Shown here piece by piece: positions 1-64,000 of a DNA stretch of 64,000 bases (position 1 is its first letter; each line of letters begins with the position of its first letter). Source of the stretch: a virus. Under the pieces are notes generated by a model that saw only the letters and a program-made list of their open reading frames with translations, searched no databases and had not been told where the DNA came from. The stretch is from positions 32,001-96,000 of IMG/VR virus record IMGVR_UViG_3300008262_000018, one strand, 5' to 3'. The position numbers and the translations under genes are program-made.

Positions 1-35
1 AATATCGTGTTTAATTTAAAAACCAATAAAAATAT

Positions 36-650
36 ATGCAAAATTTAATTCAAAGATTTAATGATATTTATGAAAAAAATTTATGGGGATCTCAAGAAAG
101 TGTAAGTGGATCTGGAAGTGAACTTAGTAGCACTAAAAAATTAAGAGAAGAATTACCATTTGTTTTTGCAAAATATAATATTAAATCAATGCTTGATATT
201 CCATGTGGTGATTTTAACTGGATGAAAGAAGTTGATTTATCAAATGTTGATTACATTGGGGCAGATATTGTTCCAACAATAATCGATATAAATAAATCTA
301 AATATCCCAACTTTAAATTTAAAGTGATGGATATTACAACAAGTAGTTTACCAAAGGTAGACTTAATATTTGTTAGAGATTGTTTAGGACATTTGAGTGA
401 TCAAAATGTATTAAAAGCAATTGAAAATATTAAAGCTAGTGGAAGCAAATATCTTTTAACAACTAGTTTTACAAAATGGAATTACAACTCAAATATTGAA
501 GATGGTGGTTGGAGATGTATTAATTTATTAATTCATCCATTTAAATTAAAACCTCAGTATCTTATTAATGAAGATTGTAAAGAAGGTTACCCTTATTATA
601 ATGATAAATGTATGATTCTTTTTGATTTAGAAAATTTAAATAGTTTATGA
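36..650 (+). CDS. Class I SAM-dependent methyltransferase
   Basis: SMLDIPCGDFNW motif I, YIGADIV, DLIFVRDCLGHL. Confidence 0.8.
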   Translation: MQNLIQRFNDIYEKNLWGSQESVSGSGSELSSTKKLREELPFVFAKYNIKSMLDIPCGDFNWMKEVDLSNVDYIGADIVPTIIDINKSKYPNFKFKVMDITTSSLPKVDLIFVRDCLGHLSDQNVLKAIENIKASGSKYLLTTSFTKWNYNSNIEDGGWRCINLLIHPFKLKPQYLINEDCKEGYPYYNDKCMILFDLENLNSL

Positions 651-1405
651 CTTTACCTTTTATATCATGTAAAATGATTACATATGGTAGAGTTGAATTT
701 CTTGAAGAATCATTGTATTCATTTTTAGCACAAGATTATCCTATAGATAAATGTGAACTTATAATTGTAAATGATTATCCTTTACAAAAATTAGAATTTT
801 CATATCCAAATGTAAAAATTTTTAATTTGGATGAAACATTTAAAACAATAGGTGAAAAAGAAAATTTTGCTACAAAACAATGTAAAGGTGAAATAATATG
901 TCAATGGGATGATGATGATTTAGCATTACCAAATCATTTAAAAAATGTAGCTAAATTTTTTATTCCAGGATCAGATCTTCTTCATTGGGACATTGGAGTA
1001 TTTATGAATATGCCTATAATTGAATTTAACGATAGGCCTTTAGGAAATTCAGGAATTGTTTTTAGTAAAACCATATGGAAAAAACTTGGTGGACATCCTA
1101 TAGAAAATGCTGGATATGATATGACATTTGTTATGAATATTCGTAAAATATCTAAAAATATTGTTTATGCAAAACCACCAATAAAAGAAGCAAGTTGGAT
1201 ATATGTTTGGGGAGGTAGAGATTATCATATGAGTGGAGGTGGAGCAGAAACTGCAGATAGACCAAATGTTGTTATAAGAAATGCTCAACATGTAGAAAAA
1301 AGAAGAAAAAGAGGTGAGATTCCTACAGGAGTTATAAAGTTAAATCCTAATTGGAAATATAATTATGTTAAAATGTTACAAGAGTTTAATTCTAAAAATA
1401 TTTGA
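647..1405 (+). CDS. Glycosyltransferase family 2 (GT-A)
   Basis: ISCKMITYGR, ELIIVND, QWDDDD (DxD) motifs; 4-bp overlap with the upstream gene. Confidence 0.85.
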   Translation: MTLPFISCKMITYGRVEFLEESLYSFLAQDYPIDKCELIIVNDYPLQKLEFSYPNVKIFNLDETFKTIGEKENFATKQCKGEIICQWDDDDLALPNHLKNVAKFFIPGSDLLHWDIGVFMNMPIIEFNDRPLGNSGIVFSKTIWKKLGGHPIENAGYDMTFVMNIRKISKNIVYAKPPIKEASWIYVWGGRDYHMSGGGAETADRPNVVIRNAQHVEKRRKRGEIPTGVIKLNPNWKYNYVKMLQEFNSKNI

Positions 1406-1424
1406 GAATTTCCTAAAAATTTCA

Positions 1425-1438
1425 TATATTATATTGTA
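1425..1438 (+). promoter_or_regulatory. Putative phage promoter motif TATATTATATTGTA
   Basis: Identical 14-mer at 58903-58916 and a 13/14 match at 24985-24998; all copies are intergenic and upstream of + strand genes. Confidence 0.6.
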
Positions 1439-1492
1439 GACAACTTGTCTATAAATATACTATTATCGTACATCATTGATATTCAATAAGTT

Positions 1493-1792
1493 ATGATACC
1501 CTCTAAATCTAATCTTTCAAAAGAAAGTTGTTCTCCAATATCATCTAATTGTGTGATATGGCAAGGACCTGATATTCCTTGTTTAAATCTTTGTAATGGA
1601 GATACAGTTTCAGATATACTTTATAAACTTGCTGAAGACTACTGTAAATTTAAAGAGAGTCTTGATGTCCAAGACTTAGATATTACAGATCTATTATCTG
1701 CTTGTGGAACCAACACTCCAGCCCCACAAGATAAATCAATTGTTAAAATCCTTGAGATTATAATTGATAAGATTAACTGTTTATCAAACTAA
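1493..1792 (+). CDS. Short Cys-rich putative virion protein (possibly truncated)
   Basis: CSPISSNCVIWQGPDIPCLNLC N-terminus resembles crAss-like structural proteins; has its own promoter motif and terminator. Confidence 0.55.
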   Translation: MIPSKSNLSKESCSPISSNCVIWQGPDIPCLNLCNGDTVSDILYKLAEDYCKFKESLDVQDLDITDLLSACGTNTPAPQDKSIVKILEIIIDKINCLSN

Positions 1793-1832
1793 TAAATGTC
1801 GGAGTTTAGTTGGTTTTCTTCGACTAATCTAC

Positions 1833-1862
1833 ACCCTCCTTTTCTAGGGAGGGTTTGTTTTT
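1833..1862 (+). terminator. Rho-independent terminator
   Basis: Stem ACCCTCC/GGAGGGT followed by TTGTTTTT. Confidence 0.75.
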
Positions 1863-1894
1863 AAAACAAATTAGGAAATATAAAAAACTTAATA

Positions 1895-1903
1895 TAACTT
1901 TAC
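1895..1903 (+). promoter_or_regulatory. Bacteroidota-type -7 promoter variant TAACTTTAC
   Basis: Resembles the TAnnTTTG consensus; TTAG lies about 20 nt upstream; the same TAWCTTTAC occurs on the - strand at 50952-50960 and 51424-51432. Confidence 0.4.
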
Positions 1904-1928
1904 CAACCATAAACTAAAAACTTAATTT

Positions 1929-3116
1929 ATGAGTTTACATCACAAGGTCTATGGGACTTTAAAATGGAAAAAGTCAGATGAATATTGTGCTGCAAAATTA
2001 AACATTTCTCTCGAAGAATACAAGAAAATAAAACATAAAGTTTTAGAATCTCCCCCTCCAAAAATTACACATAAGATTATAGAGTTTAAGGAAGACGTTG
2101 AAAATGGTACAGCTGAAATAAAAGGCATTAGTTCTACAGAACCTAAATCAGCTGAGGAAATAATTGAACTCTTGAAGATTGATACTAACAAGTGGAAGCT
2201 TAGTTCTTATTGGAATAAAGAAACACATTCTGGTTGGTATGTATCAGCAATGGTTACACAGAAGAAACAAGAACCTGTTGATTATATATCTAAAGTGATT
2301 GAAAACTTTAAACCTGAATACCAACAAGTTACCACTATACACACAAATGATAAATATGAAAACCCATCAGTTGGAGTACTTTCTATTCAAGATTTACATT
2401 TTGGCAAAGAGGGCAATTTTACTATAGTAGAAGATTTTAAAAATGCTATTAGAGATTTAGTCTTGCGCGCATACGCAAGTCATAAATTAGAAAAAATTAT
2501 ATATGTTGTAGGTGGTGATCTTTTGAACATGGATAATTTTGATGGAGCTACAACAAAAGGAACACCTGTAGATAATGAACAAAGAGCATATGATGCTTAT
2601 AATGATGCATTTAATACACTATATTGGTCTGTAAATTATATCAAACAGTTTTGTAATGAGCTAGAAGTTGTTTATCTTCCAGGTAATCATGATAGACTTA
2701 GTTCATATCATATAGCTCATGCATTGTCAAAATGTTTTCAGGAGGATAGAAATATAGAATTTAATGTAGAATATTCTGAAAGAAAAGTTGTCGTCTATGG
2801 TGACAACTTTTTTGCTTTTGAACATGGGGATGTTACTAAAAAACTAACCCCTCTTGTATATGCTACCGAGTTTCCTAAACAATGGGGAAGTACAACCTAT
2901 CGTACATGTTATACAGGACACTTTCATAGCAAGAAAGTTACAGAATTTGTAACTGATAATGAGGTGCATGGGTTCTCTATAAAGCATCTTCCTTCTCTTT
3001 CTAGATCTGATTATTGGCACTATCATAATAAATTCACTGGCTCAAAACGCCAAGCTATTATGGAAATCCACGATGGAAAAAAAGGTAAAATTTCGGAGTT
3101 TACCTATAATGCCTAA
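1929..3116 (+). CDS. Calcineurin-like metallophosphoesterase with N-terminal extension
   Basis: DLHFG, GGDLL, PGNHD, EHGD and GHFH motifs. Confidence 0.85.
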   Translation: MSLHHKVYGTLKWKKSDEYCAAKLNISLEEYKKIKHKVLESPPPKITHKIIEFKEDVENGTAEIKGISSTEPKSAEEIIELLKIDTNKWKLSSYWNKETHSGWYVSAMVTQKKQEPVDYISKVIENFKPEYQQVTTIHTNDKYENPSVGVLSIQDLHFGKEGNFTIVEDFKNAIRDLVLRAYASHKLEKIIYVVGGDLLNMDNFDGATTKGTPVDNEQRAYDAYNDAFNTLYWSVNYIKQFCNELEVVYLPGNHDRLSSYHIAHALSKCFQEDRNIEFNVEYSERKVVVYGDNFFAFEHGDVTKKLTPLVYATEFPKQWGSTTYRTCYTGHFHSKKVTEFVTDNEVHGFSIKHLPSLSRSDYWHYHNKFTGSKRQAIMEIHDGKKGKISEFTYNA

Positions 3117-3171
3117 ATCTTATAAGTTTAATTTTAAAATGTTCCAAGTTTTTAGTAAATTAATAATGTAG
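3115..3171 (+). promoter_or_regulatory. Extended AT-rich regulatory element, copy 1
   Basis: Aligns over about 55 nt with 24943-25001. Confidence 0.45.
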
Positions 3172-3177
3172 ATCATT

Positions 3178-3762
3178 GTGTCAAAACCTTATAAAAAACC
3201 AGATTTAAATGCTCCTAGGTATAGATCTAAGAAATTAAATCTTACTAACGTAGACATCTATAATAAGTTCCTTGAAGAGAATCCTCATATTGAAAGAATT
3301 TGTTTAGACAAGTTTAAAGAAGTTATCAAAACTTTTAATGGTAAAATTTGGGAATCAATTATAGAAAATAGAGATGGAGTTGAATTACCAGAACAGTTAG
3401 GATATATTTTTATAGGTACTTGTCCAAGAAAAAAAAGCAATGTTGATTTTAAAAAATCTGAACATTACGGGATAACATTACAAAATCAAAACTGGGAATC
3501 AGATCAATATGTTGCTAAAATATTTTATACAAACTATGAGAGTAAGTATAAATTTAAAAATCATGAGTTATGGGGTTTTAGTGGTGTAAGAGATTTTAAA
3601 AGAAAAGTGGGTCAAACATATCCTAAAGAATGGAAGAAGTATCTTATAGTTGATAACATGGTGAGAGTTAGTAGAATATTTAGAAAACAAAGTTTTGTAC
3701 AATTTAAGAATAAAGAAACCAAAGATCTACTTAAAGATTATGATGAATTTAATCTAGATTAA
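3178..3762 (+). CDS. IHF/HU-like DNA-binding protein (crAss-like)
   Basis: EVIKTFNGKIWESIIENRDGVELPEQLGYIFI resembles the HU/IHF core; lies before the tail genes as in crAss-like phages; GTG start. Confidence 0.5.
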   Translation: MSKPYKKPDLNAPRYRSKKLNLTNVDIYNKFLEENPHIERICLDKFKEVIKTFNGKIWESIIENRDGVELPEQLGYIFIGTCPRKKSNVDFKKSEHYGITLQNQNWESDQYVAKIFYTNYESKYKFKNHELWGFSGVRDFKRKVGQTYPKEWKKYLIVDNMVRVSRIFRKQSFVQFKNKETKDLLKDYDEFNLD

Positions 3763-3763
3763 A

Positions 3764-4441
3764 ATGGCCAAAGTAACAATAGGAGATGTTTGCTCCAGAA
3801 TTCGTACTCAAGTAAAAGCAGTTAGACAAGATGCTTTGCTAACAGATCGTGTTATATACACGTTTGTTCTTAAGCATGCTAAATGGCTAATGAAGCGTGA
3901 AGATTCTAAAAGTAGGCTTCTTTCTTTTACTAGTGTGATTCAAACACTTGATTTTGTAGAATTAATAGAAGTAGATAAGGTAGAAGCAGAGTGTACAGGT
4001 ATTAGTTCTAATTGTACAATTAAAAGAACAAAAGAAAAAATTCCAGTTTTTTTACAAGGATATTGGGGTCCTTTGATTAGAAGTGTTGCTTCAATAGATG
4101 GTTCTGAACGTCTTCAACCAATTCTTCCTTCTACATATGTTTATAGTTCTAAATCAAAAAATAGCAAGTATAATAAAACAAAATACTTCTGGTATTTAAA
4201 TGACTACTTATATTTTCCTAATCTTGATTGGGATGCTGTAAAAATTGAAGGAATATTTGAAGATGATATAAGTGAATTTACATGTAAGAAAGAAGATAGT
4301 TGTATTCAAAGGCAAGATCAAGCATTTAATGTTCCTGATTACTTGTGGGGTGAAATTGAACAAAGTGTATTTAAAGATCTTGCAGGAATGCTTCAAATAC
4401 CACCTGATGCAGAAAATGATAAACAGAGTATAACTCGCTAA
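3764..4441 (+). CDS. Putative tail ring / tubular protein
   Basis: Size and synteny between the IHF-like gene and the tail stabilisation gene; YFWYLNDYLYF...KIEGIFED. Confidence 0.55.
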   Translation: MAKVTIGDVCSRIRTQVKAVRQDALLTDRVIYTFVLKHAKWLMKREDSKSRLLSFTSVIQTLDFVELIEVDKVEAECTGISSNCTIKRTKEKIPVFLQGYWGPLIRSVASIDGSERLQPILPSTYVYSSKSKNSKYNKTKYFWYLNDYLYFPNLDWDAVKIEGIFEDDISEFTCKKEDSCIQRQDQAFNVPDYLWGEIEQSVFKDLAGMLQIPPDAENDKQSITR

Positions 4442-4446
4442 TACCT

Positions 4447-5304
4447 ATGAAGACAGAATTAAAATATAGAACATTTGATCAACTTCTTACTGAGGTTATT
4501 ACTGATTTTACAATGTATAATACCGAGGGTATGATTGAACCTGGTCAGCTTATTAAAGTGGCTCAAAGAGTTAATTACGATCTTGGTCTTAGAATTCATG
4601 GAACAAAAGAAAAAGTTTTGGAAATTGAGAGTAAAAAGATGAAACTTCCTGATGATTTCTATGTTCTTAATTATGCTAAACTTTGTGGAGAGTACACATT
4701 AAGAGATCCAATTCTTCATGGTAGACATACTGAGAATGTGATAATGGATAGTTGTCCTAAGTGTGGATGTGATAGCGGATGTGAGTGTGAAGCCACTTAT
4801 GTACAAGAATGTCAAAATGGAGAGAAAATATATGTACAAGTGGTAGAAAAACGCAAACAAGAGGTAAGAACGTATAAGCAATTTGTTGATATTAAGATAG
4901 TTGCTACTACAGGTAGAACTGATGCTCTTGATAATAGCTTTCCTACAGGGTATATTAAAAATGGATTTATATATACTAACCTGGACAAAGGAAATGTATT
5001 TATTTCTTATCAAGGTGCCTTAGAAGATGATCATGGAAACTTATTAGTATTAGATCATCCTGTAATTAACGAGTATTATGAATACGCAATGAAACAACGT
5101 ATTCTTGAAAATTTGTATATGAATGGCGAAGATGTTGTTAATAAAATTCAACTTATTGAGCAACGTTTACGTCCTGCTAGAAATAATGCTTTATCTATTG
5201 TTAACACTCCTGATTTTGAAGAAATGCAACAACTTTGGGAAACAAATAGAAAAGCACAGTATTATAAGTACTACGATATGTTTAAATCATACGGAGGTTT
5301 ATAA
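4447..5304 (+). CDS. Putative tail tubular/ring protein (P22 gp4-like) with a Cys-rich insert
   Basis: Synteny; LPDDFY and YIKNGFIYTN...ISYQG..DDHGNLLVLD pattern; CPKCGCDSGCEC insert. Confidence 0.6.
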   Translation: MKTELKYRTFDQLLTEVITDFTMYNTEGMIEPGQLIKVAQRVNYDLGLRIHGTKEKVLEIESKKMKLPDDFYVLNYAKLCGEYTLRDPILHGRHTENVIMDSCPKCGCDSGCECEATYVQECQNGEKIYVQVVEKRKQEVRTYKQFVDIKIVATTGRTDALDNSFPTGYIKNGFIYTNLDKGNVFISYQGALEDDHGNLLVLDHPVINEYYEYAMKQRILENLYMNGEDVVNKIQLIEQRLRPARNNALSIVNTPDFEEMQQLWETNRKAQYYKYYDMFKSYGGL

Positions 5305-5306
5305 TT

Positions 5307-5666
5307 ATGAAATATACATTAAAAATTAAGCTACCAACATATAATTGCGAGCTTCAATTTTATGTTACAGATCAGTTAAATGCTGAAATAAACAAAGTGT
5401 ATAAAAAATATAAAGTGGACGATGTGTTTGAGGATAGTGCTGAGGGAGTGTTATTTACACCAGATATTGATAAATATATACTTTTTATAGATATTAAATA
5501 TCTTAGTCATAACACTATAGCACATGAAATTTTTCATGCGGTTGTAAAAATAACAGGAGATAGAGATATAGAAGATGAAGAGGCACAAGCTTGGTTGGTA
5601 GGACATATCACTGGAGATGTCTATAAGTTTTTAAAGAAAAAAGTAATAGAGATAACTAATGGCTGA
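5307..5666 (+). CDS. Small HExxH metallopeptidase-like protein
   Basis: TIAHEIFHAV plus downstream EAQAWL. Confidence 0.65.
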   Translation: MKYTLKIKLPTYNCELQFYVTDQLNAEINKVYKKYKVDDVFEDSAEGVLFTPDIDKYILFIDIKYLSHNTIAHEIFHAVVKITGDRDIEDEEAQAWLVGHITGDVYKFLKKKVIEITNG

Positions 5667-8600
5667 AGAAACAAATCAAAGTCAAAATGCAGGTACATCT
5701 AAAACCAATACCTTTCAAAAAGGTATGGTTAAAGATTACAACGAAACTTTTGTTGGTGAAGGTTTGTATACGCACGCGCGTAATGCCATAAATAACACTC
5801 ATCATGGACAAATTGGTGTATTAGGTAATGAACCATCTAATCTATCTTGCTACAATTTTCCATACACTGTTATAGGTGCAGTTCACATGTATGATGATAC
5901 ATGGGCTATTTTTACAACGAATGATGTAGATTCTGAAATAGGTTTATTTGATGATTCACAATGTAGTTATGAAACTATTGTAAACAATAAGTGTTTAAAT
6001 TTTAAAAAATCAAATTTAATTACAGGGGCTTATAAAGAAAGATACGATTGTGAAAGAGTTATATACTGGGATGATGGATTAAATCCTACAAGATTTTTAA
6101 ACATAGATGATATTCCTTGGAATGAAAATTGTGTTGTTCAAAATGATTGTAGAATATGTACACCAATAATTGGGGATCTTGATTGTGATCAATTAAGAAT
6201 AGCTCCTTTTGTAACTACACCTTGTATACAAGTTGAGAAAGGAAAAATAGCAGGTACTCTTCCAAATGGTTCTTATCAAGTTTGTATTGCTTATACTATT
6301 AACCAAGTGAGAATAACTGATTATATTGGTCTTAGTGAAGTGCAGCCTTTATTTAATCATCTTGGAAATAGTTCATCTTTAGAGGTTAAAATTAATACAA
6401 TTGATAAAGACAACTTTGATGAATTTGAATTAGTTGTTTATGCAACTATTAATCTTGGAACATATGCTAAAAGAATAGGTTATTATTCAACATCTCAAGG
6501 TACAATTTATATAGATAGATGGGACCCTGAGTTTGTAACTGTACCTATTGAATTAATTCCAATGCGAACAGAGCCTGTTGAAAGAACAGATGCAATGTTT
6601 CAACTAAATAACTATTTAGTAAGAACAGGACCAAGAAGTAAATATAAATTTAATTACCAGCCTCAAGCAAATAATATAATTTCAAAATGGGTGGCTGTTC
6701 AATATCCAGAAGATTATTATAGAAAAGGTGGAAATAACGCTGGATACATGCGCGATGAGCAATACGCATTTTTTATAAGATTTATATATAACACTGGGGA
6801 TAGATCAGAGTCTTTTCATATTCCAGGAAGAGCTACTTTTGTTGGGGATAGGACTATTGTAACAGGTGATGATATTTATGAAACTATACCTGTTGAAAAA
6901 TGGAAAGCTTATAATACAGGCACTGTTATTCCATCTGCTCCTATTCCACAATTACCTGATGGTGGTATTCCATTAGCGCAAGGATATATGGGATATTGGG
7001 AAGCAGAATCTGAATTTTATCCTGATGATAAACCTGATATATGGGGAAATCTTTGTGGTAAAAAAATTAGACATCACAAAATGCCTGATGAAACAGTTGA
7101 TCCTATTCTATCTACATTTAGACCTGGAGGTAAATCAATTGTTTTATTAGGTGTAAGATTTGAAAATATAACTCCTCCTTTAGATGAAAATGGTAATCCT
7201 ATTACATCAATTGTTGCATATGAAATATTAAGAGGATCAAGAGAGGGAAATAAAACAATACTTGCAAAGGGTATTATAAACAATATGTTTGAATACCCTA
7301 TTCCAGGAAATAATCTTGTAAAAGGATTATTTCAAAACTATCCTTATAACGATTTAAGAGCTGATTCATATCTTACTACAAAAAGACAAACATCAAATAC
7401 TGGTGATCCCTTTCCAGCTTCTACTGTAAACAATACTACAGCACCAAAATTAAATACTGTTAAAAGAGATATATTTTCCTTTCATGGTCCTGATGTTGTT
7501 TTTAGTAATCCTTTTTTATCAGCAAATGAATTAAAACTATATTCAGAATTTAATGGTAAACAGTTAGGTATATTTGCTGTTCCGTTTAGACATCCTAGAT
7601 TTAAAGTGATATCAAATGCTCCAGCAATTGTTGCAGACCTTATAGCTTTAGCTGATACCATTTCATCAGCAGCAAATATTGTTGCAACTATTGTAGGAAC
7701 TCAAGGTAGTACTTCATCAAACACCTTAAGTTTTTCAGGAACAGAAGGATTACCACTTATTTTTCAATATGGTCCTTTAAAAAGACCACCAGCTCCACCA
7801 TCTGAAGATAGTGTTACTAGTGGAGGTGTAAATAGAGCTTTGAACTATGCATTGTGGGCACTTGAACTAGTTGGCTGGGCTACACAAACATTAGCATTAA
7901 TAAAACTTGAACTTGCAATGCAATCTGCTAAAGCTGAAAAACTATTGGATGTTTTAAAGTATATTATTCCAAATGTTCAATATGCAAGACAATATAGATC
8001 ACATGGATTATATGATAATTTTAAATCTTTACAAACAAATAATACTCGAAGATCGCTTGTAGAAGCAAATTATATTTTTCCTCAAATACAGCAATTTACT
8101 TTAGACTATCAGGTAAATAATATTAACAGAAGTCAATACGTTTGTTTACAGTTAGACAAAGTGTTAGCAGATCCTTTAACACAAGATACTAGCAAATTTT
8201 TATTAAGTGATGTTGGTTGTGATGATGGATCTGATCATGAAAGACCTATATCATCTTATTATGGAGCTCTTAAGATACCTATTCCTAATCAATATGGTCA
8301 GTTATGGACAATTAAACAACTTCCAATTAATTCAAATTGTTTAACTCAAATAAAACCATCATTTACATCTGTAACTTCTCCTATACTTTTTGGAGGAGAT
8401 GTGTATATAACAAGATTTACAGAAAAGAATACTATGTTCTTTTTTGATAATTGGTTAGTAGGTGAACCTGATGAAGCTTTAATTGATTATACTTATTATA
8501 CAAACATTCCTTGGCCAAGACATTGGATAAATACAGAACCTCAAAAATTAGTATCACTTACAAATACTCCTGCTGTATATAGATCATTAGATTGTAATCA

Positions 8601-10338
8601 AGATAATCCTGGTATTCAGTTTGACAAGGGTAATTTGTTTTATGTTAAGACAGGGTACTTTTATCTTTTTAATTCAGGAGTGAGAGACTTTTTTGTAGAA
8701 TCAGAAGTTAATGTGGCGCTTAGAGATTGGGAAGATGAGTTTGGGAAAAGACATTATGATCCTTACGAGTATACAGATCTTCAAACAATGTTTAGAAGTG
8801 ATCTAATAAAGAATGGTAATTTTTATAAATATGACTATTCATTAAGTGTTTCTAAACTTCCTGGAAGTTCTACAACATGGGGTAAACTATTTGATAGATT
8901 TTACGATCCTCAAGATGCTTCATCATGTTTTACTTATACACCTAATAGAATCATATATTCATCAGCGTCTGATATAGATGCACCCACTGTAACAAGAAGT
9001 GTTCAAGATAACTGGAGAATATTTTTACCAAATAACACAAAGGATTTTGAAACTAATGTTATTTCTATAAAACCTATTAATAAAACAGGTGCTTTGTTTT
9101 TAATGGAAAAGCAAAGTCCATTTTCATTTTCAGGTCAAGAGCAGTTTAAAACAGATCAGGTTAATACAATAATAACTATTGGTACAGGAGATCTATTTAA
9201 AAGTTCTCTTCAAAATATTATAAGATCTGAAGATTATTTTCAATATGGTTCTTGTCAAAATAGATATTCTGTTCTAAACACGTTACACGGTGTATTTTGG
9301 GTGAGTCAAGAGCAAGGTAAAATATTTTTGTTTAGTAGTGGAATAAAAGAAATTACAAGAGATACAGGTTTAAAGATGTGGTTTTCTAGAAACCTCCCCT
9401 CTAATCTTTTAAAACAATTTCCAAATTATATACATAAAGATAACCCTGTAAAAGGTGTAGGTGTATTAACGTCATATGATAATACGTATGAAATCTTTTA
9501 TGTAACTAAAAAAGATTATAAACTAATAGATCCTAATCGAGGTATTTATTTTTATGATGAGGTTCAAGATGAGTTTTATTTTAATGGTAGTAAAATACTA
9601 TTAACAGATACAACACATTTTGTAAAAGCTGATTGGACTATTAGTTATGATCCAAAAAGTCAACATTGGATAAGTTTTCACGATTGGCATCCAACATTTA
9701 ATGTATCAAGTAAGAACCACTTTTTAACTGTTAATAATAACTCTGTTTGGAAACATAATGTAAGATGTGATAGTTATGGTAATTTTTATGGCGTTAACTA
9801 TCCTTTTGAAATAGAGTTTGTGTCATCAACTGGTCAAACAGTTAATTCCATGAGGAATATAGAATATGTGTTAGAAGCATATAGATATCATAACGACTGC
9901 TATGATAAGTTTCATGTTCTTGATGAAAACTTTGATCAAGCAATTATTTATAATTCAGAACAAATATCAGGTGTTTTAAATTTATTTTTAAAAGATAAAA
10001 CAAATCCTTTAGATGTAATAAAGCAACCTGTAATAAATGCTAATTCAATTGACATATTATTTTCAAAAGAAGAAAATAAATATAGATTTAATCAGTTTTG
10101 GGATATAACAAAAGATAGAGGTGAATTTAATAACGTTAATATTCCAATGTTTGTTACAAATGCAAATGGATATGAATATAATATTAATCCAGCATATGTA
10201 AACTATAATAAACCTGTGCTACAACGTAAAAAGTTCAGACATCATGTTAATAGAGTTTTCTTAAGAAGAAATGTGAGTGGTAGTAATAATATGTTATTTA
10301 AGTTATCTAACCAAAAACTACTAAACAGTCCACGATGA
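5659..10338 (+). CDS. Tail stabilisation / muzzle protein (crAss-like Tstab)
   Basis: 1559 aa, beta-rich; GYMRDEQYAF, IRHHKMPD and WTISY...WISFHDW motifs; position after the ring genes. Confidence 0.75.
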   Translation: MAEETNQSQNAGTSKTNTFQKGMVKDYNETFVGEGLYTHARNAINNTHHGQIGVLGNEPSNLSCYNFPYTVIGAVHMYDDTWAIFTTNDVDSEIGLFDDSQCSYETIVNNKCLNFKKSNLITGAYKERYDCERVIYWDDGLNPTRFLNIDDIPWNENCVVQNDCRICTPIIGDLDCDQLRIAPFVTTPCIQVEKGKIAGTLPNGSYQVCIAYTINQVRITDYIGLSEVQPLFNHLGNSSSLEVKINTIDKDNFDEFELVVYATINLGTYAKRIGYYSTSQGTIYIDRWDPEFVTVPIELIPMRTEPVERTDAMFQLNNYLVRTGPRSKYKFNYQPQANNIISKWVAVQYPEDYYRKGGNNAGYMRDEQYAFFIRFIYNTGDRSESFHIPGRATFVGDRTIVTGDDIYETIPVEKWKAYNTGTVIPSAPIPQLPDGGIPLAQGYMGYWEAESEFYPDDKPDIWGNLCGKKIRHHKMPDETVDPILSTFRPGGKSIVLLGVRFENITPPLDENGNPITSIVAYEILRGSREGNKTILAKGIINNMFEYPIPGNNLVKGLFQNYPYNDLRADSYLTTKRQTSNTGDPFPASTVNNTTAPKLNTVKRDIFSFHGPDVVFSNPFLSANELKLYSEFNGKQLGIFAVPFRHPRFKVISNAPAIVADLIALADTISSAANIVATIVGTQGSTSSNTLSFSGTEGLPLIFQYGPLKRPPAPPSEDSVTSGGVNRALNYALWALELVGWATQTLALIKLELAMQSAKAEKLLDVLKYIIPNVQYARQYRSHGLYDNFKSLQTNNTRRSLVEANYIFPQIQQFTLDYQVNNINRSQYVCLQLDKVLADPLTQDTSKFLLSDVGCDDGSDHERPISSYYGALKIPIPNQYGQLWTIKQLPINSNCLTQIKPSFTSVTSPILFGGDVYITRFTEKNTMFFFDNWLVGEPDEALIDYTYYTNIPWPRHWINTEPQKLVSLTNTPAVYRSLDCNQDNPGIQFDKGNLFYVKTGYFYLFNSGVRDFFVESEVNVALRDWEDEFGKRHYDPYEYTDLQTMFRSDLIKNGNFYKYDYSLSVSKLPGSSTTWGKLFDRFYDPQDASSCFTYTPNRIIYSSASDIDAPTVTRSVQDNWRIFLPNNTKDFETNVISIKPINKTGALFLMEKQSPFSFSGQEQFKTDQVNTIITIGTGDLFKSSLQNIIRSEDYFQYGSCQNRYSVLNTLHGVFWVSQEQGKIFLFSSGIKEITRDTGLKMWFSRNLPSNLLKQFPNYIHKDNPVKGVGVLTSYDNTYEIFYVTKKDYKLIDPNRGIYFYDEVQDEFYFNGSKILLTDTTHFVKADWTISYDPKSQHWISFHDWHPTFNVSSKNHFLTVNNNSVWKHNVRCDSYGNFYGVNYPFEIEFVSSTGQTVNSMRNIEYVLEAYRYHNDCYDKFHVLDENFDQAIIYNSEQISGVLNLFLKDKTNPLDVIKQPVINANSIDILFSKEENKYRFNQFWDITKDRGEFNNVNIPMFVTNANGYEYNINPAYVNYNKPVLQRKKFRHHVNRVFLRRNVSGSNNMLFKLSNQKLLNSPR

Positions 10339-13300
10339 GTTATAATAAAAAAATGTTTAGAGAAATGGTGGAAGAATCTAAAAAGAAAAAAGTTCTTCCA
10401 AAACCTAAAGATAGGATAGTAGATCCTATGGGTCAATGGGCTCATCCAGGACAAGTGACACGTATTCCTTCTAATAGAATAACAATGCAGGGTGTTCCCT
10501 ATCCTGTATTAGGTGTAGGTAATAATGGTCAACAACAAATGATGTATCCAGGACAAGAATATAGTTTTCCTGGTTCACAATATGTAGATGAATATCCTTT
10601 GATGCAAGCTCAAAATGGAGCTATTATAGATCCTGGAGATGATGAATTAGCTTTTCAAAGGTTTTTTAAAACTCTTCCTTTTAATTTAAGAGTTGATAAT
10701 CCTAGTTATAATATTAGAGGATATTGGAATGCTTTAGGTAGACCAGAAAAATTTGACTACAGTCAACCAAAAGAGGATGATGGAATGTACCATGCATTTA
10801 GTAGAAATCCAAACACTGGTGAAATATTAAAAAGACCTCAACATCCAACATTTAAAATGGCTATTGAGGGAGATAGAGCTGCTGGATATTATCCAATAGT
10901 AACACCTGATGGGAAAATAAAAACAGTATCTGGAAGAGATTTTAAACCTGGTCAATCTATATATTTTAATGGAGGAGATATATCTATACCTAATTTAAAA
11001 AAAGAAGGTTGGTTAAACAAATATGATAATGGTGGACAACTTGAAAAATTTAAACCAGGTGGATTTTTTACAGTACCTACCACTACTAAATTTGATTGGA
11101 GTACTGTACAACGACTTCCAACTAAAGAAGAAAGAGACGAATATTATGCAGAGCAAGGAAGAAATAAACAAAATAAAACAGCAAGAGGACAAATAATTAA
11201 TAAAACTAAAACTACTACTCAAAATAATACTTCCACTACTGCTCAAAATAAAACAAATCAAAATAGTTCTGGAGTTTCTTCTGAAGCAAATCCTAATTAT
11301 AATTGGAATATGACTAGTATTGTTCCTGAATGGACGACAAATACACAATTTCCTACTAGTAATAAAATTCCTATAAATATTAACTATGAAGATATTGTTC
11401 GCAGAGGAGATTTAGAAACACAAACTGGTACAGGTAGACAAGTTCTTTTAAATAAAGCTATTGCTTCACAAAACATTGCTAATCAAAAATTTGAAAAAGG
11501 TGTAGCTGCATTAATGAGTTCTGGTATGTCAGAAGAAAGTGCAATTAGAACATATCAAGAGTATATTAGAAATCCAAAACTTCTTCCAGGAATAGGTTGG
11601 CAGATTGATGATATTGAAAATAGAAACTATAGGATAAGCATGCATCCTGATTATGATCCTAATAAATCTTTTGACCAACAAAAATATTTAGCTACAGATG
11701 GATCACTAAGAGCAAGACTATTAAGAGGTTCTAATATGTTAAATAGTAGTGGAGATCCTGTTTTAAATTTTTTAACTGGTGCTATAACAGCACCAGGAAG
11801 AGCTTTTGCAAATCTTACAACAAATGCTAACCAACGATATTTAAATTCAGATAATTCAATTTTAGAAAATGTTACAAATTTAGGTCTTGATCTTCTTGAT
11901 GTTACTGGAGCAGGTATATTTACTCCTAAAAATGCAGCAAAATTGGTTGGAAATAAAGGTTATACTACGGCTCTTAATCTTTATGGTGATAATATTCCAA
12001 GATTTTCAACAAGTGGTACAACAAATATAGGAAGTTCTTCAGCTCTAAATTTATCTAGAAATTTAGATAATACTGGAGTTGGAGCACGTACTCAAAATAC
12101 TGGAGTAGCTACTCAAAATATTTTTAATAACTCATCAGATGCGATAAATACTGGAGTAGTTTCTCCAAAAGTAAATTTAGCAACATCAGGTAATAAAACA
12201 AGAGCACAAATTCAAGCTGAGAATCTTAGACGTATGGCAGCAGAAGGGGAGGCAGCTAGAAATGCTGCGGTTAATCAAGCTAAAACAACATCACTTGTAT
12301 CTAGAGAAGATGTGGCAAGAAATGTTCTAAAAGATGATCCAATATTTGGTGGCACTGAAGGTGGATGGGGGCGTACTGGTAGTGGTAATAAATCTTTGTC
12401 TTATGATGATATGGTTGATCGTCTTCATGCTGAATATGCTCAAAATGACGTATTAGCATTAGGTAACTATCCTGTTTATTTTCATGGAACAACATCAGGA
12501 TCTCTACCTGGAATTGTAAAAAATCAAGGATTAATACCAACTGGAAAACTTATTAGCCAAGGAGATATTCCTTTAACAGGTGAATTAAGTTTTGGAAGCT
12601 TACCTGGAATAGGAATGAATAATGAAAATCTTTCTGCAGCTTTTATAGGAGACATTAATAGTTCTCTAAATTATGCAGGTGGAAAAAATTTTATTAACCC
12701 TATACAACGACTTGAAACATGGAATACAGTAGATAGACCAGAAGTGATTTCATGGATGCCTGAAAACCAAATTAAATTTTATGATGAATTACTTACAAAT
12801 CAGGCAAATAAATGGCAAACACTTTCTCAAGAAGAAAAACTATTAGCTGAAGAAAACTTTCCTATTTTGTTTGGTATAAGACCAAAAGGAGCAGATAGAT
12901 TTAGTACAATTAGAACATCTATAGACGGAGAAGTTGGTATAAAGGGAGGTGTAGGTTTTAATGAAATTCCTAGTGTATATGTTCCAAAAAGTAAAATAGA
13001 ATATGTTTCTCAATATTTTGGTAATCCAGATAGAATGAATATATTACCAATAGATGAGTTATTGTTAAAGCACAATCAAGGTACAATGCCTAGTTGGTGG
13101 AAGTGGAAAAAAGGTGGAACAATTGGACAATATAAAAAAGGTGGTTGGTTGAATAAATATGATGATAGTAGATTTACTACAGTGTCTACTACTACTTTTT
13201 CACCTGAACAAAAAAATAATCTTGTTACTAATTTAAACTATTGGAAAAATGTTAGCAATAACATGGGAAATCAAAATGCAGGTGAAAAACCTAACAATCC

Positions 13301-16300
13301 AAAAGGAAAAGACAGAGGTGTTTATTTAGGGGATGATAATAGATGGCATTGGAAAAATTGGTGGAATGGTAAAGAATACACATATTATAATCAACCTACA
13401 ATGCCAGGATCTAAAGGTCAAGGATGGGATGAAGATATTATTATAAAAGGACGTGCAAAACCAAAAGAAGAACCTAACATTGACGATTATTATATTCGTG
13501 ATGCTAATGGTAGCATTATAGGTTTTGATAATGAAGGATGGCAAAGAGATAAATATAATAGAGATGTTACTACAATAAATGCAAATGATCTAATTACACA
13601 ACGTTCTCCTATTGAATTAACACAATCTTTGAATCAATCAAAATATAATAGTCAAGTAACAGGATTAGATAATGAAGAAATAAGACAAGCAAAAGAACAA
13701 GAAAGATTAGCATATTTACAACAAAAAGAAGAGGAAGAACGTAATAAACAAGTAATAGATATTAGGAACGATTGGGTATGGATGAATGAAGAAGAAAGAA
13801 ATGCAGAAAGAAATGCTGCTAGTTTTAGAGGTGATAATACATCACTATCTCAAAATTTTCCAGTATATAATCCTATTACTAAAAAATATGAACAAGCTCC
13901 AAGAAGTGATGCCAAATTTTCTAAATTGTGGTCTAAAGATTATTTAAGAGAGAAACCACGCGATATGACCTGGGTAGATTGGGCTCTTCTAGCAGCTCCT
14001 GCTGCTGTTATTGGAGCTGCTACTGCTCCTGCTTGGGTACCTGCTGTAGGTACTGCTCTTACTGCACCATTTACAATAGGTTCTACAACAGTTCCATGGT
14101 TAACAGCAGGTAATGTTCTTAGTGCGTATGGTGCTACTAATAGTTTAATGAATTTAGGAAATCCATCATCTAACTTATATAGATCAATTGGAGAAGCTTA
14201 TAGAAATCCAAATGTTAATACTATAATAAATGCCACTGGAAATGCTCTTGAAACAGGATTAGGTTTTTATGGATTTCCTGCTAAAGCAGGTGCAATATCA
14301 TTAGTTGATGATCTTTCAAGAACAGGTAGATATTTAACAACTCCTTTAAGAAATACAAAAGCATCTAAAACTATTTCACAACTTTCACAAAAAAATTATG
14401 TAGATAAACAAGGACTACCAGTTGTAACTTTTGATGATATAGACGCTCTTATTGAAAAACAAATTAATTGGTTAGATAGTGATGAATATGCTATAAGAAG
14501 AATGGCATCTACTGGAGAATCTTTAAATGAAATTAGAAAAAGTACAGATAAATGGATAAATCAAATAAGAAAAAATAAAAAAGATGTTTTTCGAGTTAAT
14601 CCAAATCTTGAGTCTCAAGGAGAATATAATCTTATACCAGATTATCGTAATTTTATTACTACTTTAATGGGAAAAAGAAAACCTCGCATCATGTATCGTC
14701 CACAAGACAGATCTAATATGTTAAATATTCTTGATCATGAAGTTTTACATGCATTTTCTCCAGCTCTTAAAAATGATAAATTATATAAAAATTATCCAAC
14801 ATTAGATGTTCTACAACCTACTAAACGTACCTTTTTTGAAAAGTTATTTAACAAAAAGCCTTATACTAAAGAGGAACAACACTTGCTTTATCTAGCAGAT
14901 AAACCAGAACAACAAGTAAGAGGAGTTAGATTATATCAAAAAATTATTGATGATTTAGATATTCCAGAATATAGACCAATAACACAAAAAGAATTTGATG
15001 ATTGGATAGATAACTATTTTAATAAAAATGCAAATAAATATTGGGATGAAGGTCTTGGTGATGTAGTTGAGTTATTAGGTTCTGCTAAGCGTGAAGCAGA
15101 TATTAAAAAGACATTAGGTACTGATAAAGGAGTTTTATTTCGAAAATCTGTTTTAGACTTTCTTAATAAAGTATGGGCAATTCCTGCAGCTATTACTATT
15201 GGTTCTGAAACTTTAAAAGAAAAAAAACAAGGTGGAGAAATTAATTGGTTAACTAAGTATGATGATGGAGGATTTGCAACTACAGGTCTAAGTACATATC
15301 CTTCATATATTACAAATAATGTAAATGTTGCAGAAAGTACAAGACCTTCAAATTATAAAAAATTTGAAATAATAGAAAAACAAGAACAATCTGCTTTAAA
15401 TAATAATGTAAAATTTGTTAAAATTAAAACTAATAATGGAAGTTATATTAATTTAAGAACAGATAGTAAAGAATACAATGATTTAATAAAAAATAATGCT
15501 ATTGATCCTTATTCGTTTAATAAAGCAGATGGTTCGTTTAGTTTAAGACCACAAAAACAACAAAAACAAGAACCATCTGCTTTATTAGGCGAAGTAGGAT
15601 CAATAGCTAAAGAAAATCTTAAAAAAGTATATAATAAACTTGAAGAAACAGCAGAAGATTTGTGGAATTCTTATTCAAAAGCGATGAATCAAGCTCCATT
15701 AGATGCTAAAGGTATTAATCTTGGATCTGGATTTGGGGGCATAGAAAGTAAAGGAGTAGCAGCAAAAATAGCAGAGGCAACTAGAGGTTATGTTAGTGGG
15801 GTTATTCGTAAACTTGATCAAATGAAAGAAGAAGACAAAAAAGCAAAAGTAGTAGAAAAGAAAACACCTATGGTAAAAAATTCTCAAAGAAATATATTAC
15901 CACAAGGTTATACAGAGCTAGCTACTGTACCAGATGTTTATTCTTCAAATCCTACAGATAGTTTAGTTTCTTTTATTAATGTTTTTGATAATGATGAAGG
16001 AATTGATTATATTGTAGGTAATAAAATAAAAGAAATTACAGATGGAAAAAATGTACTATCAAGATATGGTAATACACGAGCAGTAGCTCATTTTTTAAGA
16101 GATGCTGATATACTACCTAATCAACAATTTGCACCAATGGAATGGCCTACTATAAAAGGGTATACATTCCGTAGCACATCCCCAGGTAAAGCTATTTCAG
16201 CTACAGGTTTTGATGATCCCGAAAGATATAGAATGCTTTATCAAAAAACTGGTGATGGAAATAGATATCGTATAAAGTATGTTAAAAATAAAGATTTAAC

Positions 16301-16811
16301 AGAGGAACAAATAAAAAATTATGAAACAGATTTTACTGTAAGTGGTTATCATAATTTTTCTGATATTGATTGGGACGGTAAAGGTAAAAGTACAGGATAT
16401 TTATCAAAAAGCAATTGGGTTCCATTAAAAGGAAATAAAGGACATACATACATTCCTTATAAAGATAAAGGATCGTTTTCAAGATTTTCAGGAGGATCGA
16501 TAACATATTTATTTAAAGATCCTATAACAAATAAAAATGTTGGTGTAGATGTTACTGGTTCTGTTAACACCATGAAAAAAATTGGAGAAGATATTATAAA
16601 AATGTATGGTATAAAACCTGAAGATCTTAAAATAATATATCATGATATGGGATCATATTCTGCTAAACCAAAATCAAAAAAAGGTATATTAGATTACAAA
16701 CAATGGATTGACTATAATAGATATAATATGGGTTTTTCTGGAGCTCCTCTTATGGTACCTGAGAAAAAAATAGGTGGAGAAACAAAAAATTGGCTAAATA
16801 AATACAAATAA
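10335..16811 (+). CDS. Large modular internal virion (cargo) polyprotein with ART-like and zincin modules
   Basis: 2158 aa; four copies of a WL[NT]KY/GG linker; VYFHGT domain; HEVLH zincin; hydrophobic helices. Confidence 0.7.
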   Translation: MSYNKKMFREMVEESKKKKVLPKPKDRIVDPMGQWAHPGQVTRIPSNRITMQGVPYPVLGVGNNGQQQMMYPGQEYSFPGSQYVDEYPLMQAQNGAIIDPGDDELAFQRFFKTLPFNLRVDNPSYNIRGYWNALGRPEKFDYSQPKEDDGMYHAFSRNPNTGEILKRPQHPTFKMAIEGDRAAGYYPIVTPDGKIKTVSGRDFKPGQSIYFNGGDISIPNLKKEGWLNKYDNGGQLEKFKPGGFFTVPTTTKFDWSTVQRLPTKEERDEYYAEQGRNKQNKTARGQIINKTKTTTQNNTSTTAQNKTNQNSSGVSSEANPNYNWNMTSIVPEWTTNTQFPTSNKIPININYEDIVRRGDLETQTGTGRQVLLNKAIASQNIANQKFEKGVAALMSSGMSEESAIRTYQEYIRNPKLLPGIGWQIDDIENRNYRISMHPDYDPNKSFDQQKYLATDGSLRARLLRGSNMLNSSGDPVLNFLTGAITAPGRAFANLTTNANQRYLNSDNSILENVTNLGLDLLDVTGAGIFTPKNAAKLVGNKGYTTALNLYGDNIPRFSTSGTTNIGSSSALNLSRNLDNTGVGARTQNTGVATQNIFNNSSDAINTGVVSPKVNLATSGNKTRAQIQAENLRRMAAEGEAARNAAVNQAKTTSLVSREDVARNVLKDDPIFGGTEGGWGRTGSGNKSLSYDDMVDRLHAEYAQNDVLALGNYPVYFHGTTSGSLPGIVKNQGLIPTGKLISQGDIPLTGELSFGSLPGIGMNNENLSAAFIGDINSSLNYAGGKNFINPIQRLETWNTVDRPEVISWMPENQIKFYDELLTNQANKWQTLSQEEKLLAEENFPILFGIRPKGADRFSTIRTSIDGEVGIKGGVGFNEIPSVYVPKSKIEYVSQYFGNPDRMNILPIDELLLKHNQGTMPSWWKWKKGGTIGQYKKGGWLNKYDDSRFTTVSTTTFSPEQKNNLVTNLNYWKNVSNNMGNQNAGEKPNNPKGKDRGVYLGDDNRWHWKNWWNGKEYTYYNQPTMPGSKGQGWDEDIIIKGRAKPKEEPNIDDYYIRDANGSIIGFDNEGWQRDKYNRDVTTINANDLITQRSPIELTQSLNQSKYNSQVTGLDNEEIRQAKEQERLAYLQQKEEEERNKQVIDIRNDWVWMNEEERNAERNAASFRGDNTSLSQNFPVYNPITKKYEQAPRSDAKFSKLWSKDYLREKPRDMTWVDWALLAAPAAVIGAATAPAWVPAVGTALTAPFTIGSTTVPWLTAGNVLSAYGATNSLMNLGNPSSNLYRSIGEAYRNPNVNTIINATGNALETGLGFYGFPAKAGAISLVDDLSRTGRYLTTPLRNTKASKTISQLSQKNYVDKQGLPVVTFDDIDALIEKQINWLDSDEYAIRRMASTGESLNEIRKSTDKWINQIRKNKKDVFRVNPNLESQGEYNLIPDYRNFITTLMGKRKPRIMYRPQDRSNMLNILDHEVLHAFSPALKNDKLYKNYPTLDVLQPTKRTFFEKLFNKKPYTKEEQHLLYLADKPEQQVRGVRLYQKIIDDLDIPEYRPITQKEFDDWIDNYFNKNANKYWDEGLGDVVELLGSAKREADIKKTLGTDKGVLFRKSVLDFLNKVWAIPAAITIGSETLKEKKQGGEINWLTKYDDGGFATTGLSTYPSYITNNVNVAESTRPSNYKKFEIIEKQEQSALNNNVKFVKIKTNNGSYINLRTDSKEYNDLIKNNAIDPYSFNKADGSFSLRPQKQQKQEPSALLGEVGSIAKENLKKVYNKLEETAEDLWNSYSKAMNQAPLDAKGINLGSGFGGIESKGVAAKIAEATRGYVSGVIRKLDQMKEEDKKAKVVEKKTPMVKNSQRNILPQGYTELATVPDVYSSNPTDSLVSFINVFDNDEGIDYIVGNKIKEITDGKNVLSRYGNTRAVAHFLRDADILPNQQFAPMEWPTIKGYTFRSTSPGKAISATGFDDPERYRMLYQKTGDGNRYRIKYVKNKDLTEEQIKNYETDFTVSGYHNFSDIDWDGKGKSTGYLSKSNWVPLKGNKGHTYIPYKDKGSFSRFSGGSITYLFKDPITNKNVGVDVTGSVNTMKKIGEDIIKMYGIKPEDLKIIYHDMGSYSAKPKSKKGILDYKQWIDYNRYNMGFSGAPLMVPEKKIGGETKNWLNKYK
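12069..12157 (+). repeat. Three short direct repeats AATACTGGAGT (NTGV) inside the CDS
   Basis: Copies at 12069, 12096 and 12147. Confidence 0.6.
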
Positions 16812-16812
16812 T

Positions 16813-18141
16813 ATGAAAAAAGAATTTTTAAAAATGGCTGGTGTAGAAAATGAAAAAGATTTCTACAAATTATTTCCAACAGAAGAAACATTCTTTGGTA
16901 TGTATCCTGAAGCTAGAAAACTAGTTCAAAAGAAATATGGAGGTTTAATTAAAGCTAAAGGAGGATTTGGTGTTACAGGTTTAACCACAGCACCATCATT
17001 AAATAGAACTACTGAAATAGATGACCCATCACGTACATCTTCTAATTTTGCTGCAACACCAATAGCTATAAATCCTAATATGGTAAATCCTAATATAGTA
17101 AATCCATTATTTAGAAGATTTTCAGGAAATCTTAAGTTTAATTGGGGTGATCCTAAAAATAGAAATGTTTTTTCCTACGGATTAACAAAAGAAAAAGAAA
17201 ATCCATATTATAGTCATAAAGCAGGCTTAAGTCTTAATAATTTATTTTCTCCAGGTAGAGGTAGTTTTAATTTAACTGGTGGTTATACACCAAAAACTGG
17301 TGAATATAATGCAGGATTTAATTTTGGATTACCAAGTAGAAGAACTATAGCAAAAGACGAACCTAAATCTAATTTCAATGCTGGATTTAATATCATGCGA
17401 AATGATAAAGGTAGAGTGACAAGAACAGCTGAAGTTGATTATAATACAAGATTGGGCAATAAAAAATCTTCTCCAACATTAAGTGTAGGTGTTGATTTAG
17501 GATATAGATATGGTGGTGGATTAATAAAAGCTGTTGGTGGATTTAATGTTACAGATTTAAGTACAAAACCATCAATGAATTGTAGCAAGGGTAGTTGTCA
17601 AATGAATACAGATGACTATAGCTGGATAAAACAGAATCAAAAAATAAAACCCCCACCTCTTATAAGTCCTTGGGAAGCTATAACTTGGAATAAAGGAGAA
17701 TTTGCTGAAGATCAGCATGCTAAAATAAAAAAAGAGTGGGAACAGAATAAAAATTTATATGCTAACAGATATCCTAATTTAACATATGATGAATTTTATG
17801 CAGCTAATGAATTAGAAAGATATAATAGATTAAATCAAGGTCAATATAATAATTACTTTGATGCACAAGGTAATCCTGTTGAAGGAATGGATGCGCGAGT
17901 TTATTCTGCTCAACCTTATATTCCTTGGGCTAGAGCTGCTTTTAATACACCAACTCCTTCTCGTGAAGCAATTTTAGATTATTTTCAAACTCATAAGTTA
18001 AACAAAGATGATATAAAAAACTTTGTTAATGATCGTTATACATTTCCAAAAGAACATATGGTAGCACCTCCTTATTTTAGAATGGGTGGTGGTTTAATGT
18101 TAGGTAAACAAGGAAGTAAAAAAAAAGGGTGGGTCAATTAA
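16813..18141 (+). CDS. Cargo-region protein with duplicated YGG(G)LIKAxGGFxVTxL[TS]TxPS linker and beta-barrel-like module
   Basis: ORF track; internal duplication at about 16933-17000 and 17509-17575. Confidence 0.65.
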   Translation: MKKEFLKMAGVENEKDFYKLFPTEETFFGMYPEARKLVQKKYGGLIKAKGGFGVTGLTTAPSLNRTTEIDDPSRTSSNFAATPIAINPNMVNPNIVNPLFRRFSGNLKFNWGDPKNRNVFSYGLTKEKENPYYSHKAGLSLNNLFSPGRGSFNLTGGYTPKTGEYNAGFNFGLPSRRTIAKDEPKSNFNAGFNIMRNDKGRVTRTAEVDYNTRLGNKKSSPTLSVGVDLGYRYGGGLIKAVGGFNVTDLSTKPSMNCSKGSCQMNTDDYSWIKQNQKIKPPPLISPWEAITWNKGEFAEDQHAKIKKEWEQNKNLYANRYPNLTYDEFYAANELERYNRLNQGQYNNYFDAQGNPVEGMDARVYSAQPYIPWARAAFNTPTPSREAILDYFQTHKLNKDDIKNFVNDRYTFPKEHMVAPPYFRMGGGLMLGKQGSKKKGWVN

Positions 18142-20243
18142 ATACATATAACAAGGGTGGATTTGTAACAACAGAAGCTACAACAAGACCTAGTGTATCA
18201 GAATCTGATAAACAACTTTTAGATGATGTTAGAAATAAAAAAATTGCTTGGTATAGTCAACGTGTTAATCATCCAGATCCTAGAATTAGCTCTGAAGCTA
18301 GACAAGCACTTGAGTTATTAAATAAGTTTCCTGCAGATCCTAGTAAAGATATAAAGTACACTGATATACCTCTTTTACAACAAAGTGGAGTTGTTGGTTT
18401 ATACCAACCTTATGAAAGAAAAATGTATTTAGCAGATCCTTATAAAACTTTTGATCAACAAGTAAAGTCATATTATCCTAGAGGACTAAGAAATCCAGGA
18501 GAAAAAGATGAACTTAAAAAATACTACGACTACGCTATGACTTCTGAACCAAGAAGTCATGAAGGTGAGCATTATTATGAACATCCTATATTAGATAATA
18601 TAGTTAATAAATATAACAATCAGATTTTTTCACAATATGCTGATCCAGATGTATATAGAGATCTGCTTTATGAAAGAGTAGGTAAACCTGAATTCCCTAA
18701 AAAAAGAGATCAATATGCATTTGATCTAGACGCTAATCATTTTTATAAATGGATGACAGGTACTGATGATCCTCGTTTTGGGTATAATAAAAGAAAAGGA
18801 GTTAATAAACATTTCACTCCAGCTGAAATGTATAGGGCACTTAATGATATAAGAACAGAATATAATATAGATGCTTCTAAAAATACAAGTCCTGAAGATT
18901 TTAAAACTATTTATGAAAAAGTTCAACAATCTTATAAAGATGCTAAAGAAAAGAAAGATAAGGGCGCTGCTATGAGATATGGTCATATGCTTGATCTTTT
19001 CTACATTCACGGAAATGATTTTGAAAAGATAAATAATTTGAATAACTTATTAGTGAGAGATGTGTCTTCGGATTTACCAGTTGCTGATGAAGGATTTATT
19101 GTTACAACAGATGTCACAAGTAAAAGTCCTTCTCAAATAACACGTGAGATAATCTTACTTGGGGAAATAGCTAGAGCTGAGCATGAGGAATTTAAAAAAA
19201 GGCTGAATGCCACTAAATTTTCATTAAGCAATCCACATTTAGCAACACTACCATCATCTGAAGATATGGCAGCTGCTAGAAGACTTGATGAACAAAAACA
19301 ATTCTATGAGGAAAACCCAAATGCTGGTACAATGGCAAGAGGTGATAATACAGTTCTTGTTAAAAACTTTCCTGTTACAGATCCTATAACAGGTAGACTT
19401 ATTCAACCTCAAAAACTCACAGCACCAGCTTGGGCAAAAGGATTATCTTATGAAGCTTGGGATATTGCAAATCAACCTGGTTTTGTTACTCGTTTGCAAA
19501 GAAATCCTTTGCCATTATGGGCACAATTGCTTGATCCTACAGGAGTTAGCAACTATGGAAATGTTAAAACATCTTATGAAGATATGGTAAACTCTGAAGG
19601 GTTTTGGCCTAAAATAGGTAATTCATTACTTTTTGGACTAGATGTTCTTAGTAGTATACCAATTATTGGAAAAGTTCCTAAAGTCCTATCAGGTGCTACT
19701 AAAGGATCAAAAGCTGTAAAAGGAGCAAGCAAAGCTTCTAAAGTTGCAAAAGTAGCAAAACCAAATGTTGCTAAAGAAATATTTTTAAGACCAATAACTA
19801 ATATAGATAGATTTACTGGAGCAAATAATTTATTTCGTTTATCATCAAATGCACCTACCTGGTTAAACAGAGCAACTAATCTAACAAATTCGTTTAATAG
19901 AGGTAGGCGATATTTTGGAGGATTATATCACGGTGGTATGTATGGATTAGATGCTCTTTCTAATTTAGGATCTCAAAATCAACCAGAATATATTCCAAGT
20001 GGTGTAGGTACTGTAGATACTGGATATACAGATAATCAAGAAAAAATTAAAAAAATAGAAAATGATTCTTTGTATGCTAGTCCAGGTGGTGATGATGAAA
20101 TAGTAACATTTCAACTCCCTGATGGGCGTGTTGTAAAAATGAGTTCAGGTAGTAAACCATACGCAGATTTAATGAACAGAATTGATTCTTATGATTTTGA
20201 TGATAAGAAAAACATGTTTATAATAAAAAAATATAAAAAATAA
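18129..20243 (+). CDS. Cargo-region protein with a HExxH zincin module and hydrophobic segment; may be a frameshifted continuation of 16813-18141
   Basis: RSHEGEHY motif; GTG start two bases after an A9 run; frame opens only at 18120. Confidence 0.65.
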   Translation: MGQLNTYNKGGFVTTEATTRPSVSESDKQLLDDVRNKKIAWYSQRVNHPDPRISSEARQALELLNKFPADPSKDIKYTDIPLLQQSGVVGLYQPYERKMYLADPYKTFDQQVKSYYPRGLRNPGEKDELKKYYDYAMTSEPRSHEGEHYYEHPILDNIVNKYNNQIFSQYADPDVYRDLLYERVGKPEFPKKRDQYAFDLDANHFYKWMTGTDDPRFGYNKRKGVNKHFTPAEMYRALNDIRTEYNIDASKNTSPEDFKTIYEKVQQSYKDAKEKKDKGAAMRYGHMLDLFYIHGNDFEKINNLNNLLVRDVSSDLPVADEGFIVTTDVTSKSPSQITREIILLGEIARAEHEEFKKRLNATKFSLSNPHLATLPSSEDMAAARRLDEQKQFYEENPNAGTMARGDNTVLVKNFPVTDPITGRLIQPQKLTAPAWAKGLSYEAWDIANQPGFVTRLQRNPLPLWAQLLDPTGVSNYGNVKTSYEDMVNSEGFWPKIGNSLLFGLDVLSSIPIIGKVPKVLSGATKGSKAVKGASKASKVAKVAKPNVAKEIFLRPITNIDRFTGANNLFRLSSNAPTWLNRATNLTNSFNRGRRYFGGLYHGGMYGLDALSNLGSQNQPEYIPSGVGTVDTGYTDNQEKIKKIENDSLYASPGGDDEIVTFQLPDGRVVKMSSGSKPYADLMNRIDSYDFDDKKNMFIIKKYKK

Positions 20244-20270
20244 TTATTCACAACTTTAAATTTAAAAACA

Positions 20271-22157
20271 ATGTATTACGGAACAAATCCTTATGGTTTA
20301 TCACCTTATATGTATGATGATCCATATACTACCTTGCAACGCGCTCAATATGGTTTAGAATCTGGTATGCCTTTTGAAGGTTTACCTCAATTAACTGGAT
20401 TACCAGAACCAGAACCTCAACCTGCAAATTACGCTTCATATCGTCAATTTAAAGATGCTTATGATAAATGGGTTATTGACAACTCTATGCTATCTCAAAT
20501 GGCTAATGTAGAAGATCCTGGTTTAGTTTCAGATCAAGGTGTAGTTGTACAAAATCAATCACCTTCTGGTTTTGTAGAACCTTCTTATCAAGGTCCAACT
20601 GTTGTTGAATATCTTGGATCAGCTGGTAAAACTTCAGATTATGCTACAAGAAAGCAAATTGCTAAAGTTTTGGGTATTCCAAATTACAAGGGTACTGCTT
20701 CTCAGAATAAGTTAATGATTAATCTTTTAGCTCAAAATCCAGCAGTTTTAAATAGTATTGCACAAAGTGTTAGTAGAGGTAGAGTAGTAGCACCTACTGG
20801 AATAGCTCCATCTCCTTCTATTGAAGAAGAAGAAGTTATTGTAGAAGATACAACTGGTGTAAACATTCCTATTGTTGATAGTTCTGGTAATGTTATTGAT
20901 ACAACGTCAGGAAGAGTTCTTACAACATTACCTAAATCTACTTATAAATCTAAAGGAAAAAAAGAAGAAGGATCTAGTAATCTTGAAAAAGCAATTGCTG
21001 CTTTATCTGCAACAGCACTTATAGGTGGAGCTGGGTATGCTGGTTTTGTAGAAGCAAAAAATATAATTGCTAGTACGTATAATTTAACAGGTGAAAATTT
21101 AAAATTATACAATGAGATTAGTAAAAAAAGAATAATGCCTAAAGTAAGAGGTGCTATAAAAGCTTGGGAAAACTTAGGAGATGAGGGTCAAGCAACATGG
21201 CGTGAACTAGACGATATGATTCGAGAAGATGCACGTATAGCTCGTAAGTATAAAGGTATGACAGCTGAAGAAAGAGTTGCATTTGATCTTCTTGAAGAAC
21301 AACGTAAACTTGAAACTGCTACTCGTACTCAGAAAACCAATATGAGATTAATGCAAAAATATGCTCCAAAAGGTACACCAAAGCTTACAGTTCCAAACAC
21401 TCCAAAAGCATTACCAAAAGTAAAAGCTCCTGTATCAACAGGGAGAGTTCTTCCTAAAGCTACTTTCTCATATCAAGGAGCAGCTCAACAACTTGGAAAT
21501 ACAATGACAAGAGCTTCAAACTATATAAAAGCAAGCAAGCCTTTTCAGAGAACATCAAGTTACTTAGATGAAATTTCAGCTACAGCTAGAAATCTTAAAA
21601 ATTCAAAAGCTTTTAAAACTGCTGGTAATTTGTTAAAAAGATTTAGATTTCAAGAGGGTGGTGAACAGCAAAATCAAATGATGCAACAAATTATTAGTTT
21701 TATTTCTCAAGAGTTACAACAAAATAAATCACCTTATCAAATAGCTGAAGCTTTAATGACGTATGGTATTTCACAAAAAGATGCTTTAGATTTAGTTGAT
21801 CAAGTTACAATGCAGATGTCACAATATATGCAATCAAATATGGCTGGTGCTCCACAAGGAGAAGATCAAGGATATATGTCAGCAGATCAAGGAGAAGCAG
21901 CTCAACAACAAATGATGATGGCATATGGTGGTGGATATTCAGGTACGTATGATCAAGGATCAGGATCTTATTTTCAAGCAGGAGGATCTTTTGTTCCTAC
22001 ATATGGTGATATTCTTCCTCAGTATATGTATGGTTCTGGTTATGATCAATCTTATATGCAAGATGGTGGTTCATTAAATATAGGAGATATGCTTGATGTA
22101 ACTCCAGAACAAATGGAGTATCTTCGCCAACAGGGATATGATTTTGACACAGTGTAA
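20271..22157 (+). CDS. Cargo-region protein with DUF3597-like peptidoglycan-binding domain, hydrophobic helix and GG-motif array
   Basis: TVVEYL..AG...RKQIAKVLGIPNYKGTASQN; AIAALSATALIGGAGYAGF; FQEGG, MAYGG, FQAGG, MQDGG. Confidence 0.6.
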   Translation: MYYGTNPYGLSPYMYDDPYTTLQRAQYGLESGMPFEGLPQLTGLPEPEPQPANYASYRQFKDAYDKWVIDNSMLSQMANVEDPGLVSDQGVVVQNQSPSGFVEPSYQGPTVVEYLGSAGKTSDYATRKQIAKVLGIPNYKGTASQNKLMINLLAQNPAVLNSIAQSVSRGRVVAPTGIAPSPSIEEEEVIVEDTTGVNIPIVDSSGNVIDTTSGRVLTTLPKSTYKSKGKKEEGSSNLEKAIAALSATALIGGAGYAGFVEAKNIIASTYNLTGENLKLYNEISKKRIMPKVRGAIKAWENLGDEGQATWRELDDMIREDARIARKYKGMTAEERVAFDLLEEQRKLETATRTQKTNMRLMQKYAPKGTPKLTVPNTPKALPKVKAPVSTGRVLPKATFSYQGAAQQLGNTMTRASNYIKASKPFQRTSSYLDEISATARNLKNSKAFKTAGNLLKRFRFQEGGEQQNQMMQQIISFISQELQQNKSPYQIAEALMTYGISQKDALDLVDQVTMQMSQYMQSNMAGAPQGEDQGYMSADQGEAAQQQMMMAYGGGYSGTYDQGSGSYFQAGGSFVPTYGDILPQYMYGSGYDQSYMQDGGSLNIGDMLDVTPEQMEYLRQQGYDFDTV

Positions 22158-22168
22158 AATATATTATA

Positions 22169-24934
22169 ATGCCTAGAATTATTATTAAAAGAAAAGGATT
22201 GGTAAAAGCATTTGATGGGTTAAATCTAACAACAACTAGCACAACTTCAGCTTCTGGAGTAGTAGGAAGTGGTGTTTTTGCTCCTGGATACGGGGTTAAT
22301 GCTACAACTACAACTACAACAAAACCTCCTATTCCTTTTTCAGGTGCAGGAACTAATCCAAATGAAAGTACTACTAACCCATTTAGTACAAATTTTAATG
22401 CATTGGATTGGGCTAGAGATTTGTATATGAACCCTGCTAAATCTTCTCCACAACCTGAAAGACTAAGTTGGGCTGAAAGAACTCAAGATAATCTTAATAG
22501 ATTTTATTCTTCATTAGATGATATTAGAGCACCTTTAGCAGAATATGATGCTTATAGAAGAAATAGAAGAGCAGAAAGATTTGATAGGGAAAATAGTTTA
22601 CCTGATAACTATTTAGCAGTGGGTCAGCAAAGTGCAGCTAATACTAGAGGGGATTGGGATATAAATACAGGTATGTTTGGTAAACAAGGTAGTTATGTTG
22701 CAAACAAAGGACAAACTATTAATCCTACAGGTTTTTTACCTGAAAGGGGCTTTAATAACAGAAACGCACAATATGGAGGGCAACAAGGTATGAAAATTAG
22801 AATAACAGGACTACCAAACCAAGAACAAATGGCTTATGGTGGTCAAGCAAGACATTCGTTAGATATTAGAAGAGATGCTTTAGCAAATCCTAATATTACA
22901 TATGAAGATCCATATGAAGTTAATAATACACTTCAACCTGTTCCCAGAGATGAAGCAAATCTAGAAGCAGAAAAAGATGAAACTGTTTTTGGAGATATTG
23001 ATGGAGATGGTGGTTTTGAACATTTTAAAGTGGGAGGTAAGCGACATTCTCAAGGAGGCACTCCATTAAATCTACCTGAAGGATCTTTTGTATTTTCAGA
23101 CACTGCTAAAATGAAAATAAAAGATGGAGAAGTTCTAGCCTACTTTGGATTGAAACCTAAAAAAGGTGGATACACTCCTGCTGAAATTGCTAAGAGATAT
23201 GATATAAATAGATATAAAGGTATTCTTGAAAATCCTGAAGCTGATGAACTTAGTAAAAATACAGCACAGCAGATGGTGAATAATTACAATAAGAAACTTG
23301 CGTATCTTGCTCTTATTCAAGAATCAATGAAAGGATTTCCACAAGGTATTCCTGAAGTTGCTCAAAAAATTCTTGGATTAGAAGCTCCAGAAGAACAAAT
23401 GGCTTCACCTGAAGATGAAGAAATGGCTATGCAAATGGGGCAACAACCTCAGATGATGGGACAACAACCAAGTGAAGAAGAAATGATGATGATGCAACAA
23501 CAAGGTGCAGAACAGCAAGCTCCTCAAGAACAAGCAGGACAAATGTTTTCTTATGGTGGTGAGTCTCAACTTATGAAATATGCACCTGGAGGTGCTTTTG
23601 ATTTTCCAACAACAAGTACATCAACTTTAGTTGGTAGTGGCTCATCTTTTGATCCAAATGTAACATATCAACATACAGCAACTCAACCTGGTTATTTAGA
23701 TTATAGTGATCCTAATTATGCTGGAGGTATATGGGCTGGTGATAGATATGAGACTGAATGGAAACCTTTAGTTAGTACAACTCTTGATGATCCAACTAAG
23801 TATGATAGAGTTGTAGAAGCTCTTGATAATTATACAGGTCCTGATGCAGATGATGTTAGAGCAATTATGTCTAACGCTAGATCAAGTGGGGATTTAAAAG
23901 GTAGAATTAGAACTTACTCTACAGACACTAAAGTAGGACCTTTTCATAATGCTGTTTATAGTGCTATAAATAGTATAAATGATACTACAACAACTACTAC
24001 TGCAGCTGTTGTACCAGATAAAAAAATTGGATGGAAGTGTGACCCAGCTACAAATAAACCTGTACCAAAAGAATATGCTACAGATGCTGAAATGACAGCT
24101 GATGGTGCTGTAACATATGAGAATCAAGCTAGTCTTCCTTGTGCAAAACCTGGTGATGTAAATTCAGGTAAACCAAGTAATGTTCCTTATGGACCATTGT
24201 GGCCTGATACAAGAAACCTTGCTAGAGCTGGTATGTTCCCACCAAGAAATTATTCTTTAGGTATTAAAGCAGCTCCTTATTCGGAAGATTCTGTATTTTT
24301 AAAAGATCCTAGACAACAACTTGCTGAAAATCAAAGTTTGCAAAACGCTGCTATGCAAGCACTTAGTACATCAGGAGATGTAAGAACATTAGGATCTATA
24401 GGAGCTGGTCTTCAAGGTCAAAGTTTAGCAAATGCTTCTAAAATTATTGATCAGGTTCAAGGTCAAAATGTAGATATTTTAAATGATTGGGCTAAATTAC
24501 GTGGTCAAAAACAACAAGCATACAATCAATATGCTGCTGATCTTGCTACACAAAGAGCATTTTTAAGTAAAGACACAGACGTATTTAATTTAAATCAACA
24601 AAGAGCTTACCAAAGAGGACTAGGTCTTGCTGAAACAAATCTTTGGAATAACATGATGAAGATGGGTCTTCTTAATGCTACTAACCCTCGTTATAATATT
24701 GATCCTAGAACAGGTCGTGTTATATTTAAAGGTGGTTATGGACCTGGAAATTTTGGAGGAGGATCTCAGTTTCAATATGGTACTAGAGAACACTATCTTG
24801 AAATGAAATCTCGTTTTCCAACATTAAGTGAAGAAGAATATTTAAGGATGGGTAAAAACTTTCCAAGCAAAACAGAAGAACCAGATCCTTATGCTCCTTA
24901 TTACAATTTTTATAATCCAACAATTCCTGAATGA
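22169..24934 (+). CDS. Internal virion (cargo) protein, crAss-like
   Basis: ANLEAEKDE...GGKRHSQGGTP...FVFSD motif typical of crAss-like cargo proteins; Q/M-rich and T-rich tracts; GG linkers. Confidence 0.65.
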   Translation: MPRIIIKRKGLVKAFDGLNLTTTSTTSASGVVGSGVFAPGYGVNATTTTTTKPPIPFSGAGTNPNESTTNPFSTNFNALDWARDLYMNPAKSSPQPERLSWAERTQDNLNRFYSSLDDIRAPLAEYDAYRRNRRAERFDRENSLPDNYLAVGQQSAANTRGDWDINTGMFGKQGSYVANKGQTINPTGFLPERGFNNRNAQYGGQQGMKIRITGLPNQEQMAYGGQARHSLDIRRDALANPNITYEDPYEVNNTLQPVPRDEANLEAEKDETVFGDIDGDGGFEHFKVGGKRHSQGGTPLNLPEGSFVFSDTAKMKIKDGEVLAYFGLKPKKGGYTPAEIAKRYDINRYKGILENPEADELSKNTAQQMVNNYNKKLAYLALIQESMKGFPQGIPEVAQKILGLEAPEEQMASPEDEEMAMQMGQQPQMMGQQPSEEEMMMMQQQGAEQQAPQEQAGQMFSYGGESQLMKYAPGGAFDFPTTSTSTLVGSGSSFDPNVTYQHTATQPGYLDYSDPNYAGGIWAGDRYETEWKPLVSTTLDDPTKYDRVVEALDNYTGPDADDVRAIMSNARSSGDLKGRIRTYSTDTKVGPFHNAVYSAINSINDTTTTTTAAVVPDKKIGWKCDPATNKPVPKEYATDAEMTADGAVTYENQASLPCAKPGDVNSGKPSNVPYGPLWPDTRNLARAGMFPPRNYSLGIKAAPYSEDSVFLKDPRQQLAENQSLQNAAMQALSTSGDVRTLGSIGAGLQGQSLANASKIIDQVQGQNVDILNDWAKLRGQKQQAYNQYAADLATQRAFLSKDTDVFNLNQQRAYQRGLGLAETNLWNNMMKMGLLNATNPRYNIDPRTGRVIFKGGYGPGNFGGGSQFQYGTREHYLEMKSRFPTLSEEEYLRMGKNFPSKTEEPDPYAPYYNFYNPTIPE

Positions 24935-24942
24935 TTTTTAAT

Positions 24943-25001
24943 TAAACTTTAAAAGTTTAGTTTTAAACTTTTAAAATTTTATAGTATATTATATTATAAA
25001 G
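24943..25001 (+). promoter_or_regulatory. Extended element copy 2, including TATATTATATTATA promoter motif and AAACTTT/AAAGTTT inverted repeat
   Basis: Similar to 3115-3171 and to the 14-mer at 1425 and 58903. Confidence 0.55.
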
Positions 25002-25003
25002 GT

Positions 25004-27418
25004 ATGAGACAATATTACTCTGGTATTACACCCGTTTTTCCTGATCCTGTACTTTACTCTCCAGATTTTTCCTATATGGATAAAATGCTGCAGCGTAAAG
25101 AGCAACAGTATAATAGTGGATTTAGCAAACTAGCTAATCAATGGGCGTATATTTCAAGACCTGTAACAAATCCTGAAAATGCAAAGGTTAGGGATGCTTT
25201 TTTAAAACAGGCTAAAGAAAATTTAAAAAATCTTTCTACATTAGATTTATCTGAGTATCAAAATGTTGAGGCAGCTATGAACGTTTTTGCTCCTTATCAA
25301 AACAATGAAAATCTTATTGGAGATCAAGAACTTACAGCATTTTATAATGAGCAAGAAAATATAGCTGAAGGATATAGAAATACAGAAGGAGGTAAGTATT
25401 TTAATGAAGATAATTTAAATGATATTAGATTACAAAGATCTTTATTTGCTCAAGCTAAACCTACTGATTGGAAATCATTTTATAGTGGTAAAAGACCTTA
25501 TAATCCCTATTATGATACTCAAGATGAGTATACTAAATTAATGGAGAAATTCAAACCATCAAGTGTTACAACAATTAATAAAAATGGTTTTTATATTACA
25601 ACAATCACTGATAAGTCTTGGTATAAAGAAGATATCCAAAGGTATTTAAATGGAATGCTTTCTGAGAAAGCTAAAAACCAATGGGAAATTGAAGCTCGTG
25701 TTAGGCTTAATTCTAATCCAGATGGCGTTAAAGAATTATATTTACAGCAATCTAAAGAGAGACTTCCTGCTATTGATAAAGAACTTAATAGAATAAATGT
25801 TGAACTTGTAAAAGCAAAAACACAAGAAGAAAAAGATGCTTTATTAAAAAATAAAGATTACTTTATAAATCTTAAAAAAGAGCTTTCTGATAATGTTTCT
25901 AAAATTGAAAAAGGTGATCAAAACTTTATAAGACAAAATTTAGAGTCATTTTCAAAATCAGTGTATATAAATGGTGTTATAGATAAAATAGCAACTGCAA
26001 ATCAGCATAAAGATATAGATCAAAAACTAGACTTTGATCAAGCTGCTTTAACTGTTTATCAGCAGCAACAACAAAACTGGAGAACTAAATATTCTGAAGA
26101 TGCACAAACCTATAGAACAAAATTAGCAATTGCAGCAGATGAGCGTAAGCGTAAAAGTGGTAGTGGTGATGATGGTGACGTACCTCCTATAACAGTATCT
26201 GACCCTGGTGGCACTTCAGATGTTAATGAACCATTAAATTTTGAACAACTAAAAGAAAAAGCAAGTCAAGCTAAAACAGAAACTGCTATTAAACATGATG
26301 AACTTGTAACTTATATTAAAAGTAGTACTAATAAAAAAGATTTAAGTGAAACAGAATTTCAAAGTTGGGTAGCAAGTCATCCTAATAATCAATTGGTTAA
26401 AGAGTATGTACAAAAAGCTCATAATCAACAAGCTTGGGAATCAATGGGTGAAAGAAGAAAAGAGGATGCGATGAGATTTGCTATTAATCAAATAGGAGAA
26501 GAAAATTATAATAAATTGGTCGAATGGAATAAGACAAAACAATATTATTCTCCCAATGAATCTGCTCCACCTGAACAAATTGTTCAATCAAGGGGGGATA
26601 TGTATAATCTTAATCGTGGACAACGTTTACAAACACAATTTCAAATAGACAAGTTTGCAAGGGAGCAAGCAAATACACAAACAGGTTTTGATGGAAATGC
26701 TTATAATAAACAATTCGATGCTTATGTTAAATCGTATCTTGCAGAAAAAAAGGATGTTGCTCTTAACACTAAAGGTTCTATGTATACAAAAAATGTAATA
26801 GGATTTAAACCAAGACAAGCAACTATAGCTGGTTTAGCAGGATTAGATGTAGATGATGTAACAAGCATTGTTGCAGTACCTACAACTAATGGATTAAACA
26901 TTAGTTTTAAAATTAATGAAAGTAAAGAAAATCCTTATAATGAAGACAAGCATACTATTATTGCTAATAGTATAACAACTAGACTTTCAGGTAGTGGAGC
27001 ATCTGTAGGAGAATATAATTCAGAAACTAAAACAATAACAGTTAGAAATGTACCTACATTAGATGCATTTATGGATGATGATGTTTACGGATCTATAGAT
27101 CATTCATATCATGTGCAAGTTAATGATATTGTTAACTGGAGAGGTAATATTCCAGGTGCAGATAAAATAATTCCTCTTGCTGTTAAAGATGCTGGAGGTA
27201 AAAATCGTGTATTTGAAATTAAAAAAGTAACAGGTTATAGTCCAGATTCTGATTTTTATATGTTATTAAATCCTCTAGATAGAAGTAATTTACATGAAGA
27301 TGTAACATATAGAAATATAGTTGCTCCATATAACGCATTAGCTTATTTATTAAATAATAATTCTGATGATATAGATCTTATGTTACAAACAAAAGCTAAT
27401 AAAAATAAAGGCCAGTAA
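25004..27418 (+). CDS. Helical internal virion (cargo) protein
   Basis: 804 aa, coiled-coil rich; lies directly before the vRNAP gene as in crAss-like genomes. Confidence 0.6.
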   Translation: MRQYYSGITPVFPDPVLYSPDFSYMDKMLQRKEQQYNSGFSKLANQWAYISRPVTNPENAKVRDAFLKQAKENLKNLSTLDLSEYQNVEAAMNVFAPYQNNENLIGDQELTAFYNEQENIAEGYRNTEGGKYFNEDNLNDIRLQRSLFAQAKPTDWKSFYSGKRPYNPYYDTQDEYTKLMEKFKPSSVTTINKNGFYITTITDKSWYKEDIQRYLNGMLSEKAKNQWEIEARVRLNSNPDGVKELYLQQSKERLPAIDKELNRINVELVKAKTQEEKDALLKNKDYFINLKKELSDNVSKIEKGDQNFIRQNLESFSKSVYINGVIDKIATANQHKDIDQKLDFDQAALTVYQQQQQNWRTKYSEDAQTYRTKLAIAADERKRKSGSGDDGDVPPITVSDPGGTSDVNEPLNFEQLKEKASQAKTETAIKHDELVTYIKSSTNKKDLSETEFQSWVASHPNNQLVKEYVQKAHNQQAWESMGERRKEDAMRFAINQIGEENYNKLVEWNKTKQYYSPNESAPPEQIVQSRGDMYNLNRGQRLQTQFQIDKFAREQANTQTGFDGNAYNKQFDAYVKSYLAEKKDVALNTKGSMYTKNVIGFKPRQATIAGLAGLDVDDVTSIVAVPTTNGLNISFKINESKENPYNEDKHTIIANSITTRLSGSGASVGEYNSETKTITVRNVPTLDAFMDDDVYGSIDHSYHVQVNDIVNWRGNIPGADKIIPLAVKDAGGKNRVFEIKKVTGYSPDSDFYMLLNPLDRSNLHEDVTYRNIVAPYNALAYLLNNNSDDIDLMLQTKANKNKGQ

Positions 27419-27442
27419 ATAATTTTATAACCAGTTTAGGAT

Positions 27443-30400
27443 ATGGCAGAAAATAAACTTTTTGAGGGAATGCAGTTAGATCAAAAACTAGGAATGGATG
27501 AGTTTGAACAACAACTTGATCTAGAAGGTTTGGATAAAAAACCTTTTGAAGTAACTGCTGACACTTCATTACCAAGAAGAATTAAAACTGAAGAACAAGC
27601 TTTAAATGCACTTAATGATGCTTTTGTAAGAGGCACTCAAGCTACAAGAGGTGGTTCATCAGGATTGTACAATCCTAAAATTGTTCCTTACAATAGTGTA
27701 AAGAAGTATTTAGACATGCCTTATGGCTACAACTATGGTCTTGATAATGATAATTTTTACGCTAATCAAGAACATTGGTTAAAAACAGCTGGTAAAGGTA
27801 TTATGCGATTTGGTATAGGTACAGTTGCTAAAGTTGGTGAAGGTGCAGGTTTTTTATTAGGATTATCTAATCCATTAAACTGGGATGGTGATGTTATTTC
27901 TAATGCTGCTGATAATGGAATATCACAACTGTTTGGAGCACTTGACCAAAAAACAAAAGAAGATTGGTTTCCTCTTTACCAAGAAGCTGAAGATAGAGAA
28001 AAAGGATTTTGGAATAGACTATTTACTGATGGAGATTTTTGGGCTGGAGATATTGCAGATGGATTTGCATTTGCAGTATCTGTTTTTGTTCCAGGTATGG
28101 CATTGAGTAAGTTAGGATTAGGTGCAAAAGTATTAAGAGCAACTGCTCCTCTTAGAATTGGTACAGGTATTGCTGAAGATGCTGTTATTAATGCAGGAAA
28201 AGTTCAAAACTATCTCACAAGAGGTGCTCAAATAGCAAAAGGAATAGATAAGTTTACTGCATGGGGAACTATGACAGCAAGTGAATCTTTATTTGAAGCT
28301 GCTGAAATAAAAAGAAATATTATAAATTCTCTTACGCAAGATGAATTTGGAAACTATGTAATAAATAAAGAAACAGGTCGTCCATATACAGAAGAAGAAA
28401 AGAAAAGAATTGCTGGTCAAAACGCCCAAGGTGCTTTTTTGTTAAACACTGCACTTCTTGGAATGACTAATATTATACAGCTGAGATGGCTTGGTAAAAT
28501 ATTTAATGAAGGTGCTGAGTTAAGCACTAAACGTATTATAGGAACAAAAAATTTAACTGATGTTTTAAAACTTCCATCAGCATCAGGAAAAATATCAAAA
28601 TTTTTAGATGGTAAGTTAGGTGCGTTTTTTTCAGGTTTACCAACAGCTATTGCATCAGAAGGTTTTGTAGAAGAAAACTTTCAGCTTGCTATTCAAAGGT
28701 TGACCGAATCTTATGGTAAAAAAGGTAAAGTTAGAGACTATTTAAATGTAAAAGAACTTTTAGGTCAAGTTGGTAGTCAAACATTAAAAGCAATTTTGGG
28801 TGATGATCCTGAAGCTTCTACAAGTATTGGACTAGGTGGTTTGATTGGTACATCTATGTCAGGTGTATCTAATGTAATGAACTTTTCAAGAGAAAAAGTT
28901 AATAATGAAAACTTAGTAACATCATACAATAATGCACAACAAAATTGGTTAAAGTTTGGTAACATTTACAAAACACAAACAGTTGAAACAACAGATGATA
29001 GTGGAAATATTGTTAAAACAGAAAAAATAGTATTTGATCCTCAAGGTAGACCAGAAGAAGATGTAGAAAAAGTAGCTGGTGTTTTAACAGGATATAGAGC
29101 TGTTACATCAATGCTTGATGAGTCTGAAAAATTAAAAGATGGTTTGATAAAAACCACAATGCGCGATATGGCTTTTGCTGAGTTTGTAAAAGCACACATT
29201 AACGCTGGAATTGAAAGTAATCTTTTGGAGAAACTTGATGATGTAATAAAAGCATCACCAGAAGAAGTTGTTAAACTTGGGTTTATTCTTGATGATAATG
29301 TTGCAGATCAAGTAAATAGATATAAAAACTTGGCTTCAAAAATAATGAAGCAAGATAAGTTAATAAATAGAGATATTTTATTTGATAATACACCAGAAGA
29401 TTTAGCAAGAAAAAATACATTAATTGACTTAGCTTCTAAACAAGCTGTTTATGAAAACCTTAGAGATGAAATATCTAAGTCACAAACAGAATTAAAAAAT
29501 GAACTAATTGATACTAAAAATACATCTTTATCAGATGGATTAGTAGATCAACTTAATGATCTTGTTTATAGAATTAATGCACAAGAAGAGAAGTTAAATT
29601 CTTTAAAAAAGACTGGCGAGCAATCTTTTGCTTATACAATGGCTAATGATGTTCTTAATGATCTTAAATCTGACCTAAATGATTTATTAAAAAATAATGA
29701 GTTATCTGTTAAAGATATAAAGAAAGGAAAAGATGGTTTTTATAAATATGAAAAGAAGAGAAGAAATCGTCCTGGAATAGTAGATCAATATAATAAGAAA
29801 TCAAAAGTAAAAAGCGAATTAGAAAATTATATTGATGAGCTAGGATATGAGTGGGCAAAATATGCTGATGCAATAAATGGTAAGGATAACTTTCTTAAAA
29901 CTTATAATGAAGAAGTTATAGAACCATTAAATAATGATCTTACTAAAAAAGAAGAAGTAGAAAAAGAATTAGCATCAAGACCAAAGGTAGCTTCTGCAAC
30001 TATAAAGGATAGTGAAGGAAATGATGTAGATATTTCTTTTTCTGAAAAAGATGTTTACACAAGAGTTAATCCCACTACTAAAAAAACAGAAAAAATACAA
30101 GTTGAAAGTATTGACCTTGAAAAAGGTATGGTTATAGTTATTGCTCCTAATGGAACTTCAATAACTGCTCCCATTAAAGATTTTTCACAGGTGCTATTTA
30201 ATGAGCAATGGAAGTTAGAGAAAGTAAAAGAAAAACCAAAAGCTGAACCTAAAGAAGGACAAGATCCTTCTGAAACAGAAGAAGGTTTGTTTACAGAAAT
30301 TGAAGATGGTAAGCTTACAGCTGAAGAAGAAAAGTATGCACAAAGACCTAAGTTTCAAGAAGTAGGATTTGGTAAAACATTTGGTAGACAATTTAACGAT

Positions 30401-33400
30401 CCTCCTGCAAATACTATTCCAAACACTGAGAATGGCTCTGATAGATTCTACTATTTTACGGCTAAGCATAATGTTTACAATCGTTACTACTTTTTAAAAG
30501 TGGTAACAGCTGATAATGATGAGTTTAAAATTAGAGACTCAAAGCAGAATCCAGATGATATCAAAGTAGTCTTGATGAAGAGAACTAAAACTGGTGAAGA
30601 TCAGTTTAGGTATGACTATGTAGATAAAGATAATAAAATAATTCCTGAAGGATCTGCTACAAAAAATAATATTATATATAGATCTTTAATTGATATTAAT
30701 AATCTTGATATTGATAGAGTTAAAAGAGATTATACAATTGGAGGATTGACAGATGCTGAGATACAAAAAGCAATTGATGAACACATTGCTTTTCAAAAAG
30801 ATTTAGCTAAGAGGATAAAAGAAGGTGAGGAAGTATTTTTAAAAGCAGTTTCTACTTCTCCTGGTGTACATACAATAATGTACTCTAATGAGTTTGATGA
30901 AAAAGGTAATCCAAAACCAGCAGAGCAACCTTTAGAAGGTCGTATTATTGCTCGTGATCCTGACTTTGATGATTTAAGAAGTGCAAACAATCCTGAAATT
31001 AATATTGACTTAAGAGTTGTTACAGCAGATAATGTACCAGCTCAAGGTATTAGAGCAGGTCGTCTTGTTATGCAAGAGTACACTCTTGAGAATGGTAGAA
31101 AGATTTGGGGTGATAATATTTATAGAGTATTTAATAGACAGCTTGATGAAAATGAAAAGGAGAACATATATAATGCTCTTCTTAGACTTTCTGATTTGTA
31201 TATTAAAAAATATGGTAAGAAGAATTTCTTTGGTAAGAAAGTAAAAAAATCAACCAAACTTTCAAAAGAAGAAGAGTCTGAGTTAAATCTCATCACTGGA
31301 TATTTAAAAGGTGTTATTAATTGGTCTAAACCAAAGGCTAAAGAAAAGGTTTCTGATAAGAACTTTTGGATAAGCAATGGTTTGCATAGAGGTAGCACAG
31401 TTGTTCCTTTTGATAGAGCTAGTATTACAAAGAATAAAGAAAAACTTACAAAAGGACTCTACCATAATGTAAACAGTACATATCTAAAGGAAGATATGTC
31501 TTTTACTACTCTTAAATTTGACAAACTTGGGAAAGCTTCTAAAGATGTTAAATATGATACATATACAGAATACCTTTTAGCAAAAAGAGAAAAAGGTGCA
31601 CCACCTGTATACACATCTCTTCCTTTAGCAAATTCTGATATTCCACAAAGAACAAATGCTTATATTAAATGGCAAGAGGTTGGTGTTAAAGAAGATGTTG
31701 TTGAGGATACAAAGAAGAGAGAAGAGAAAATGGATGCTGCTTCATCAGCTCTTCCAAAAATAGATAGAGAGATCAATGAATTTGTTTCTTTAAAAAGAAA
31801 GTATTTAAAGATTAGAGGTGTCGAGTTTAAATTTACAATATCAAAAGATAGTGTTGTATTTAGTTTTAAAACAGAGAAAGGATATGAACAAAAGACTGAT
31901 CCTATTCCTTTAAGTGAAGTTCCTAAAAGAAGAGATGATTTAATTCAAGTTATTTCAAAAAGAACAGGGTATAAATACGGAGCTACAGCTGCTTTTCATA
32001 AATTAACATTAGAGACATTAGAAAAAGAAAAGAAAAGAAAAGAAGAAGCTAAAAAGAAAGCAGAAGAAGCTGCTAAGAAAAAGCCTAGTGTTTCTACAGA
32101 TGCTAAAGTTAAGATAGAAGCTAAGAAAGCTGAAATACAAAAATTAGAGAAAGAAAAATCTGATTTATTAACAGAAACTAAAACTTCTGAGAAAAGTGAA
32201 ATAGATGCCATTCGAGATTTATTAAAAATTGGAAATAAATTTAAAATAGATGGTATAGATGTTACTGTTATTCCTTATGGTACTGGTATGATGATTTCTG
32301 CGGATGGTGTACTTCCAATAAAAGGATATGTTTTTCGTACTAAAAATTTAAACGAAGACGAATTAAATAATCTTACTTATATTTTATATCAAAATAACTT
32401 TAAAGGAAATAAAAATGTACCTTTAAGTACTTCTGAAATAGATGCTAAAATAAATAAAGCAAAACAAGAACTAGCTGTTTTAGAAGGTGGTGCTAAACCT
32501 ACTGAAGTAACAACAGAAGGTCCTTTCTTTTCTATTGAAGATGCTGTTAGCAATGCTACTATCAAAGATGGTATTGCCACTGCTGTTGTTTCTACAAAAA
32601 ATATAACAACTAATGAGGTAGCTGAACTATACAGAGCAGAAGTTAAAATTGTAGGTGGAAATGTACAAGCTGCAAAAAGAGAATTAAGTAAAAAACTTCT
32701 TGCACAAATTGATACAATAGATGATAACGATATTCCTTTTAGATTAGCAACTGAGCAAGAAGTATCTGAACTTGAAGATTTCGATGAGTATCAGAAATTT
32801 ATGGGAGAAAAACTTCCTCAGATTCCAATTCAAAGAGTTAATAATTTGATTTATGGAAAAGCATTGGGTGCTTTTTTAAAAGGTGGTATTTATATTTATA
32901 ATAAAGCAAGTAAGGGTACAGGATATCATGAAGCATTTGAAGCTGTATGGGCTAGTTATCTTACTGATGATGAACAGTTTGAATTAATAAAAGAGTTTAG
33001 ACAACGCGAAGGTTCTTTTACAAACCCTTATACAAACATCACTAAACCTTACGCAGAAGCTACTAGATATGATGTAAGAGAGATGTTAGCAGATGAGTTT
33101 GGACCTTATATTGAAAACGAGTCATTTAGTCCTAAAACAGTAGGAGAAAAAACTAAAAACATCCTTCAAAAACTTTGGGAGTTTATTAAATCTATATTTG
33201 GTCTTAGCAAAAAAGATAGAAAAGATTTTGATACTTATGTTAATAAGATATTTAAGAAAATTTCTAAAGGAGGATATAAGAATGCTAAACCTATTAGAGA
33301 TGTAATGACGTTAGCTCCTTCTTTTAAAGTAGCTCCTGGTTTAAATCAACAACAAACCTTAGATGCTTTAGAAGGAATTAACTTTTATTTCTTTAAGGAA

Positions 33401-36400
33401 CTCTTCTTAAGAGGGAACACTGTAGATAGTATTATTAGAGGTTTAGATAAGAATGAGATTAACAAGCTTTTAACAAATACTTTTGATACTGCTTTTAATC
33501 AAGTTGTGGCTAATGCCAATGTTGTAAATACAGGTGTTGCTAAAATAGTTAGTGAGCAAAAGAAAGCTCTTTATGATATTTTTAAAGCTAACTTAAAAAG
33601 ATATGGAGTTCGTTTTTTTGAGTTAGAAGAACAAGATGAAAGTAAAACAAATGACCCTCTTGGTATTAGAGACTCTATTACCATAGATCCTAGAAAAACA
33701 ACCTCTGTAAACGTTTCGTTGCTATTGCTTTCATTGCCAGATATAAGAACTATAAATGGTAAACTAAAACATCAGTTGAATGACTTAGGTCAACCAACGC
33801 TTGTTGATTCATCAAGAGTGCATACACTTCTTCTAAACGAATTAAGTAATGTATCTTTTATAGTAAAGGAAGATGGTACTAAGGTGAATGCTTTTGATCA
33901 AATGATTGAAAAGCTTGATGAAAAGTACATGAATACTAAACTGGTTGATGGTAAGCTTGTAAAAGATGGTACATATAGAGAAGGCTATCAATGGGTTAAT
34001 AGTTTAAAAATTCGTTTAAAATATCAAGACTTAAAAGGTAATCGTATACAAACAAATGAACTTGATATAGATGATATTAGTCTTCGCGTAGCATTTATTA
34101 AGAGTTTTTCTAATACTAAGTTTATCCCTGATAAAATGATTGTAGAGAGCGATGGCTTTATCTACAACTTTAATCCTTTGATTAATGTTAATGAGGATAG
34201 AATTAGAAAAGATTGGGCTAATAATATCAAAAAACAATTAATTTCTAATAAGTCTAAACTATTTAAGTTACAGAAATCTGGTAGATATACTGTCAACCAA
34301 GCATCTGATGATTACTTTATGCTTGTTGATTACAAAGATAGTGTTGGATTGGAACCTGTCTTAGAAGGATTTAGAAAACTAGGAATAGAATTTTCAGCTA
34401 CAACCACTGAACTTAGCAGATACGAAACAACTTTAAGAGAACAATATATTCAAATAGTTAATCGATTTGAAGATAAGACTATTACAGACTTAGAAGACTT
34501 GTTTGCAAAAGATGTAATTGGTGGTCGTATAGATACACTAATTGGAATAGAGTCTAAGTTTGAAGGAGAAGATAATGTATTAAGCTATTACAATGCTGAT
34601 GGGGAAATACAATACTCAGTGGGTATACCTTCTCTCTTTGGTACAACAATTAATATATTAAATAAAGTTAATTCGCTTGAAGAACTTGTTACAACAGCAC
34701 CTTGGTTAGGGTTTATTAATAATGAAGGTAAAGCAGAACTCCACCCCTACCAAACTAACTCTATGCTTTTGAAACCTGGTGGATTGTTGTTTAATAAAGA
34801 TGGTAAAAGAAAAAGAGCTTCTAAAGATCAAGAGCTCACTTATCGTGTAATTTCAGGTACAGGTGTTTCTAACGTAGATGGTACAAATACTGCTAAGCTT
34901 CAGTTTCCTGAACGTATAGCACTAAAGATTCACTATCTGCTTAATAACGTAACCTTTACACTAATCAACTCTGATAAGAGTACAGAGTATGGAATATCTC
35001 TACCTAGTAAGTTATTTGTCGAAACTTCTGATGTAGATAATCTTCTTAATGATGAAGATCAAAAAATAACTAACATCTATATAGATCAGCTTAAAGATGA
35101 ACTTGCAGCTGCTGTTTTCCAAAAGACTGATCCTCAGAACATTCAATATTATAGCAAAGGTGTATTTGATCTTGGTCATTTTAGAGATATACTATCTGAT
35201 AAAGTGAAAGATAAGTTTAAGAAAAACATATTAGATGAAGAGTCTAAAGACTTTGGCGACTATGAAAAGTTTGTAGAGGATAACCTTAAGGATATTGAGA
35301 AAGATATTAGAACTTATTTAAAAGCTAAGGTAGAAGAGACATATAACTTCTTATTAGAAAATGATATATTCTACAAACCAGGATCTAGAGGTTTCTGGAC
35401 TGATTTAAAAATTACAGATGCTATTGATAATGAGCTTTTAAATAAAGTGTTGTCAATAGAGCCTAAGACTGTTAAAGACAGGGATGGATATACTAGCGAT
35501 GACATTATGAAAATTGCTGGTTATCTAGCTATTAATGAAGAGATATCAGTTACTGAGCAACACAAGATTGTATATGGTCATCCTGCTATGTATAAAGATT
35601 TGCCAAAACGTGCAAATGGTCCCACTTCTACAAAAGAAGCATTAGTTGAAGATAGTGATATTGTTTCTTGGCAAGATAATAATATGCCAAGGCATGATCT
35701 TAAAAAGAGATCAGAAGATGTAAATCAAACTATCAATGTGGTATCTTATAAAGACATGGATGTTGTTAGTATCTTTTATAAGGAAATAGCTGAAAACATA
35801 TATAAAGATCTTCGTAATGCAGGTCTTTCACAAGAAGAAGCTGAGAAGAAAGTGGGGGCTAGATTTGATGAATCTAACAATATAACTGGTTTTATAATTA
35901 AGAATGGAGAATATACAGGATCTGTAAGTGCATATCTTAAACTAACTGAATCTGATGCGATGGCAATGGGTATGCCTGATGCTATTAGAGATTTGCTATT
36001 TGCAAGTAGTAAGTTTACTGATGAGAGAGCTGCTCAATGGGATTATGAAATTGCATATGAAAAGCTAGTTAGATCAGGAACTATAAAAGCAAAAGATGGA
36101 ACTACTATTAAAAAATCAGATCCTAGATATAGAAAGTTTTCAAAAGCTGAATTAGCAGATGCTCTTGAAATATATAAAGTTGGAGATCCAGGATATATAT
36201 TTGAAGTACTTAAGCCTCAATACTTTGGATATGGAGTCACTAAAAATATATCACATCCTGTCTTTTTGAAACACGCTGTTCAACCTAAGTTTTACAGACA
36301 TGTTGAAGGAACACAATTTGAAAAGCTGTATATAGCTGCGCAAAGTAATAAAATAGATATTATTGGATTTGAGTCTGGTGAAAAAGTTGGTAATGTCACT

Positions 36401-39400
36401 ACAGAATCAGGTGACTTTGTTCCTGTTTACAATGATCTAGGTGGTACTAATATAGATGAGACTGATGGTAAATACGCTTTTCCTGAAGACTTACCTATTC
36501 AAACTTTGTATAGTAGGTTCTATGGTATACAAGTGGAGCAAAGTAATAAACCTAAGAAGTCAGTTGTAAGAGGTACACAGGTGACTAAAATCATTATGAC
36601 AAACTTCTATGAAAATGGATTACCAATTAATGAAAGTATTGGAACATTAATAGAAGACTATAATAGCACAATTGATTCTATTATAAAATTAGGAAAAGAA
36701 AAACTTTTAAAAGATCTTGGTTTAGAAAGAGATGGTAAAGATTATAAAACAAAGGATCTTTCTAAGCTTATTGAAATTTTAAGAGCAGAAGCTGAATCTC
36801 GTGATCTACCAGATAATATCATAGATGCAATTGATTATATAGAAGATATAGAAAATGAAGAGCAAAGCCTTCTCTATTCTTTTGATACAATTATAACTAG
36901 AGAGAAAATTGATAATATTCTAAACTCAATAGTTGATTCAAGAGTGATTTCTGAAAAGATGAACGGTAAATCATCTCCACAGGTGGCTTCTACGCTGTAT
37001 GAAAGTAATCCTCGCAGCTTTATGTATGTTAAAGATGGAGTGTATACACAGCTAAGCAAGTCTGCTCTTAAAACTTTAACAGAAGAAGAGCGCAAGAGCA
37101 TTAAAATGACTTCATCAGATTTGAAGTTTTATCGTAAAGGAAAAGATGGTAAAACTTTGAGTATGGAAGTTTATATAGCATGGCCTTTTGGAGATCAAGT
37201 TACACCTGAGCAAATGGGGCTAAAGTTAGAAAATGGTATTTATAAGGTGCCAGAAGGTGCTCTTCGTAACATGGATAAAGAAATTTTAAGAATTATTGGC
37301 TTCCGTATTCCTACACAGGCTCCTAACTCAATTGAAAGTATTATTATCAAAGGATTTACACCAGCAACAAATGGTGATATGATTGTTGTACCATCAGAAA
37401 TAGTTGGTAAATCAGGATCTGACTTTGATATTGATAAACTCAATCTTTACATGCCTAATGTTGAAATAGACGTTGATGGTAATAAATATTATGGAGAAAC
37501 TGAGTTTAATGATTTTCTTTATAATAATCTTGTTAAAAGAGGACTATCTGCTGATAAAGCTAAACAAGTAATTGACACATTTACTAAAGATGACTATGTA
37601 CAACTTAATCGTACAACCTTTGCAGAAGCAGGTAAGTATCAAAAGAATGCAGAACTTAGCTTAAATGATATCTCTAAAAGAATGCAAGCTTCTGATCAAA
37701 CATTAGAATATATTAAAAAAGGTATACAAGCTTATAACTTAAATTCTAAAAACAGAAAATATATTAGATATATTCCTGAAGATACTACCACTAAACAAGG
37801 TCTTCAGAATAGACTTATAAGAATAATGTCTGATCTTATTCTTTCTCCTGAAAACTATGTACAGCTTGTAACCCCTAATAGTACAGCTACATTAAAAGGA
37901 TTGGCTAATAGAATGTCTAGACTTGAAGCAATAGCTAATCCAGATAGCTTAAAACAAAATGAAAAATCATTAACGTATTTAAGAAGTTTTATTGGTACAA
38001 CAAAAACAAGGGAGAGATATCTTACAGCTAAACAAATGGTGGGTATTTCAGCATTACATAGTACATTTCATGCTATGGCTCAAAAAGTTGGATTAAAAGT
38101 TAAGGCTGAATATAAAACTAAAAACATAGGATATTTAATTCCTAAAGAAGAAGAAACTACAGGTAAAGGACGTAATAAAACTACCACTCTTAAAGCTAAA
38201 ACTGTAGAACCTATTGTAATTAAACTTCCTCATCATCCTGCTGATGAAAAAACTGGGTTGTTTAGTATAGGCTATAAAAAAGCTGTTGATGGTCAAGATA
38301 TTTCTGAAATGAATTCAGAATCTACATCAGGATTTGTTGATGGTGCAAAAGATCCATTTGTATTTGATTTGAAGCTATCAATGAATACAGCATCTACATG
38401 GTTCTACCTTAGACACATGGGTGTCCCTGAATCATATATAGCAGCGTTATTTAGCCAGCCTATTATTGTAGATTATTTTAAAAAGTTTGCAAAGAACAGA
38501 TCTAACTTTAAAAAACAGAATGGAGAGAATCTTTCTAGAGAAGAGCTTATGTTTGAAGCAGTGGCTCCCTACTATGATAAGGTTGTAAAAGGTGGATCAT
38601 TGTTAGCAACGCTTAATTCAATAGAAGAATCTACATTTAATGTTTCTTTTAAAAATCAAAGAAAGAACGATATATTAAAACAACTAGATGTAATATATAA
38701 TACATTTGACGAGTTTACACTTTCAGAATTAGAAGAAGCTATTACATTAGGTGAAAAGGCTGATCCTAAACTTCAGATTGCAGCGCTATTAAGTTACTTA
38801 AGATATAATGCTCAAGCTAGTTATTTAAGTAGTTTTATAGCTGGAATTGGTTTTGATACAGGAAAAACAGCAACTACACAGGAAGCTATCTTACAGATGT
38901 CTAAATGGAAAAAAGCAGAGAAACAAGAGTTTATTAATAATCCAAATGCAATAATGGATGAAACATTTTTAGGACAACTTAAAGCACAAAAAGAAGATGT
39001 CTTTAATATGTTTAGACGTTTCTTTATTACGTTGTCTCCAGATATTCTAAATGTATTTCAAAAACTTTATGATAAACTTGATGATCCTGATACATTCTTG
39101 ATGAGAGATGATGCTTATAATTTAATTACAAGATATCAAAATCACGTATTAGGATATATTCTCCACACTACGCCATTCAAAACATTTGATGGCACAGAAA
39201 AAACACTGAATCAAATGTATGAGGATATGTTCAAGGGAGATAATTCTATAGCAAAACGTTTGTTAGATTTAAAGAATTCTAAAGACGACACTATATCAGA
39301 AAATTTATTTATAAAAGAATTAATGCCATTATTAACAAATAACGATATTAAAACAAATAATATATCCTTATTTAGAAATAGACTTGATACTTTTGAAATA

Positions 39401-40270
39401 AATAGTATTGTAGAAGCATTAAAAGAATTGGATGAACATGCAGATGCAATTGCTGATAACAACCTCAAAAAAGATATCAACGATATCATGTTATTTAGTA
39501 TCTTGCAATCTGGTTTACAGAATAGTAATATAGATTATAGAAAGGTGCTTAGCATTGAGCTTTATTCTGAAACATTAAAGAATATATTTGATTCTTTCAA
39601 AAACAATAATGTAACGTTAGATGCTGATCAAGTTTGGAGAACATTCCATCAAAACAACTGGAGTAACCGAGGTATAGTGAGTAAAGCGCCAGCTTGGTTA
39701 AAAGTAAAAGATGGTGGATTGATTACAGTTGGGTCAAGTAGTGCAATGGCTAAGGTTGATTACTTTGTTAAGTATGTAAAGAAAGATAATTTTACTAAAG
39801 AAGAGTTTAAGCAGTTACAGAAAGAAAAAAGAGCGTATGAAGCATTTGCACCTGTATTATATGAAAATACACAAGCTGTTGATGATAAAGGAAGAATAGT
39901 GTTTATGCCTATTAATAAACTTGGAGATGGTCCTAGATTCTTAGAAATATACACTGATCCTGATACAGAATCAATACTAGAAGAAAACGACCATAAGAAA
40001 TTAACAATTAATAAAAAGTCAAAAATGACACCTGGAGGTGGATGGTTTAAAGTGAGTGATATGCTTAATTCTGTTAAAGAGCAAAAAGATATGAACACTC
40101 TTGAATCTGAAGAAACAGAACAAGAAGGGATCAAAGAAGATGAATTCTTTAAACCAGCAGGTGATATTAAAACATTTGCAGATCTTCAAGCAGAAGCTGT
40201 AAGACAATTTAAAGAGCAACAGAAAAAGAAAAAGGACGATGAAGGTAATCCTTTCAAATGTAAAAAATAA
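27443..40270 (+). CDS. Virion-packaged two-barrel RNA polymerase polyprotein (crAss-like vRNAP) with N-terminal hydrophobic region and degenerate zincin
   Basis: GSDFDIDKL catalytic motif (DFDID at 37421-37435), FRIPTQ, VDGAKDP; YHEAFE at 32927; 4275 aa. Confidence 0.88.
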   Translation: MAENKLFEGMQLDQKLGMDEFEQQLDLEGLDKKPFEVTADTSLPRRIKTEEQALNALNDAFVRGTQATRGGSSGLYNPKIVPYNSVKKYLDMPYGYNYGLDNDNFYANQEHWLKTAGKGIMRFGIGTVAKVGEGAGFLLGLSNPLNWDGDVISNAADNGISQLFGALDQKTKEDWFPLYQEAEDREKGFWNRLFTDGDFWAGDIADGFAFAVSVFVPGMALSKLGLGAKVLRATAPLRIGTGIAEDAVINAGKVQNYLTRGAQIAKGIDKFTAWGTMTASESLFEAAEIKRNIINSLTQDEFGNYVINKETGRPYTEEEKKRIAGQNAQGAFLLNTALLGMTNIIQLRWLGKIFNEGAELSTKRIIGTKNLTDVLKLPSASGKISKFLDGKLGAFFSGLPTAIASEGFVEENFQLAIQRLTESYGKKGKVRDYLNVKELLGQVGSQTLKAILGDDPEASTSIGLGGLIGTSMSGVSNVMNFSREKVNNENLVTSYNNAQQNWLKFGNIYKTQTVETTDDSGNIVKTEKIVFDPQGRPEEDVEKVAGVLTGYRAVTSMLDESEKLKDGLIKTTMRDMAFAEFVKAHINAGIESNLLEKLDDVIKASPEEVVKLGFILDDNVADQVNRYKNLASKIMKQDKLINRDILFDNTPEDLARKNTLIDLASKQAVYENLRDEISKSQTELKNELIDTKNTSLSDGLVDQLNDLVYRINAQEEKLNSLKKTGEQSFAYTMANDVLNDLKSDLNDLLKNNELSVKDIKKGKDGFYKYEKKRRNRPGIVDQYNKKSKVKSELENYIDELGYEWAKYADAINGKDNFLKTYNEEVIEPLNNDLTKKEEVEKELASRPKVASATIKDSEGNDVDISFSEKDVYTRVNPTTKKTEKIQVESIDLEKGMVIVIAPNGTSITAPIKDFSQVLFNEQWKLEKVKEKPKAEPKEGQDPSETEEGLFTEIEDGKLTAEEEKYAQRPKFQEVGFGKTFGRQFNDPPANTIPNTENGSDRFYYFTAKHNVYNRYYFLKVVTADNDEFKIRDSKQNPDDIKVVLMKRTKTGEDQFRYDYVDKDNKIIPEGSATKNNIIYRSLIDINNLDIDRVKRDYTIGGLTDAEIQKAIDEHIAFQKDLAKRIKEGEEVFLKAVSTSPGVHTIMYSNEFDEKGNPKPAEQPLEGRIIARDPDFDDLRSANNPEINIDLRVVTADNVPAQGIRAGRLVMQEYTLENGRKIWGDNIYRVFNRQLDENEKENIYNALLRLSDLYIKKYGKKNFFGKKVKKSTKLSKEEESELNLITGYLKGVINWSKPKAKEKVSDKNFWISNGLHRGSTVVPFDRASITKNKEKLTKGLYHNVNSTYLKEDMSFTTLKFDKLGKASKDVKYDTYTEYLLAKREKGAPPVYTSLPLANSDIPQRTNAYIKWQEVGVKEDVVEDTKKREEKMDAASSALPKIDREINEFVSLKRKYLKIRGVEFKFTISKDSVVFSFKTEKGYEQKTDPIPLSEVPKRRDDLIQVISKRTGYKYGATAAFHKLTLETLEKEKKRKEEAKKKAEEAAKKKPSVSTDAKVKIEAKKAEIQKLEKEKSDLLTETKTSEKSEIDAIRDLLKIGNKFKIDGIDVTVIPYGTGMMISADGVLPIKGYVFRTKNLNEDELNNLTYILYQNNFKGNKNVPLSTSEIDAKINKAKQELAVLEGGAKPTEVTTEGPFFSIEDAVSNATIKDGIATAVVSTKNITTNEVAELYRAEVKIVGGNVQAAKRELSKKLLAQIDTIDDNDIPFRLATEQEVSELEDFDEYQKFMGEKLPQIPIQRVNNLIYGKALGAFLKGGIYIYNKASKGTGYHEAFEAVWASYLTDDEQFELIKEFRQREGSFTNPYTNITKPYAEATRYDVREMLADEFGPYIENESFSPKTVGEKTKNILQKLWEFIKSIFGLSKKDRKDFDTYVNKIFKKISKGGYKNAKPIRDVMTLAPSFKVAPGLNQQQTLDALEGINFYFFKELFLRGNTVDSIIRGLDKNEINKLLTNTFDTAFNQVVANANVVNTGVAKIVSEQKKALYDIFKANLKRYGVRFFELEEQDESKTNDPLGIRDSITIDPRKTTSVNVSLLLLSLPDIRTINGKLKHQLNDLGQPTLVDSSRVHTLLLNELSNVSFIVKEDGTKVNAFDQMIEKLDEKYMNTKLVDGKLVKDGTYREGYQWVNSLKIRLKYQDLKGNRIQTNELDIDDISLRVAFIKSFSNTKFIPDKMIVESDGFIYNFNPLINVNEDRIRKDWANNIKKQLISNKSKLFKLQKSGRYTVNQASDDYFMLVDYKDSVGLEPVLEGFRKLGIEFSATTTELSRYETTLREQYIQIVNRFEDKTITDLEDLFAKDVIGGRIDTLIGIESKFEGEDNVLSYYNADGEIQYSVGIPSLFGTTINILNKVNSLEELVTTAPWLGFINNEGKAELHPYQTNSMLLKPGGLLFNKDGKRKRASKDQELTYRVISGTGVSNVDGTNTAKLQFPERIALKIHYLLNNVTFTLINSDKSTEYGISLPSKLFVETSDVDNLLNDEDQKITNIYIDQLKDELAAAVFQKTDPQNIQYYSKGVFDLGHFRDILSDKVKDKFKKNILDEESKDFGDYEKFVEDNLKDIEKDIRTYLKAKVEETYNFLLENDIFYKPGSRGFWTDLKITDAIDNELLNKVLSIEPKTVKDRDGYTSDDIMKIAGYLAINEEISVTEQHKIVYGHPAMYKDLPKRANGPTSTKEALVEDSDIVSWQDNNMPRHDLKKRSEDVNQTINVVSYKDMDVVSIFYKEIAENIYKDLRNAGLSQEEAEKKVGARFDESNNITGFIIKNGEYTGSVSAYLKLTESDAMAMGMPDAIRDLLFASSKFTDERAAQWDYEIAYEKLVRSGTIKAKDGTTIKKSDPRYRKFSKAELADALEIYKVGDPGYIFEVLKPQYFGYGVTKNISHPVFLKHAVQPKFYRHVEGTQFEKLYIAAQSNKIDIIGFESGEKVGNVTTESGDFVPVYNDLGGTNIDETDGKYAFPEDLPIQTLYSRFYGIQVEQSNKPKKSVVRGTQVTKIIMTNFYENGLPINESIGTLIEDYNSTIDSIIKLGKEKLLKDLGLERDGKDYKTKDLSKLIEILRAEAESRDLPDNIIDAIDYIEDIENEEQSLLYSFDTIITREKIDNILNSIVDSRVISEKMNGKSSPQVASTLYESNPRSFMYVKDGVYTQLSKSALKTLTEEERKSIKMTSSDLKFYRKGKDGKTLSMEVYIAWPFGDQVTPEQMGLKLENGIYKVPEGALRNMDKEILRIIGFRIPTQAPNSIESIIIKGFTPATNGDMIVVPSEIVGKSGSDFDIDKLNLYMPNVEIDVDGNKYYGETEFNDFLYNNLVKRGLSADKAKQVIDTFTKDDYVQLNRTTFAEAGKYQKNAELSLNDISKRMQASDQTLEYIKKGIQAYNLNSKNRKYIRYIPEDTTTKQGLQNRLIRIMSDLILSPENYVQLVTPNSTATLKGLANRMSRLEAIANPDSLKQNEKSLTYLRSFIGTTKTRERYLTAKQMVGISALHSTFHAMAQKVGLKVKAEYKTKNIGYLIPKEEETTGKGRNKTTTLKAKTVEPIVIKLPHHPADEKTGLFSIGYKKAVDGQDISEMNSESTSGFVDGAKDPFVFDLKLSMNTASTWFYLRHMGVPESYIAALFSQPIIVDYFKKFAKNRSNFKKQNGENLSREELMFEAVAPYYDKVVKGGSLLATLNSIEESTFNVSFKNQRKNDILKQLDVIYNTFDEFTLSELEEAITLGEKADPKLQIAALLSYLRYNAQASYLSSFIAGIGFDTGKTATTQEAILQMSKWKKAEKQEFINNPNAIMDETFLGQLKAQKEDVFNMFRRFFITLSPDILNVFQKLYDKLDDPDTFLMRDDAYNLITRYQNHVLGYILHTTPFKTFDGTEKTLNQMYEDMFKGDNSIAKRLLDLKNSKDDTISENLFIKELMPLLTNNDIKTNNISLFRNRLDTFEINSIVEALKELDEHADAIADNNLKKDINDIMLFSILQSGLQNSNIDYRKVLSIELYSETLKNIFDSFKNNNVTLDADQVWRTFHQNNWSNRGIVSKAPAWLKVKDGGLITVGSSSAMAKVDYFVKYVKKDNFTKEEFKQLQKEKRAYEAFAPVLYENTQAVDDKGRIVFMPINKLGDGPRFLEIYTDPDTESILEENDHKKLTINKKSKMTPGGGWFKVSDMLNSVKEQKDMNTLESEETEQEGIKEDEFFKPAGDIKTFADLQAEAVRQFKEQQKKKKDDEGNPFKCKK

Positions 40271-40279
40271 GCAAACACT

Positions 40280-43200
40280 ATGGCAACTACAAATTGTGAT
40301 GTAAAACAGAATGCTATTAGCTATTTAAAAAAGAAGAACGTAATTGATGATAGATTATTTATCACTAGTCCTCGTTTTTATATTGAGAATGATAAGCTTA
40401 CCCAATATGCTAAACAAAAGTATGGATTGAAGATAGAAGGAAGCTTATTTGATAGAACACGTATTGTTTTTAAAGATGTCAATGTTCAAGATAAATATAA
40501 AGTAGTGCCGAATGATGAGCTCTTTAATGAGCTTCAAGAAAGATATGATGAAGTAGAAGCTGTAAAAGAAGAAACTAAAGTTGTAGAAGTTAAACCAGGA
40601 GTAGAAGAACTATTTGATTCTAATCCTGAATTAGCTAATCAAGTATATGAAGCTTTAGAGTTTAATACGTCAATAGTTCCTAATAAAGTAGTTAGTATTA
40701 ATAATACTAATTTTGGAGATGAAACACCAAGTAATGAAAATGAAATAAGTTTTAATCTAAAAGATATAGAAATTGAAGAGTTCAATGATATTATTACTAA
40801 AAATAAAGCAACTATATACTTTACTATATCTGATAAAAAAGCATTAACATTTGGAAAAAGGGCAAATGGCACTATAGGTCAAATGATGCTGCAAAAAAAA
40901 GATAATATTGTTACTATATCAAGTGTAGCCCTTTATAGTCCTAATGTAAGAGTTGGAGAAATACAGTTAAAAATTAATGAAGGAAAAGGAATAGGTAAAT
41001 ATATTTATGAACTAGTAGGTGATAAACTTTTAGATAACGGATTGATTTTAAAATCTGACACCTCTATGAGTATAGGTGCAAAGAATGTTTGGGATTATTT
41101 TGTAAAAAACAATAAAGCTGAAAAAACAAAAGATAACACATATTTTTATAAAGGTAATCAAATAACCCCACAACAAAAACAACAAGCTTTACAACTATAC
41201 TCTCAATACTTAGATACTATATTTCCTGATAGTAAAGTAAAAGATATTGTTTATAGAGGAGGTAATTTAGGATCAAAACAACCCCAAGATGTAGAAGCTT
41301 TTACTACTAATAAATTTTATGCTGAATATAGAGCAGGACAAAATAACACAAATGTTTATCCTGCTGTTTTGAATATAAAAGATTCTGAATTAATTGAGAA
41401 AAAAGAAACTAGAACTTTATCTTTAGATAGAGATGAATTTCAATATGAAGATTATGGGTTTACTGATAACAAAGATCAAACTAAACAACTTGGTAATTTT
41501 TACACAGTAAAAGAAAATAATAGACATATACTAGGAAACAAACAAGACATAGAAGGATTTAAAGAGTTTGTAAAAGAACAACCCAAAGAAAAAAAAGAAG
41601 AAGAAGTTTCTAAAGTAGATTTAGCAGAAGCTCTTGATGATGACTTTATATTTAATGACGATACATTTGGAGATACAATACAAGATGAATCAGAAGATGG
41701 TATTGAATACCAACTCACTGAAGATGAGCCTATTGTAAATACTCCACCTGATATGTCTATAGATGAGAAGATAGAAAGATTCTTACAAAAGATAGGAGTA
41801 TCTGTAAATACAGTGCAAGAGATTAGAGACTCCACTGGTAGACTTGTAGATGCAAATGCTAAAGCAGATATGCTTAATAAAGTGATAGAAGTTGTTTCTG
41901 ATAGACAGCTTCTTGATACTCTACCTGAAGAAGCAGCTCACTTTTTTGTAAACATGCTAGGCACTAGCAACCCTCTTTATAAAAAGATGTTTGATAAGAT
42001 TACTGATTATCAAATATATGCACGCACTGTTGAGGTTTATAAAAAGAATAAAGATTATAGAAATGCTGATGGCACACTTAACATTAATAAGTTAAAGAAG
42101 GAAGCTATTGGTAAAGTGATTGCTCAACACATTATAGGAAATGAGAAAGGTATTGAATCAGAGAAAAACTTAGGTTTTTTAATGAATATCTGGAATCAAA
42201 TCTGGGACTTTGTTAAATCATTCTTTATTCAAGCTGAAGAGAATCCTTTTGAAACTTCTGCAAAAGCAATAGTGGAAGCTAATGTTGATGAGCTTAGTAC
42301 AGACTTCACTGAGAACGAGTTGTTTTATCAGATGAATGAACCTCTAACAGGATTGTTAGCTGATCAAGAAAATATTAAACTAGATGATACTGTAGACCCA
42401 CGTACAGGTCAAAAAAGACACATCTACACTTATAAAGGAGAACAAGCTAAAGGTAGTGTAACAACATATTATGTTGATGCTTGGCTAAAAAAGATATTTA
42501 GATCAGATCAAAGGTCGCAGGTTCAAAAAATGATTGACTTAGCCAAAGCTGATTATGGTGATGTTATTCATGATCAAATAAAAAAATTGTTTCAGAGTTG
42601 GACTAATGAAGATGGTACAAAAAGAAGTGTGCAAGCTTCTATAGAAAAAGTTGTACCAGCTGGTCCTATATATAATTTGTTGAATACATATGTTCAACAA
42701 ATTATGAATCAATACGATAGTAACACTAAGTTTTTTGCTGAGATGAAAATATTTGATCAGCAAAAGAAAATTGCAGGTAGTGTCGATTTAGTTGTAGTGA
42801 AGCTTAATGAATATAACGAACAAGTTGTAGATATATACGATTGGAAATCTCAGGAAATATTTAGAGATCAAGAAGACATAAAGCCATACAAAGAACCAAT
42901 GTATAGAATTCAGCTTGAAAACTACAAGAAGATTCTTCAGAAACAATATGGGTTTAAGAATTTTGATAGGGTGAGGGCTATTCCTATTAGAACAAGCTTT
43001 ATATACAAAGACAATCAAATATATAATATAAAGTCTATTGAAATAGGTAGTGTAGATCCTACTAAAATTCCTGATGATAAAAACTATTTGCTTCCTGTCA
43101 CTTTAAAAACTGAATCTACAGGACAAGAGGATTTGGATAGATTGATCTCTAAGCTGAACGCTATTCTTTCAAAGATTGAAAACTTTAAATACTCATCAGA

Positions 43201-46200
43201 AGAAAGATATAAGAAGAGAGAAGAGATAAATCAGTTGAGAGTTGCTATTAGAGACTTACAATTAAGAAATAGGATTGATAAGTTTATTGCTGTTGGTTTA
43301 ACTAATTACAAAAAGTATAGTGAAAGACTAGCTTCTGAAAAGCTTACAGGTAAAGAGATATTTGAAGCTCTTAGAATATTAGGTGTATTTACAGAAAGTA
43401 GTGAGTTGTTAAGAGATATGCGTGAGGAATATTACAAAGTGCTTTCAGAAAAAGGTGATAAAAAAGAATTAGCAAAGTTTGAAGCTGTTAATAAAAACTT
43501 TGCAACAATGGTGTCAAAAGTTAATGGTCTTATTAAAGATATTAACAGATATCAAAATGAAAAAGTAAAAGCAAAAGCAGATGAAAAAGGTATAAAGAAC
43601 ATACTTGATCCTGAATCTGCTATAGGTGTGTTACCAGGATGGTTACAAGCTTTAAGTAATATCAATAGAAATTCTTTTAAATTATTCTCAAATCTGTTAC
43701 GAAGAGCTCAAACAAAAAGAGATGTTAAATATGAAGATTCTCTTAAGAAATTAAAACAGCTAAAAGTTAATTATATTAAATGGGCTGAATCAAAAGGTCT
43801 TAGTGCAACTCAAGGTATTAATAAGATTCTTCAACTAGATGAAAAAGGAAACTGGAATGGTAACTTTATAAATAAGTATAAGAAAGAGTTTAGAGATTTA
43901 AAAAAGGAAAGTATTCAAAAAGAAGATATAAAATGGCTTTTAGAAAATCTTGAATATGATGAAGAAGCATATAAACAAAAAGAAAAAGAACAAATAGATT
44001 TTATAAAGTCTGTTCAATATTATCTTGATGAAAAAGAAAATGAAGAAGTAATTAAAAAAAGGATAAAAGAGTGGGTTGATTTGCATAGAGTTATAGATCC
44101 TAATGGTAAAATTAATCGAAAAGCATTATTAAATAAACAAAATAGATTTTTAAAAGGAAGTGATAAATGGTTAAGTAATGAGTGGAATGATCTACAAAAA
44201 GCTGAGAATAAACCACTTAAAGAAATGTATGATTATTTTCAATCTTTGTTAGAGTATTCTAAGAAGCTTGGAATGTTAGATGGTAATGTTCGTGGATTTA
44301 TTCCAGCAATGAATGCTGATAAAATTGATCAGTTTGCTTTTGGATCTATATCTGATTTGTTTAGTAAAAAAGGATTCTTTGAAGATTTAGAGATAGATAG
44401 TGGTACACAATACACTCCGCAAATTGACCCAACAGATGGAACTATAGTGAATAAAATACCAGTGTATTTTACTAAAGATCTTGGTGTTAAAAGAGAGGAT
44501 GGAACAATGGATTATTCTAAAAAGTCAAGAGATCTTTTTAAAATATTTGGAGTGTGGGCTGGGCATATGTACAACTATGAACAAATGCAACAGCTTGAGG
44601 ATGATGCAATTATGATAGTAAATGTTGAAGCAAATAAGAAAAGCTTAGTTACAAATATGTTTGGTGATCCTGTTTCAGAAAATGGAATTGTAAAAACAAT
44701 AGATAAAAATGATAGAAATGCTAAATTATTAGAAGATTTTGTAAACTATTATTTATACGATAAACAAAGCGACACTTTAAATGATGTTAAATTTAAGGTG
44801 GGCAAAAAAGAGTATTCATTGCTTAAGACAACACAATCAGCAATGAGCTGGTTTAGTTTAAAGACACTTGGTTTAAATCCTATATCTGGTACTGCAAACT
44901 TTGTAGGTGGTCTTGGTAATATACTATTCACTGCACAAAAAGGTATAATGTATACCAAAAAAACATGGGCAGAAGCTACTTATAAATTAACGTCTAGAGA
45001 TAAAAAAACTTGGGCAGCACTAGATTACTTTAGTGTTTTAGCTGAAGGAAAAGGTCAATCGTTAATTCAGCAACTATCTTTATCATCAACAAGTAAGATT
45101 TTAAATAAAAATAATGCATATATCATTCAGAGAATTTCAGATAGAGGAGTTGAATACCCATCAGCTGTAGCTTTGATGTTAGAACATATGTTAGATGGTG
45201 ATAAAATAGTTAGTATTCAACAGTATGTAAAGAATAAATATAACTACAATGAAACTTTTTACAGTCTTCCTAAAAGTGAACGTAATGATTTAAAGAAAAA
45301 AATAGAAGATGAGGTGGGTGAGTTGAAAAAAACAAAAAGTTTATTAGTTGTAGGACAGGTGAATAAAGAAGGCGAATTTGAATTACCAGGTATTACAAAA
45401 GAAAGCGAGGCATATGCTGCTTTTAGAGACAAGATAAAAGGTGTTAATAAAAAGATCATTGGTAACCAAACGCGTGAAGATATAAATAAAGTAAGAACTA
45501 CTATGCTTGGTAATGCGATGATGCAATTTAGAAACTGGATTCCAGAAATGGTGGAAGAAAGATTTGATGGTTTAAAGTTTGATGAAGAATTGCAGACATG
45601 GACATATGGAAGAGCTAATGCTTTTTTTAGCGATCTATTTTCAAAGAGAGCCTTGCTTTTAGGTAAAGCATTAATAACAGGACTTGGTGAAGGATCTGTA
45701 ATAAAACTTGCTAAACAGAAATATCAAGACATGAAAGCTGAAGCCTATGAAAAAGGAAAGTCTTTTGATATTACAGAAGGAGAGTTTATAGACTTATATA
45801 TAGGTAATATTAGAGCTTTAATGAGTGAAATAATGGTAATTATTGGTGTTTTAACTTTATTAACTTCAATTACTGGTGGAGATGATGATAAAAAAACAGG
45901 AGTTAAAAAATACTTATCAAGAGCTTTGAAAAAATATTATAATGAATTTGCTTTTTATTACAATCCAAAAGAGTTAACAAAAATTATAGACCAACCACTT
46001 CCTGTACTTGGTTTAGCTAATGATTTTATGACATTTGGTTATGACTTTACAAAAGAAATTGTAGCTAAAGGTGTAGGAAATGAAGACTGGGAAAAAGAAG
46101 CTAAACCTTTAAAATACTTTAATAAAATGGTTCCCATAGGTAAAGAAGCAATGATGTGGATGGCAGTGTATGATGATGACTTTAGAAAAGAATGGGATAT

Positions 46201-46213
46201 AAGAATTCAATAA
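40280..46213 (+). CDS. Large cargo protein with GNAT/ART-like insert, EExxH zincin-like domain and PD-(D/E)xK nuclease domain
   Basis: GKGIG..IYE; IVYRG..FTT...VYPAVLNIK; PEEAAH; AGSVDL...IYDWKS...QLENY; MMQFRNW C-terminal region. Confidence 0.7.
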   Translation: MATTNCDVKQNAISYLKKKNVIDDRLFITSPRFYIENDKLTQYAKQKYGLKIEGSLFDRTRIVFKDVNVQDKYKVVPNDELFNELQERYDEVEAVKEETKVVEVKPGVEELFDSNPELANQVYEALEFNTSIVPNKVVSINNTNFGDETPSNENEISFNLKDIEIEEFNDIITKNKATIYFTISDKKALTFGKRANGTIGQMMLQKKDNIVTISSVALYSPNVRVGEIQLKINEGKGIGKYIYELVGDKLLDNGLILKSDTSMSIGAKNVWDYFVKNNKAEKTKDNTYFYKGNQITPQQKQQALQLYSQYLDTIFPDSKVKDIVYRGGNLGSKQPQDVEAFTTNKFYAEYRAGQNNTNVYPAVLNIKDSELIEKKETRTLSLDRDEFQYEDYGFTDNKDQTKQLGNFYTVKENNRHILGNKQDIEGFKEFVKEQPKEKKEEEVSKVDLAEALDDDFIFNDDTFGDTIQDESEDGIEYQLTEDEPIVNTPPDMSIDEKIERFLQKIGVSVNTVQEIRDSTGRLVDANAKADMLNKVIEVVSDRQLLDTLPEEAAHFFVNMLGTSNPLYKKMFDKITDYQIYARTVEVYKKNKDYRNADGTLNINKLKKEAIGKVIAQHIIGNEKGIESEKNLGFLMNIWNQIWDFVKSFFIQAEENPFETSAKAIVEANVDELSTDFTENELFYQMNEPLTGLLADQENIKLDDTVDPRTGQKRHIYTYKGEQAKGSVTTYYVDAWLKKIFRSDQRSQVQKMIDLAKADYGDVIHDQIKKLFQSWTNEDGTKRSVQASIEKVVPAGPIYNLLNTYVQQIMNQYDSNTKFFAEMKIFDQQKKIAGSVDLVVVKLNEYNEQVVDIYDWKSQEIFRDQEDIKPYKEPMYRIQLENYKKILQKQYGFKNFDRVRAIPIRTSFIYKDNQIYNIKSIEIGSVDPTKIPDDKNYLLPVTLKTESTGQEDLDRLISKLNAILSKIENFKYSSEERYKKREEINQLRVAIRDLQLRNRIDKFIAVGLTNYKKYSERLASEKLTGKEIFEALRILGVFTESSELLRDMREEYYKVLSEKGDKKELAKFEAVNKNFATMVSKVNGLIKDINRYQNEKVKAKADEKGIKNILDPESAIGVLPGWLQALSNINRNSFKLFSNLLRRAQTKRDVKYEDSLKKLKQLKVNYIKWAESKGLSATQGINKILQLDEKGNWNGNFINKYKKEFRDLKKESIQKEDIKWLLENLEYDEEAYKQKEKEQIDFIKSVQYYLDEKENEEVIKKRIKEWVDLHRVIDPNGKINRKALLNKQNRFLKGSDKWLSNEWNDLQKAENKPLKEMYDYFQSLLEYSKKLGMLDGNVRGFIPAMNADKIDQFAFGSISDLFSKKGFFEDLEIDSGTQYTPQIDPTDGTIVNKIPVYFTKDLGVKREDGTMDYSKKSRDLFKIFGVWAGHMYNYEQMQQLEDDAIMIVNVEANKKSLVTNMFGDPVSENGIVKTIDKNDRNAKLLEDFVNYYLYDKQSDTLNDVKFKVGKKEYSLLKTTQSAMSWFSLKTLGLNPISGTANFVGGLGNILFTAQKGIMYTKKTWAEATYKLTSRDKKTWAALDYFSVLAEGKGQSLIQQLSLSSTSKILNKNNAYIIQRISDRGVEYPSAVALMLEHMLDGDKIVSIQQYVKNKYNYNETFYSLPKSERNDLKKKIEDEVGELKKTKSLLVVGQVNKEGEFELPGITKESEAYAAFRDKIKGVNKKIIGNQTREDINKVRTTMLGNAMMQFRNWIPEMVEERFDGLKFDEELQTWTYGRANAFFSDLFSKRALLLGKALITGLGEGSVIKLAKQKYQDMKAEAYEKGKSFDITEGEFIDLYIGNIRALMSEIMVIIGVLTLLTSITGGDDDKKTGVKKYLSRALKKYYNEFAFYYNPKELTKIIDQPLPVLGLANDFMTFGYDFTKEIVAKGVGNEDWEKEAKPLKYFNKMVPIGKEAMMWMAVYDDDFRKEWDIRIQ

Positions 46214-46214
46214 T

Positions 46215-46243
46215 AAAAGGGGAGAATTTATCTCCCCTTTTTT
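46215..46243. terminator. Bidirectional intrinsic terminator between convergent modules
   Basis: AAAAGGGGAGA-loop-TCTCCCCTTTTTTT. Confidence 0.85.
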
Positions 46244-46461
46244 TACCACCATGTGTAGCTTACACTAAAGAAAATAAAGCCTACTGTTACTGTATGATAT
46301 GGATTGACAATAACTTCATTGTTTTTTGTTACACCATCGCATTTATTTATGCATTCATAACTAATTCCTAATAAACATAATTCTTTACTTAAAAAACCAA
46401 TATGAATTCTTTTCATATTGAATTTTCTGTTATCTACTTTTAAATCACTTGCTTTAATCAT
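46243..46461 (-). CDS. Hypothetical small protein
   Basis: ORF coupled to the upstream gene, ends at the terminator. Confidence 0.55.
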   Translation of the reverse strand: MIKASDLKVDNRKFNMKRIHIGFLSKELCLLGISYECINKCDGVTKNNEVIVNPYHTVTVGFIFFSVSYTWW

Positions 46462-46730
46462 AACTGTTTGTTTTTTAAAGTTTTATCAATTAATAAATCA
46501 TCTCCCTCTTTTACAGAACTAAATCTCACTGCTACATCTTTATTGTAATAGTCGATATAGATTCTTTTTTTGGATTTAGCCCTAGTCTGTAAGATATTAA
46601 CTGTGACTCCTAATTTTTTACTAGCTGTTCTATAATTAGAAAATACACCAATTAATTTTTTGTTTTCTGGGTCATAAATTTTAACACACGTTCCTGCATC
46701 TAAATATTCGCATAAATCTTGTACAAGCAT
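46458..46730 (-). CDS. NUMOD1-like HTH DNA-binding protein
   Basis: KIYDPENKKLIGVFSNYRTASKKLGV pattern. Confidence 0.5.
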   Translation of the reverse strand: MLVQDLCEYLDAGTCVKIYDPENKKLIGVFSNYRTASKKLGVTVNILQTRAKSKKRIYIDYYNKDVAVRFSSVKEGDDLLIDKTLKNKQL

Positions 46731-46739
46731 GTTTCAAAA

Positions 46740-47591
46740 TTAAAAAATGTATCTGATATTGTCTGGATTAAAATATTCACAATATAGTGCAGTAAAATCT
46801 TTTACCATTTGTTTCTTAAGCTGCCATTGATATCTAATGTTATCTGGTGCATATTGCGAGTCTTTAGATTCTTGTATTTCAGGTTTCCATAGAAGCTCTC
46901 TCACTTCTTCTGAATTCCTTTCATGCTGAAACTTATTATGTGTCAAAAATATACATTCGCATTTAACATCTATACCTGCAGCCTTCACTTCTTCAAATAG
47001 TTTTCTGTACTCATCTAACCATCCTTCTTCATAAATAATAGGACTGTAATTTATATGCACTTCCATATACTTCTGAAGATGGGGTATAGATTTTATTCTA
47101 TCTGATATAAGATCTGTACCTGGTTCTAGTACACTAGAATACTTCTGAGGCATCAAGCTCACCCTAATTCTGTGCTTACCTGGTAACAAATTGTAGTCAT
47201 CTATAGGAAATCTAGTAGGATATTTAGTGGCAAATGTACTCTTAGCTTGTATAGAGCCATTAAAAAAGTTAAATACCTGCTGCCAATCATAATGTTTAGA
47301 CATTAAAGCTACATCTGTACTACATCCTATATCTATAGTATAATACTTATTATCTGTTTGATTAGGAACTTTGGGCCAGGGTTGCTTCTCTATCCAGTTA
47401 AGCATAGAAAGCTTTATATCATTTATATTCTCATTTATATATACCTTATCATGATTATATCGTCCTACATAACAATAAGACTTCATACAACCTCCTAAAC
47501 ATCCATAAATAAAATTGGGCGCAATTGCATCTGAACTGCGCCCATTGTCTCTAGTTTTTAGGGTCTTTGTTTTTTGCTTTATTATCTTCAT
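46740..47591 (-). CDS. Spore photoproduct lyase-like radical SAM protein
   Basis: GCLGGCMKSYCYV cluster motif, DIGCSTD, FATK, RVSLMP. Confidence 0.75.
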   Translation of the reverse strand: MKIIKQKTKTLKTRDNGRSSDAIAPNFIYGCLGGCMKSYCYVGRYNHDKVYINENINDIKLSMLNWIEKQPWPKVPNQTDNKYYTIDIGCSTDVALMSKHYDWQQVFNFFNGSIQAKSTFATKYPTRFPIDDYNLLPGKHRIRVSLMPQKYSSVLEPGTDLISDRIKSIPHLQKYMEVHINYSPIIYEEGWLDEYRKLFEEVKAAGIDVKCECIFLTHNKFQHERNSEEVRELLWKPEIQESKDSQYAPDNIRYQWQLKKQMVKDFTALYCEYFNPDNIRYIF

Positions 47592-48334
47592 AATAGTAGT
47601 AATAGTAATACAGTTAATACACTTCCTCCTACAGCTCCTTGAACCAAGCCACTTCCATAAGAAGGTTTAGGTTTCTTGTCAAATAGAAACGCATCCACAC
47701 CTGTGTTTTGAAAATACGGATTGGTATGTTTAATCTCAACTCTTGTCCTTGAAGGAACATAAAGTTTGAACTTACCTTTTGTGTTTTTACGAAAAAGACC
47801 CCCTTTCATCTCTGTTAATGCAACATATTGAGAATCAATGAATTTAACTTCATTCATTCTAATTCCTTGCTTTTCAACAGTGGCATCTATTTTGTAATAT
47901 GCTGTAGAGTCTTTTGCTTTAGATCCTATCCTTACAGTGCTATCTTCGTAGTATTTAATTACATCTGCACAAATAGCTAATACACTATCTTCCCACTGTT
48001 TCATTTTAGAAGTATCAACATAAGGGATAGGCTTGTCTTTAATAACAACTTCTGTACCTTGCGCTATAAGAGCTTGCACTTCTTTTACTTTTTTATTATA
48101 CTCATCTCTAGTTTTAAAAAGTCTAGCTCTTAAATCTTGTATACTTTCTTGATTTGTAACTATTTCTACATCTTTAACAGTGATAATATTACCAAGACTA
48201 TCTTTAATTTTATTAGCTTGTGTCAACTCAATCTGTAATTTTTCAAATTGTTCTTGTTGATCACAACTTTTAATTAATAAAGAAACTAAAATAGCAATAA
48301 GTGCTATAATAAATAAATCTTTAACCCATTTCAT
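47588..48334 (-). CDS. Membrane protein, spanin-like
   Basis: N-terminal hydrophobic helix ending IKSC, coiled coil, beta region, C-terminal hydrophobic tail. Confidence 0.45.
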   Translation of the reverse strand: MKWVKDLFIIALIAILVSLLIKSCDQQEQFEKLQIELTQANKIKDSLGNIITVKDVEIVTNQESIQDLRARLFKTRDEYNKKVKEVQALIAQGTEVVIKDKPIPYVDTSKMKQWEDSVLAICADVIKYYEDSTVRIGSKAKDSTAYYKIDATVEKQGIRMNEVKFIDSQYVALTEMKGGLFRKNTKGKFKLYVPSRTRVEIKHTNPYFQNTGVDAFLFDKKPKPSYGSGLVQGAVGGSVLTVLLLLLL

Positions 48335-48348
48335 CTTTTAATTTTTTT

Positions 48349-48978
48349 TTAATTTGTTAATAATTTTTGTTCTATTAATATACCTTCTACAGTAAAAGCA
48401 AGTGATACTAAATCTGAAACATTCCCTACTTTATAATCAAAGTTCCAACTATCTAGTGCAGTTTCAGAAGCGTGAGCATTAATTGGTTTACAAAAAGGTC
48501 TATCAACTCTTATGATTATTCCTCCTTTATCTTTAATAGCTTTAGCTTCATTAGGAAATCTAACATCTGTTATAATCCATTTTGATAAAGGAGTATAGTC
48601 ACACATTAAAGCATTCACCCATGTGTTAGTATGCAAACATTCTCTTAATGCATTTGTACCAAGTATTTGAAGAAACTCACGATGTGTAAGTGGTATTCCA
48701 TGAACGTTCCATTCTGGTCCAAGTTTTTCTTTTTTAAACTCTTGATCTTCGAATTTTTCAATAGGAATACCAGTAAGCAAGGAAGCTACTTGTTTTAGCT
48801 TCCCTGCAAACTTTTTAATTTCCCATTCAGATTGTTCTTCAAGCATCCACTCATATTCAATATAATTATCTAGTATTTTTTTTAGATCAACGCCATTAAA
48901 AGCACTTAACAAATACTGAATAATTTTTCCTACTGTGTCTTTACCTGAGCCTGCGTAGCCATTAATTCCAATTAGCAT
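48349..48978 (-). CDS. Deoxynucleoside monophosphate kinase
   Basis: GINGYAGSGKDT P-loop, ITDVRFPNE, HASE. Confidence 0.85.
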   Translation of the reverse strand: MLIGINGYAGSGKDTVGKIIQYLLSAFNGVDLKKILDNYIEYEWMLEEQSEWEIKKFAGKLKQVASLLTGIPIEKFEDQEFKKEKLGPEWNVHGIPLTHREFLQILGTNALRECLHTNTWVNALMCDYTPLSKWIITDVRFPNEAKAIKDKGGIIIRVDRPFCKPINAHASETALDSWNFDYKVGNVSDLVSLAFTVEGILIEQKLLTN

Positions 48979-48979
48979 A

Positions 48980-50914
48980 TTAAAAAAGAGTTAGTTGTAC
49001 AGAATGTCTTTGGGATATAACTTCAATTTGTTCTATCTGTTTGTAAATCTCTTCTAGATAGTATTTTACATTGATATTATAATTCTCAAAAGGGATTGTT
49101 TCATCGATAGTATTTATAACTGTTTGCATCCACTCTCCTGCTTCCACTTGTATTTGTCTACCATCCGTGTGCTTTTTAATAAGCTTACATCCATTATTAG
49201 ATATATAATATCTTACTATTTTTTGAAGAGGTGTTCTAGATAGTTCTCCTTTCTCAACACATGTTTCTTCAAACTTCCATCCAGCTTTAGCTTTAACACC
49301 TGCGCAATAGTCATATATGTTTTGATTCTGTTCTAAGAACTCTTCTGGTTTTATACCATGAACAAAATATCCATATATAGCTTTAGGAATGATGAGAAAA
49401 CTTTTGTTCTTGTGAAACACACTTACCTTTTTCTTTTCTAAGTCTTCCCATTCAAATGCGCCTTTACACTTCACTTTCCCTGACTTATGTACAGCAATAT
49501 AGTTATTAACATCTCTAATAATCATCTTACTATATTCATCGTGTTCAAGACTTAGTTGTGTAAGCTTTTCCCATTTCTCACATACTTTCATGTACAAAGG
49601 TACAGATTCTGTTGGAATCATCATCTCTAAACCATCTGTATTTTGCATAAGAGGTATACCATCTGGAATAGCCAAACTTAACATTTCGTAGAGTTTAGAA
49701 AGAAGAAGTTGCCCATTAATGGTAATCTGCATAGTCATCTTTGGATCATACAGAAAACTATTCTCATCACCTGTCAAACCATATGTACTATTAAGAATAA
49801 TCTTATATACATAGTTTTTAGGGTCTGTTTTAGGTAGTTTCTTTCTTTCTTCAAAGAACCACTCATACAGCTCACAGAATTCTTTTTGAGGGAGATGTGC
49901 TGGATGAAATCCATTTTTAATAGCTAGATTGGGATAGAAGCTTGTAACATCTGAAGTCATAATAGTCCATCCAGGTTGGGCTTCATAAACTCCTGTATCA
50001 GCAGCACCGTGGATACCACCTAAACCATAATCTGTTTTAACACCTTTATGATTTATAGTAAATTTAAACCCATCTTTTGTAGAAGTTATCACCTTACTTT
50101 TAAAGTAGTTATAAACTTTCTGAAATTCTGATGTTTCAAAACTTACATAAGGAAGGATGCAAGATCCAAGATCAATCATAGAACGCTTTGTTCTAAGCTG
50201 CTTAATCTCAGACTTATCCATTTGAATCTTCTCTTCTAAGAAATGAAGAAACAACTCTTTAGATATTCTAGGTTCTGATGCTGAATAAAGATCTATACCA
50301 TATTCTGCTGTAAGAGTTTGTCTAAGAGCTATTTGTTCTTTAGAATGTTCTAGCACTTTCTTAGTAGACATTACGTCATTAACACAATACTTAACAACAG
50401 AATTTAAAGTGTGAGAATCTGTCACAGGTTCAAAGTGAGGATGTGGCATATCTTCTACATTCTGCCAATCCATAGAGAATTGTATCCATTTTAAACTACT
50501 CATCTTAGCTTTATTATCCCAGTGATTCATTTTAAATAAATCTATCTGTCTAATCTTAAGCTTGTTTGGTGAATACTTTTGAAACTCGCCTTTGTCTGTA
50601 CGCTCTATCACTTCTTGTGCAAACTTATATAACTCCTTAGCTAAGTCTTCACCAGATAGTTTAGCAAACTTAGATTCGTTATTAAGAATGTGCTGAGTTA
50701 TTTGAGCGTCAAATGCCAAACCATTATAAGAGATGTGCCACTCTTTATGTTTGACATTTCCTTTTAAGAAGCTTATAAAACGAGTGAAGTCATTTGTCGA
50801 TTTATTTATGACAAATGTCCTTTTAACAGAGTCATCTTTATAGTGAACAAATACACCTACGAAACAATTACAAATGGTTTCGTAGTCCATTACCCAATGA
50901 TTTTTCTTTTCCAT
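48980..50914 (-). CDS. polB: DNA polymerase family B with 3'-5' exonuclease
   Basis: MDYET, YNGLAFD, YCVNDV exonuclease motifs; SDVTSFYPN, YKIILNSTYG, NTDG polymerase motifs. Confidence 0.92.
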   Translation of the reverse strand: MEKKNHWVMDYETICNCFVGVFVHYKDDSVKRTFVINKSTNDFTRFISFLKGNVKHKEWHISYNGLAFDAQITQHILNNESKFAKLSGEDLAKELYKFAQEVIERTDKGEFQKYSPNKLKIRQIDLFKMNHWDNKAKMSSLKWIQFSMDWQNVEDMPHPHFEPVTDSHTLNSVVKYCVNDVMSTKKVLEHSKEQIALRQTLTAEYGIDLYSASEPRISKELFLHFLEEKIQMDKSEIKQLRTKRSMIDLGSCILPYVSFETSEFQKVYNYFKSKVITSTKDGFKFTINHKGVKTDYGLGGIHGAADTGVYEAQPGWTIMTSDVTSFYPNLAIKNGFHPAHLPQKEFCELYEWFFEERKKLPKTDPKNYVYKIILNSTYGLTGDENSFLYDPKMTMQITINGQLLLSKLYEMLSLAIPDGIPLMQNTDGLEMMIPTESVPLYMKVCEKWEKLTQLSLEHDEYSKMIIRDVNNYIAVHKSGKVKCKGAFEWEDLEKKKVSVFHKNKSFLIIPKAIYGYFVHGIKPEEFLEQNQNIYDYCAGVKAKAGWKFEETCVEKGELSRTPLQKIVRYYISNNGCKLIKKHTDGRQIQVEAGEWMQTVINTIDETIPFENYNINVKYYLEEIYKQIEQIEVISQRHSVQLTLF

Positions 50915-50951
50915 GTCCTTTGTGTTCAGTTAAGCTGTTCCCCCTTAAAAT

Positions 50952-50960
50952 GTAAAGATA
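50952..50960 (-). promoter_or_regulatory. Putative -7 promoter variant TATCTTTAC upstream of polB
   Basis: Same motif as 1895 and 51424; immediately after a terminator. Confidence 0.4.
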
Positions 50961-50991
50961 AAAAAAGGAGAGATATAAAATCTCTCCTTTC
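50960..50991 (-). terminator. Intrinsic terminator after 51010-51411
   Basis: AAAGGAGAGA/TCTCTCCTTT stem with a T-run on the - strand. Confidence 0.75.
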
Positions 50992-51009
50992 TTATTTTTT
51001 ATAAACTTT

Positions 51010-51411
51010 TTACAGAGCTGTAAGAAGTGACTTCTGTGGTTGTGCTTCTTTAATCATCAGTGTTTTGAAATCAAAATCATCTGCATTTAATGCAAAACGA
51101 TTTACAATTGTTTCAATCTCTTCAGGAACTTCTACAAAATATTCGTAGTAAGTGTCAAGAGTCTTACGCTCTTCTGCATAGTCTTTACCATTAGAACGCT
51201 TTCCTACTTTCATAGGAACTACGTCTCCCCACTCATTAAGTTTAGCCATCATGTGCATTGTTTGCTTTTGTTCTTTAGAAATAAGAGCAAGAACACCTGC
51301 TTGAGGATCATAAATAGCTTCGTTGTAAGGACATTCAAGTGTGATTGGGATCATTTTGAATGTCTTTTGTTGTCCCCATGTGGACGTTACTAACATCATT
51401 GAATCTTTCAT
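51010..51411 (-). CDS. Hypothetical phage protein
   Basis: ORF in the replication block; FKMIP...CPYNEAIYDP. Confidence 0.7.
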   Translation of the reverse strand: MKDSMMLVTSTWGQQKTFKMIPITLECPYNEAIYDPQAGVLALISKEQKQTMHMMAKLNEWGDVVPMKVGKRSNGKDYAEERKTLDTYYEYFVEVPEEIETIVNRFALNADDFDFKTLMIKEAQPQKSLLTAL

Positions 51412-51429
51412 AATAGTTTTTTTGTAAAG

Positions 51430-51987
51430 TTAATTATCTTTTTTTGAAAGTTCCAAACTTTTTATTGGAACAGTTAATGTTTCTTTGTCAAGATCGCAAG
51501 GATCACACAGCTCACCTATCTTTTTAAGATCTACAATATCTACGTCTAATAGTTTAGCATAGACATCAAAGTATTTCTCTGGAAAAAGATAGCTTTCCAT
51601 ATACTCATATTCTGCAGACTTCTCTCCATAATATGACTTAATTGCTTTCTTAAATGTTGAAGACAACTTGGAATATTTACCTAAGAGAAAGTTAAACCAA
51701 TCAGATTCATAAACTCTAAGATCAAATATATAAAGTTTATAACCTTCCAACTCAATGATTCTATCAAAAAGTGGATTAGTTATTAACATTTGTTCTTCAA
51801 AGTTTTTGAATTCAGCGGTATCTTCTTGCTTAAAAGTACATATTAGTTTGACATCAACAGCATCTATAAGATTTTCAATAGCAATATATGTTCCTGTAGG
51901 AGCTGTGTAACTTCCTTTTTTTATACCTAAAATAGGGTATAAAAAAGATTTTGACTTTTGGAAATATTTAGAATAGATGCTATTCAT
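51430..51987 (-). CDS. Hypothetical phage protein
   Basis: ORF; KSKSFLYPILG...GKYSKLS pattern seen next to the exonuclease in crAss-like genomes. Confidence 0.7.
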   Translation of the reverse strand: MNSIYSKYFQKSKSFLYPILGIKKGSYTAPTGTYIAIENLIDAVDVKLICTFKQEDTAEFKNFEEQMLITNPLFDRIIELEGYKLYIFDLRVYESDWFNFLLGKYSKLSSTFKKAIKSYYGEKSAEYEYMESYLFPEKYFDVYAKLLDVDIVDLKKIGELCDPCDLDKETLTVPIKSLELSKKDN

Positions 51988-51997
51988 TGATTTCTTT

Positions 51998-53056
51998 TTA
52001 CAACACGACCTTTCCTAGTGCAAATTCGTATGGTAGGTCGTATCTTTTGTTTATATAATGCCATTCGGCTTTTTCCAAACACGTTAAAAATCTTGTTAAC
52101 CAATCTCCTAATGTTTTAGTGCTTACTAAAAACGGGTAGACATTGAACATTTTATCTATTACAATAAATCTAAATTCAACAGAATACCCTTCAGTATCAA
52201 TATAATTAAAAAACTTGGTAGTAACAAGAGTTGTGTATATCACTGCTTGCATCCAATAAGAGTAAAATTCAACAGAATCCTGGAAATCTTTTAGATCTTT
52301 ACTTGTAGTTTTAACATCATTAATACGAATAACTTTTTTATCGTGATCTACTACAATGTTATCAATAATACCTTTAAGACCAAAAGGTTTGCCATTCATT
52401 TGTGCATTTAACAAAACCTCGTTATAAACATCTTTATTGTCAAACTCTGTTACGTTACATCCTATAAGTTCACATATTTGAACATCTGTCTTAATAAGAT
52501 CTACAGCATTTTTACAAAACTCATACGTTTGTTGATCTATTAATGTTTTATTTCCTTTTGTTTTAAGAAAATCCCAATAGTTAATAGCATCACCTGTAAG
52601 AATTTTATCAAGACGCTGCTGATCTGTTTTTAAAGATTGATGTAAGTTTATATCTTTAAGAACATCTAATATTGCTTGATCAAAATCTTCTAGTCTATCT
52701 CTTTCATCTCCGTTTTTCTCAAGTTCAAGGTGATGAAAAAATACTCTATCAATAACTAATTTAAGATTACCTGTAGGAAGAACACCAGGGCTAATAATAA
52801 ACAAGTCATTGAATTTATTTTCTTCTAGCAATAAAGCGTGTATAATTTTACCATGTACTAAATGTGCATCAGTTTTTTCTTCTTTCATTTTAAGAATGTA
52901 TAGCTGATGAAACACAACAGGGTTCCACAATAGTTTGTTCAAACTACTGTAAGAAAATTCAAAAGGTTTACTATAAAACTCATCTTGCAGAATCTTAACT
53001 GATTCTGTAGCTAAGTCTGCGATCATTTTGTCTTCAAAAAATTCATCTAGTTCCAT
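51998..53056 (-). CDS. PD-(D/E)xK exonuclease (RecE/Cas4-like)
   Basis: FSYSSL, GKIIHALLL, KGIIDNI...INDVKTT, YWMQAVIY. Confidence 0.82.
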   Translation of the reverse strand: MELDEFFEDKMIADLATESVKILQDEFYSKPFEFSYSSLNKLLWNPVVFHQLYILKMKEEKTDAHLVHGKIIHALLLEENKFNDLFIISPGVLPTGNLKLVIDRVFFHHLELEKNGDERDRLEDFDQAILDVLKDINLHQSLKTDQQRLDKILTGDAINYWDFLKTKGNKTLIDQQTYEFCKNAVDLIKTDVQICELIGCNVTEFDNKDVYNEVLLNAQMNGKPFGLKGIIDNIVVDHDKKVIRINDVKTTSKDLKDFQDSVEFYSYWMQAVIYTTLVTTKFFNYIDTEGYSVEFRFIVIDKMFNVYPFLVSTKTLGDWLTRFLTCLEKAEWHYINKRYDLPYEFALGKVVL

Positions 53057-53229
53057 ACTCCTAATTCTTTTAAAATTATTGTAATTCTTGATGCAGTGTC
53101 TTTGTCTTTTGTTAACGCTTCTTCATATTCTAAAAAGTCTGTTAACACTTTAATTTTTTTTCTTTGATTCTCAAAGTGTTCTATAATTATTTCATCTGCT
53201 GGTCGATTATCATCATTATGCATTTCCAT
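53047..53229 (-). CDS. Small hypothetical protein (start probably MEMHN at 53229)
   Basis: Short overlaps with both neighbours when started at 53229. Confidence 0.5.
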   Translation of the reverse strand: MEMHNDDNRPADEIIIEHFENQRKKIKVLTDFLEYEEALTKDKDTASRITIILKELGVWN

Positions 53230-53626
53230 TTTTTTCAGTTTTAGTTTTAATATCGTGACAACCAGAGCATAACACTTGCAAGTTGTCTGCTTCACAAAAT
53301 AGTCTTTCTACAAACCCAGGAAGATCATTAGCACACTTTAGTGTACCAGCAGGAATGATGTGATCAACATTGATATTCTTTTCAGGATGCCATTGTTTAC
53401 ACTCGTTACACTGATACTCAAACTTTTGTCTTTTGTTTGGACCCTTATATGCTCTACGTGCTTTCATCTTACACTGAGTGATAGGTTTCCACCATCTAGA
53501 CTTTTGTCGTAACGCGCTTCTAATAAAACTCCAAAAAGCTGATTCTGTCATAGTTCCTGCGTTTCTTGGCTTAGGAGTAACAGCTCTTACTTTTCTAGGT
53601 TTTTTATATACCTTCTTGCGTTTCAT
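53216..53626 (-). CDS. HNH endonuclease
   Basis: CNEC...VDHIIP...NLQVLCSGCHDIKT. Confidence 0.85.
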   Translation of the reverse strand: MKRKKVYKKPRKVRAVTPKPRNAGTMTESAFWSFIRSALRQKSRWWKPITQCKMKARRAYKGPNKRQKFEYQCNECKQWHPEKNINVDHIIPAGTLKCANDLPGFVERLFCEADNLQVLCSGCHDIKTKTEKNGNA

Positions 53627-54593
53627 TTATTTTCTTATTTATTATAGGGACAATATAGTCTCTCACCTTCTTTGCACCATGATCTCTGATACTATCTGAT
53701 ATATCCTTACTCAAAGGTAGCAAAGCTGTTTTAATAAAACTATATCTTTCTCTATATTTTTCCATTGCTTCAATACCAGCTTTATCATTGTCAAACATTA
53801 CAATAATGTTCTCATATTCATTTTGCCAGCATTCTATATCAGAAGATGGTAACATTGAATTCTCAGAAGCTGCTGCAACTATGTTTAAATTAGCTAGCTT
53901 TAATGATTTTAAAGACATAACATCTTTTAAACTAGATGTAATAATAAGATGCTTATACGGAGGTTTGCATTGTTCTGCACCTTGTATATGACTCTTAATA
54001 TTTATAAACTTCTTGTCTAAATTCTTTGGTTGGTATATCTTATAAAGAGTGCCATCTTTTTTAAAATAACCATAAATATAACTTCCTTTGATTTCAATTG
54101 TATCAGAATCTTTTGTCATAACATATTTTTCCAATGGGAAAACACAATGTTCTTCTAAAAGTCTAGATCCAATATTAAATTGGGTCCAATAATACTGATC
54201 TTTTGTTGTCCAGTCTCTTTTTACAAAAGAAGTCACTTTAAATTTAGAGAATTGTTTTATCTCTTTAGACTCGTATCCGCAGCCACTTTTAAGAATACAA
54301 TCATTATATTCTTCTATTATCTTTTGACATACATGATGGTACTTGAGTCCTGATATCTCTTTTACAAGATCTACAGCAGACCCATACTTTCCAGATGAGA
54401 AATCTTTATACCTATAAGTATTATACTTATCAGTATAAAAAATACACATACTGGGAGTTCGTTCTTGATTAAACATAGATTTAATCTTAACGTCTTGACC
54501 TTCAAGCTTTTGATTTAATTTACAATAATGTTCAAATATCCATGTATCTGGGACATCTTTTATATCGTGAACCAAATTTCTTATTCTAAACAT
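53604..54593 (-). CDS. DNA primase (crAss-type DnaG/TOPRIM)
   Basis: ERTPS..YKDFSSG, KIYQP, IITSSLKD, FDNDKAG, KDISD; start reassigned to ATG 54593 because the longer start crosses a terminator. Confidence 0.82.
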   Translation of the reverse strand: MFRIRNLVHDIKDVPDTWIFEHYCKLNQKLEGQDVKIKSMFNQERTPSMCIFYTDKYNTYRYKDFSSGKYGSAVDLVKEISGLKYHHVCQKIIEEYNDCILKSGCGYESKEIKQFSKFKVTSFVKRDWTTKDQYYWTQFNIGSRLLEEHCVFPLEKYVMTKDSDTIEIKGSYIYGYFKKDGTLYKIYQPKNLDKKFINIKSHIQGAEQCKPPYKHLIITSSLKDVMSLKSLKLANLNIVAAASENSMLPSSDIECWQNEYENIIVMFDNDKAGIEAMEKYRERYSFIKTALLPLSKDISDSIRDHGAKKVRDYIVPIINKKINETQEGI

Positions 54594-54598
54594 AGGCT

Positions 54599-54629
54599 TA
54601 AAAATTAAGGGGGTGTAAAAACACCCCCC
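54599..54629 (-). terminator. Terminator/attenuator hairpin between the SSB and primase genes
   Basis: GGGGGTGT/ACACCCCC stem followed by TTAATTTTT on the - strand. Confidence 0.65.
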
Positions 54630-54654
54630 ATGGACATGTTGGTTTTCTTCTAAA

Positions 54655-55281
54655 CTATAGATCAAAATCGCTACCAGCAGCTTCAAAACTCTTTACAGAA
54701 GAGTCTTTAGCTAATGGCTTATAATGATATTGATTATTTTTATCAAATGTATCTATTTCAGATGTAAGATTACCACAGAACTTAAACTTAGGTAGAGAAA
54801 GTTTTACAATAGTTTTACCATTGTATTCTTCTTCGTTACCTTTTAAGAACCAATAAAGATCATGACCTTTGATGATTTCTGTAGCTTTTTCAACCCACTG
54901 CTCAATAGAAGTGATTTGATGTTGCTCAGAAATATTATCAAGCTCATCTTTAAGTCCAAGCTTTTGTGCAATAACAACAAAACGATTTAAGATTTGATTT
55001 TTATTGATATCATCTTCGTTATATTGATCAGTCCAAATAGTTCCACTTACACGTGAAGATTGACCTTTAAACTTTGGTCCTTCTAGATCGTTCTTGTCAA
55101 TAGCCCATCCTTCAAAGTTCTCAAGTGCTGGTCCTTCCAACACAAACTCAAGCATTTTCTTACCTGTCTTTTCAGATGATTTGATTGTTGCACTATGCAC
55201 GTGAGCTAACACTACACCTGGTTGCAGAGATTTTGAAGGTCCACTGCTGCCTTTGACTTCTTGTCCTTTTGTACTAAACAT
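54655..55281 (-). CDS. Putative single-stranded DNA-binding protein
   Basis: OB-fold-like beta pattern, acidic-aromatic C-terminus (GSDFDL), located after the AAA ATPase. Confidence 0.6.
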   Translation of the reverse strand: MFSTKGQEVKGSSGPSKSLQPGVVLAHVHSATIKSSEKTGKKMLEFVLEGPALENFEGWAIDKNDLEGPKFKGQSSRVSGTIWTDQYNEDDINKNQILNRFVVIAQKLGLKDELDNISEQHQITSIEQWVEKATEIIKGHDLYWFLKGNEEEYNGKTIVKLSLPKFKFCGNLTSEIDTFDKNNQYHYKPLAKDSSVKSFEAAGSDFDL

Positions 55282-55314
55282 AATTGTTGTTTTTAAAATG
55301 TAAAAATAAGAGAA

Positions 55315-55998
55315 TTAATTTTCATAATCAAGAATTGCATCACGAACAATTTGCAAATTATTTTCAATTTCCAAACTGTTGAACATCCCTCTAGGAGACT
55401 TACAAGTGTTCTCGCCATTTGTTTGTGTTTCAAACACATAACGAATAACACCTTCTTTGTTTTTCTTCACCTTGCCAAATAGAACAATAGAGAATAAACC
55501 TTCTAATGTAAGTTTTTCATCTACCATACGTCCTATTGTTTTAGCTTTGAATTTACGTTTACCTTCCATATCAGTAGATTCTTCTGCATGCGTTAGAATA
55601 AAGATCATAAGATCATCTCTTAGATCTTTAGGTAGTCTAGCAACACGTGCAAGATGAGCACCAATTTTTGTAAACTTCTCATAGCCTTTTTCATCTACCT
55701 TGTCAAAAAATTCAAAACTGCTCATGTATTGAAAATCATCAATCACGACATTTTTGATTTCTGGACGTTTCTCACTTATGTAACGTAAGCAAGCTTCAAT
55801 ACTTTCAGGAGTGGCTTTATCATAAAGATTGCCTCCTAAGTTTTCTTTGCTCCATGCTACATACTTTTTTCTCCATCCTTTAAAAGGAAGAGGTTTGTTT
55901 GCTACATTAATAATGAACGTTTCTTTTGGATCTAGAGCTTCAATACTTGTAGACTTACCTGCTCCAGATTCTGCGATAATGAGGATTCCTTGTCCCAT
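55315..55998 (-). CDS. AAA_24 / Sak4-like ATPase
   Basis: AESGAGKST Walker A, VVIDDFQY Walker B, KTIGRMVDEK. Confidence 0.8.
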   Translation of the reverse strand: MGQGILIIAESGAGKSTSIEALDPKETFIINVANKPLPFKGWRKKYVAWSKENLGGNLYDKATPESIEACLRYISEKRPEIKNVVIDDFQYMSSFEFFDKVDEKGYEKFTKIGAHLARVARLPKDLRDDLMIFILTHAEESTDMEGKRKFKAKTIGRMVDEKLTLEGLFSIVLFGKVKKNKEGVIRYVFETQTNGENTCKSPRGMFNSLEIENNLQIVRDAILDYEN

Positions 55999-56000
55999 AT

Positions 56001-56552
56001 TTACGGTATTTGTTTAATTAGTTCATTGAGCCATCCTTTACTACTAACTGGTTTACCTGTATGAATAGCAATGTAATCTCTTATAGTCATATCACTATAA
56101 GGAGCATCATCAACAGTTGTGTTAGTACTAAAAATTTTTACAGTGGAAGGTGACTCATCCTTCATCTTTTTTAGAATACTATCTCCACTTAAAACAGCAG
56201 CATCTTTACTAATTGCTACAGAGTGAGGATCAACAGTTCTTAATACTTCTAAGGGTACTAAATATCTATCAGCGTATATAGGATCTGGTATAGCTTCTTC
56301 TTTTTCAGAATTAGGAAGTCTATACACTGTTCTATTTTCATCTGCAAAACCACTATAGTCTCCTTTTACCACTTCAAAGTAGAGACCTTTTGGTTTTGTA
56401 AATTCATACCCCATAATTGGAACCACTATAGTTCCTTCGTGTCTAAAGATTTTCTTGATTGTGAAATCTGTTTCACTAATTCTTAAATCGTTAATTAAAT
56501 TTCGATGATAACGTCTTGCTTCAATGAGCAATTCTTCTCTTTCTTTACTCAT
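56001..56552 (-). CDS. Hypothetical protein (start probably MSKER)
   Basis: C-terminal DAPYSDMTIRDYIAIH motif; start moved to avoid overlap with dnaB. Confidence 0.6.
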   Translation of the reverse strand: MSKEREELLIEARRYHRNLINDLRISETDFTIKKIFRHEGTIVVPIMGYEFTKPKGLYFEVVKGDYSGFADENRTVYRLPNSEKEEAIPDPIYADRYLVPLEVLRTVDPHSVAISKDAAVLSGDSILKKMKDESPSTVKIFSTNTTVDDAPYSDMTIRDYIAIHTGKPVSSKGWLNELIKQIP

Positions 56553-56562
56553 AATTATTTTT

Positions 56563-57600
56563 TTATAATTCTTCGCCAATATCAGCGGATACATTTCTTG
56601 ATGATCTACGTATATACGCTGTAGAAGTTGTGCTTATAGGTTTTGGTATTTCTACCAATTTTTGTAAACTAAACTCAGCACGCATATATAATAGTTCATT
56701 TTCGTTTTTGGAATTTCTAAGTTTTAAAGGATGTAAATATACTAAATTAGTATCACATGGAAGCTTATCTGGACCATATTGTTTTATACCATTTATACCA
56801 GGTCTAGCCATTGCAATAACGGCATCTGAACCTTGCATAAGAGCATCACCTCCAAATATATCACTACTAGTGGGGTAGTTAGCAATAGATCCTGGAGTTT
56901 TTCTTGAAGCTTCATCAAGAGTTCTGTTAAGCTGGGTGATCATCATAACAATAATAGGAAGCTCATTTTTAAGATTCATGAGCATTTCTACAGTGTTATA
57001 AAGAGTATTTAGCTTTTCTTTCTCATCACTTGCTTGTTTGATAAGCCAGCTATGATCTATAGTGACAATAAGAGGTTTAGATCCCATGTCATCATAATAG
57101 TAGTGAACATATTCTCGTATCTGTTTCCAATTACAAGGTTTGTTAATCTGAAGTCTAAACACTCCTTTACTAGCCAACTCTCTAGAATGTTTTGTAAACT
57201 TTTCTAGGTGTTGTACAGCAAAGTCACTGAGTTGTTCTTTAGTACTCAATACTTGGTTATAGTCTAAAGCCACTTGAGCTGCAAACTCTCTAGAAGCAGA
57301 TTGCTTAGGACCCATCTCAAATTGAAACTCTAATATGTTAAAATGCTGATCTGGATTTTGTTTGTAGCTTTCTCTCAAAATCTGACCTACCATTAGAGTT
57401 TTACCTTGACCAGGTCTAGCTCCTATAGTGAGTAGTGATCCCCATTCTAATCCATTAAGAGTAGCATCATTCAAACCAATCCATGGAGTTTTAAATGATT
57501 TAATTCTTCCATCCCTTCTATCTTTAATATACTGCAAACCTTCTTCGTATATTTCGTGTATAAACTTAGCACCACCAGGTCTGCTATCATTTTTTATCAT
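56563..57600 (-). CDS. dnaB: DnaB-like replicative helicase (C-terminal ATPase domain only)
   Basis: GARPGQGKT, FEMG, IDH, TQLNR, SDIFGGDALMQ. Confidence 0.88.
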   Translation of the reverse strand: MIKNDSRPGGAKFIHEIYEEGLQYIKDRRDGRIKSFKTPWIGLNDATLNGLEWGSLLTIGARPGQGKTLMVGQILRESYKQNPDQHFNILEFQFEMGPKQSASREFAAQVALDYNQVLSTKEQLSDFAVQHLEKFTKHSRELASKGVFRLQINKPCNWKQIREYVHYYYDDMGSKPLIVTIDHSWLIKQASDEKEKLNTLYNTVEMLMNLKNELPIIVMMITQLNRTLDEASRKTPGSIANYPTSSDIFGGDALMQGSDAVIAMARPGINGIKQYGPDKLPCDTNLVYLHPLKLRNSKNENELLYMRAEFSLQKLVEIPKPISTTSTAYIRRSSRNVSADIGEEL

Positions 57601-57815
57601 GATAATACTCTTTTAATTTCTTTTTGAACAGAATCCATAGTTTTTTTAGCTCCTGCTTCAAGTCCTTTAATAAACGCATGTTGTATAACTAATCTAAACA
57701 TATCATATCTAGTTAGTCTTACATCATCATCTTCTTTCTCAATATTAGCAGTGCATCTATTAAAGTATTCTTTTATTGATACTTCTGGTAATAGTTCATC
57801 AATATCTAGTTCCAT
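57597..57815 (-). CDS. Small hypothetical protein
   Basis: Translationally coupled ORF. Confidence 0.55.
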   Translation of the reverse strand: MELDIDELLPEVSIKEYFNRCTANIEKEDDDVRLTRYDMFRLVIQHAFIKGLEAGAKKTMDSVQKEIKRVLS

Positions 57816-58399
57816 TACATTTCATTTAATTCGTTAACAATATTGGGGTTATCTAATAGTTGCTGACAAGTATCAGCTAGCTTTGAAGTGTACGTATTAT
57901 CAGGGTTCTTTTTCTTAATAAAATAGCTACTAGTTTGCATATAGAGATAGTCTGCTTTTGCATATCTAGCTACATAATAATCTGTAGCATCTAGTACGAG
58001 TTCCCATGTAAATTCAGGATAGGTTTTAAAGAACCACACAAACTTGTCCTTTAATTCATTTACTGTTTGTCTAGCCAACTCACCAGATGGAAGACGCTTA
58101 GCTGGAAAGATCTCACGATATTCTTTAATCTTTGTCATAAAATCTTCACCTAATACAGAAGCAGCTACTTTCTTTTTAGTTTTAACAATATAAAGATCTA
58201 GTTCTTCTAGTATTTGTAATGCCTTGGGAGTGAGCACGTTATCATCAGTTATGAGTCCTTTAGCTTGACATATCATAGCTTCTGCGTTCTTATTTATAAG
58301 ACTATCAGGTTGAATACGATATCTACAACAATCAAGGAAGTAGAGCTGATTCATCGTTATCCTGTGCCTGATTGCTACATTCCAGAAGTTTTGGGTCAT
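57815..58399 (-). CDS. Putative replication initiator / helicase-loader-like protein
   Basis: N-terminal wHTH-like segment; YREIFP...YLYMQTSSYFI; lies upstream of dnaB. Confidence 0.45.
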   Translation of the reverse strand: MTQNFWNVAIRHRITMNQLYFLDCCRYRIQPDSLINKNAEAMICQAKGLITDDNVLTPKALQILEELDLYIVKTKKKVAASVLGEDFMTKIKEYREIFPAKRLPSGELARQTVNELKDKFVWFFKTYPEFTWELVLDATDYYVARYAKADYLYMQTSSYFIKKKNPDNTYTSKLADTCQQLLDNPNIVNELNEM

Positions 58400-58853
58400 A
58401 ATTTTCTAATTTTTGTTTTACGTGTTGAAATATCTCTTTATAAAGTTCTATGATTTGAGGGTTTGTTTCCATTAAATTCTTAAATGTGTCTACATTATGA
58501 ATAATAGTACTATGGTCTCTAGAAATTGATCTAGCTATTCTAACAAGAGAGTGACCCATCATTCTTGCTATAAAACAATACACCATTCTCACTTGAACTA
58601 TTTCTCTATACCTTTTTTTACTATCTAGTGGCATTCTAGCTCCATTTTTGAATGGTGTAATTTCTTCAAACCATTCTCTAAGCACTCTTAAGTTTACAGG
58701 TTTAAGATCAGAATGACCTTTCTTTTCTGGATCAATTTCTTTGTGGTTTCTAGAGATAACAACGGGCTCATATCCCATCTTTCTATAAAACAATCTTTTA
58801 AACTCTCCAATGAGTTTAAGTTCTAATCTTTCTTCGTAAGCAATTTCATTCAT
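58332..58853 (-). CDS. Protein with a DnaA C-terminal (domain IV) HTH
   Basis: SKKRYREIVQVRMVYCFIAR..GHSLVRIARSISRDHSTIIH matches the Bac_DnaA_C pattern. Confidence 0.78.
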   Translation of the reverse strand: MNEIAYEERLELKLIGEFKRLFYRKMGYEPVVISRNHKEIDPEKKGHSDLKPVNLRVLREWFEEITPFKNGARMPLDSKKRYREIVQVRMVYCFIARMMGHSLVRIARSISRDHSTIIHNVDTFKNLMETNPQIIELYKEIFQHVKQKLENYDPKLLECSNQAQDNDESALLP

Positions 58854-58902
58854 CAGCGTTAAATTTTAATAGTTAATAATAGGAAAAATCCTTAAAAAAT
58901 TG

Positions 58903-58916
58903 TATATTATATTGTA
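58903..58916 (+). promoter_or_regulatory. Putative phage promoter motif TATATTATATTGTA
   Basis: Identical to 1425-1438, with similar upstream context (TCCT(T)AAAAA(A)TT). Confidence 0.6.
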
Positions 58917-58957
58917 ATCTCCATACTTCTAAGGTTCCGCATGCTGTAAAGGTATGG

Positions 58958-58966
58958 TGTGGATAA
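58958..58966 (-). promoter_or_regulatory. Perfect DnaA box (TTATCCACA)
   Basis: TGTGGATAA on the + strand, in the divergent intergenic region next to the DnaA-domain gene. Confidence 0.55.
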
Positions 58967-59012
58967 GAAACCAACAAATCTTTTTTATGTAAACATCTAT
59001 AATTTTTTAAAA

Positions 59013-59339
59013 ATGGTAAGGGTTAAAAATTCTGCATTAGACGAGGTAAAAGCATGGCTATTTCCATCTATAGTAGGTATTTTAGGCGTAATTATTTGGC
59101 AAGATATTAAGGAAATTAAATCTGACATAAAGTCTCTTATTGCTCAGTCTAATATAGACAAAACCAGGATAGATAATTTAGAAAGAGTTATATATAAAAA
59201 GACAACTTTTACAGAATTTGAAAAAAAAAGCAAGGATTCTGGGAGTAATAGTTTACTCGTAGAATTATATACGTGTTGTTTATTAGAAAATCGTAAGAAG
59301 CGTGTATCACCCGATTCAAGGGAAGATTTGTTAGGATGA
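59013..59339 (+). CDS. Small membrane protein (holin/antiholin-like)
   Basis: Single TM WLFPSIVGILGVIIW followed by a coiled coil; ATG 59013 preferred over GTG 58959. Confidence 0.5.
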   Translation: MVRVKNSALDEVKAWLFPSIVGILGVIIWQDIKEIKSDIKSLIAQSNIDKTRIDNLERVIYKKTTFTEFEKKSKDSGSNSLLVELYTCCLLENRKKRVSPDSREDLLG

Positions 59340-59647
59340 AAAAACTATTTAAATATATAGAACCTTTATGGTTGGGAACCAACAGTAAGATTTCTATAAG
59401 AAGAGTGCTAGCCTTAGTTTTTTCAATAGATTTAGTGAGAAATCTTTCTCACATTATACATAAGTGGGAAATGGGTAAATCATATGCTGATGTTGCTATG
59501 TTACTTGGACTTGAAGCTGCTCTCATAGCAGCTCTTTTATCTTTAACTACATATTCAGCTATGATTAACAAAAAGGTTGATAATCAATCAAATATATCAG
59601 TGGTTAACTCAAGAACCTGCGCCTCGACATCTATTAAAAGCTGTTGA
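59336..59647 (+). CDS. Putative holin
   Basis: KISIRRVLALVF plus a second TM segment; directly before the endolysin. Confidence 0.55.
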   Translation: MKKLFKYIEPLWLGTNSKISIRRVLALVFSIDLVRNLSHIIHKWEMGKSYADVAMLLGLEAALIAALLSLTTYSAMINKKVDNQSNISVVNSRTCASTSIKSC

Positions 59648-60104
59648 GCTTTTTGGTGTTACAGAAAGTGTAGGAAATATTAACAATCCTGTTATTATGG
59701 GATGGGCTAAAGAACTTGGATTAGAGAAAGTTTACACAGCAGATTCCATTCCTTGGTGTGGATTGTATGCTGCTGTTGTTATACATAGAGCTCAAAGACC
59801 TGTTGTAGATCAACCTTTATGGGCTCTTAATTGGAATAAGTTTGGTGTAAGAGTAACAGAACCTATGCTTGGTGATGTTCTTACATTTACAAGAAAATCA
59901 GGAGGACACGTTGGTTTTTATGTAGGAGAAGATGCTACAGCATATCATGTACTAGGTGGTAATCAAGGAGATAAAGTTTGCGTATCGCGAATTGCGAAAT
60001 CAAGATTATCACAAGCAAGACGTCCTCAATATAATTCACAACCTACTAATATTAGGAAAGTGGTGTTAGCATCTAATGGTGCTCTATCTACTAATGAAGC
60101 TTAA
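59577..60104 (+). CDS. TIGR02594-family NlpC/P60-like peptidoglycan hydrolase (endolysin)
   Basis: IPWCGL, GDVLTFTR..GGHVGFY, VLGGNQGD; start codon uncertain. Confidence 0.85.
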   Translation: MIINQIYQWLTQEPAPRHLLKAVELFGVTESVGNINNPVIMGWAKELGLEKVYTADSIPWCGLYAAVVIHRAQRPVVDQPLWALNWNKFGVRVTEPMLGDVLTFTRKSGGHVGFYVGEDATAYHVLGGNQGDKVCVSRIAKSRLSQARRPQYNSQPTNIRKVVLASNGALSTNEA

Positions 60105-60109
60105 ATACT

Positions 60110-60601
60110 ATGGCAAAGAAACGCGCTTTTGTTAGATATACTAAATCTGGGGACATAGTTCCTGGTAGTCTTGTTGTTACAACTAATGGAGGATATCCTG
60201 ATAAGTCTTCTCTTTGGGAAGAAGTTACAGTAAGTAAGTGTTGTCCTGATGTATGTGGTTGTGAAAAAGAAACTATAACTCTACCTTTTCTTATTACTCC
60301 AGAAATAGGTTTTCCTTATTATTCAATACAAGTAATGATTTCGTGTAAAACTCCAGCGCTTGAAGAACGATATATTGCAGGTTATAATCCTGGTTTTACA
60401 ACATTAGAAGATCTTTTTTCTTATTTTAATCAAACTACAGAAAATATTCAAATATCTTTAGCTTCTTTAACTGAAATATCAGTTACTTTTTGTAAACGCA
60501 AAATTGAGTGTTTACATGAAGATGCTCCTTGTTTTGGGTATGTTTTAGGTGTATATATCAATGGTGATTCGTTTGCATCAGTATGTAATATAAATAATTA
60601 A
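60110..60601 (+). CDS. Putative virion protein
   Basis: KRAFVRYTKSGDIVPGSLV N-terminus, Cys-rich linker. Confidence 0.55.
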   Translation: MAKKRAFVRYTKSGDIVPGSLVVTTNGGYPDKSSLWEEVTVSKCCPDVCGCEKETITLPFLITPEIGFPYYSIQVMISCKTPALEERYIAGYNPGFTTLEDLFSYFNQTTENIQISLASLTEISVTFCKRKIECLHEDAPCFGYVLGVYINGDSFASVCNINN

Positions 60602-60612
60602 AATATATAATA

Positions 60613-62193
60613 ATGCCAATTAGAAAAATTAAAGCACAAAGTCCTGATCCTTATTTAGGTAAAATAGCAGGAGACACTGAACTAGCACGTTTAGCCCATC
60701 TTAACTATGTTATTGATGCAATTAATAATGGTGGTGGGGGTGGTTCAATCACTGTTAACGGTAATTCTGATATAACTAATATAACAATTAGTCCTACATT
60801 ATCAACTTCAGTTGGAGGAGGTTCTATAGAACTTACAATTGATCCCTATCCAGGATATAATGTGTATAGAGCTAAAATAGCTACACAAGCTATTGATTGG
60901 CCTGGATATGGTTATTTGTATAATTGGTATGCAGTAGATGATGCAAGAGGGTTAGCTAATCCAGATGGTGGTACAGGATTAACAGCTCCTAATGAATGGA
61001 GAGTTCCTAGTGATACAGATTGGGATACATTAGCAACATTTGCTGGTGGTAGTAGTGTAGCAGGTGGTAAATTAAAATCTACATTAACTTCTACAGCTTA
61101 TCCTTTTTATGGATGGGCTAGTGCTGCAGGAACAAATGATTATAATTTTAGCGCATTACCAGGAAGTTTTCGAGATGAAGGAGGAAGTTTTAGTCCATTA
61201 ATTAGTATTTTAGGAGTTTTTTGGACTAGTAATTCAACAGGTGGTTCTGTAGCAATAGCTCGTATACTTGATGGTTCACAAAATCTTGGTGGTTTTTCTA
61301 TAAATAAAAATAGAGGAAATTCAGTAAGACTAGTAAGAGAAGCTACAGCAGGAGAACTTCTTCTTCCTGATGGAACAACTTCAGATAGTATGTTATTACC
61401 TGTTTATAATGGAAATAATGGGTTTACATATGTTACAGTTAAAATAGGTACGCAAATATGGCTTGCTCAAAATCTTAGAGAGACAAAGTATAACGATAAT
61501 AGTGATATATTTAATGGAACAATGTTTGGAGGTGATACTACTAACTCTTGGTGGCAAGCAAGAGGAGCAGCTCAAGAAGGTGCTTATACAGGTTATTTAT
61601 TTGATGGTACTATTGTAGCATATAATCCAAATACTATTGTTAATTTTTACAATGATGTATTAGAAAATACATTTGAAACTGATCTTATTTGGGTACGCTC
61701 AACTGATGGGTATGGATCATTATATAATGTATCTATCGGTGGTGGATCAAGACCTTGGAATAAAACACATATTAAAGTTACACCTGCTTGGAAAAATGAT
61801 GATCCAAGTATATCTACTGTAGTAAAAACATTAACAGAAAAAAGTCTTGTTGTACAAAATGCAGAAGAAGGATTATATTTTATAAAGTTTTTTCCATTTG
61901 AAAGAGATATTACTGGAGCAGCATCTTCAAAAGATTTAAATAATTACTCTCCAACAGGATTTGATAAAAGTTATGTTTATGTTGAAATTATAGAATATGG
62001 ATCTGAATCGCCTTACTATTACAGTGGACTTTTCTCAGGAATTGGTATTTCAAATCTTGAAGAAGAAGAGCTTCTTACTTATGAAATAGATGGTGTAACA
62101 TATACAGAAGATCCTGAGGTTAAACGTCTCTCTAAGATTTATGTAGAAATATATAAGCAATTAGGCATTGATTTAAACCCTAGTGGTGTATGA
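60613..62193 (+). CDS. Fibre/adhesin-like protein with inserted FISUMP (Fib_succ_major) domain
   Basis: YGYLYNWYAV, WRVPS..DW..L, FSALPG, FWTS, SVRLVR and TVKIGTQIWLAQNL motifs. Confidence 0.75.
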   Translation: MPIRKIKAQSPDPYLGKIAGDTELARLAHLNYVIDAINNGGGGGSITVNGNSDITNITISPTLSTSVGGGSIELTIDPYPGYNVYRAKIATQAIDWPGYGYLYNWYAVDDARGLANPDGGTGLTAPNEWRVPSDTDWDTLATFAGGSSVAGGKLKSTLTSTAYPFYGWASAAGTNDYNFSALPGSFRDEGGSFSPLISILGVFWTSNSTGGSVAIARILDGSQNLGGFSINKNRGNSVRLVREATAGELLLPDGTTSDSMLLPVYNGNNGFTYVTVKIGTQIWLAQNLRETKYNDNSDIFNGTMFGGDTTNSWWQARGAAQEGAYTGYLFDGTIVAYNPNTIVNFYNDVLENTFETDLIWVRSTDGYGSLYNVSIGGGSRPWNKTHIKVTPAWKNDDPSISTVVKTLTEKSLVVQNAEEGLYFIKFFPFERDITGAASSKDLNNYSPTGFDKSYVYVEIIEYGSESPYYYSGLFSGIGISNLEEEELLTYEIDGVTYTEDPEVKRLSKIYVEIYKQLGIDLNPSGV

Positions 62194-63023
62194 TAGAAAG
62201 AGTAGTGTATTCATTATGGACAACTCCTATGGATGGTGAACATGTAGGGTTTAATACAGAGGAAGCATTGTTTAATTGTTTTAAACTATCTCTACATTAT
62301 GCCAAAAAGTGGTTTAAAGAAGTACATTTAGTTACAGATGTGAAAGGAAAAGTTCTTGTAGAAAAACATGGATTAGAGTTTGACAATATAAACACTGATT
62401 TAGAACATGTAATGAAAGGTGTTTATAGAAATCATTGGTCTTTAGGTAAGATATATGCGTGTAAGATACAGGATAAGCCTTTTATGCATATTGATATAGA
62501 TGTTATATGGTTTAAGAAACCTCCACAAAGTATATTAACATCAGATGCTAGTTTTCAATGTATAGAAGATCAGTCTCAAGAATATTGGTATGAGCTTCTT
62601 ATAGATCATGCTGATAAACATTACAAAAACAAACCTTCTTGGTTTAATTGTAAAGAGATAAAAGCATACAATTGTGGGTTTATAGGATTTAACAAACTTG
62701 GTATAGTTAGTGAATGGTGGGATGAAGCTATTAAATATATAAAATATTTAGATAATTCAGGGTTTGATTACAACCATCACTTATCATGCTTGATATATGA
62801 ACAGTTTGCTATATACCACTTGTCTAAATATAGAAAATATCAAGTGGATATTTTATCAAATCACCATTCAAGTTCTAAAGGAAAAGGATGGCTTCCAGAA
62901 GATGCTGCTAAAGAATTAGGATATACACATCTTATTGCTGCTTCTAAAAGAGATAAAAAAATAGAGGATTTAGTTAAAAGAAAACTAGAAAAAATAGATA
63001 AAGAATCATTAATATCTGCTTAA
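62190..63023 (+). CDS. DUF6734-like putative glycosyltransferase (GT-A-like DxD)
   Basis: YSLWT, LVTD, WSLGKIYA...PFMHIDIDV, YNCGFIG, EQ, YTHLI. Confidence 0.65.
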   Translation: MIERVVYSLWTTPMDGEHVGFNTEEALFNCFKLSLHYAKKWFKEVHLVTDVKGKVLVEKHGLEFDNINTDLEHVMKGVYRNHWSLGKIYACKIQDKPFMHIDIDVIWFKKPPQSILTSDASFQCIEDQSQEYWYELLIDHADKHYKNKPSWFNCKEIKAYNCGFIGFNKLGIVSEWWDEAIKYIKYLDNSGFDYNHHLSCLIYEQFAIYHLSKYRKYQVDILSNHHSSSKGKGWLPEDAAKELGYTHLIAASKRDKKIEDLVKRKLEKIDKESLISA

Positions 63024-63024
63024 T

Positions 63025-64000
63025 ATGTACAACGATCCACAAATATTATATCTTCTTAAGAATATAAACAGACAAATCTGTTGTATTAATGGAGGTGATG
63101 CTCCTACTACACCAACAGAAATTACCTTTGCTCCATCTACATCTCAAGATTCTTTTGGAAGACTTAGAGTATCTGAGCCTTTTACAATGTTTGATTCTAG
63201 TCATAGATTTGATGACAATGATCTTTGGTCTACAGCTGTTAATGGAGGCACAGCTACATTTAATGCTAACCAAGGACTTGTAGACTTAACTGTTACAAGG
63301 TCAGCTGATATAATAACTCCTAATTATGTTATTAGAGAAACAAATAAAGTGTTCTCTTACCAACCAGGTAAGTCACTTCTCACTTTAAATACATTTGTTT
63401 TCAATCCTGCTCAAGCTGGTCTTAGACAGAGAGTGGGATATTTTCGTGAAAATGGAATAATAGGGGGTGGAGTGATTACACAATCTAATGGTTTTTATTT
63501 ACAATTAGCAGATAAAAGCTTTGCAGGAGGTACTGTAAATACACTTAGTTTTGTTAAAGCTAGCACTGTAACAGGAACACCTGTATATACAGAAGTTAAC
63601 CAAGCAGATTGGAATGGTGATAAGCTTGATGGAACAGGTCCTTCAGGACTCACTCTTGACATCACTAAAGCACAAATTCTTTGGATGGATATGGAGTGGT
63701 TAGGAGTGGGATCTGTAAGAATGGGATTTGTTATTAATGGACAATTTATTCTTTGTCACACATTTCATCATGCTAACATCATAACTTCTACATACATTAC
63801 AACTGCTTCACTACCACTGCGTTATGATATAATCACTACATCTGGTGCAGGTGGAACAGCTACATTAAAGCAAATTTGTTCTACAGTGATATCAGAAGGT
63901 GGGTATGAACTTAGAGGTAAACAGCAGTCTATTGGTAGACCTATCACTGCACCAATGACATTTGCTGTAGCAGGTACATACTATCCAGTTGTAGGAATAA
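63025..64000 (+). CDS. Virion structural protein, beta-sandwich/lectin-like (partial, runs off the window)
   Basis: ATG at 63025, absent from the ORF track because it has no stop; DSFGRLRVSEP, YQPGKS, WNGDKLDGTG, EWLGVGSVRMGF. Confidence 0.75.
   Translation, partial: MYNDPQILYLLKNINRQICCINGGDAPTTPTEITFAPSTSQDSFGRLRVSEPFTMFDSSHRFDDNDLWSTAVNGGTATFNANQGLVDLTVTRSADIITPNYVIRETNKVFSYQPGKSLLTLNTFVFNPAQAGLRQRVGYFRENGIIGGGVITQSNGFYLQLADKSFAGGTVNTLSFVKASTVTGTPVYTEVNQADWNGDKLDGTGPSGLTLDITKAQILWMDMEWLGVGSVRMGFVINGQFILCHTFHHANIITSTYITTASLPLRYDIITTSGAGGTATLKQICSTVISEGGYELRGKQQSIGRPITAPMTFAVAGTYYPVVGI

What the first reader, a model, noticed from the sequence alone, without database searches (positions are those of the whole stretch)
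10335..24934. Candidate virion-delivered effector polyprotein system segmented by a recurring K-x-x-x-GG linker
Seen: five consecutive cargo ORFs carry more than 20 copies of a K/R-[AYFM]-x-x-G-G type motif. Many are doublets: GWLNKYDNGG..KFKPGG (11007-11063), KKGG..YKKGGWLNKYDD (13107-13166), KKQGGEINWLTKYDDGG (15222-15272), KKIGGETKNWLNKYK* (about 16764-16808), KKYGGLIKAKGG, YRYGGGLIKAVGG, QLNTYNKGG and FSYGG..KYAPGG. Singles include AQYGG, MAYGG, FQEGG and MQDGG. The linkers sit at the borders of unrelated modules (ART-like, zincin, barrel-like, hydrophobic, PG-binding) and I do not see them in the tail or replication genes. Established: double-Gly sites are cleavage signals for several proteases, and crAss-like cargo proteins are ejected into the host. 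Inference: these ORFs are polyproteins cut during maturation into a swappable set of injected effectors.
Basis: partly seen in the sequence, partly recalled or inferred. Interest (0 to 1): 0.88.

Follow-up and report, generated by a model that had tools for sequence, protein, structure and literature searches.

The report
Junction tags in crAss-phage cargo proteins

Summary
The motif is real, but it is not a uniform K-x-x-x-GG site. Its core is a self-contained peptide, about K-x-GG-W-L-(N/D)-K-Y-x-x-GG. In this lineage a Thr-rich piece (F-x-T-T-x-x-T-x-P) follows it.

The window holds 7 full and about 3 partial copies. All lie in the cargo genes downstream of the muzzle gene; none lies elsewhere in the 121-kb genome.

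A profile of the motif finds 160 proteins among 1.84 billion, nearly all long and multi-copy. Of the 149 that I re-scanned, 41 end with the tag and 23 begin with it.

In 68 of 77 related loci the first cargo protein ends with the tag just before a conserved start domain of the next gene. Homology blocks start and stop at the tags, so module swapping is supported.

Cutting is not supported:
- None of six protease families was found.
- A tag-like peptide lies inside the solved, continuous crAss001 C1 fragment.
- Complete tags sit at natural protein ends.

It is not excluded either, because two embedded HExxH modules exist.

The ORF2/ORF3 split is a one-base homopolymer difference.

Earlier agents of this scan reported the same tags in at least ten other crAss-like genomes. 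I found no published description.

The parts
3764..5304 (+). Context: tail ring protein 2 (3764-4441) and ring protein 1 (4447-5304)
   Evidence: Pfam PF25702, E 4.9e-23, and PF24228, E 3.9e-13.
5659..10338 (+). Context: crassvirus muzzle protein, 1559 aa. The cargo block starts at its stop codon.
   Evidence: Pfam PF25731, E 5.9e-34. PHROG virion structural protein, E 1.3e-65.
10335..16811 (+). O1, first cargo protein, 2158 aa. It has four tags and ends in a tag.
   Evidence: ORF. Tags. No Pfam or PHROG family.
10416..10607 (+). O1 aa 28-91: small conserved domain that travels with the tags.
   Evidence: Found by phmmer in 93 of 164 stored proteins, as 99 domains: 53 N-terminal, 29 internal, 17 near the C-terminus.
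10989..11105 (+). Tag copy 1 (O1 aa 219-257): doubled core plus Thr-rich piece.
   Evidence: Homology blocks end or begin here.
13095..13205 (+). Tag copy 2 (O1 aa 921-957).
14340..15209 (+). O1 aa 1336-1625: module with HExxH at aa 1468-1472 (bases 14736-14750).
   Evidence: BLAST to P0062 aa 1253-1581, E 2.4e-34. HExxH is kept, and the module ends in a tag in both proteins. A zincin fold was not shown.
15210..15320 (+). Tag copy 3 (O1 aa 1626-1662): the fullest composite copy.
15867..16760 (+). O1 C-terminal module (about aa 1845-2142).
   Evidence: Homologous to an internal module of L004 (aa 942-1303's stop-to-stop numbering, E 3e-54), which is followed there by a tag, and to P0060, P0062, P0144, P0098 and P0068.
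16761..16808 (+). Tag copy 4: core only, forming the C-terminus of O1. The stop lies 1 base before the O2 start codon.
   Evidence: The same arrangement is seen in 68 of 77 related loci.
16813..16932 (+). O2 aa 1-40: conserved start domain of the second cargo protein.
   Evidence: 220 relatives in viral contigs. N-terminal in all 16 of 16 occurrences among the 164 stored proteins. Alignments A3 and A5.
16918..17013 (+). Tag copy 5 (O2 aa 36-67).
17494..17589 (+). Tag copy 6 (O2 aa 228-259). The module between copies 5 and 6 is absent from relative L002.
18073..18209 (+). Tag copy 7, spanning the apparent O2/O3 border. The run of 9 A at 18118-18126 is 10 A in other assemblies, which makes O2-O3 one 1143-aa protein.
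   Evidence: Sequence. Stored protein P0003 matches O2 at 438 of 438 residues and O3 at 703 of 704. An extra A follows 18117 in contigs of X1, X6 and X8.
18210..19079 (+). O3 aa 28-317: module with invariant HExxH (aa 144-148, bases 18558-18572), bounded by tags on both sides.
   Evidence: HExxH in 6 of 6 homologues. The same module is C-terminal in the first cargo protein of L002.
19080..19136 (+). Partial tag (Thr-rich piece only) at O3 aa 318-336. It is the C-terminal border of the HExxH module.
20271..22157 (+). O4, 628 aa. It carries aromatic-x-GG seams in a Gln/Met-rich stretch (GG at bases 21657, 21927, 21981 and 22065). Its C-terminal peptide (22053-22154) resembles the C-termini of second cargo proteins in relatives.
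   Evidence: PHROG 2307 match at aa 106-162.
22169..24934 (+). O5, 921 aa: C1-type cargo protein with an added N-terminal module.
22763..22846 (+). Seam in O5 (aa 199-226): two aromatic-x-GG motifs around a peptide that forms the N-terminus of the homologous protein in L002, L005 and L007.
   Evidence: pLDDT is under 50 here.
22922..23389 (+). [quoted passage not shown]
   Evidence: AF2 pLDDT 82-92. The top PDB match is 7qog_M in both Foldseek (E 0.16) and VIA-align (Z 5.0, rmsd 4.7, 95 of 126 residues aligned); both are weak. BFVD rows named 'Cargo protein 1 compact domain' appear, the best at E 6.2e-3.
23537..23641 (+). Tag copy 8 (O5 aa 457-491).
   Evidence: pLDDT is under 50.

Best explanation
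The block 10335-24934 encodes the variable virion cargo proteins of a crAss-like phage. There are really four proteins: O1, O2-O3, O4 and O5.

Each protein is a chain of independently folding modules. The modules are separated by flexible stretches that carry one conserved short linear peptide, about K-x-GG-W-L-(N/D)-K-Y-x-x-GG. In this sub-lineage a Thr-rich F-x-T-T-x-x-T-x-P piece follows it.

I read the peptide as an uncut tag. A conserved partner inside the assembling or mature particle would recognise it, so that each module or separately encoded piece is loaded and held in place. On this reading, any fusion, fission, insertion or swap made at a tag leaves both products loadable, which would account for the shuffling seen there.

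**Shown:** the tag, its restriction to cargo genes, its position at module borders and at natural termini, and the shuffling at it.

**Inferred:** that the proteins are in the virion, that the tag binds a partner, and that it stays uncut in this phage.
For: **Specificity**
- All 7 full copies pass leave-one-out.
- The genome-wide profile search finds 8 places, all in these genes.
- The copies differ in codons.

**Breadth**
- 160 proteins score E <= 1e-3 among 1.84 billion representatives, 14 of them E <= 1e-10. In one search's listing of the best 150, all but a few are longer than 450 aa (range 264-3390) and each has 2-9 matched stretches.
- My re-scan of the best 150 gave 435 copies in 149 proteins.

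**A self-contained unit.** Over 381 anchored copies: W 96%, L 97%, Y 90%; G-G before the core 80% and 82%; G-G after it 72% and 73%.

**Position at natural termini**
- The whole unit forms the C-terminus of 41 and the N-terminus of 23 of 149 proteins.
- The protein upstream of the start-domain gene ends in the tag in 68 of 77 loci.

**Borders.** 34 of 72 match ends lie within 15 aa of a tag, against 8.0 expected. There are explicit cases of one module being terminal in one phage and internal in another.

**Structure.** The seams flanking the O5 domain are modelled as disordered (pLDDT under 50) next to a confident domain.

**Uncut precedent.** The tag-like peptide at crAss001 C1 aa 427-435 lies inside the resolved chain 425-552 (PMC10172136, passages; chain range).

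**No protease.** The genome has no S78, C39, C48, C5, M23 or ClpP match.
Against: - No partner is identified, and nothing here measures binding.
- No virion proteomics exists for this phage or any tag-bearing relative. None is in the GenBank phage set at the sensitivity used.
- Two HExxH modules in the same proteins could be processing enzymes, as Iyer et al. 2017 proposed for polyvalent proteins (PMC5512222, passages).
- The crAss001 peptide has a shorter core than the consensus, and in that protein it may simply be the first strand of a folded domain.
- The tag and the start domain sitting next to each other in 68 of 77 loci may reflect shared descent of a syntenic gene pair rather than an interaction.
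- The tail's hit list scores near the threshold.
Confidence: 0.5

Rival explanations
1. The ORFs are polyproteins, and the motifs are recognition sites where a protease separates the modules during maturation or after injection. The protease would be one of the embedded HExxH modules, a host enzyme or an unrecognised phage enzyme.
For: - Tags lie exactly between modules.
- Fused and split forms interchange freely, as expected if covalent linkage does not matter in the end.
- HExxH is invariant in 6 of 6 homologues of the O3 module and is kept in the O1 module.
- Iyer et al. 2017 predict processing of polyvalent proteins by embedded zincin-like peptidases and cite processing of phage P1 DdrB (PMC5512222, passages).
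- Natural C-termini stop 0-2 residues after the Tyr. They could mimic a cut end.
Against: - Complete tags also stand at natural N-termini, in 23 of 149 proteins, so no single cut position explains both kinds of end.
- The most conserved residues are W, L and Y between the glycines, not a GG-X bond.
- No known GG-specific or prohead protease family is in the complete genome.
- The tag-like peptide of crAss001 C1 is intact in the solved virion.
- The same paper notes that the N4 virion RNA polymerase, which also carries such a peptidase domain, is packaged unprocessed.
- The zincin fold of the modules could not be confirmed.
Confidence: 0.2
2. The peptide is a passive structural joint. It would be a small hairpin or hinge that keeps neighbouring modules apart, soluble and able to unfold one after another while the chain is threaded through the portal and tail. 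It would have no binding partner and would not be cut.
For: - Gly-Gly pairs flank a 5-7 residue core, and a second short Thr-rich strand-like piece follows in this lineage.
- Seams are modelled as disordered.
- Bayfield et al. argue that cargo proteins must pass constrictions under 50 Angstrom partially unfolded (PMC10172136, passage).
Against: - A hinge does not need near-invariant W, L and Y over hundreds of divergent proteins.
- A hinge has no role at the very first or very last residues of a protein, yet complete tags sit there in 41 and 23 of 149 proteins.
Confidence: 0.15
3. The tag acts after ejection. It would be a short linear motif that engages a host envelope or periplasmic component, or the membrane interface, to hold the injected chain in place while the channel forms or effectors act. 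Colicin translocation domains use short epitopes in a similar way (recalled, no call).
For: - Trp, Tyr and Lys are typical interface residues (established knowledge).
- The motif has many copies per chain.
Against: - There is no evidence for any host partner.
- The tag is conserved across phages whose hosts are unknown and probably diverse, whereas host-directed epitopes usually diverge with the host.
- The strict placement at the end of the first cargo protein, next to the start of the second, points to a role within the phage's own set of proteins.
Confidence: 0.1

Closest known systems
Cargo protein C1 (gp45) of Bacteroides phage crAss001 (Bayfield et al. 2023, PMC10172136; PDB 7QOG chain M)
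   Same: - The gene lies directly downstream of the muzzle gene.
- The protein is long, with separate pieces bound to the tail barrel and the portal.
- The compact domain of O5 has this chain as its top PDB match (Foldseek E 0.16; VIA Z 5.0, 95 of 126 residues). BFVD rows named 'Cargo protein 1 compact domain' also match.
- gp45 has aromatic-x-GG seams at aa 209, 263, 332, 427 and 562. The seams at 209, 427 and 562 lie at the edges of the two resolved pieces, 214-245 and 425-552 (together with the passages).
- One of these seams is G-G-W-L-N-x-x-G-G.
   Different: - There is no sequence-level match.
- crAss001 has one C1 and one C2, not four mosaic proteins of up to 2158 aa.
- It lacks the full W-L-(N/D)-K-Y core, the start domain and the small domain of O1 aa 28-91.
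- The paper does not mention any repeated motif: the words 'cleav', 'proteoly' and 'protease' occur 0 times.
Polyvalent proteins of phages and conjugative elements (Iyer, Burroughs, Anand, de Souza, Aravind 2017, PMC5512222)
   Same: - They are giant phage proteins that string together unrelated domains.
- They are thought to travel with the DNA.
- They show extensive mosaicism.
- They carry embedded HExxH modules proposed to process the chain.
   Different: - None of the Pfam families that describe such proteins matches O1-O5. An Atlas lead to LPD23 scored 0.79, below the level at which the tool's own notes count it as more than chance.
- The paper describes no conserved junction peptide: the word 'linker' occurs 0 times.
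Capsid targeting sequence of phage T4 internal proteins (recalled, no call)
   Same: A short peptide shared by otherwise unrelated proteins that directs them into the assembling head. This is the nearest analogy for how the tag may work.
   Different: - The T4 signal is strictly N-terminal, single-copy and removed by the prohead protease.
- Here the tag is N-terminal, C-terminal or internal, has up to 5 copies per protein in my re-scan, and no prohead protease family is found.
Gly-Gly-X processing of viral polyproteins (adenovirus protease, African swine fever virus pS273R) and double-glycine leader peptides cut by C39 peptidases (recalled, no call)
   Same: Gly-Gly next to module or leader borders.
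   Different: - Those systems need a dedicated cysteine protease. No C5, C48 or C39 match exists in the complete genome.
- Here the conserved residues lie between two Gly-Gly pairs.

Membership tests
crAss-like virion cargo gene block | Genes lie directly downstream of the tail ring and muzzle genes on the same strand | tested here: met
   Ring protein 2, ring protein 1 and the muzzle protein at 3764-10338. O1 starts at the muzzle gene's stop codon.
crAss-like virion cargo gene block | One protein carries the C1 compact (portal-bound) domain | tested here: inconclusive
   O5 aa 252-407 was modelled at pLDDT 82-92. 7qog_M is the top PDB match but weak: Foldseek E 0.16; VIA Z 5.0 against 4.3 for the next row. 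The best BFVD row named 'Cargo protein 1 compact domain' has E 6.2e-3. There is no Pfam or PDB sequence match.
crAss-like virion cargo gene block | Proteins detected in purified virions | not testable with these tools
   The phage is uncultured. No relative was found in the GenBank phage set.
Polyvalent proteins (Iyer et al. 2017) | Several unrelated domains in one phage polypeptide, with mosaic architectures among relatives | tested here: met
   Module-wise homology to different proteins in different orders.
Polyvalent proteins (Iyer et al. 2017) | Embedded zincin-like metallopeptidase domain | tested here: inconclusive
   HExxH is invariant in 6 of 6 homologues of the O3 module and kept in the O1 module. 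No family or PDB match was found, and the AF2 model was too poor to search with (mean pLDDT 41.6).
Gly-Gly-X viral polyprotein processing | A cognate clan CE or C39-type cysteine protease encoded by the virus | tested here: not met
   No match at E <= 1 to PF00770, PF02902 or PF03412 in the complete 121,096-base genome. The C48 and C39 controls scored above the family cut-off in known genomes, while the C5 control reached E <= 1 in 3 control genomes but the cut-off in none. A very divergent or novel protease would be missed.
Gly-Gly-X viral polyprotein processing | Mature proteins whose termini lie at the Gly-Gly sites | not testable with these tools
   This needs virion proteomics.
T4-type capsid targeting sequence | N-terminal signal removed by a prohead protease | tested here: not met
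   Tags are C-terminal (41 of 149 proteins), N-terminal (23 of 149) or internal. No S78 or ClpP-type prohead protease was found.

The most novel reading that the evidence does not exclude
The W-L-(N/D)-K-Y tag is a plug-in address code. One receptor inside the particle reads it. Candidates are the portal wing, the start domain of the second cargo protein, or the small domain of O1 aa 28-91 that accompanies the tag in 93 of 164 stored proteins. On this reading, any module that carries a tag would be loaded and lined up for ordered ejection. The separately encoded cargo proteins might also be chained end to end without covalent bonds. This would be an undescribed way for a phage to load, and rapidly re-equip, its set of injected proteins.
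Probability: 0.3. Interest if true: 0.8.

Novelty: new variant of a known kind. Interest (0 to 1): 0.55.

Why it matters
Crassvirales are among the most abundant phages known, yet how their large protein cargo is chosen, packed and ejected is open. Only fragments of one cargo protein have been seen in the one solved virion.

A short peptide shared by hundreds of otherwise unrelated cargo modules gives that question an experimental handle:
- a peptide to mutate;
- a bait for finding the receptor in the particle;
- a marker that identifies cargo genes in uncultured phage genomes where no family annotation exists (O1-O5 have no Pfam match).

If the tag suffices for loading, it could also be used to load foreign proteins into phage particles in laboratory strains.

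For annotation, the work shows that these giant genes should be read module by module. It also shows that the O2/O3 split in this record is a homopolymer difference, not two genes.

Tried and rejected
**Docking test.** I folded the start domain of O2 (alignment A5, 48 aa, 22 rows) with the C-terminal tag of O1 (A4, 35 aa, 22 rows). Scores were 0.16 and 0.14 against a mark of 0.32. The tool's verdict is 'no answer': it counts neither for nor against binding.

**AF2 of whole O3 (alignment A6, 6 rows).** Mean pLDDT was 41.6, with the HExxH region under 50. I did not search folds with it.

**Family and structure searches that gave nothing usable**
- Profile of A6 against PDB sequences: only chance-level rows.
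- phmmer of O5 and profile A2 against PDB sequences: no relevant row.
- Pfam on the members of A2: nothing relevant.
- Pfam at E up to 10 on O1-O5: nothing relevant.
- PHROGs on 25004-27418, 27443-40270 and 40280-46213: no family. I therefore do not name these ORFs RNA polymerase subunits.
- Atlas search with O3 aa 25-325: best scores 0.83 and below, with an LPD23 row at 0.79. All are below the level that the tool's notes treat as more than a lead.

**Searches for relatives that found little**
- Megablast of the block against GenBank phages: no match.
- tblastn of O1 against GenBank phages: only a 98-aa match to cr111_1, which lies outside that phage's cargo block.
- tblastn of the start domain and of P0058 against GenBank phages: no match.
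- The search for related loci with O1: none.
- The search for homologous proteins with O3: only P0003 among 8000 scored candidates.

**Sequencing runs.** No RNA holder is listed for the stretch. The contig of run X9 does not reach the homopolymer.

**Ideas considered and dropped**
- *A prepilin-peptidase site (G-F-T).* No hydrophobic stretch follows it.
- *The Bacteroidota O-glycosylation sequon in the Thr-rich piece.* The copies do not fit D-(S/T)-(A/I/L/V/M/T) consistently (recalled motif, read by eye).
- *A choline-binding repeat.* The copies are single, not in tandem.
- *A sliding-clamp binding motif.* Position 4 does not fit.
- *A DNA-level repeat.* Shared words are at most 10 bases.
- *The need for an A-rich leader before the next gene as the reason for the C-terminal tag.* The same peptide is conserved internally and at N-termini.

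**Literature.** I saw search listings only for (0 papers). In one search the strings WLDKY, WLNKY, GGWLDKY and GGWLNKY, searched anywhere in a word, returned 2 unrelated papers. I read passages of PMC10172136, PMC5512222 and PMC10136315, not the whole texts. Supplementary and extended-data tables were not available. In particular I could not see the peptide map of gp45 (Extended Data Fig. 3) or the virion protein table (Extended Data Table 3) of PMC10172136. These could show whether peptides cross the seams.

Full report
**Context.** The window is bases 32001-96000 of a complete 121,096-base virus record with direct terminal repeats. Pfam identifies tail ring protein 2 (3764-4441), ring protein 1 (4447-5304) and the crassvirus muzzle protein (5659-10338; E 5.9e-34). 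[quoted passage not shown] The finding covers the five ORFs that start at the muzzle gene's stop codon. None has a Pfam family at E up to 10. The only PHROG match is O4 aa 106-162 to a family annotated as L-alanyl-D-glutamate peptidase. Runs that hold the sequence are labelled lake and freshwater metagenomes, and also 'fungus metagenome'.

**Observation.** Plain Gly-Gly is only mildly enriched: 44 observed against 33.6 in within-protein shuffles, with 24 of 1000 shuffles reaching it. Gly-Gly preceded by Lys or Arg within three residues is clearly enriched: 26 in 4853 aa against 22 in 15878 aa elsewhere, with 0 of 1000 shuffles reaching it.

The underlying object is a longer peptide. Its order is a basic residue, Gly-Gly, a W-L-(N/T)-K-Y core or a weaker L-I-K-A version, a second Gly-Gly, then F-x-T-T-x-x-(S/T)-T-x-P-S (alignment of 7 copies). 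Each copy, when left out of the profile, still ranks directly behind the six training copies and ahead of all other six-frame segments. The profile finds nothing else in the window or in the whole genome, where all 8 places lie in O1, O2, O3 and O5. Codons differ between copies, and no two copies share more than 10 bases.

**ORF2 and ORF3 are one gene.** The O2 stop and the O3 start overlap at a run of 9 A (18118-18126). Stored protein P0003 (1143 aa) equals O2 over 438 of 438 residues, then continues in the -1 frame and equals O3 over 703 of 704. Contigs of three runs from three studies carry one more A behind 18117; a fourth run's contig does not reach the place. One of the three, X1, may be the source of this record, so X6 and X8 are the independent ones. 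The tag at the 'border' is therefore an internal tag of a 1143-aa protein. Whether the 9-A form is an assembly error or a minor variant cannot be told from contigs.

**The tag elsewhere.** A profile of 18 copies from the window and from two related viral contigs (A1) was run against 1.84 billion representative proteins. It found 160 proteins at E <= 1e-3 and 14 at E <= 1e-10; of the best 150 listed, all but a few are longer than 450 aa (range 264-3390), and each has 2-9 matched stretches. My local re-scan of the best 150 gave 435 copies in 149 proteins, 1-5 per protein.

Anchored on the core (381 of the 435 copies), the logo is P/K-K-K-x-G-G-W-L-(D/N)-K-Y-Q-x-G-G. The frequencies are W 96%, L 97%, Y 90%, the first Gly pair 80% and 82%, and the second 72% and 73%. 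The Thr-rich extension occurs in only 13 of 150 proteins (24 copies), always right after the second Gly pair, so it is a sub-lineage feature.

**Position.** Forty-one of the 149 proteins end with the tag, 0-2 residues after the Tyr. Twenty-three begin with it, directly after the Met or a few basic residues.

I tested this here. The first 40 residues of O2 form a conserved domain with 220 relatives in viral contigs. In the best 80 loci, 77 have an upstream ORF of at least 100 aa ending within -80 to +40 bases of the start codon. Of these 77, 68 end in W-[LIMV]-x(1-2)-[YF]-x(0-3), and several of the other 9 end in near-variants. The window shows this arrangement itself: O1 ends in the tag one base before the O2 start.

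The start domain was N-terminal in all 16 of 16 occurrences among the 164 stored proteins. Tags and the small domain of O1 aa 28-91 behave differently. That domain occurs in 93 of the 164 proteins and appears at N-terminal, internal and C-terminal positions.

**Module swapping.**
- The O3 HExxH module (aa 1-325) is the C-terminal module of the first cargo protein in relative L002. There it starts at a tag and is followed by a terminal tag.
- O2 aa 237-433 matches L002's second protein at aa 50-239. The window therefore has an extra module inserted between two tag copies.
- The O1 C-terminal module is internal in L004 and is followed there by a tag.
- The conserved part of O5 (aa 215-481) is N-terminal in L002, L005 and L007 and internal in L004.

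Over all 36 matches of at least 100 aa, 34 of 72 ends lie within 15 aa of a tag, against 8.0 +/- 5.0 for random tag positions. Only a full-length orthologue spans a tag. The matches are related to each other, so this count overstates independence.

**Structure.** AF2 on O5 aa 208-480 (6-row alignment) gives a confident domain at aa 252-407 (pLDDT 82-92). Its flanks are under 50, and those flanks hold the aromatic-x-GG seam and tag copy 8. The model's best PDB match in both Foldseek (E 0.16, probability 0.63) and VIA-align is 7qog_M. In VIA-align the values are Z 5.0, rmsd 4.7, 95 of 126 residues and chain range 425..548, with the next row at Z 4.3. Chain 7qog_M is the portal-bound fragment of crAss001 C1. 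By the tools' own notes both values are weak. BFVD gives 3 matches at E <= 1e-3, among them a virion structural protein of Cellulophaga phage phi4:1. It also gives four rows named 'Cargo protein 1 compact domain', the best at E 6.2e-3. I take O5 as the probable C1 counterpart.

**Cut or uncut?** Arguments for cutting:
- The tags lie at module borders, and fused and split forms interchange.
- Two modules have conserved HExxH (6 of 6 homologues for the O3 module; kept in O1 and P0062).
- Iyer et al. predict that such embedded peptidases process polyvalent proteins.

Arguments against:
- The conserved residues lie between the glycines.
- Complete tags stand at both kinds of natural terminus.
- The genome has no Peptidase_S78, C39, C48, C5, M23 or ClpP match; the C39, C48, S78, M23 and ClpP searches found their families above cut-off in control genomes, the C5 search did not.
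- In crAss001 C1 the peptide G-G-W-L-N-x-x-G-G at aa 427-435 lies within the chain resolved as residues 425-552.

The aromatic-x-GG seams of C1 at aa 209 and 562 lie just outside the two resolved pieces, so they are uninformative. The paper reports mass-spectrometry peptides at 79-101, 181-190, 275-300 and 307-320. None of these crosses a seam. I could not see the extended-data peptide map.

**Conclusion.** The modular, swappable architecture is supported. Proteolytic maturation is neither shown nor excluded, and I consider it the less likely reading (0.2).

I commit to an uncut tag read by a partner in the particle (0.5). A passive joint (0.15) and a host-directed motif (0.1) are the other rivals. 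The partner is unknown.

Earlier agents of this scan reached similar readings on at least ten other crAss-like genomes, so this is a further instance and not a first sighting. My searches of the paper library found no description of the peptide.

Noticed in passing
window 18118-18126: A run of 9 A splits a 1143-aa gene into O2 and O3. Contigs of three other runs and a stored protein carry the 10-A, single-ORF form. Contigs cannot tell whether the 9-A form is an error, a variant or a slippage site.
   Followed up: yes
window 10416-10607 (O1 aa 28-91): A domain of about 65 residues is the commonest companion of the tag. It occurs in 93 of 164 stored proteins, at N-terminal, internal or pre-C-terminal positions. 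No match was found in crAss001. It is a candidate receptor or anchor, untested.
   Followed up: partly
window 22053-22154 (O4 C-terminus): The last 30 or so residues of O4 resemble the C-termini of second cargo proteins in relatives, which begin with the O2-type start domain. O2-O3 and O4 together may therefore correspond to one protein elsewhere, such as the 1845-aa protein of L002. I did not check the O3/O4 border against other assemblies.
   Followed up: partly
window 22790-22816 (O5 aa 208-216): A peptide that forms the N-terminus, Met included, of the homologous protein in L002, L005 and L007 is internal in O5, between two aromatic-x-GG motifs. This may be a recent fusion or an internal start.
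   Followed up: partly
L008 (crAss001 gp45, aa 209, 263, 332, 427, 562): Aromatic-x-GG seams of crAss001 C1 lie at the edges of the two cryo-EM-resolved pieces, 214-245 and 425-552. G-G-W-L occurs twice, at aa 155 and 427.
   Followed up: partly
window 36-1405, and the Thr-rich pieces of the tags: A methyltransferase and a family-2 glycosyltransferase lie at the window's start. Earlier notes (e1-6160847, e1-6160849) link Thr-rich virion proteins to a possible phage O-glycosylation system. I did not test whether the Thr-rich tag extension is a target.
   Followed up: no
L097 (uncultured phage cr111_1, locus 8164-10119): The O1 module at aa 137-234 has a 38.5%-identical counterpart in a 651-aa hypothetical protein of a human-gut crAss-like phage. 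That gene lies beside a tRNA cluster and outside the cargo block.
   Followed up: partly
proteins P0152-P0160, P0162: Start-domain proteins of relatives carry Pfam DUF5872 and DUF5754 right after the start domain, and P0161 carries DUF3597. None of these is found in the window's O2.
   Followed up: no
window 27443-46213: Two giant ORFs (4275 and 1977 aa) follow the cargo block, where crAss001 has its RNA-polymerase-associated genes. Neither has a PHROG match, and the 1977-aa ORF, the only one of the two scanned with Pfam, has no Pfam match.
   Followed up: partly
window 46740-47591 (-) and 60613-63023 (+): Three further genes: a spore-photoproduct-lyase-like gene, a protein with the Fibrobacter succinogenes major domain, and a DUF6734 protein.
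   Followed up: no
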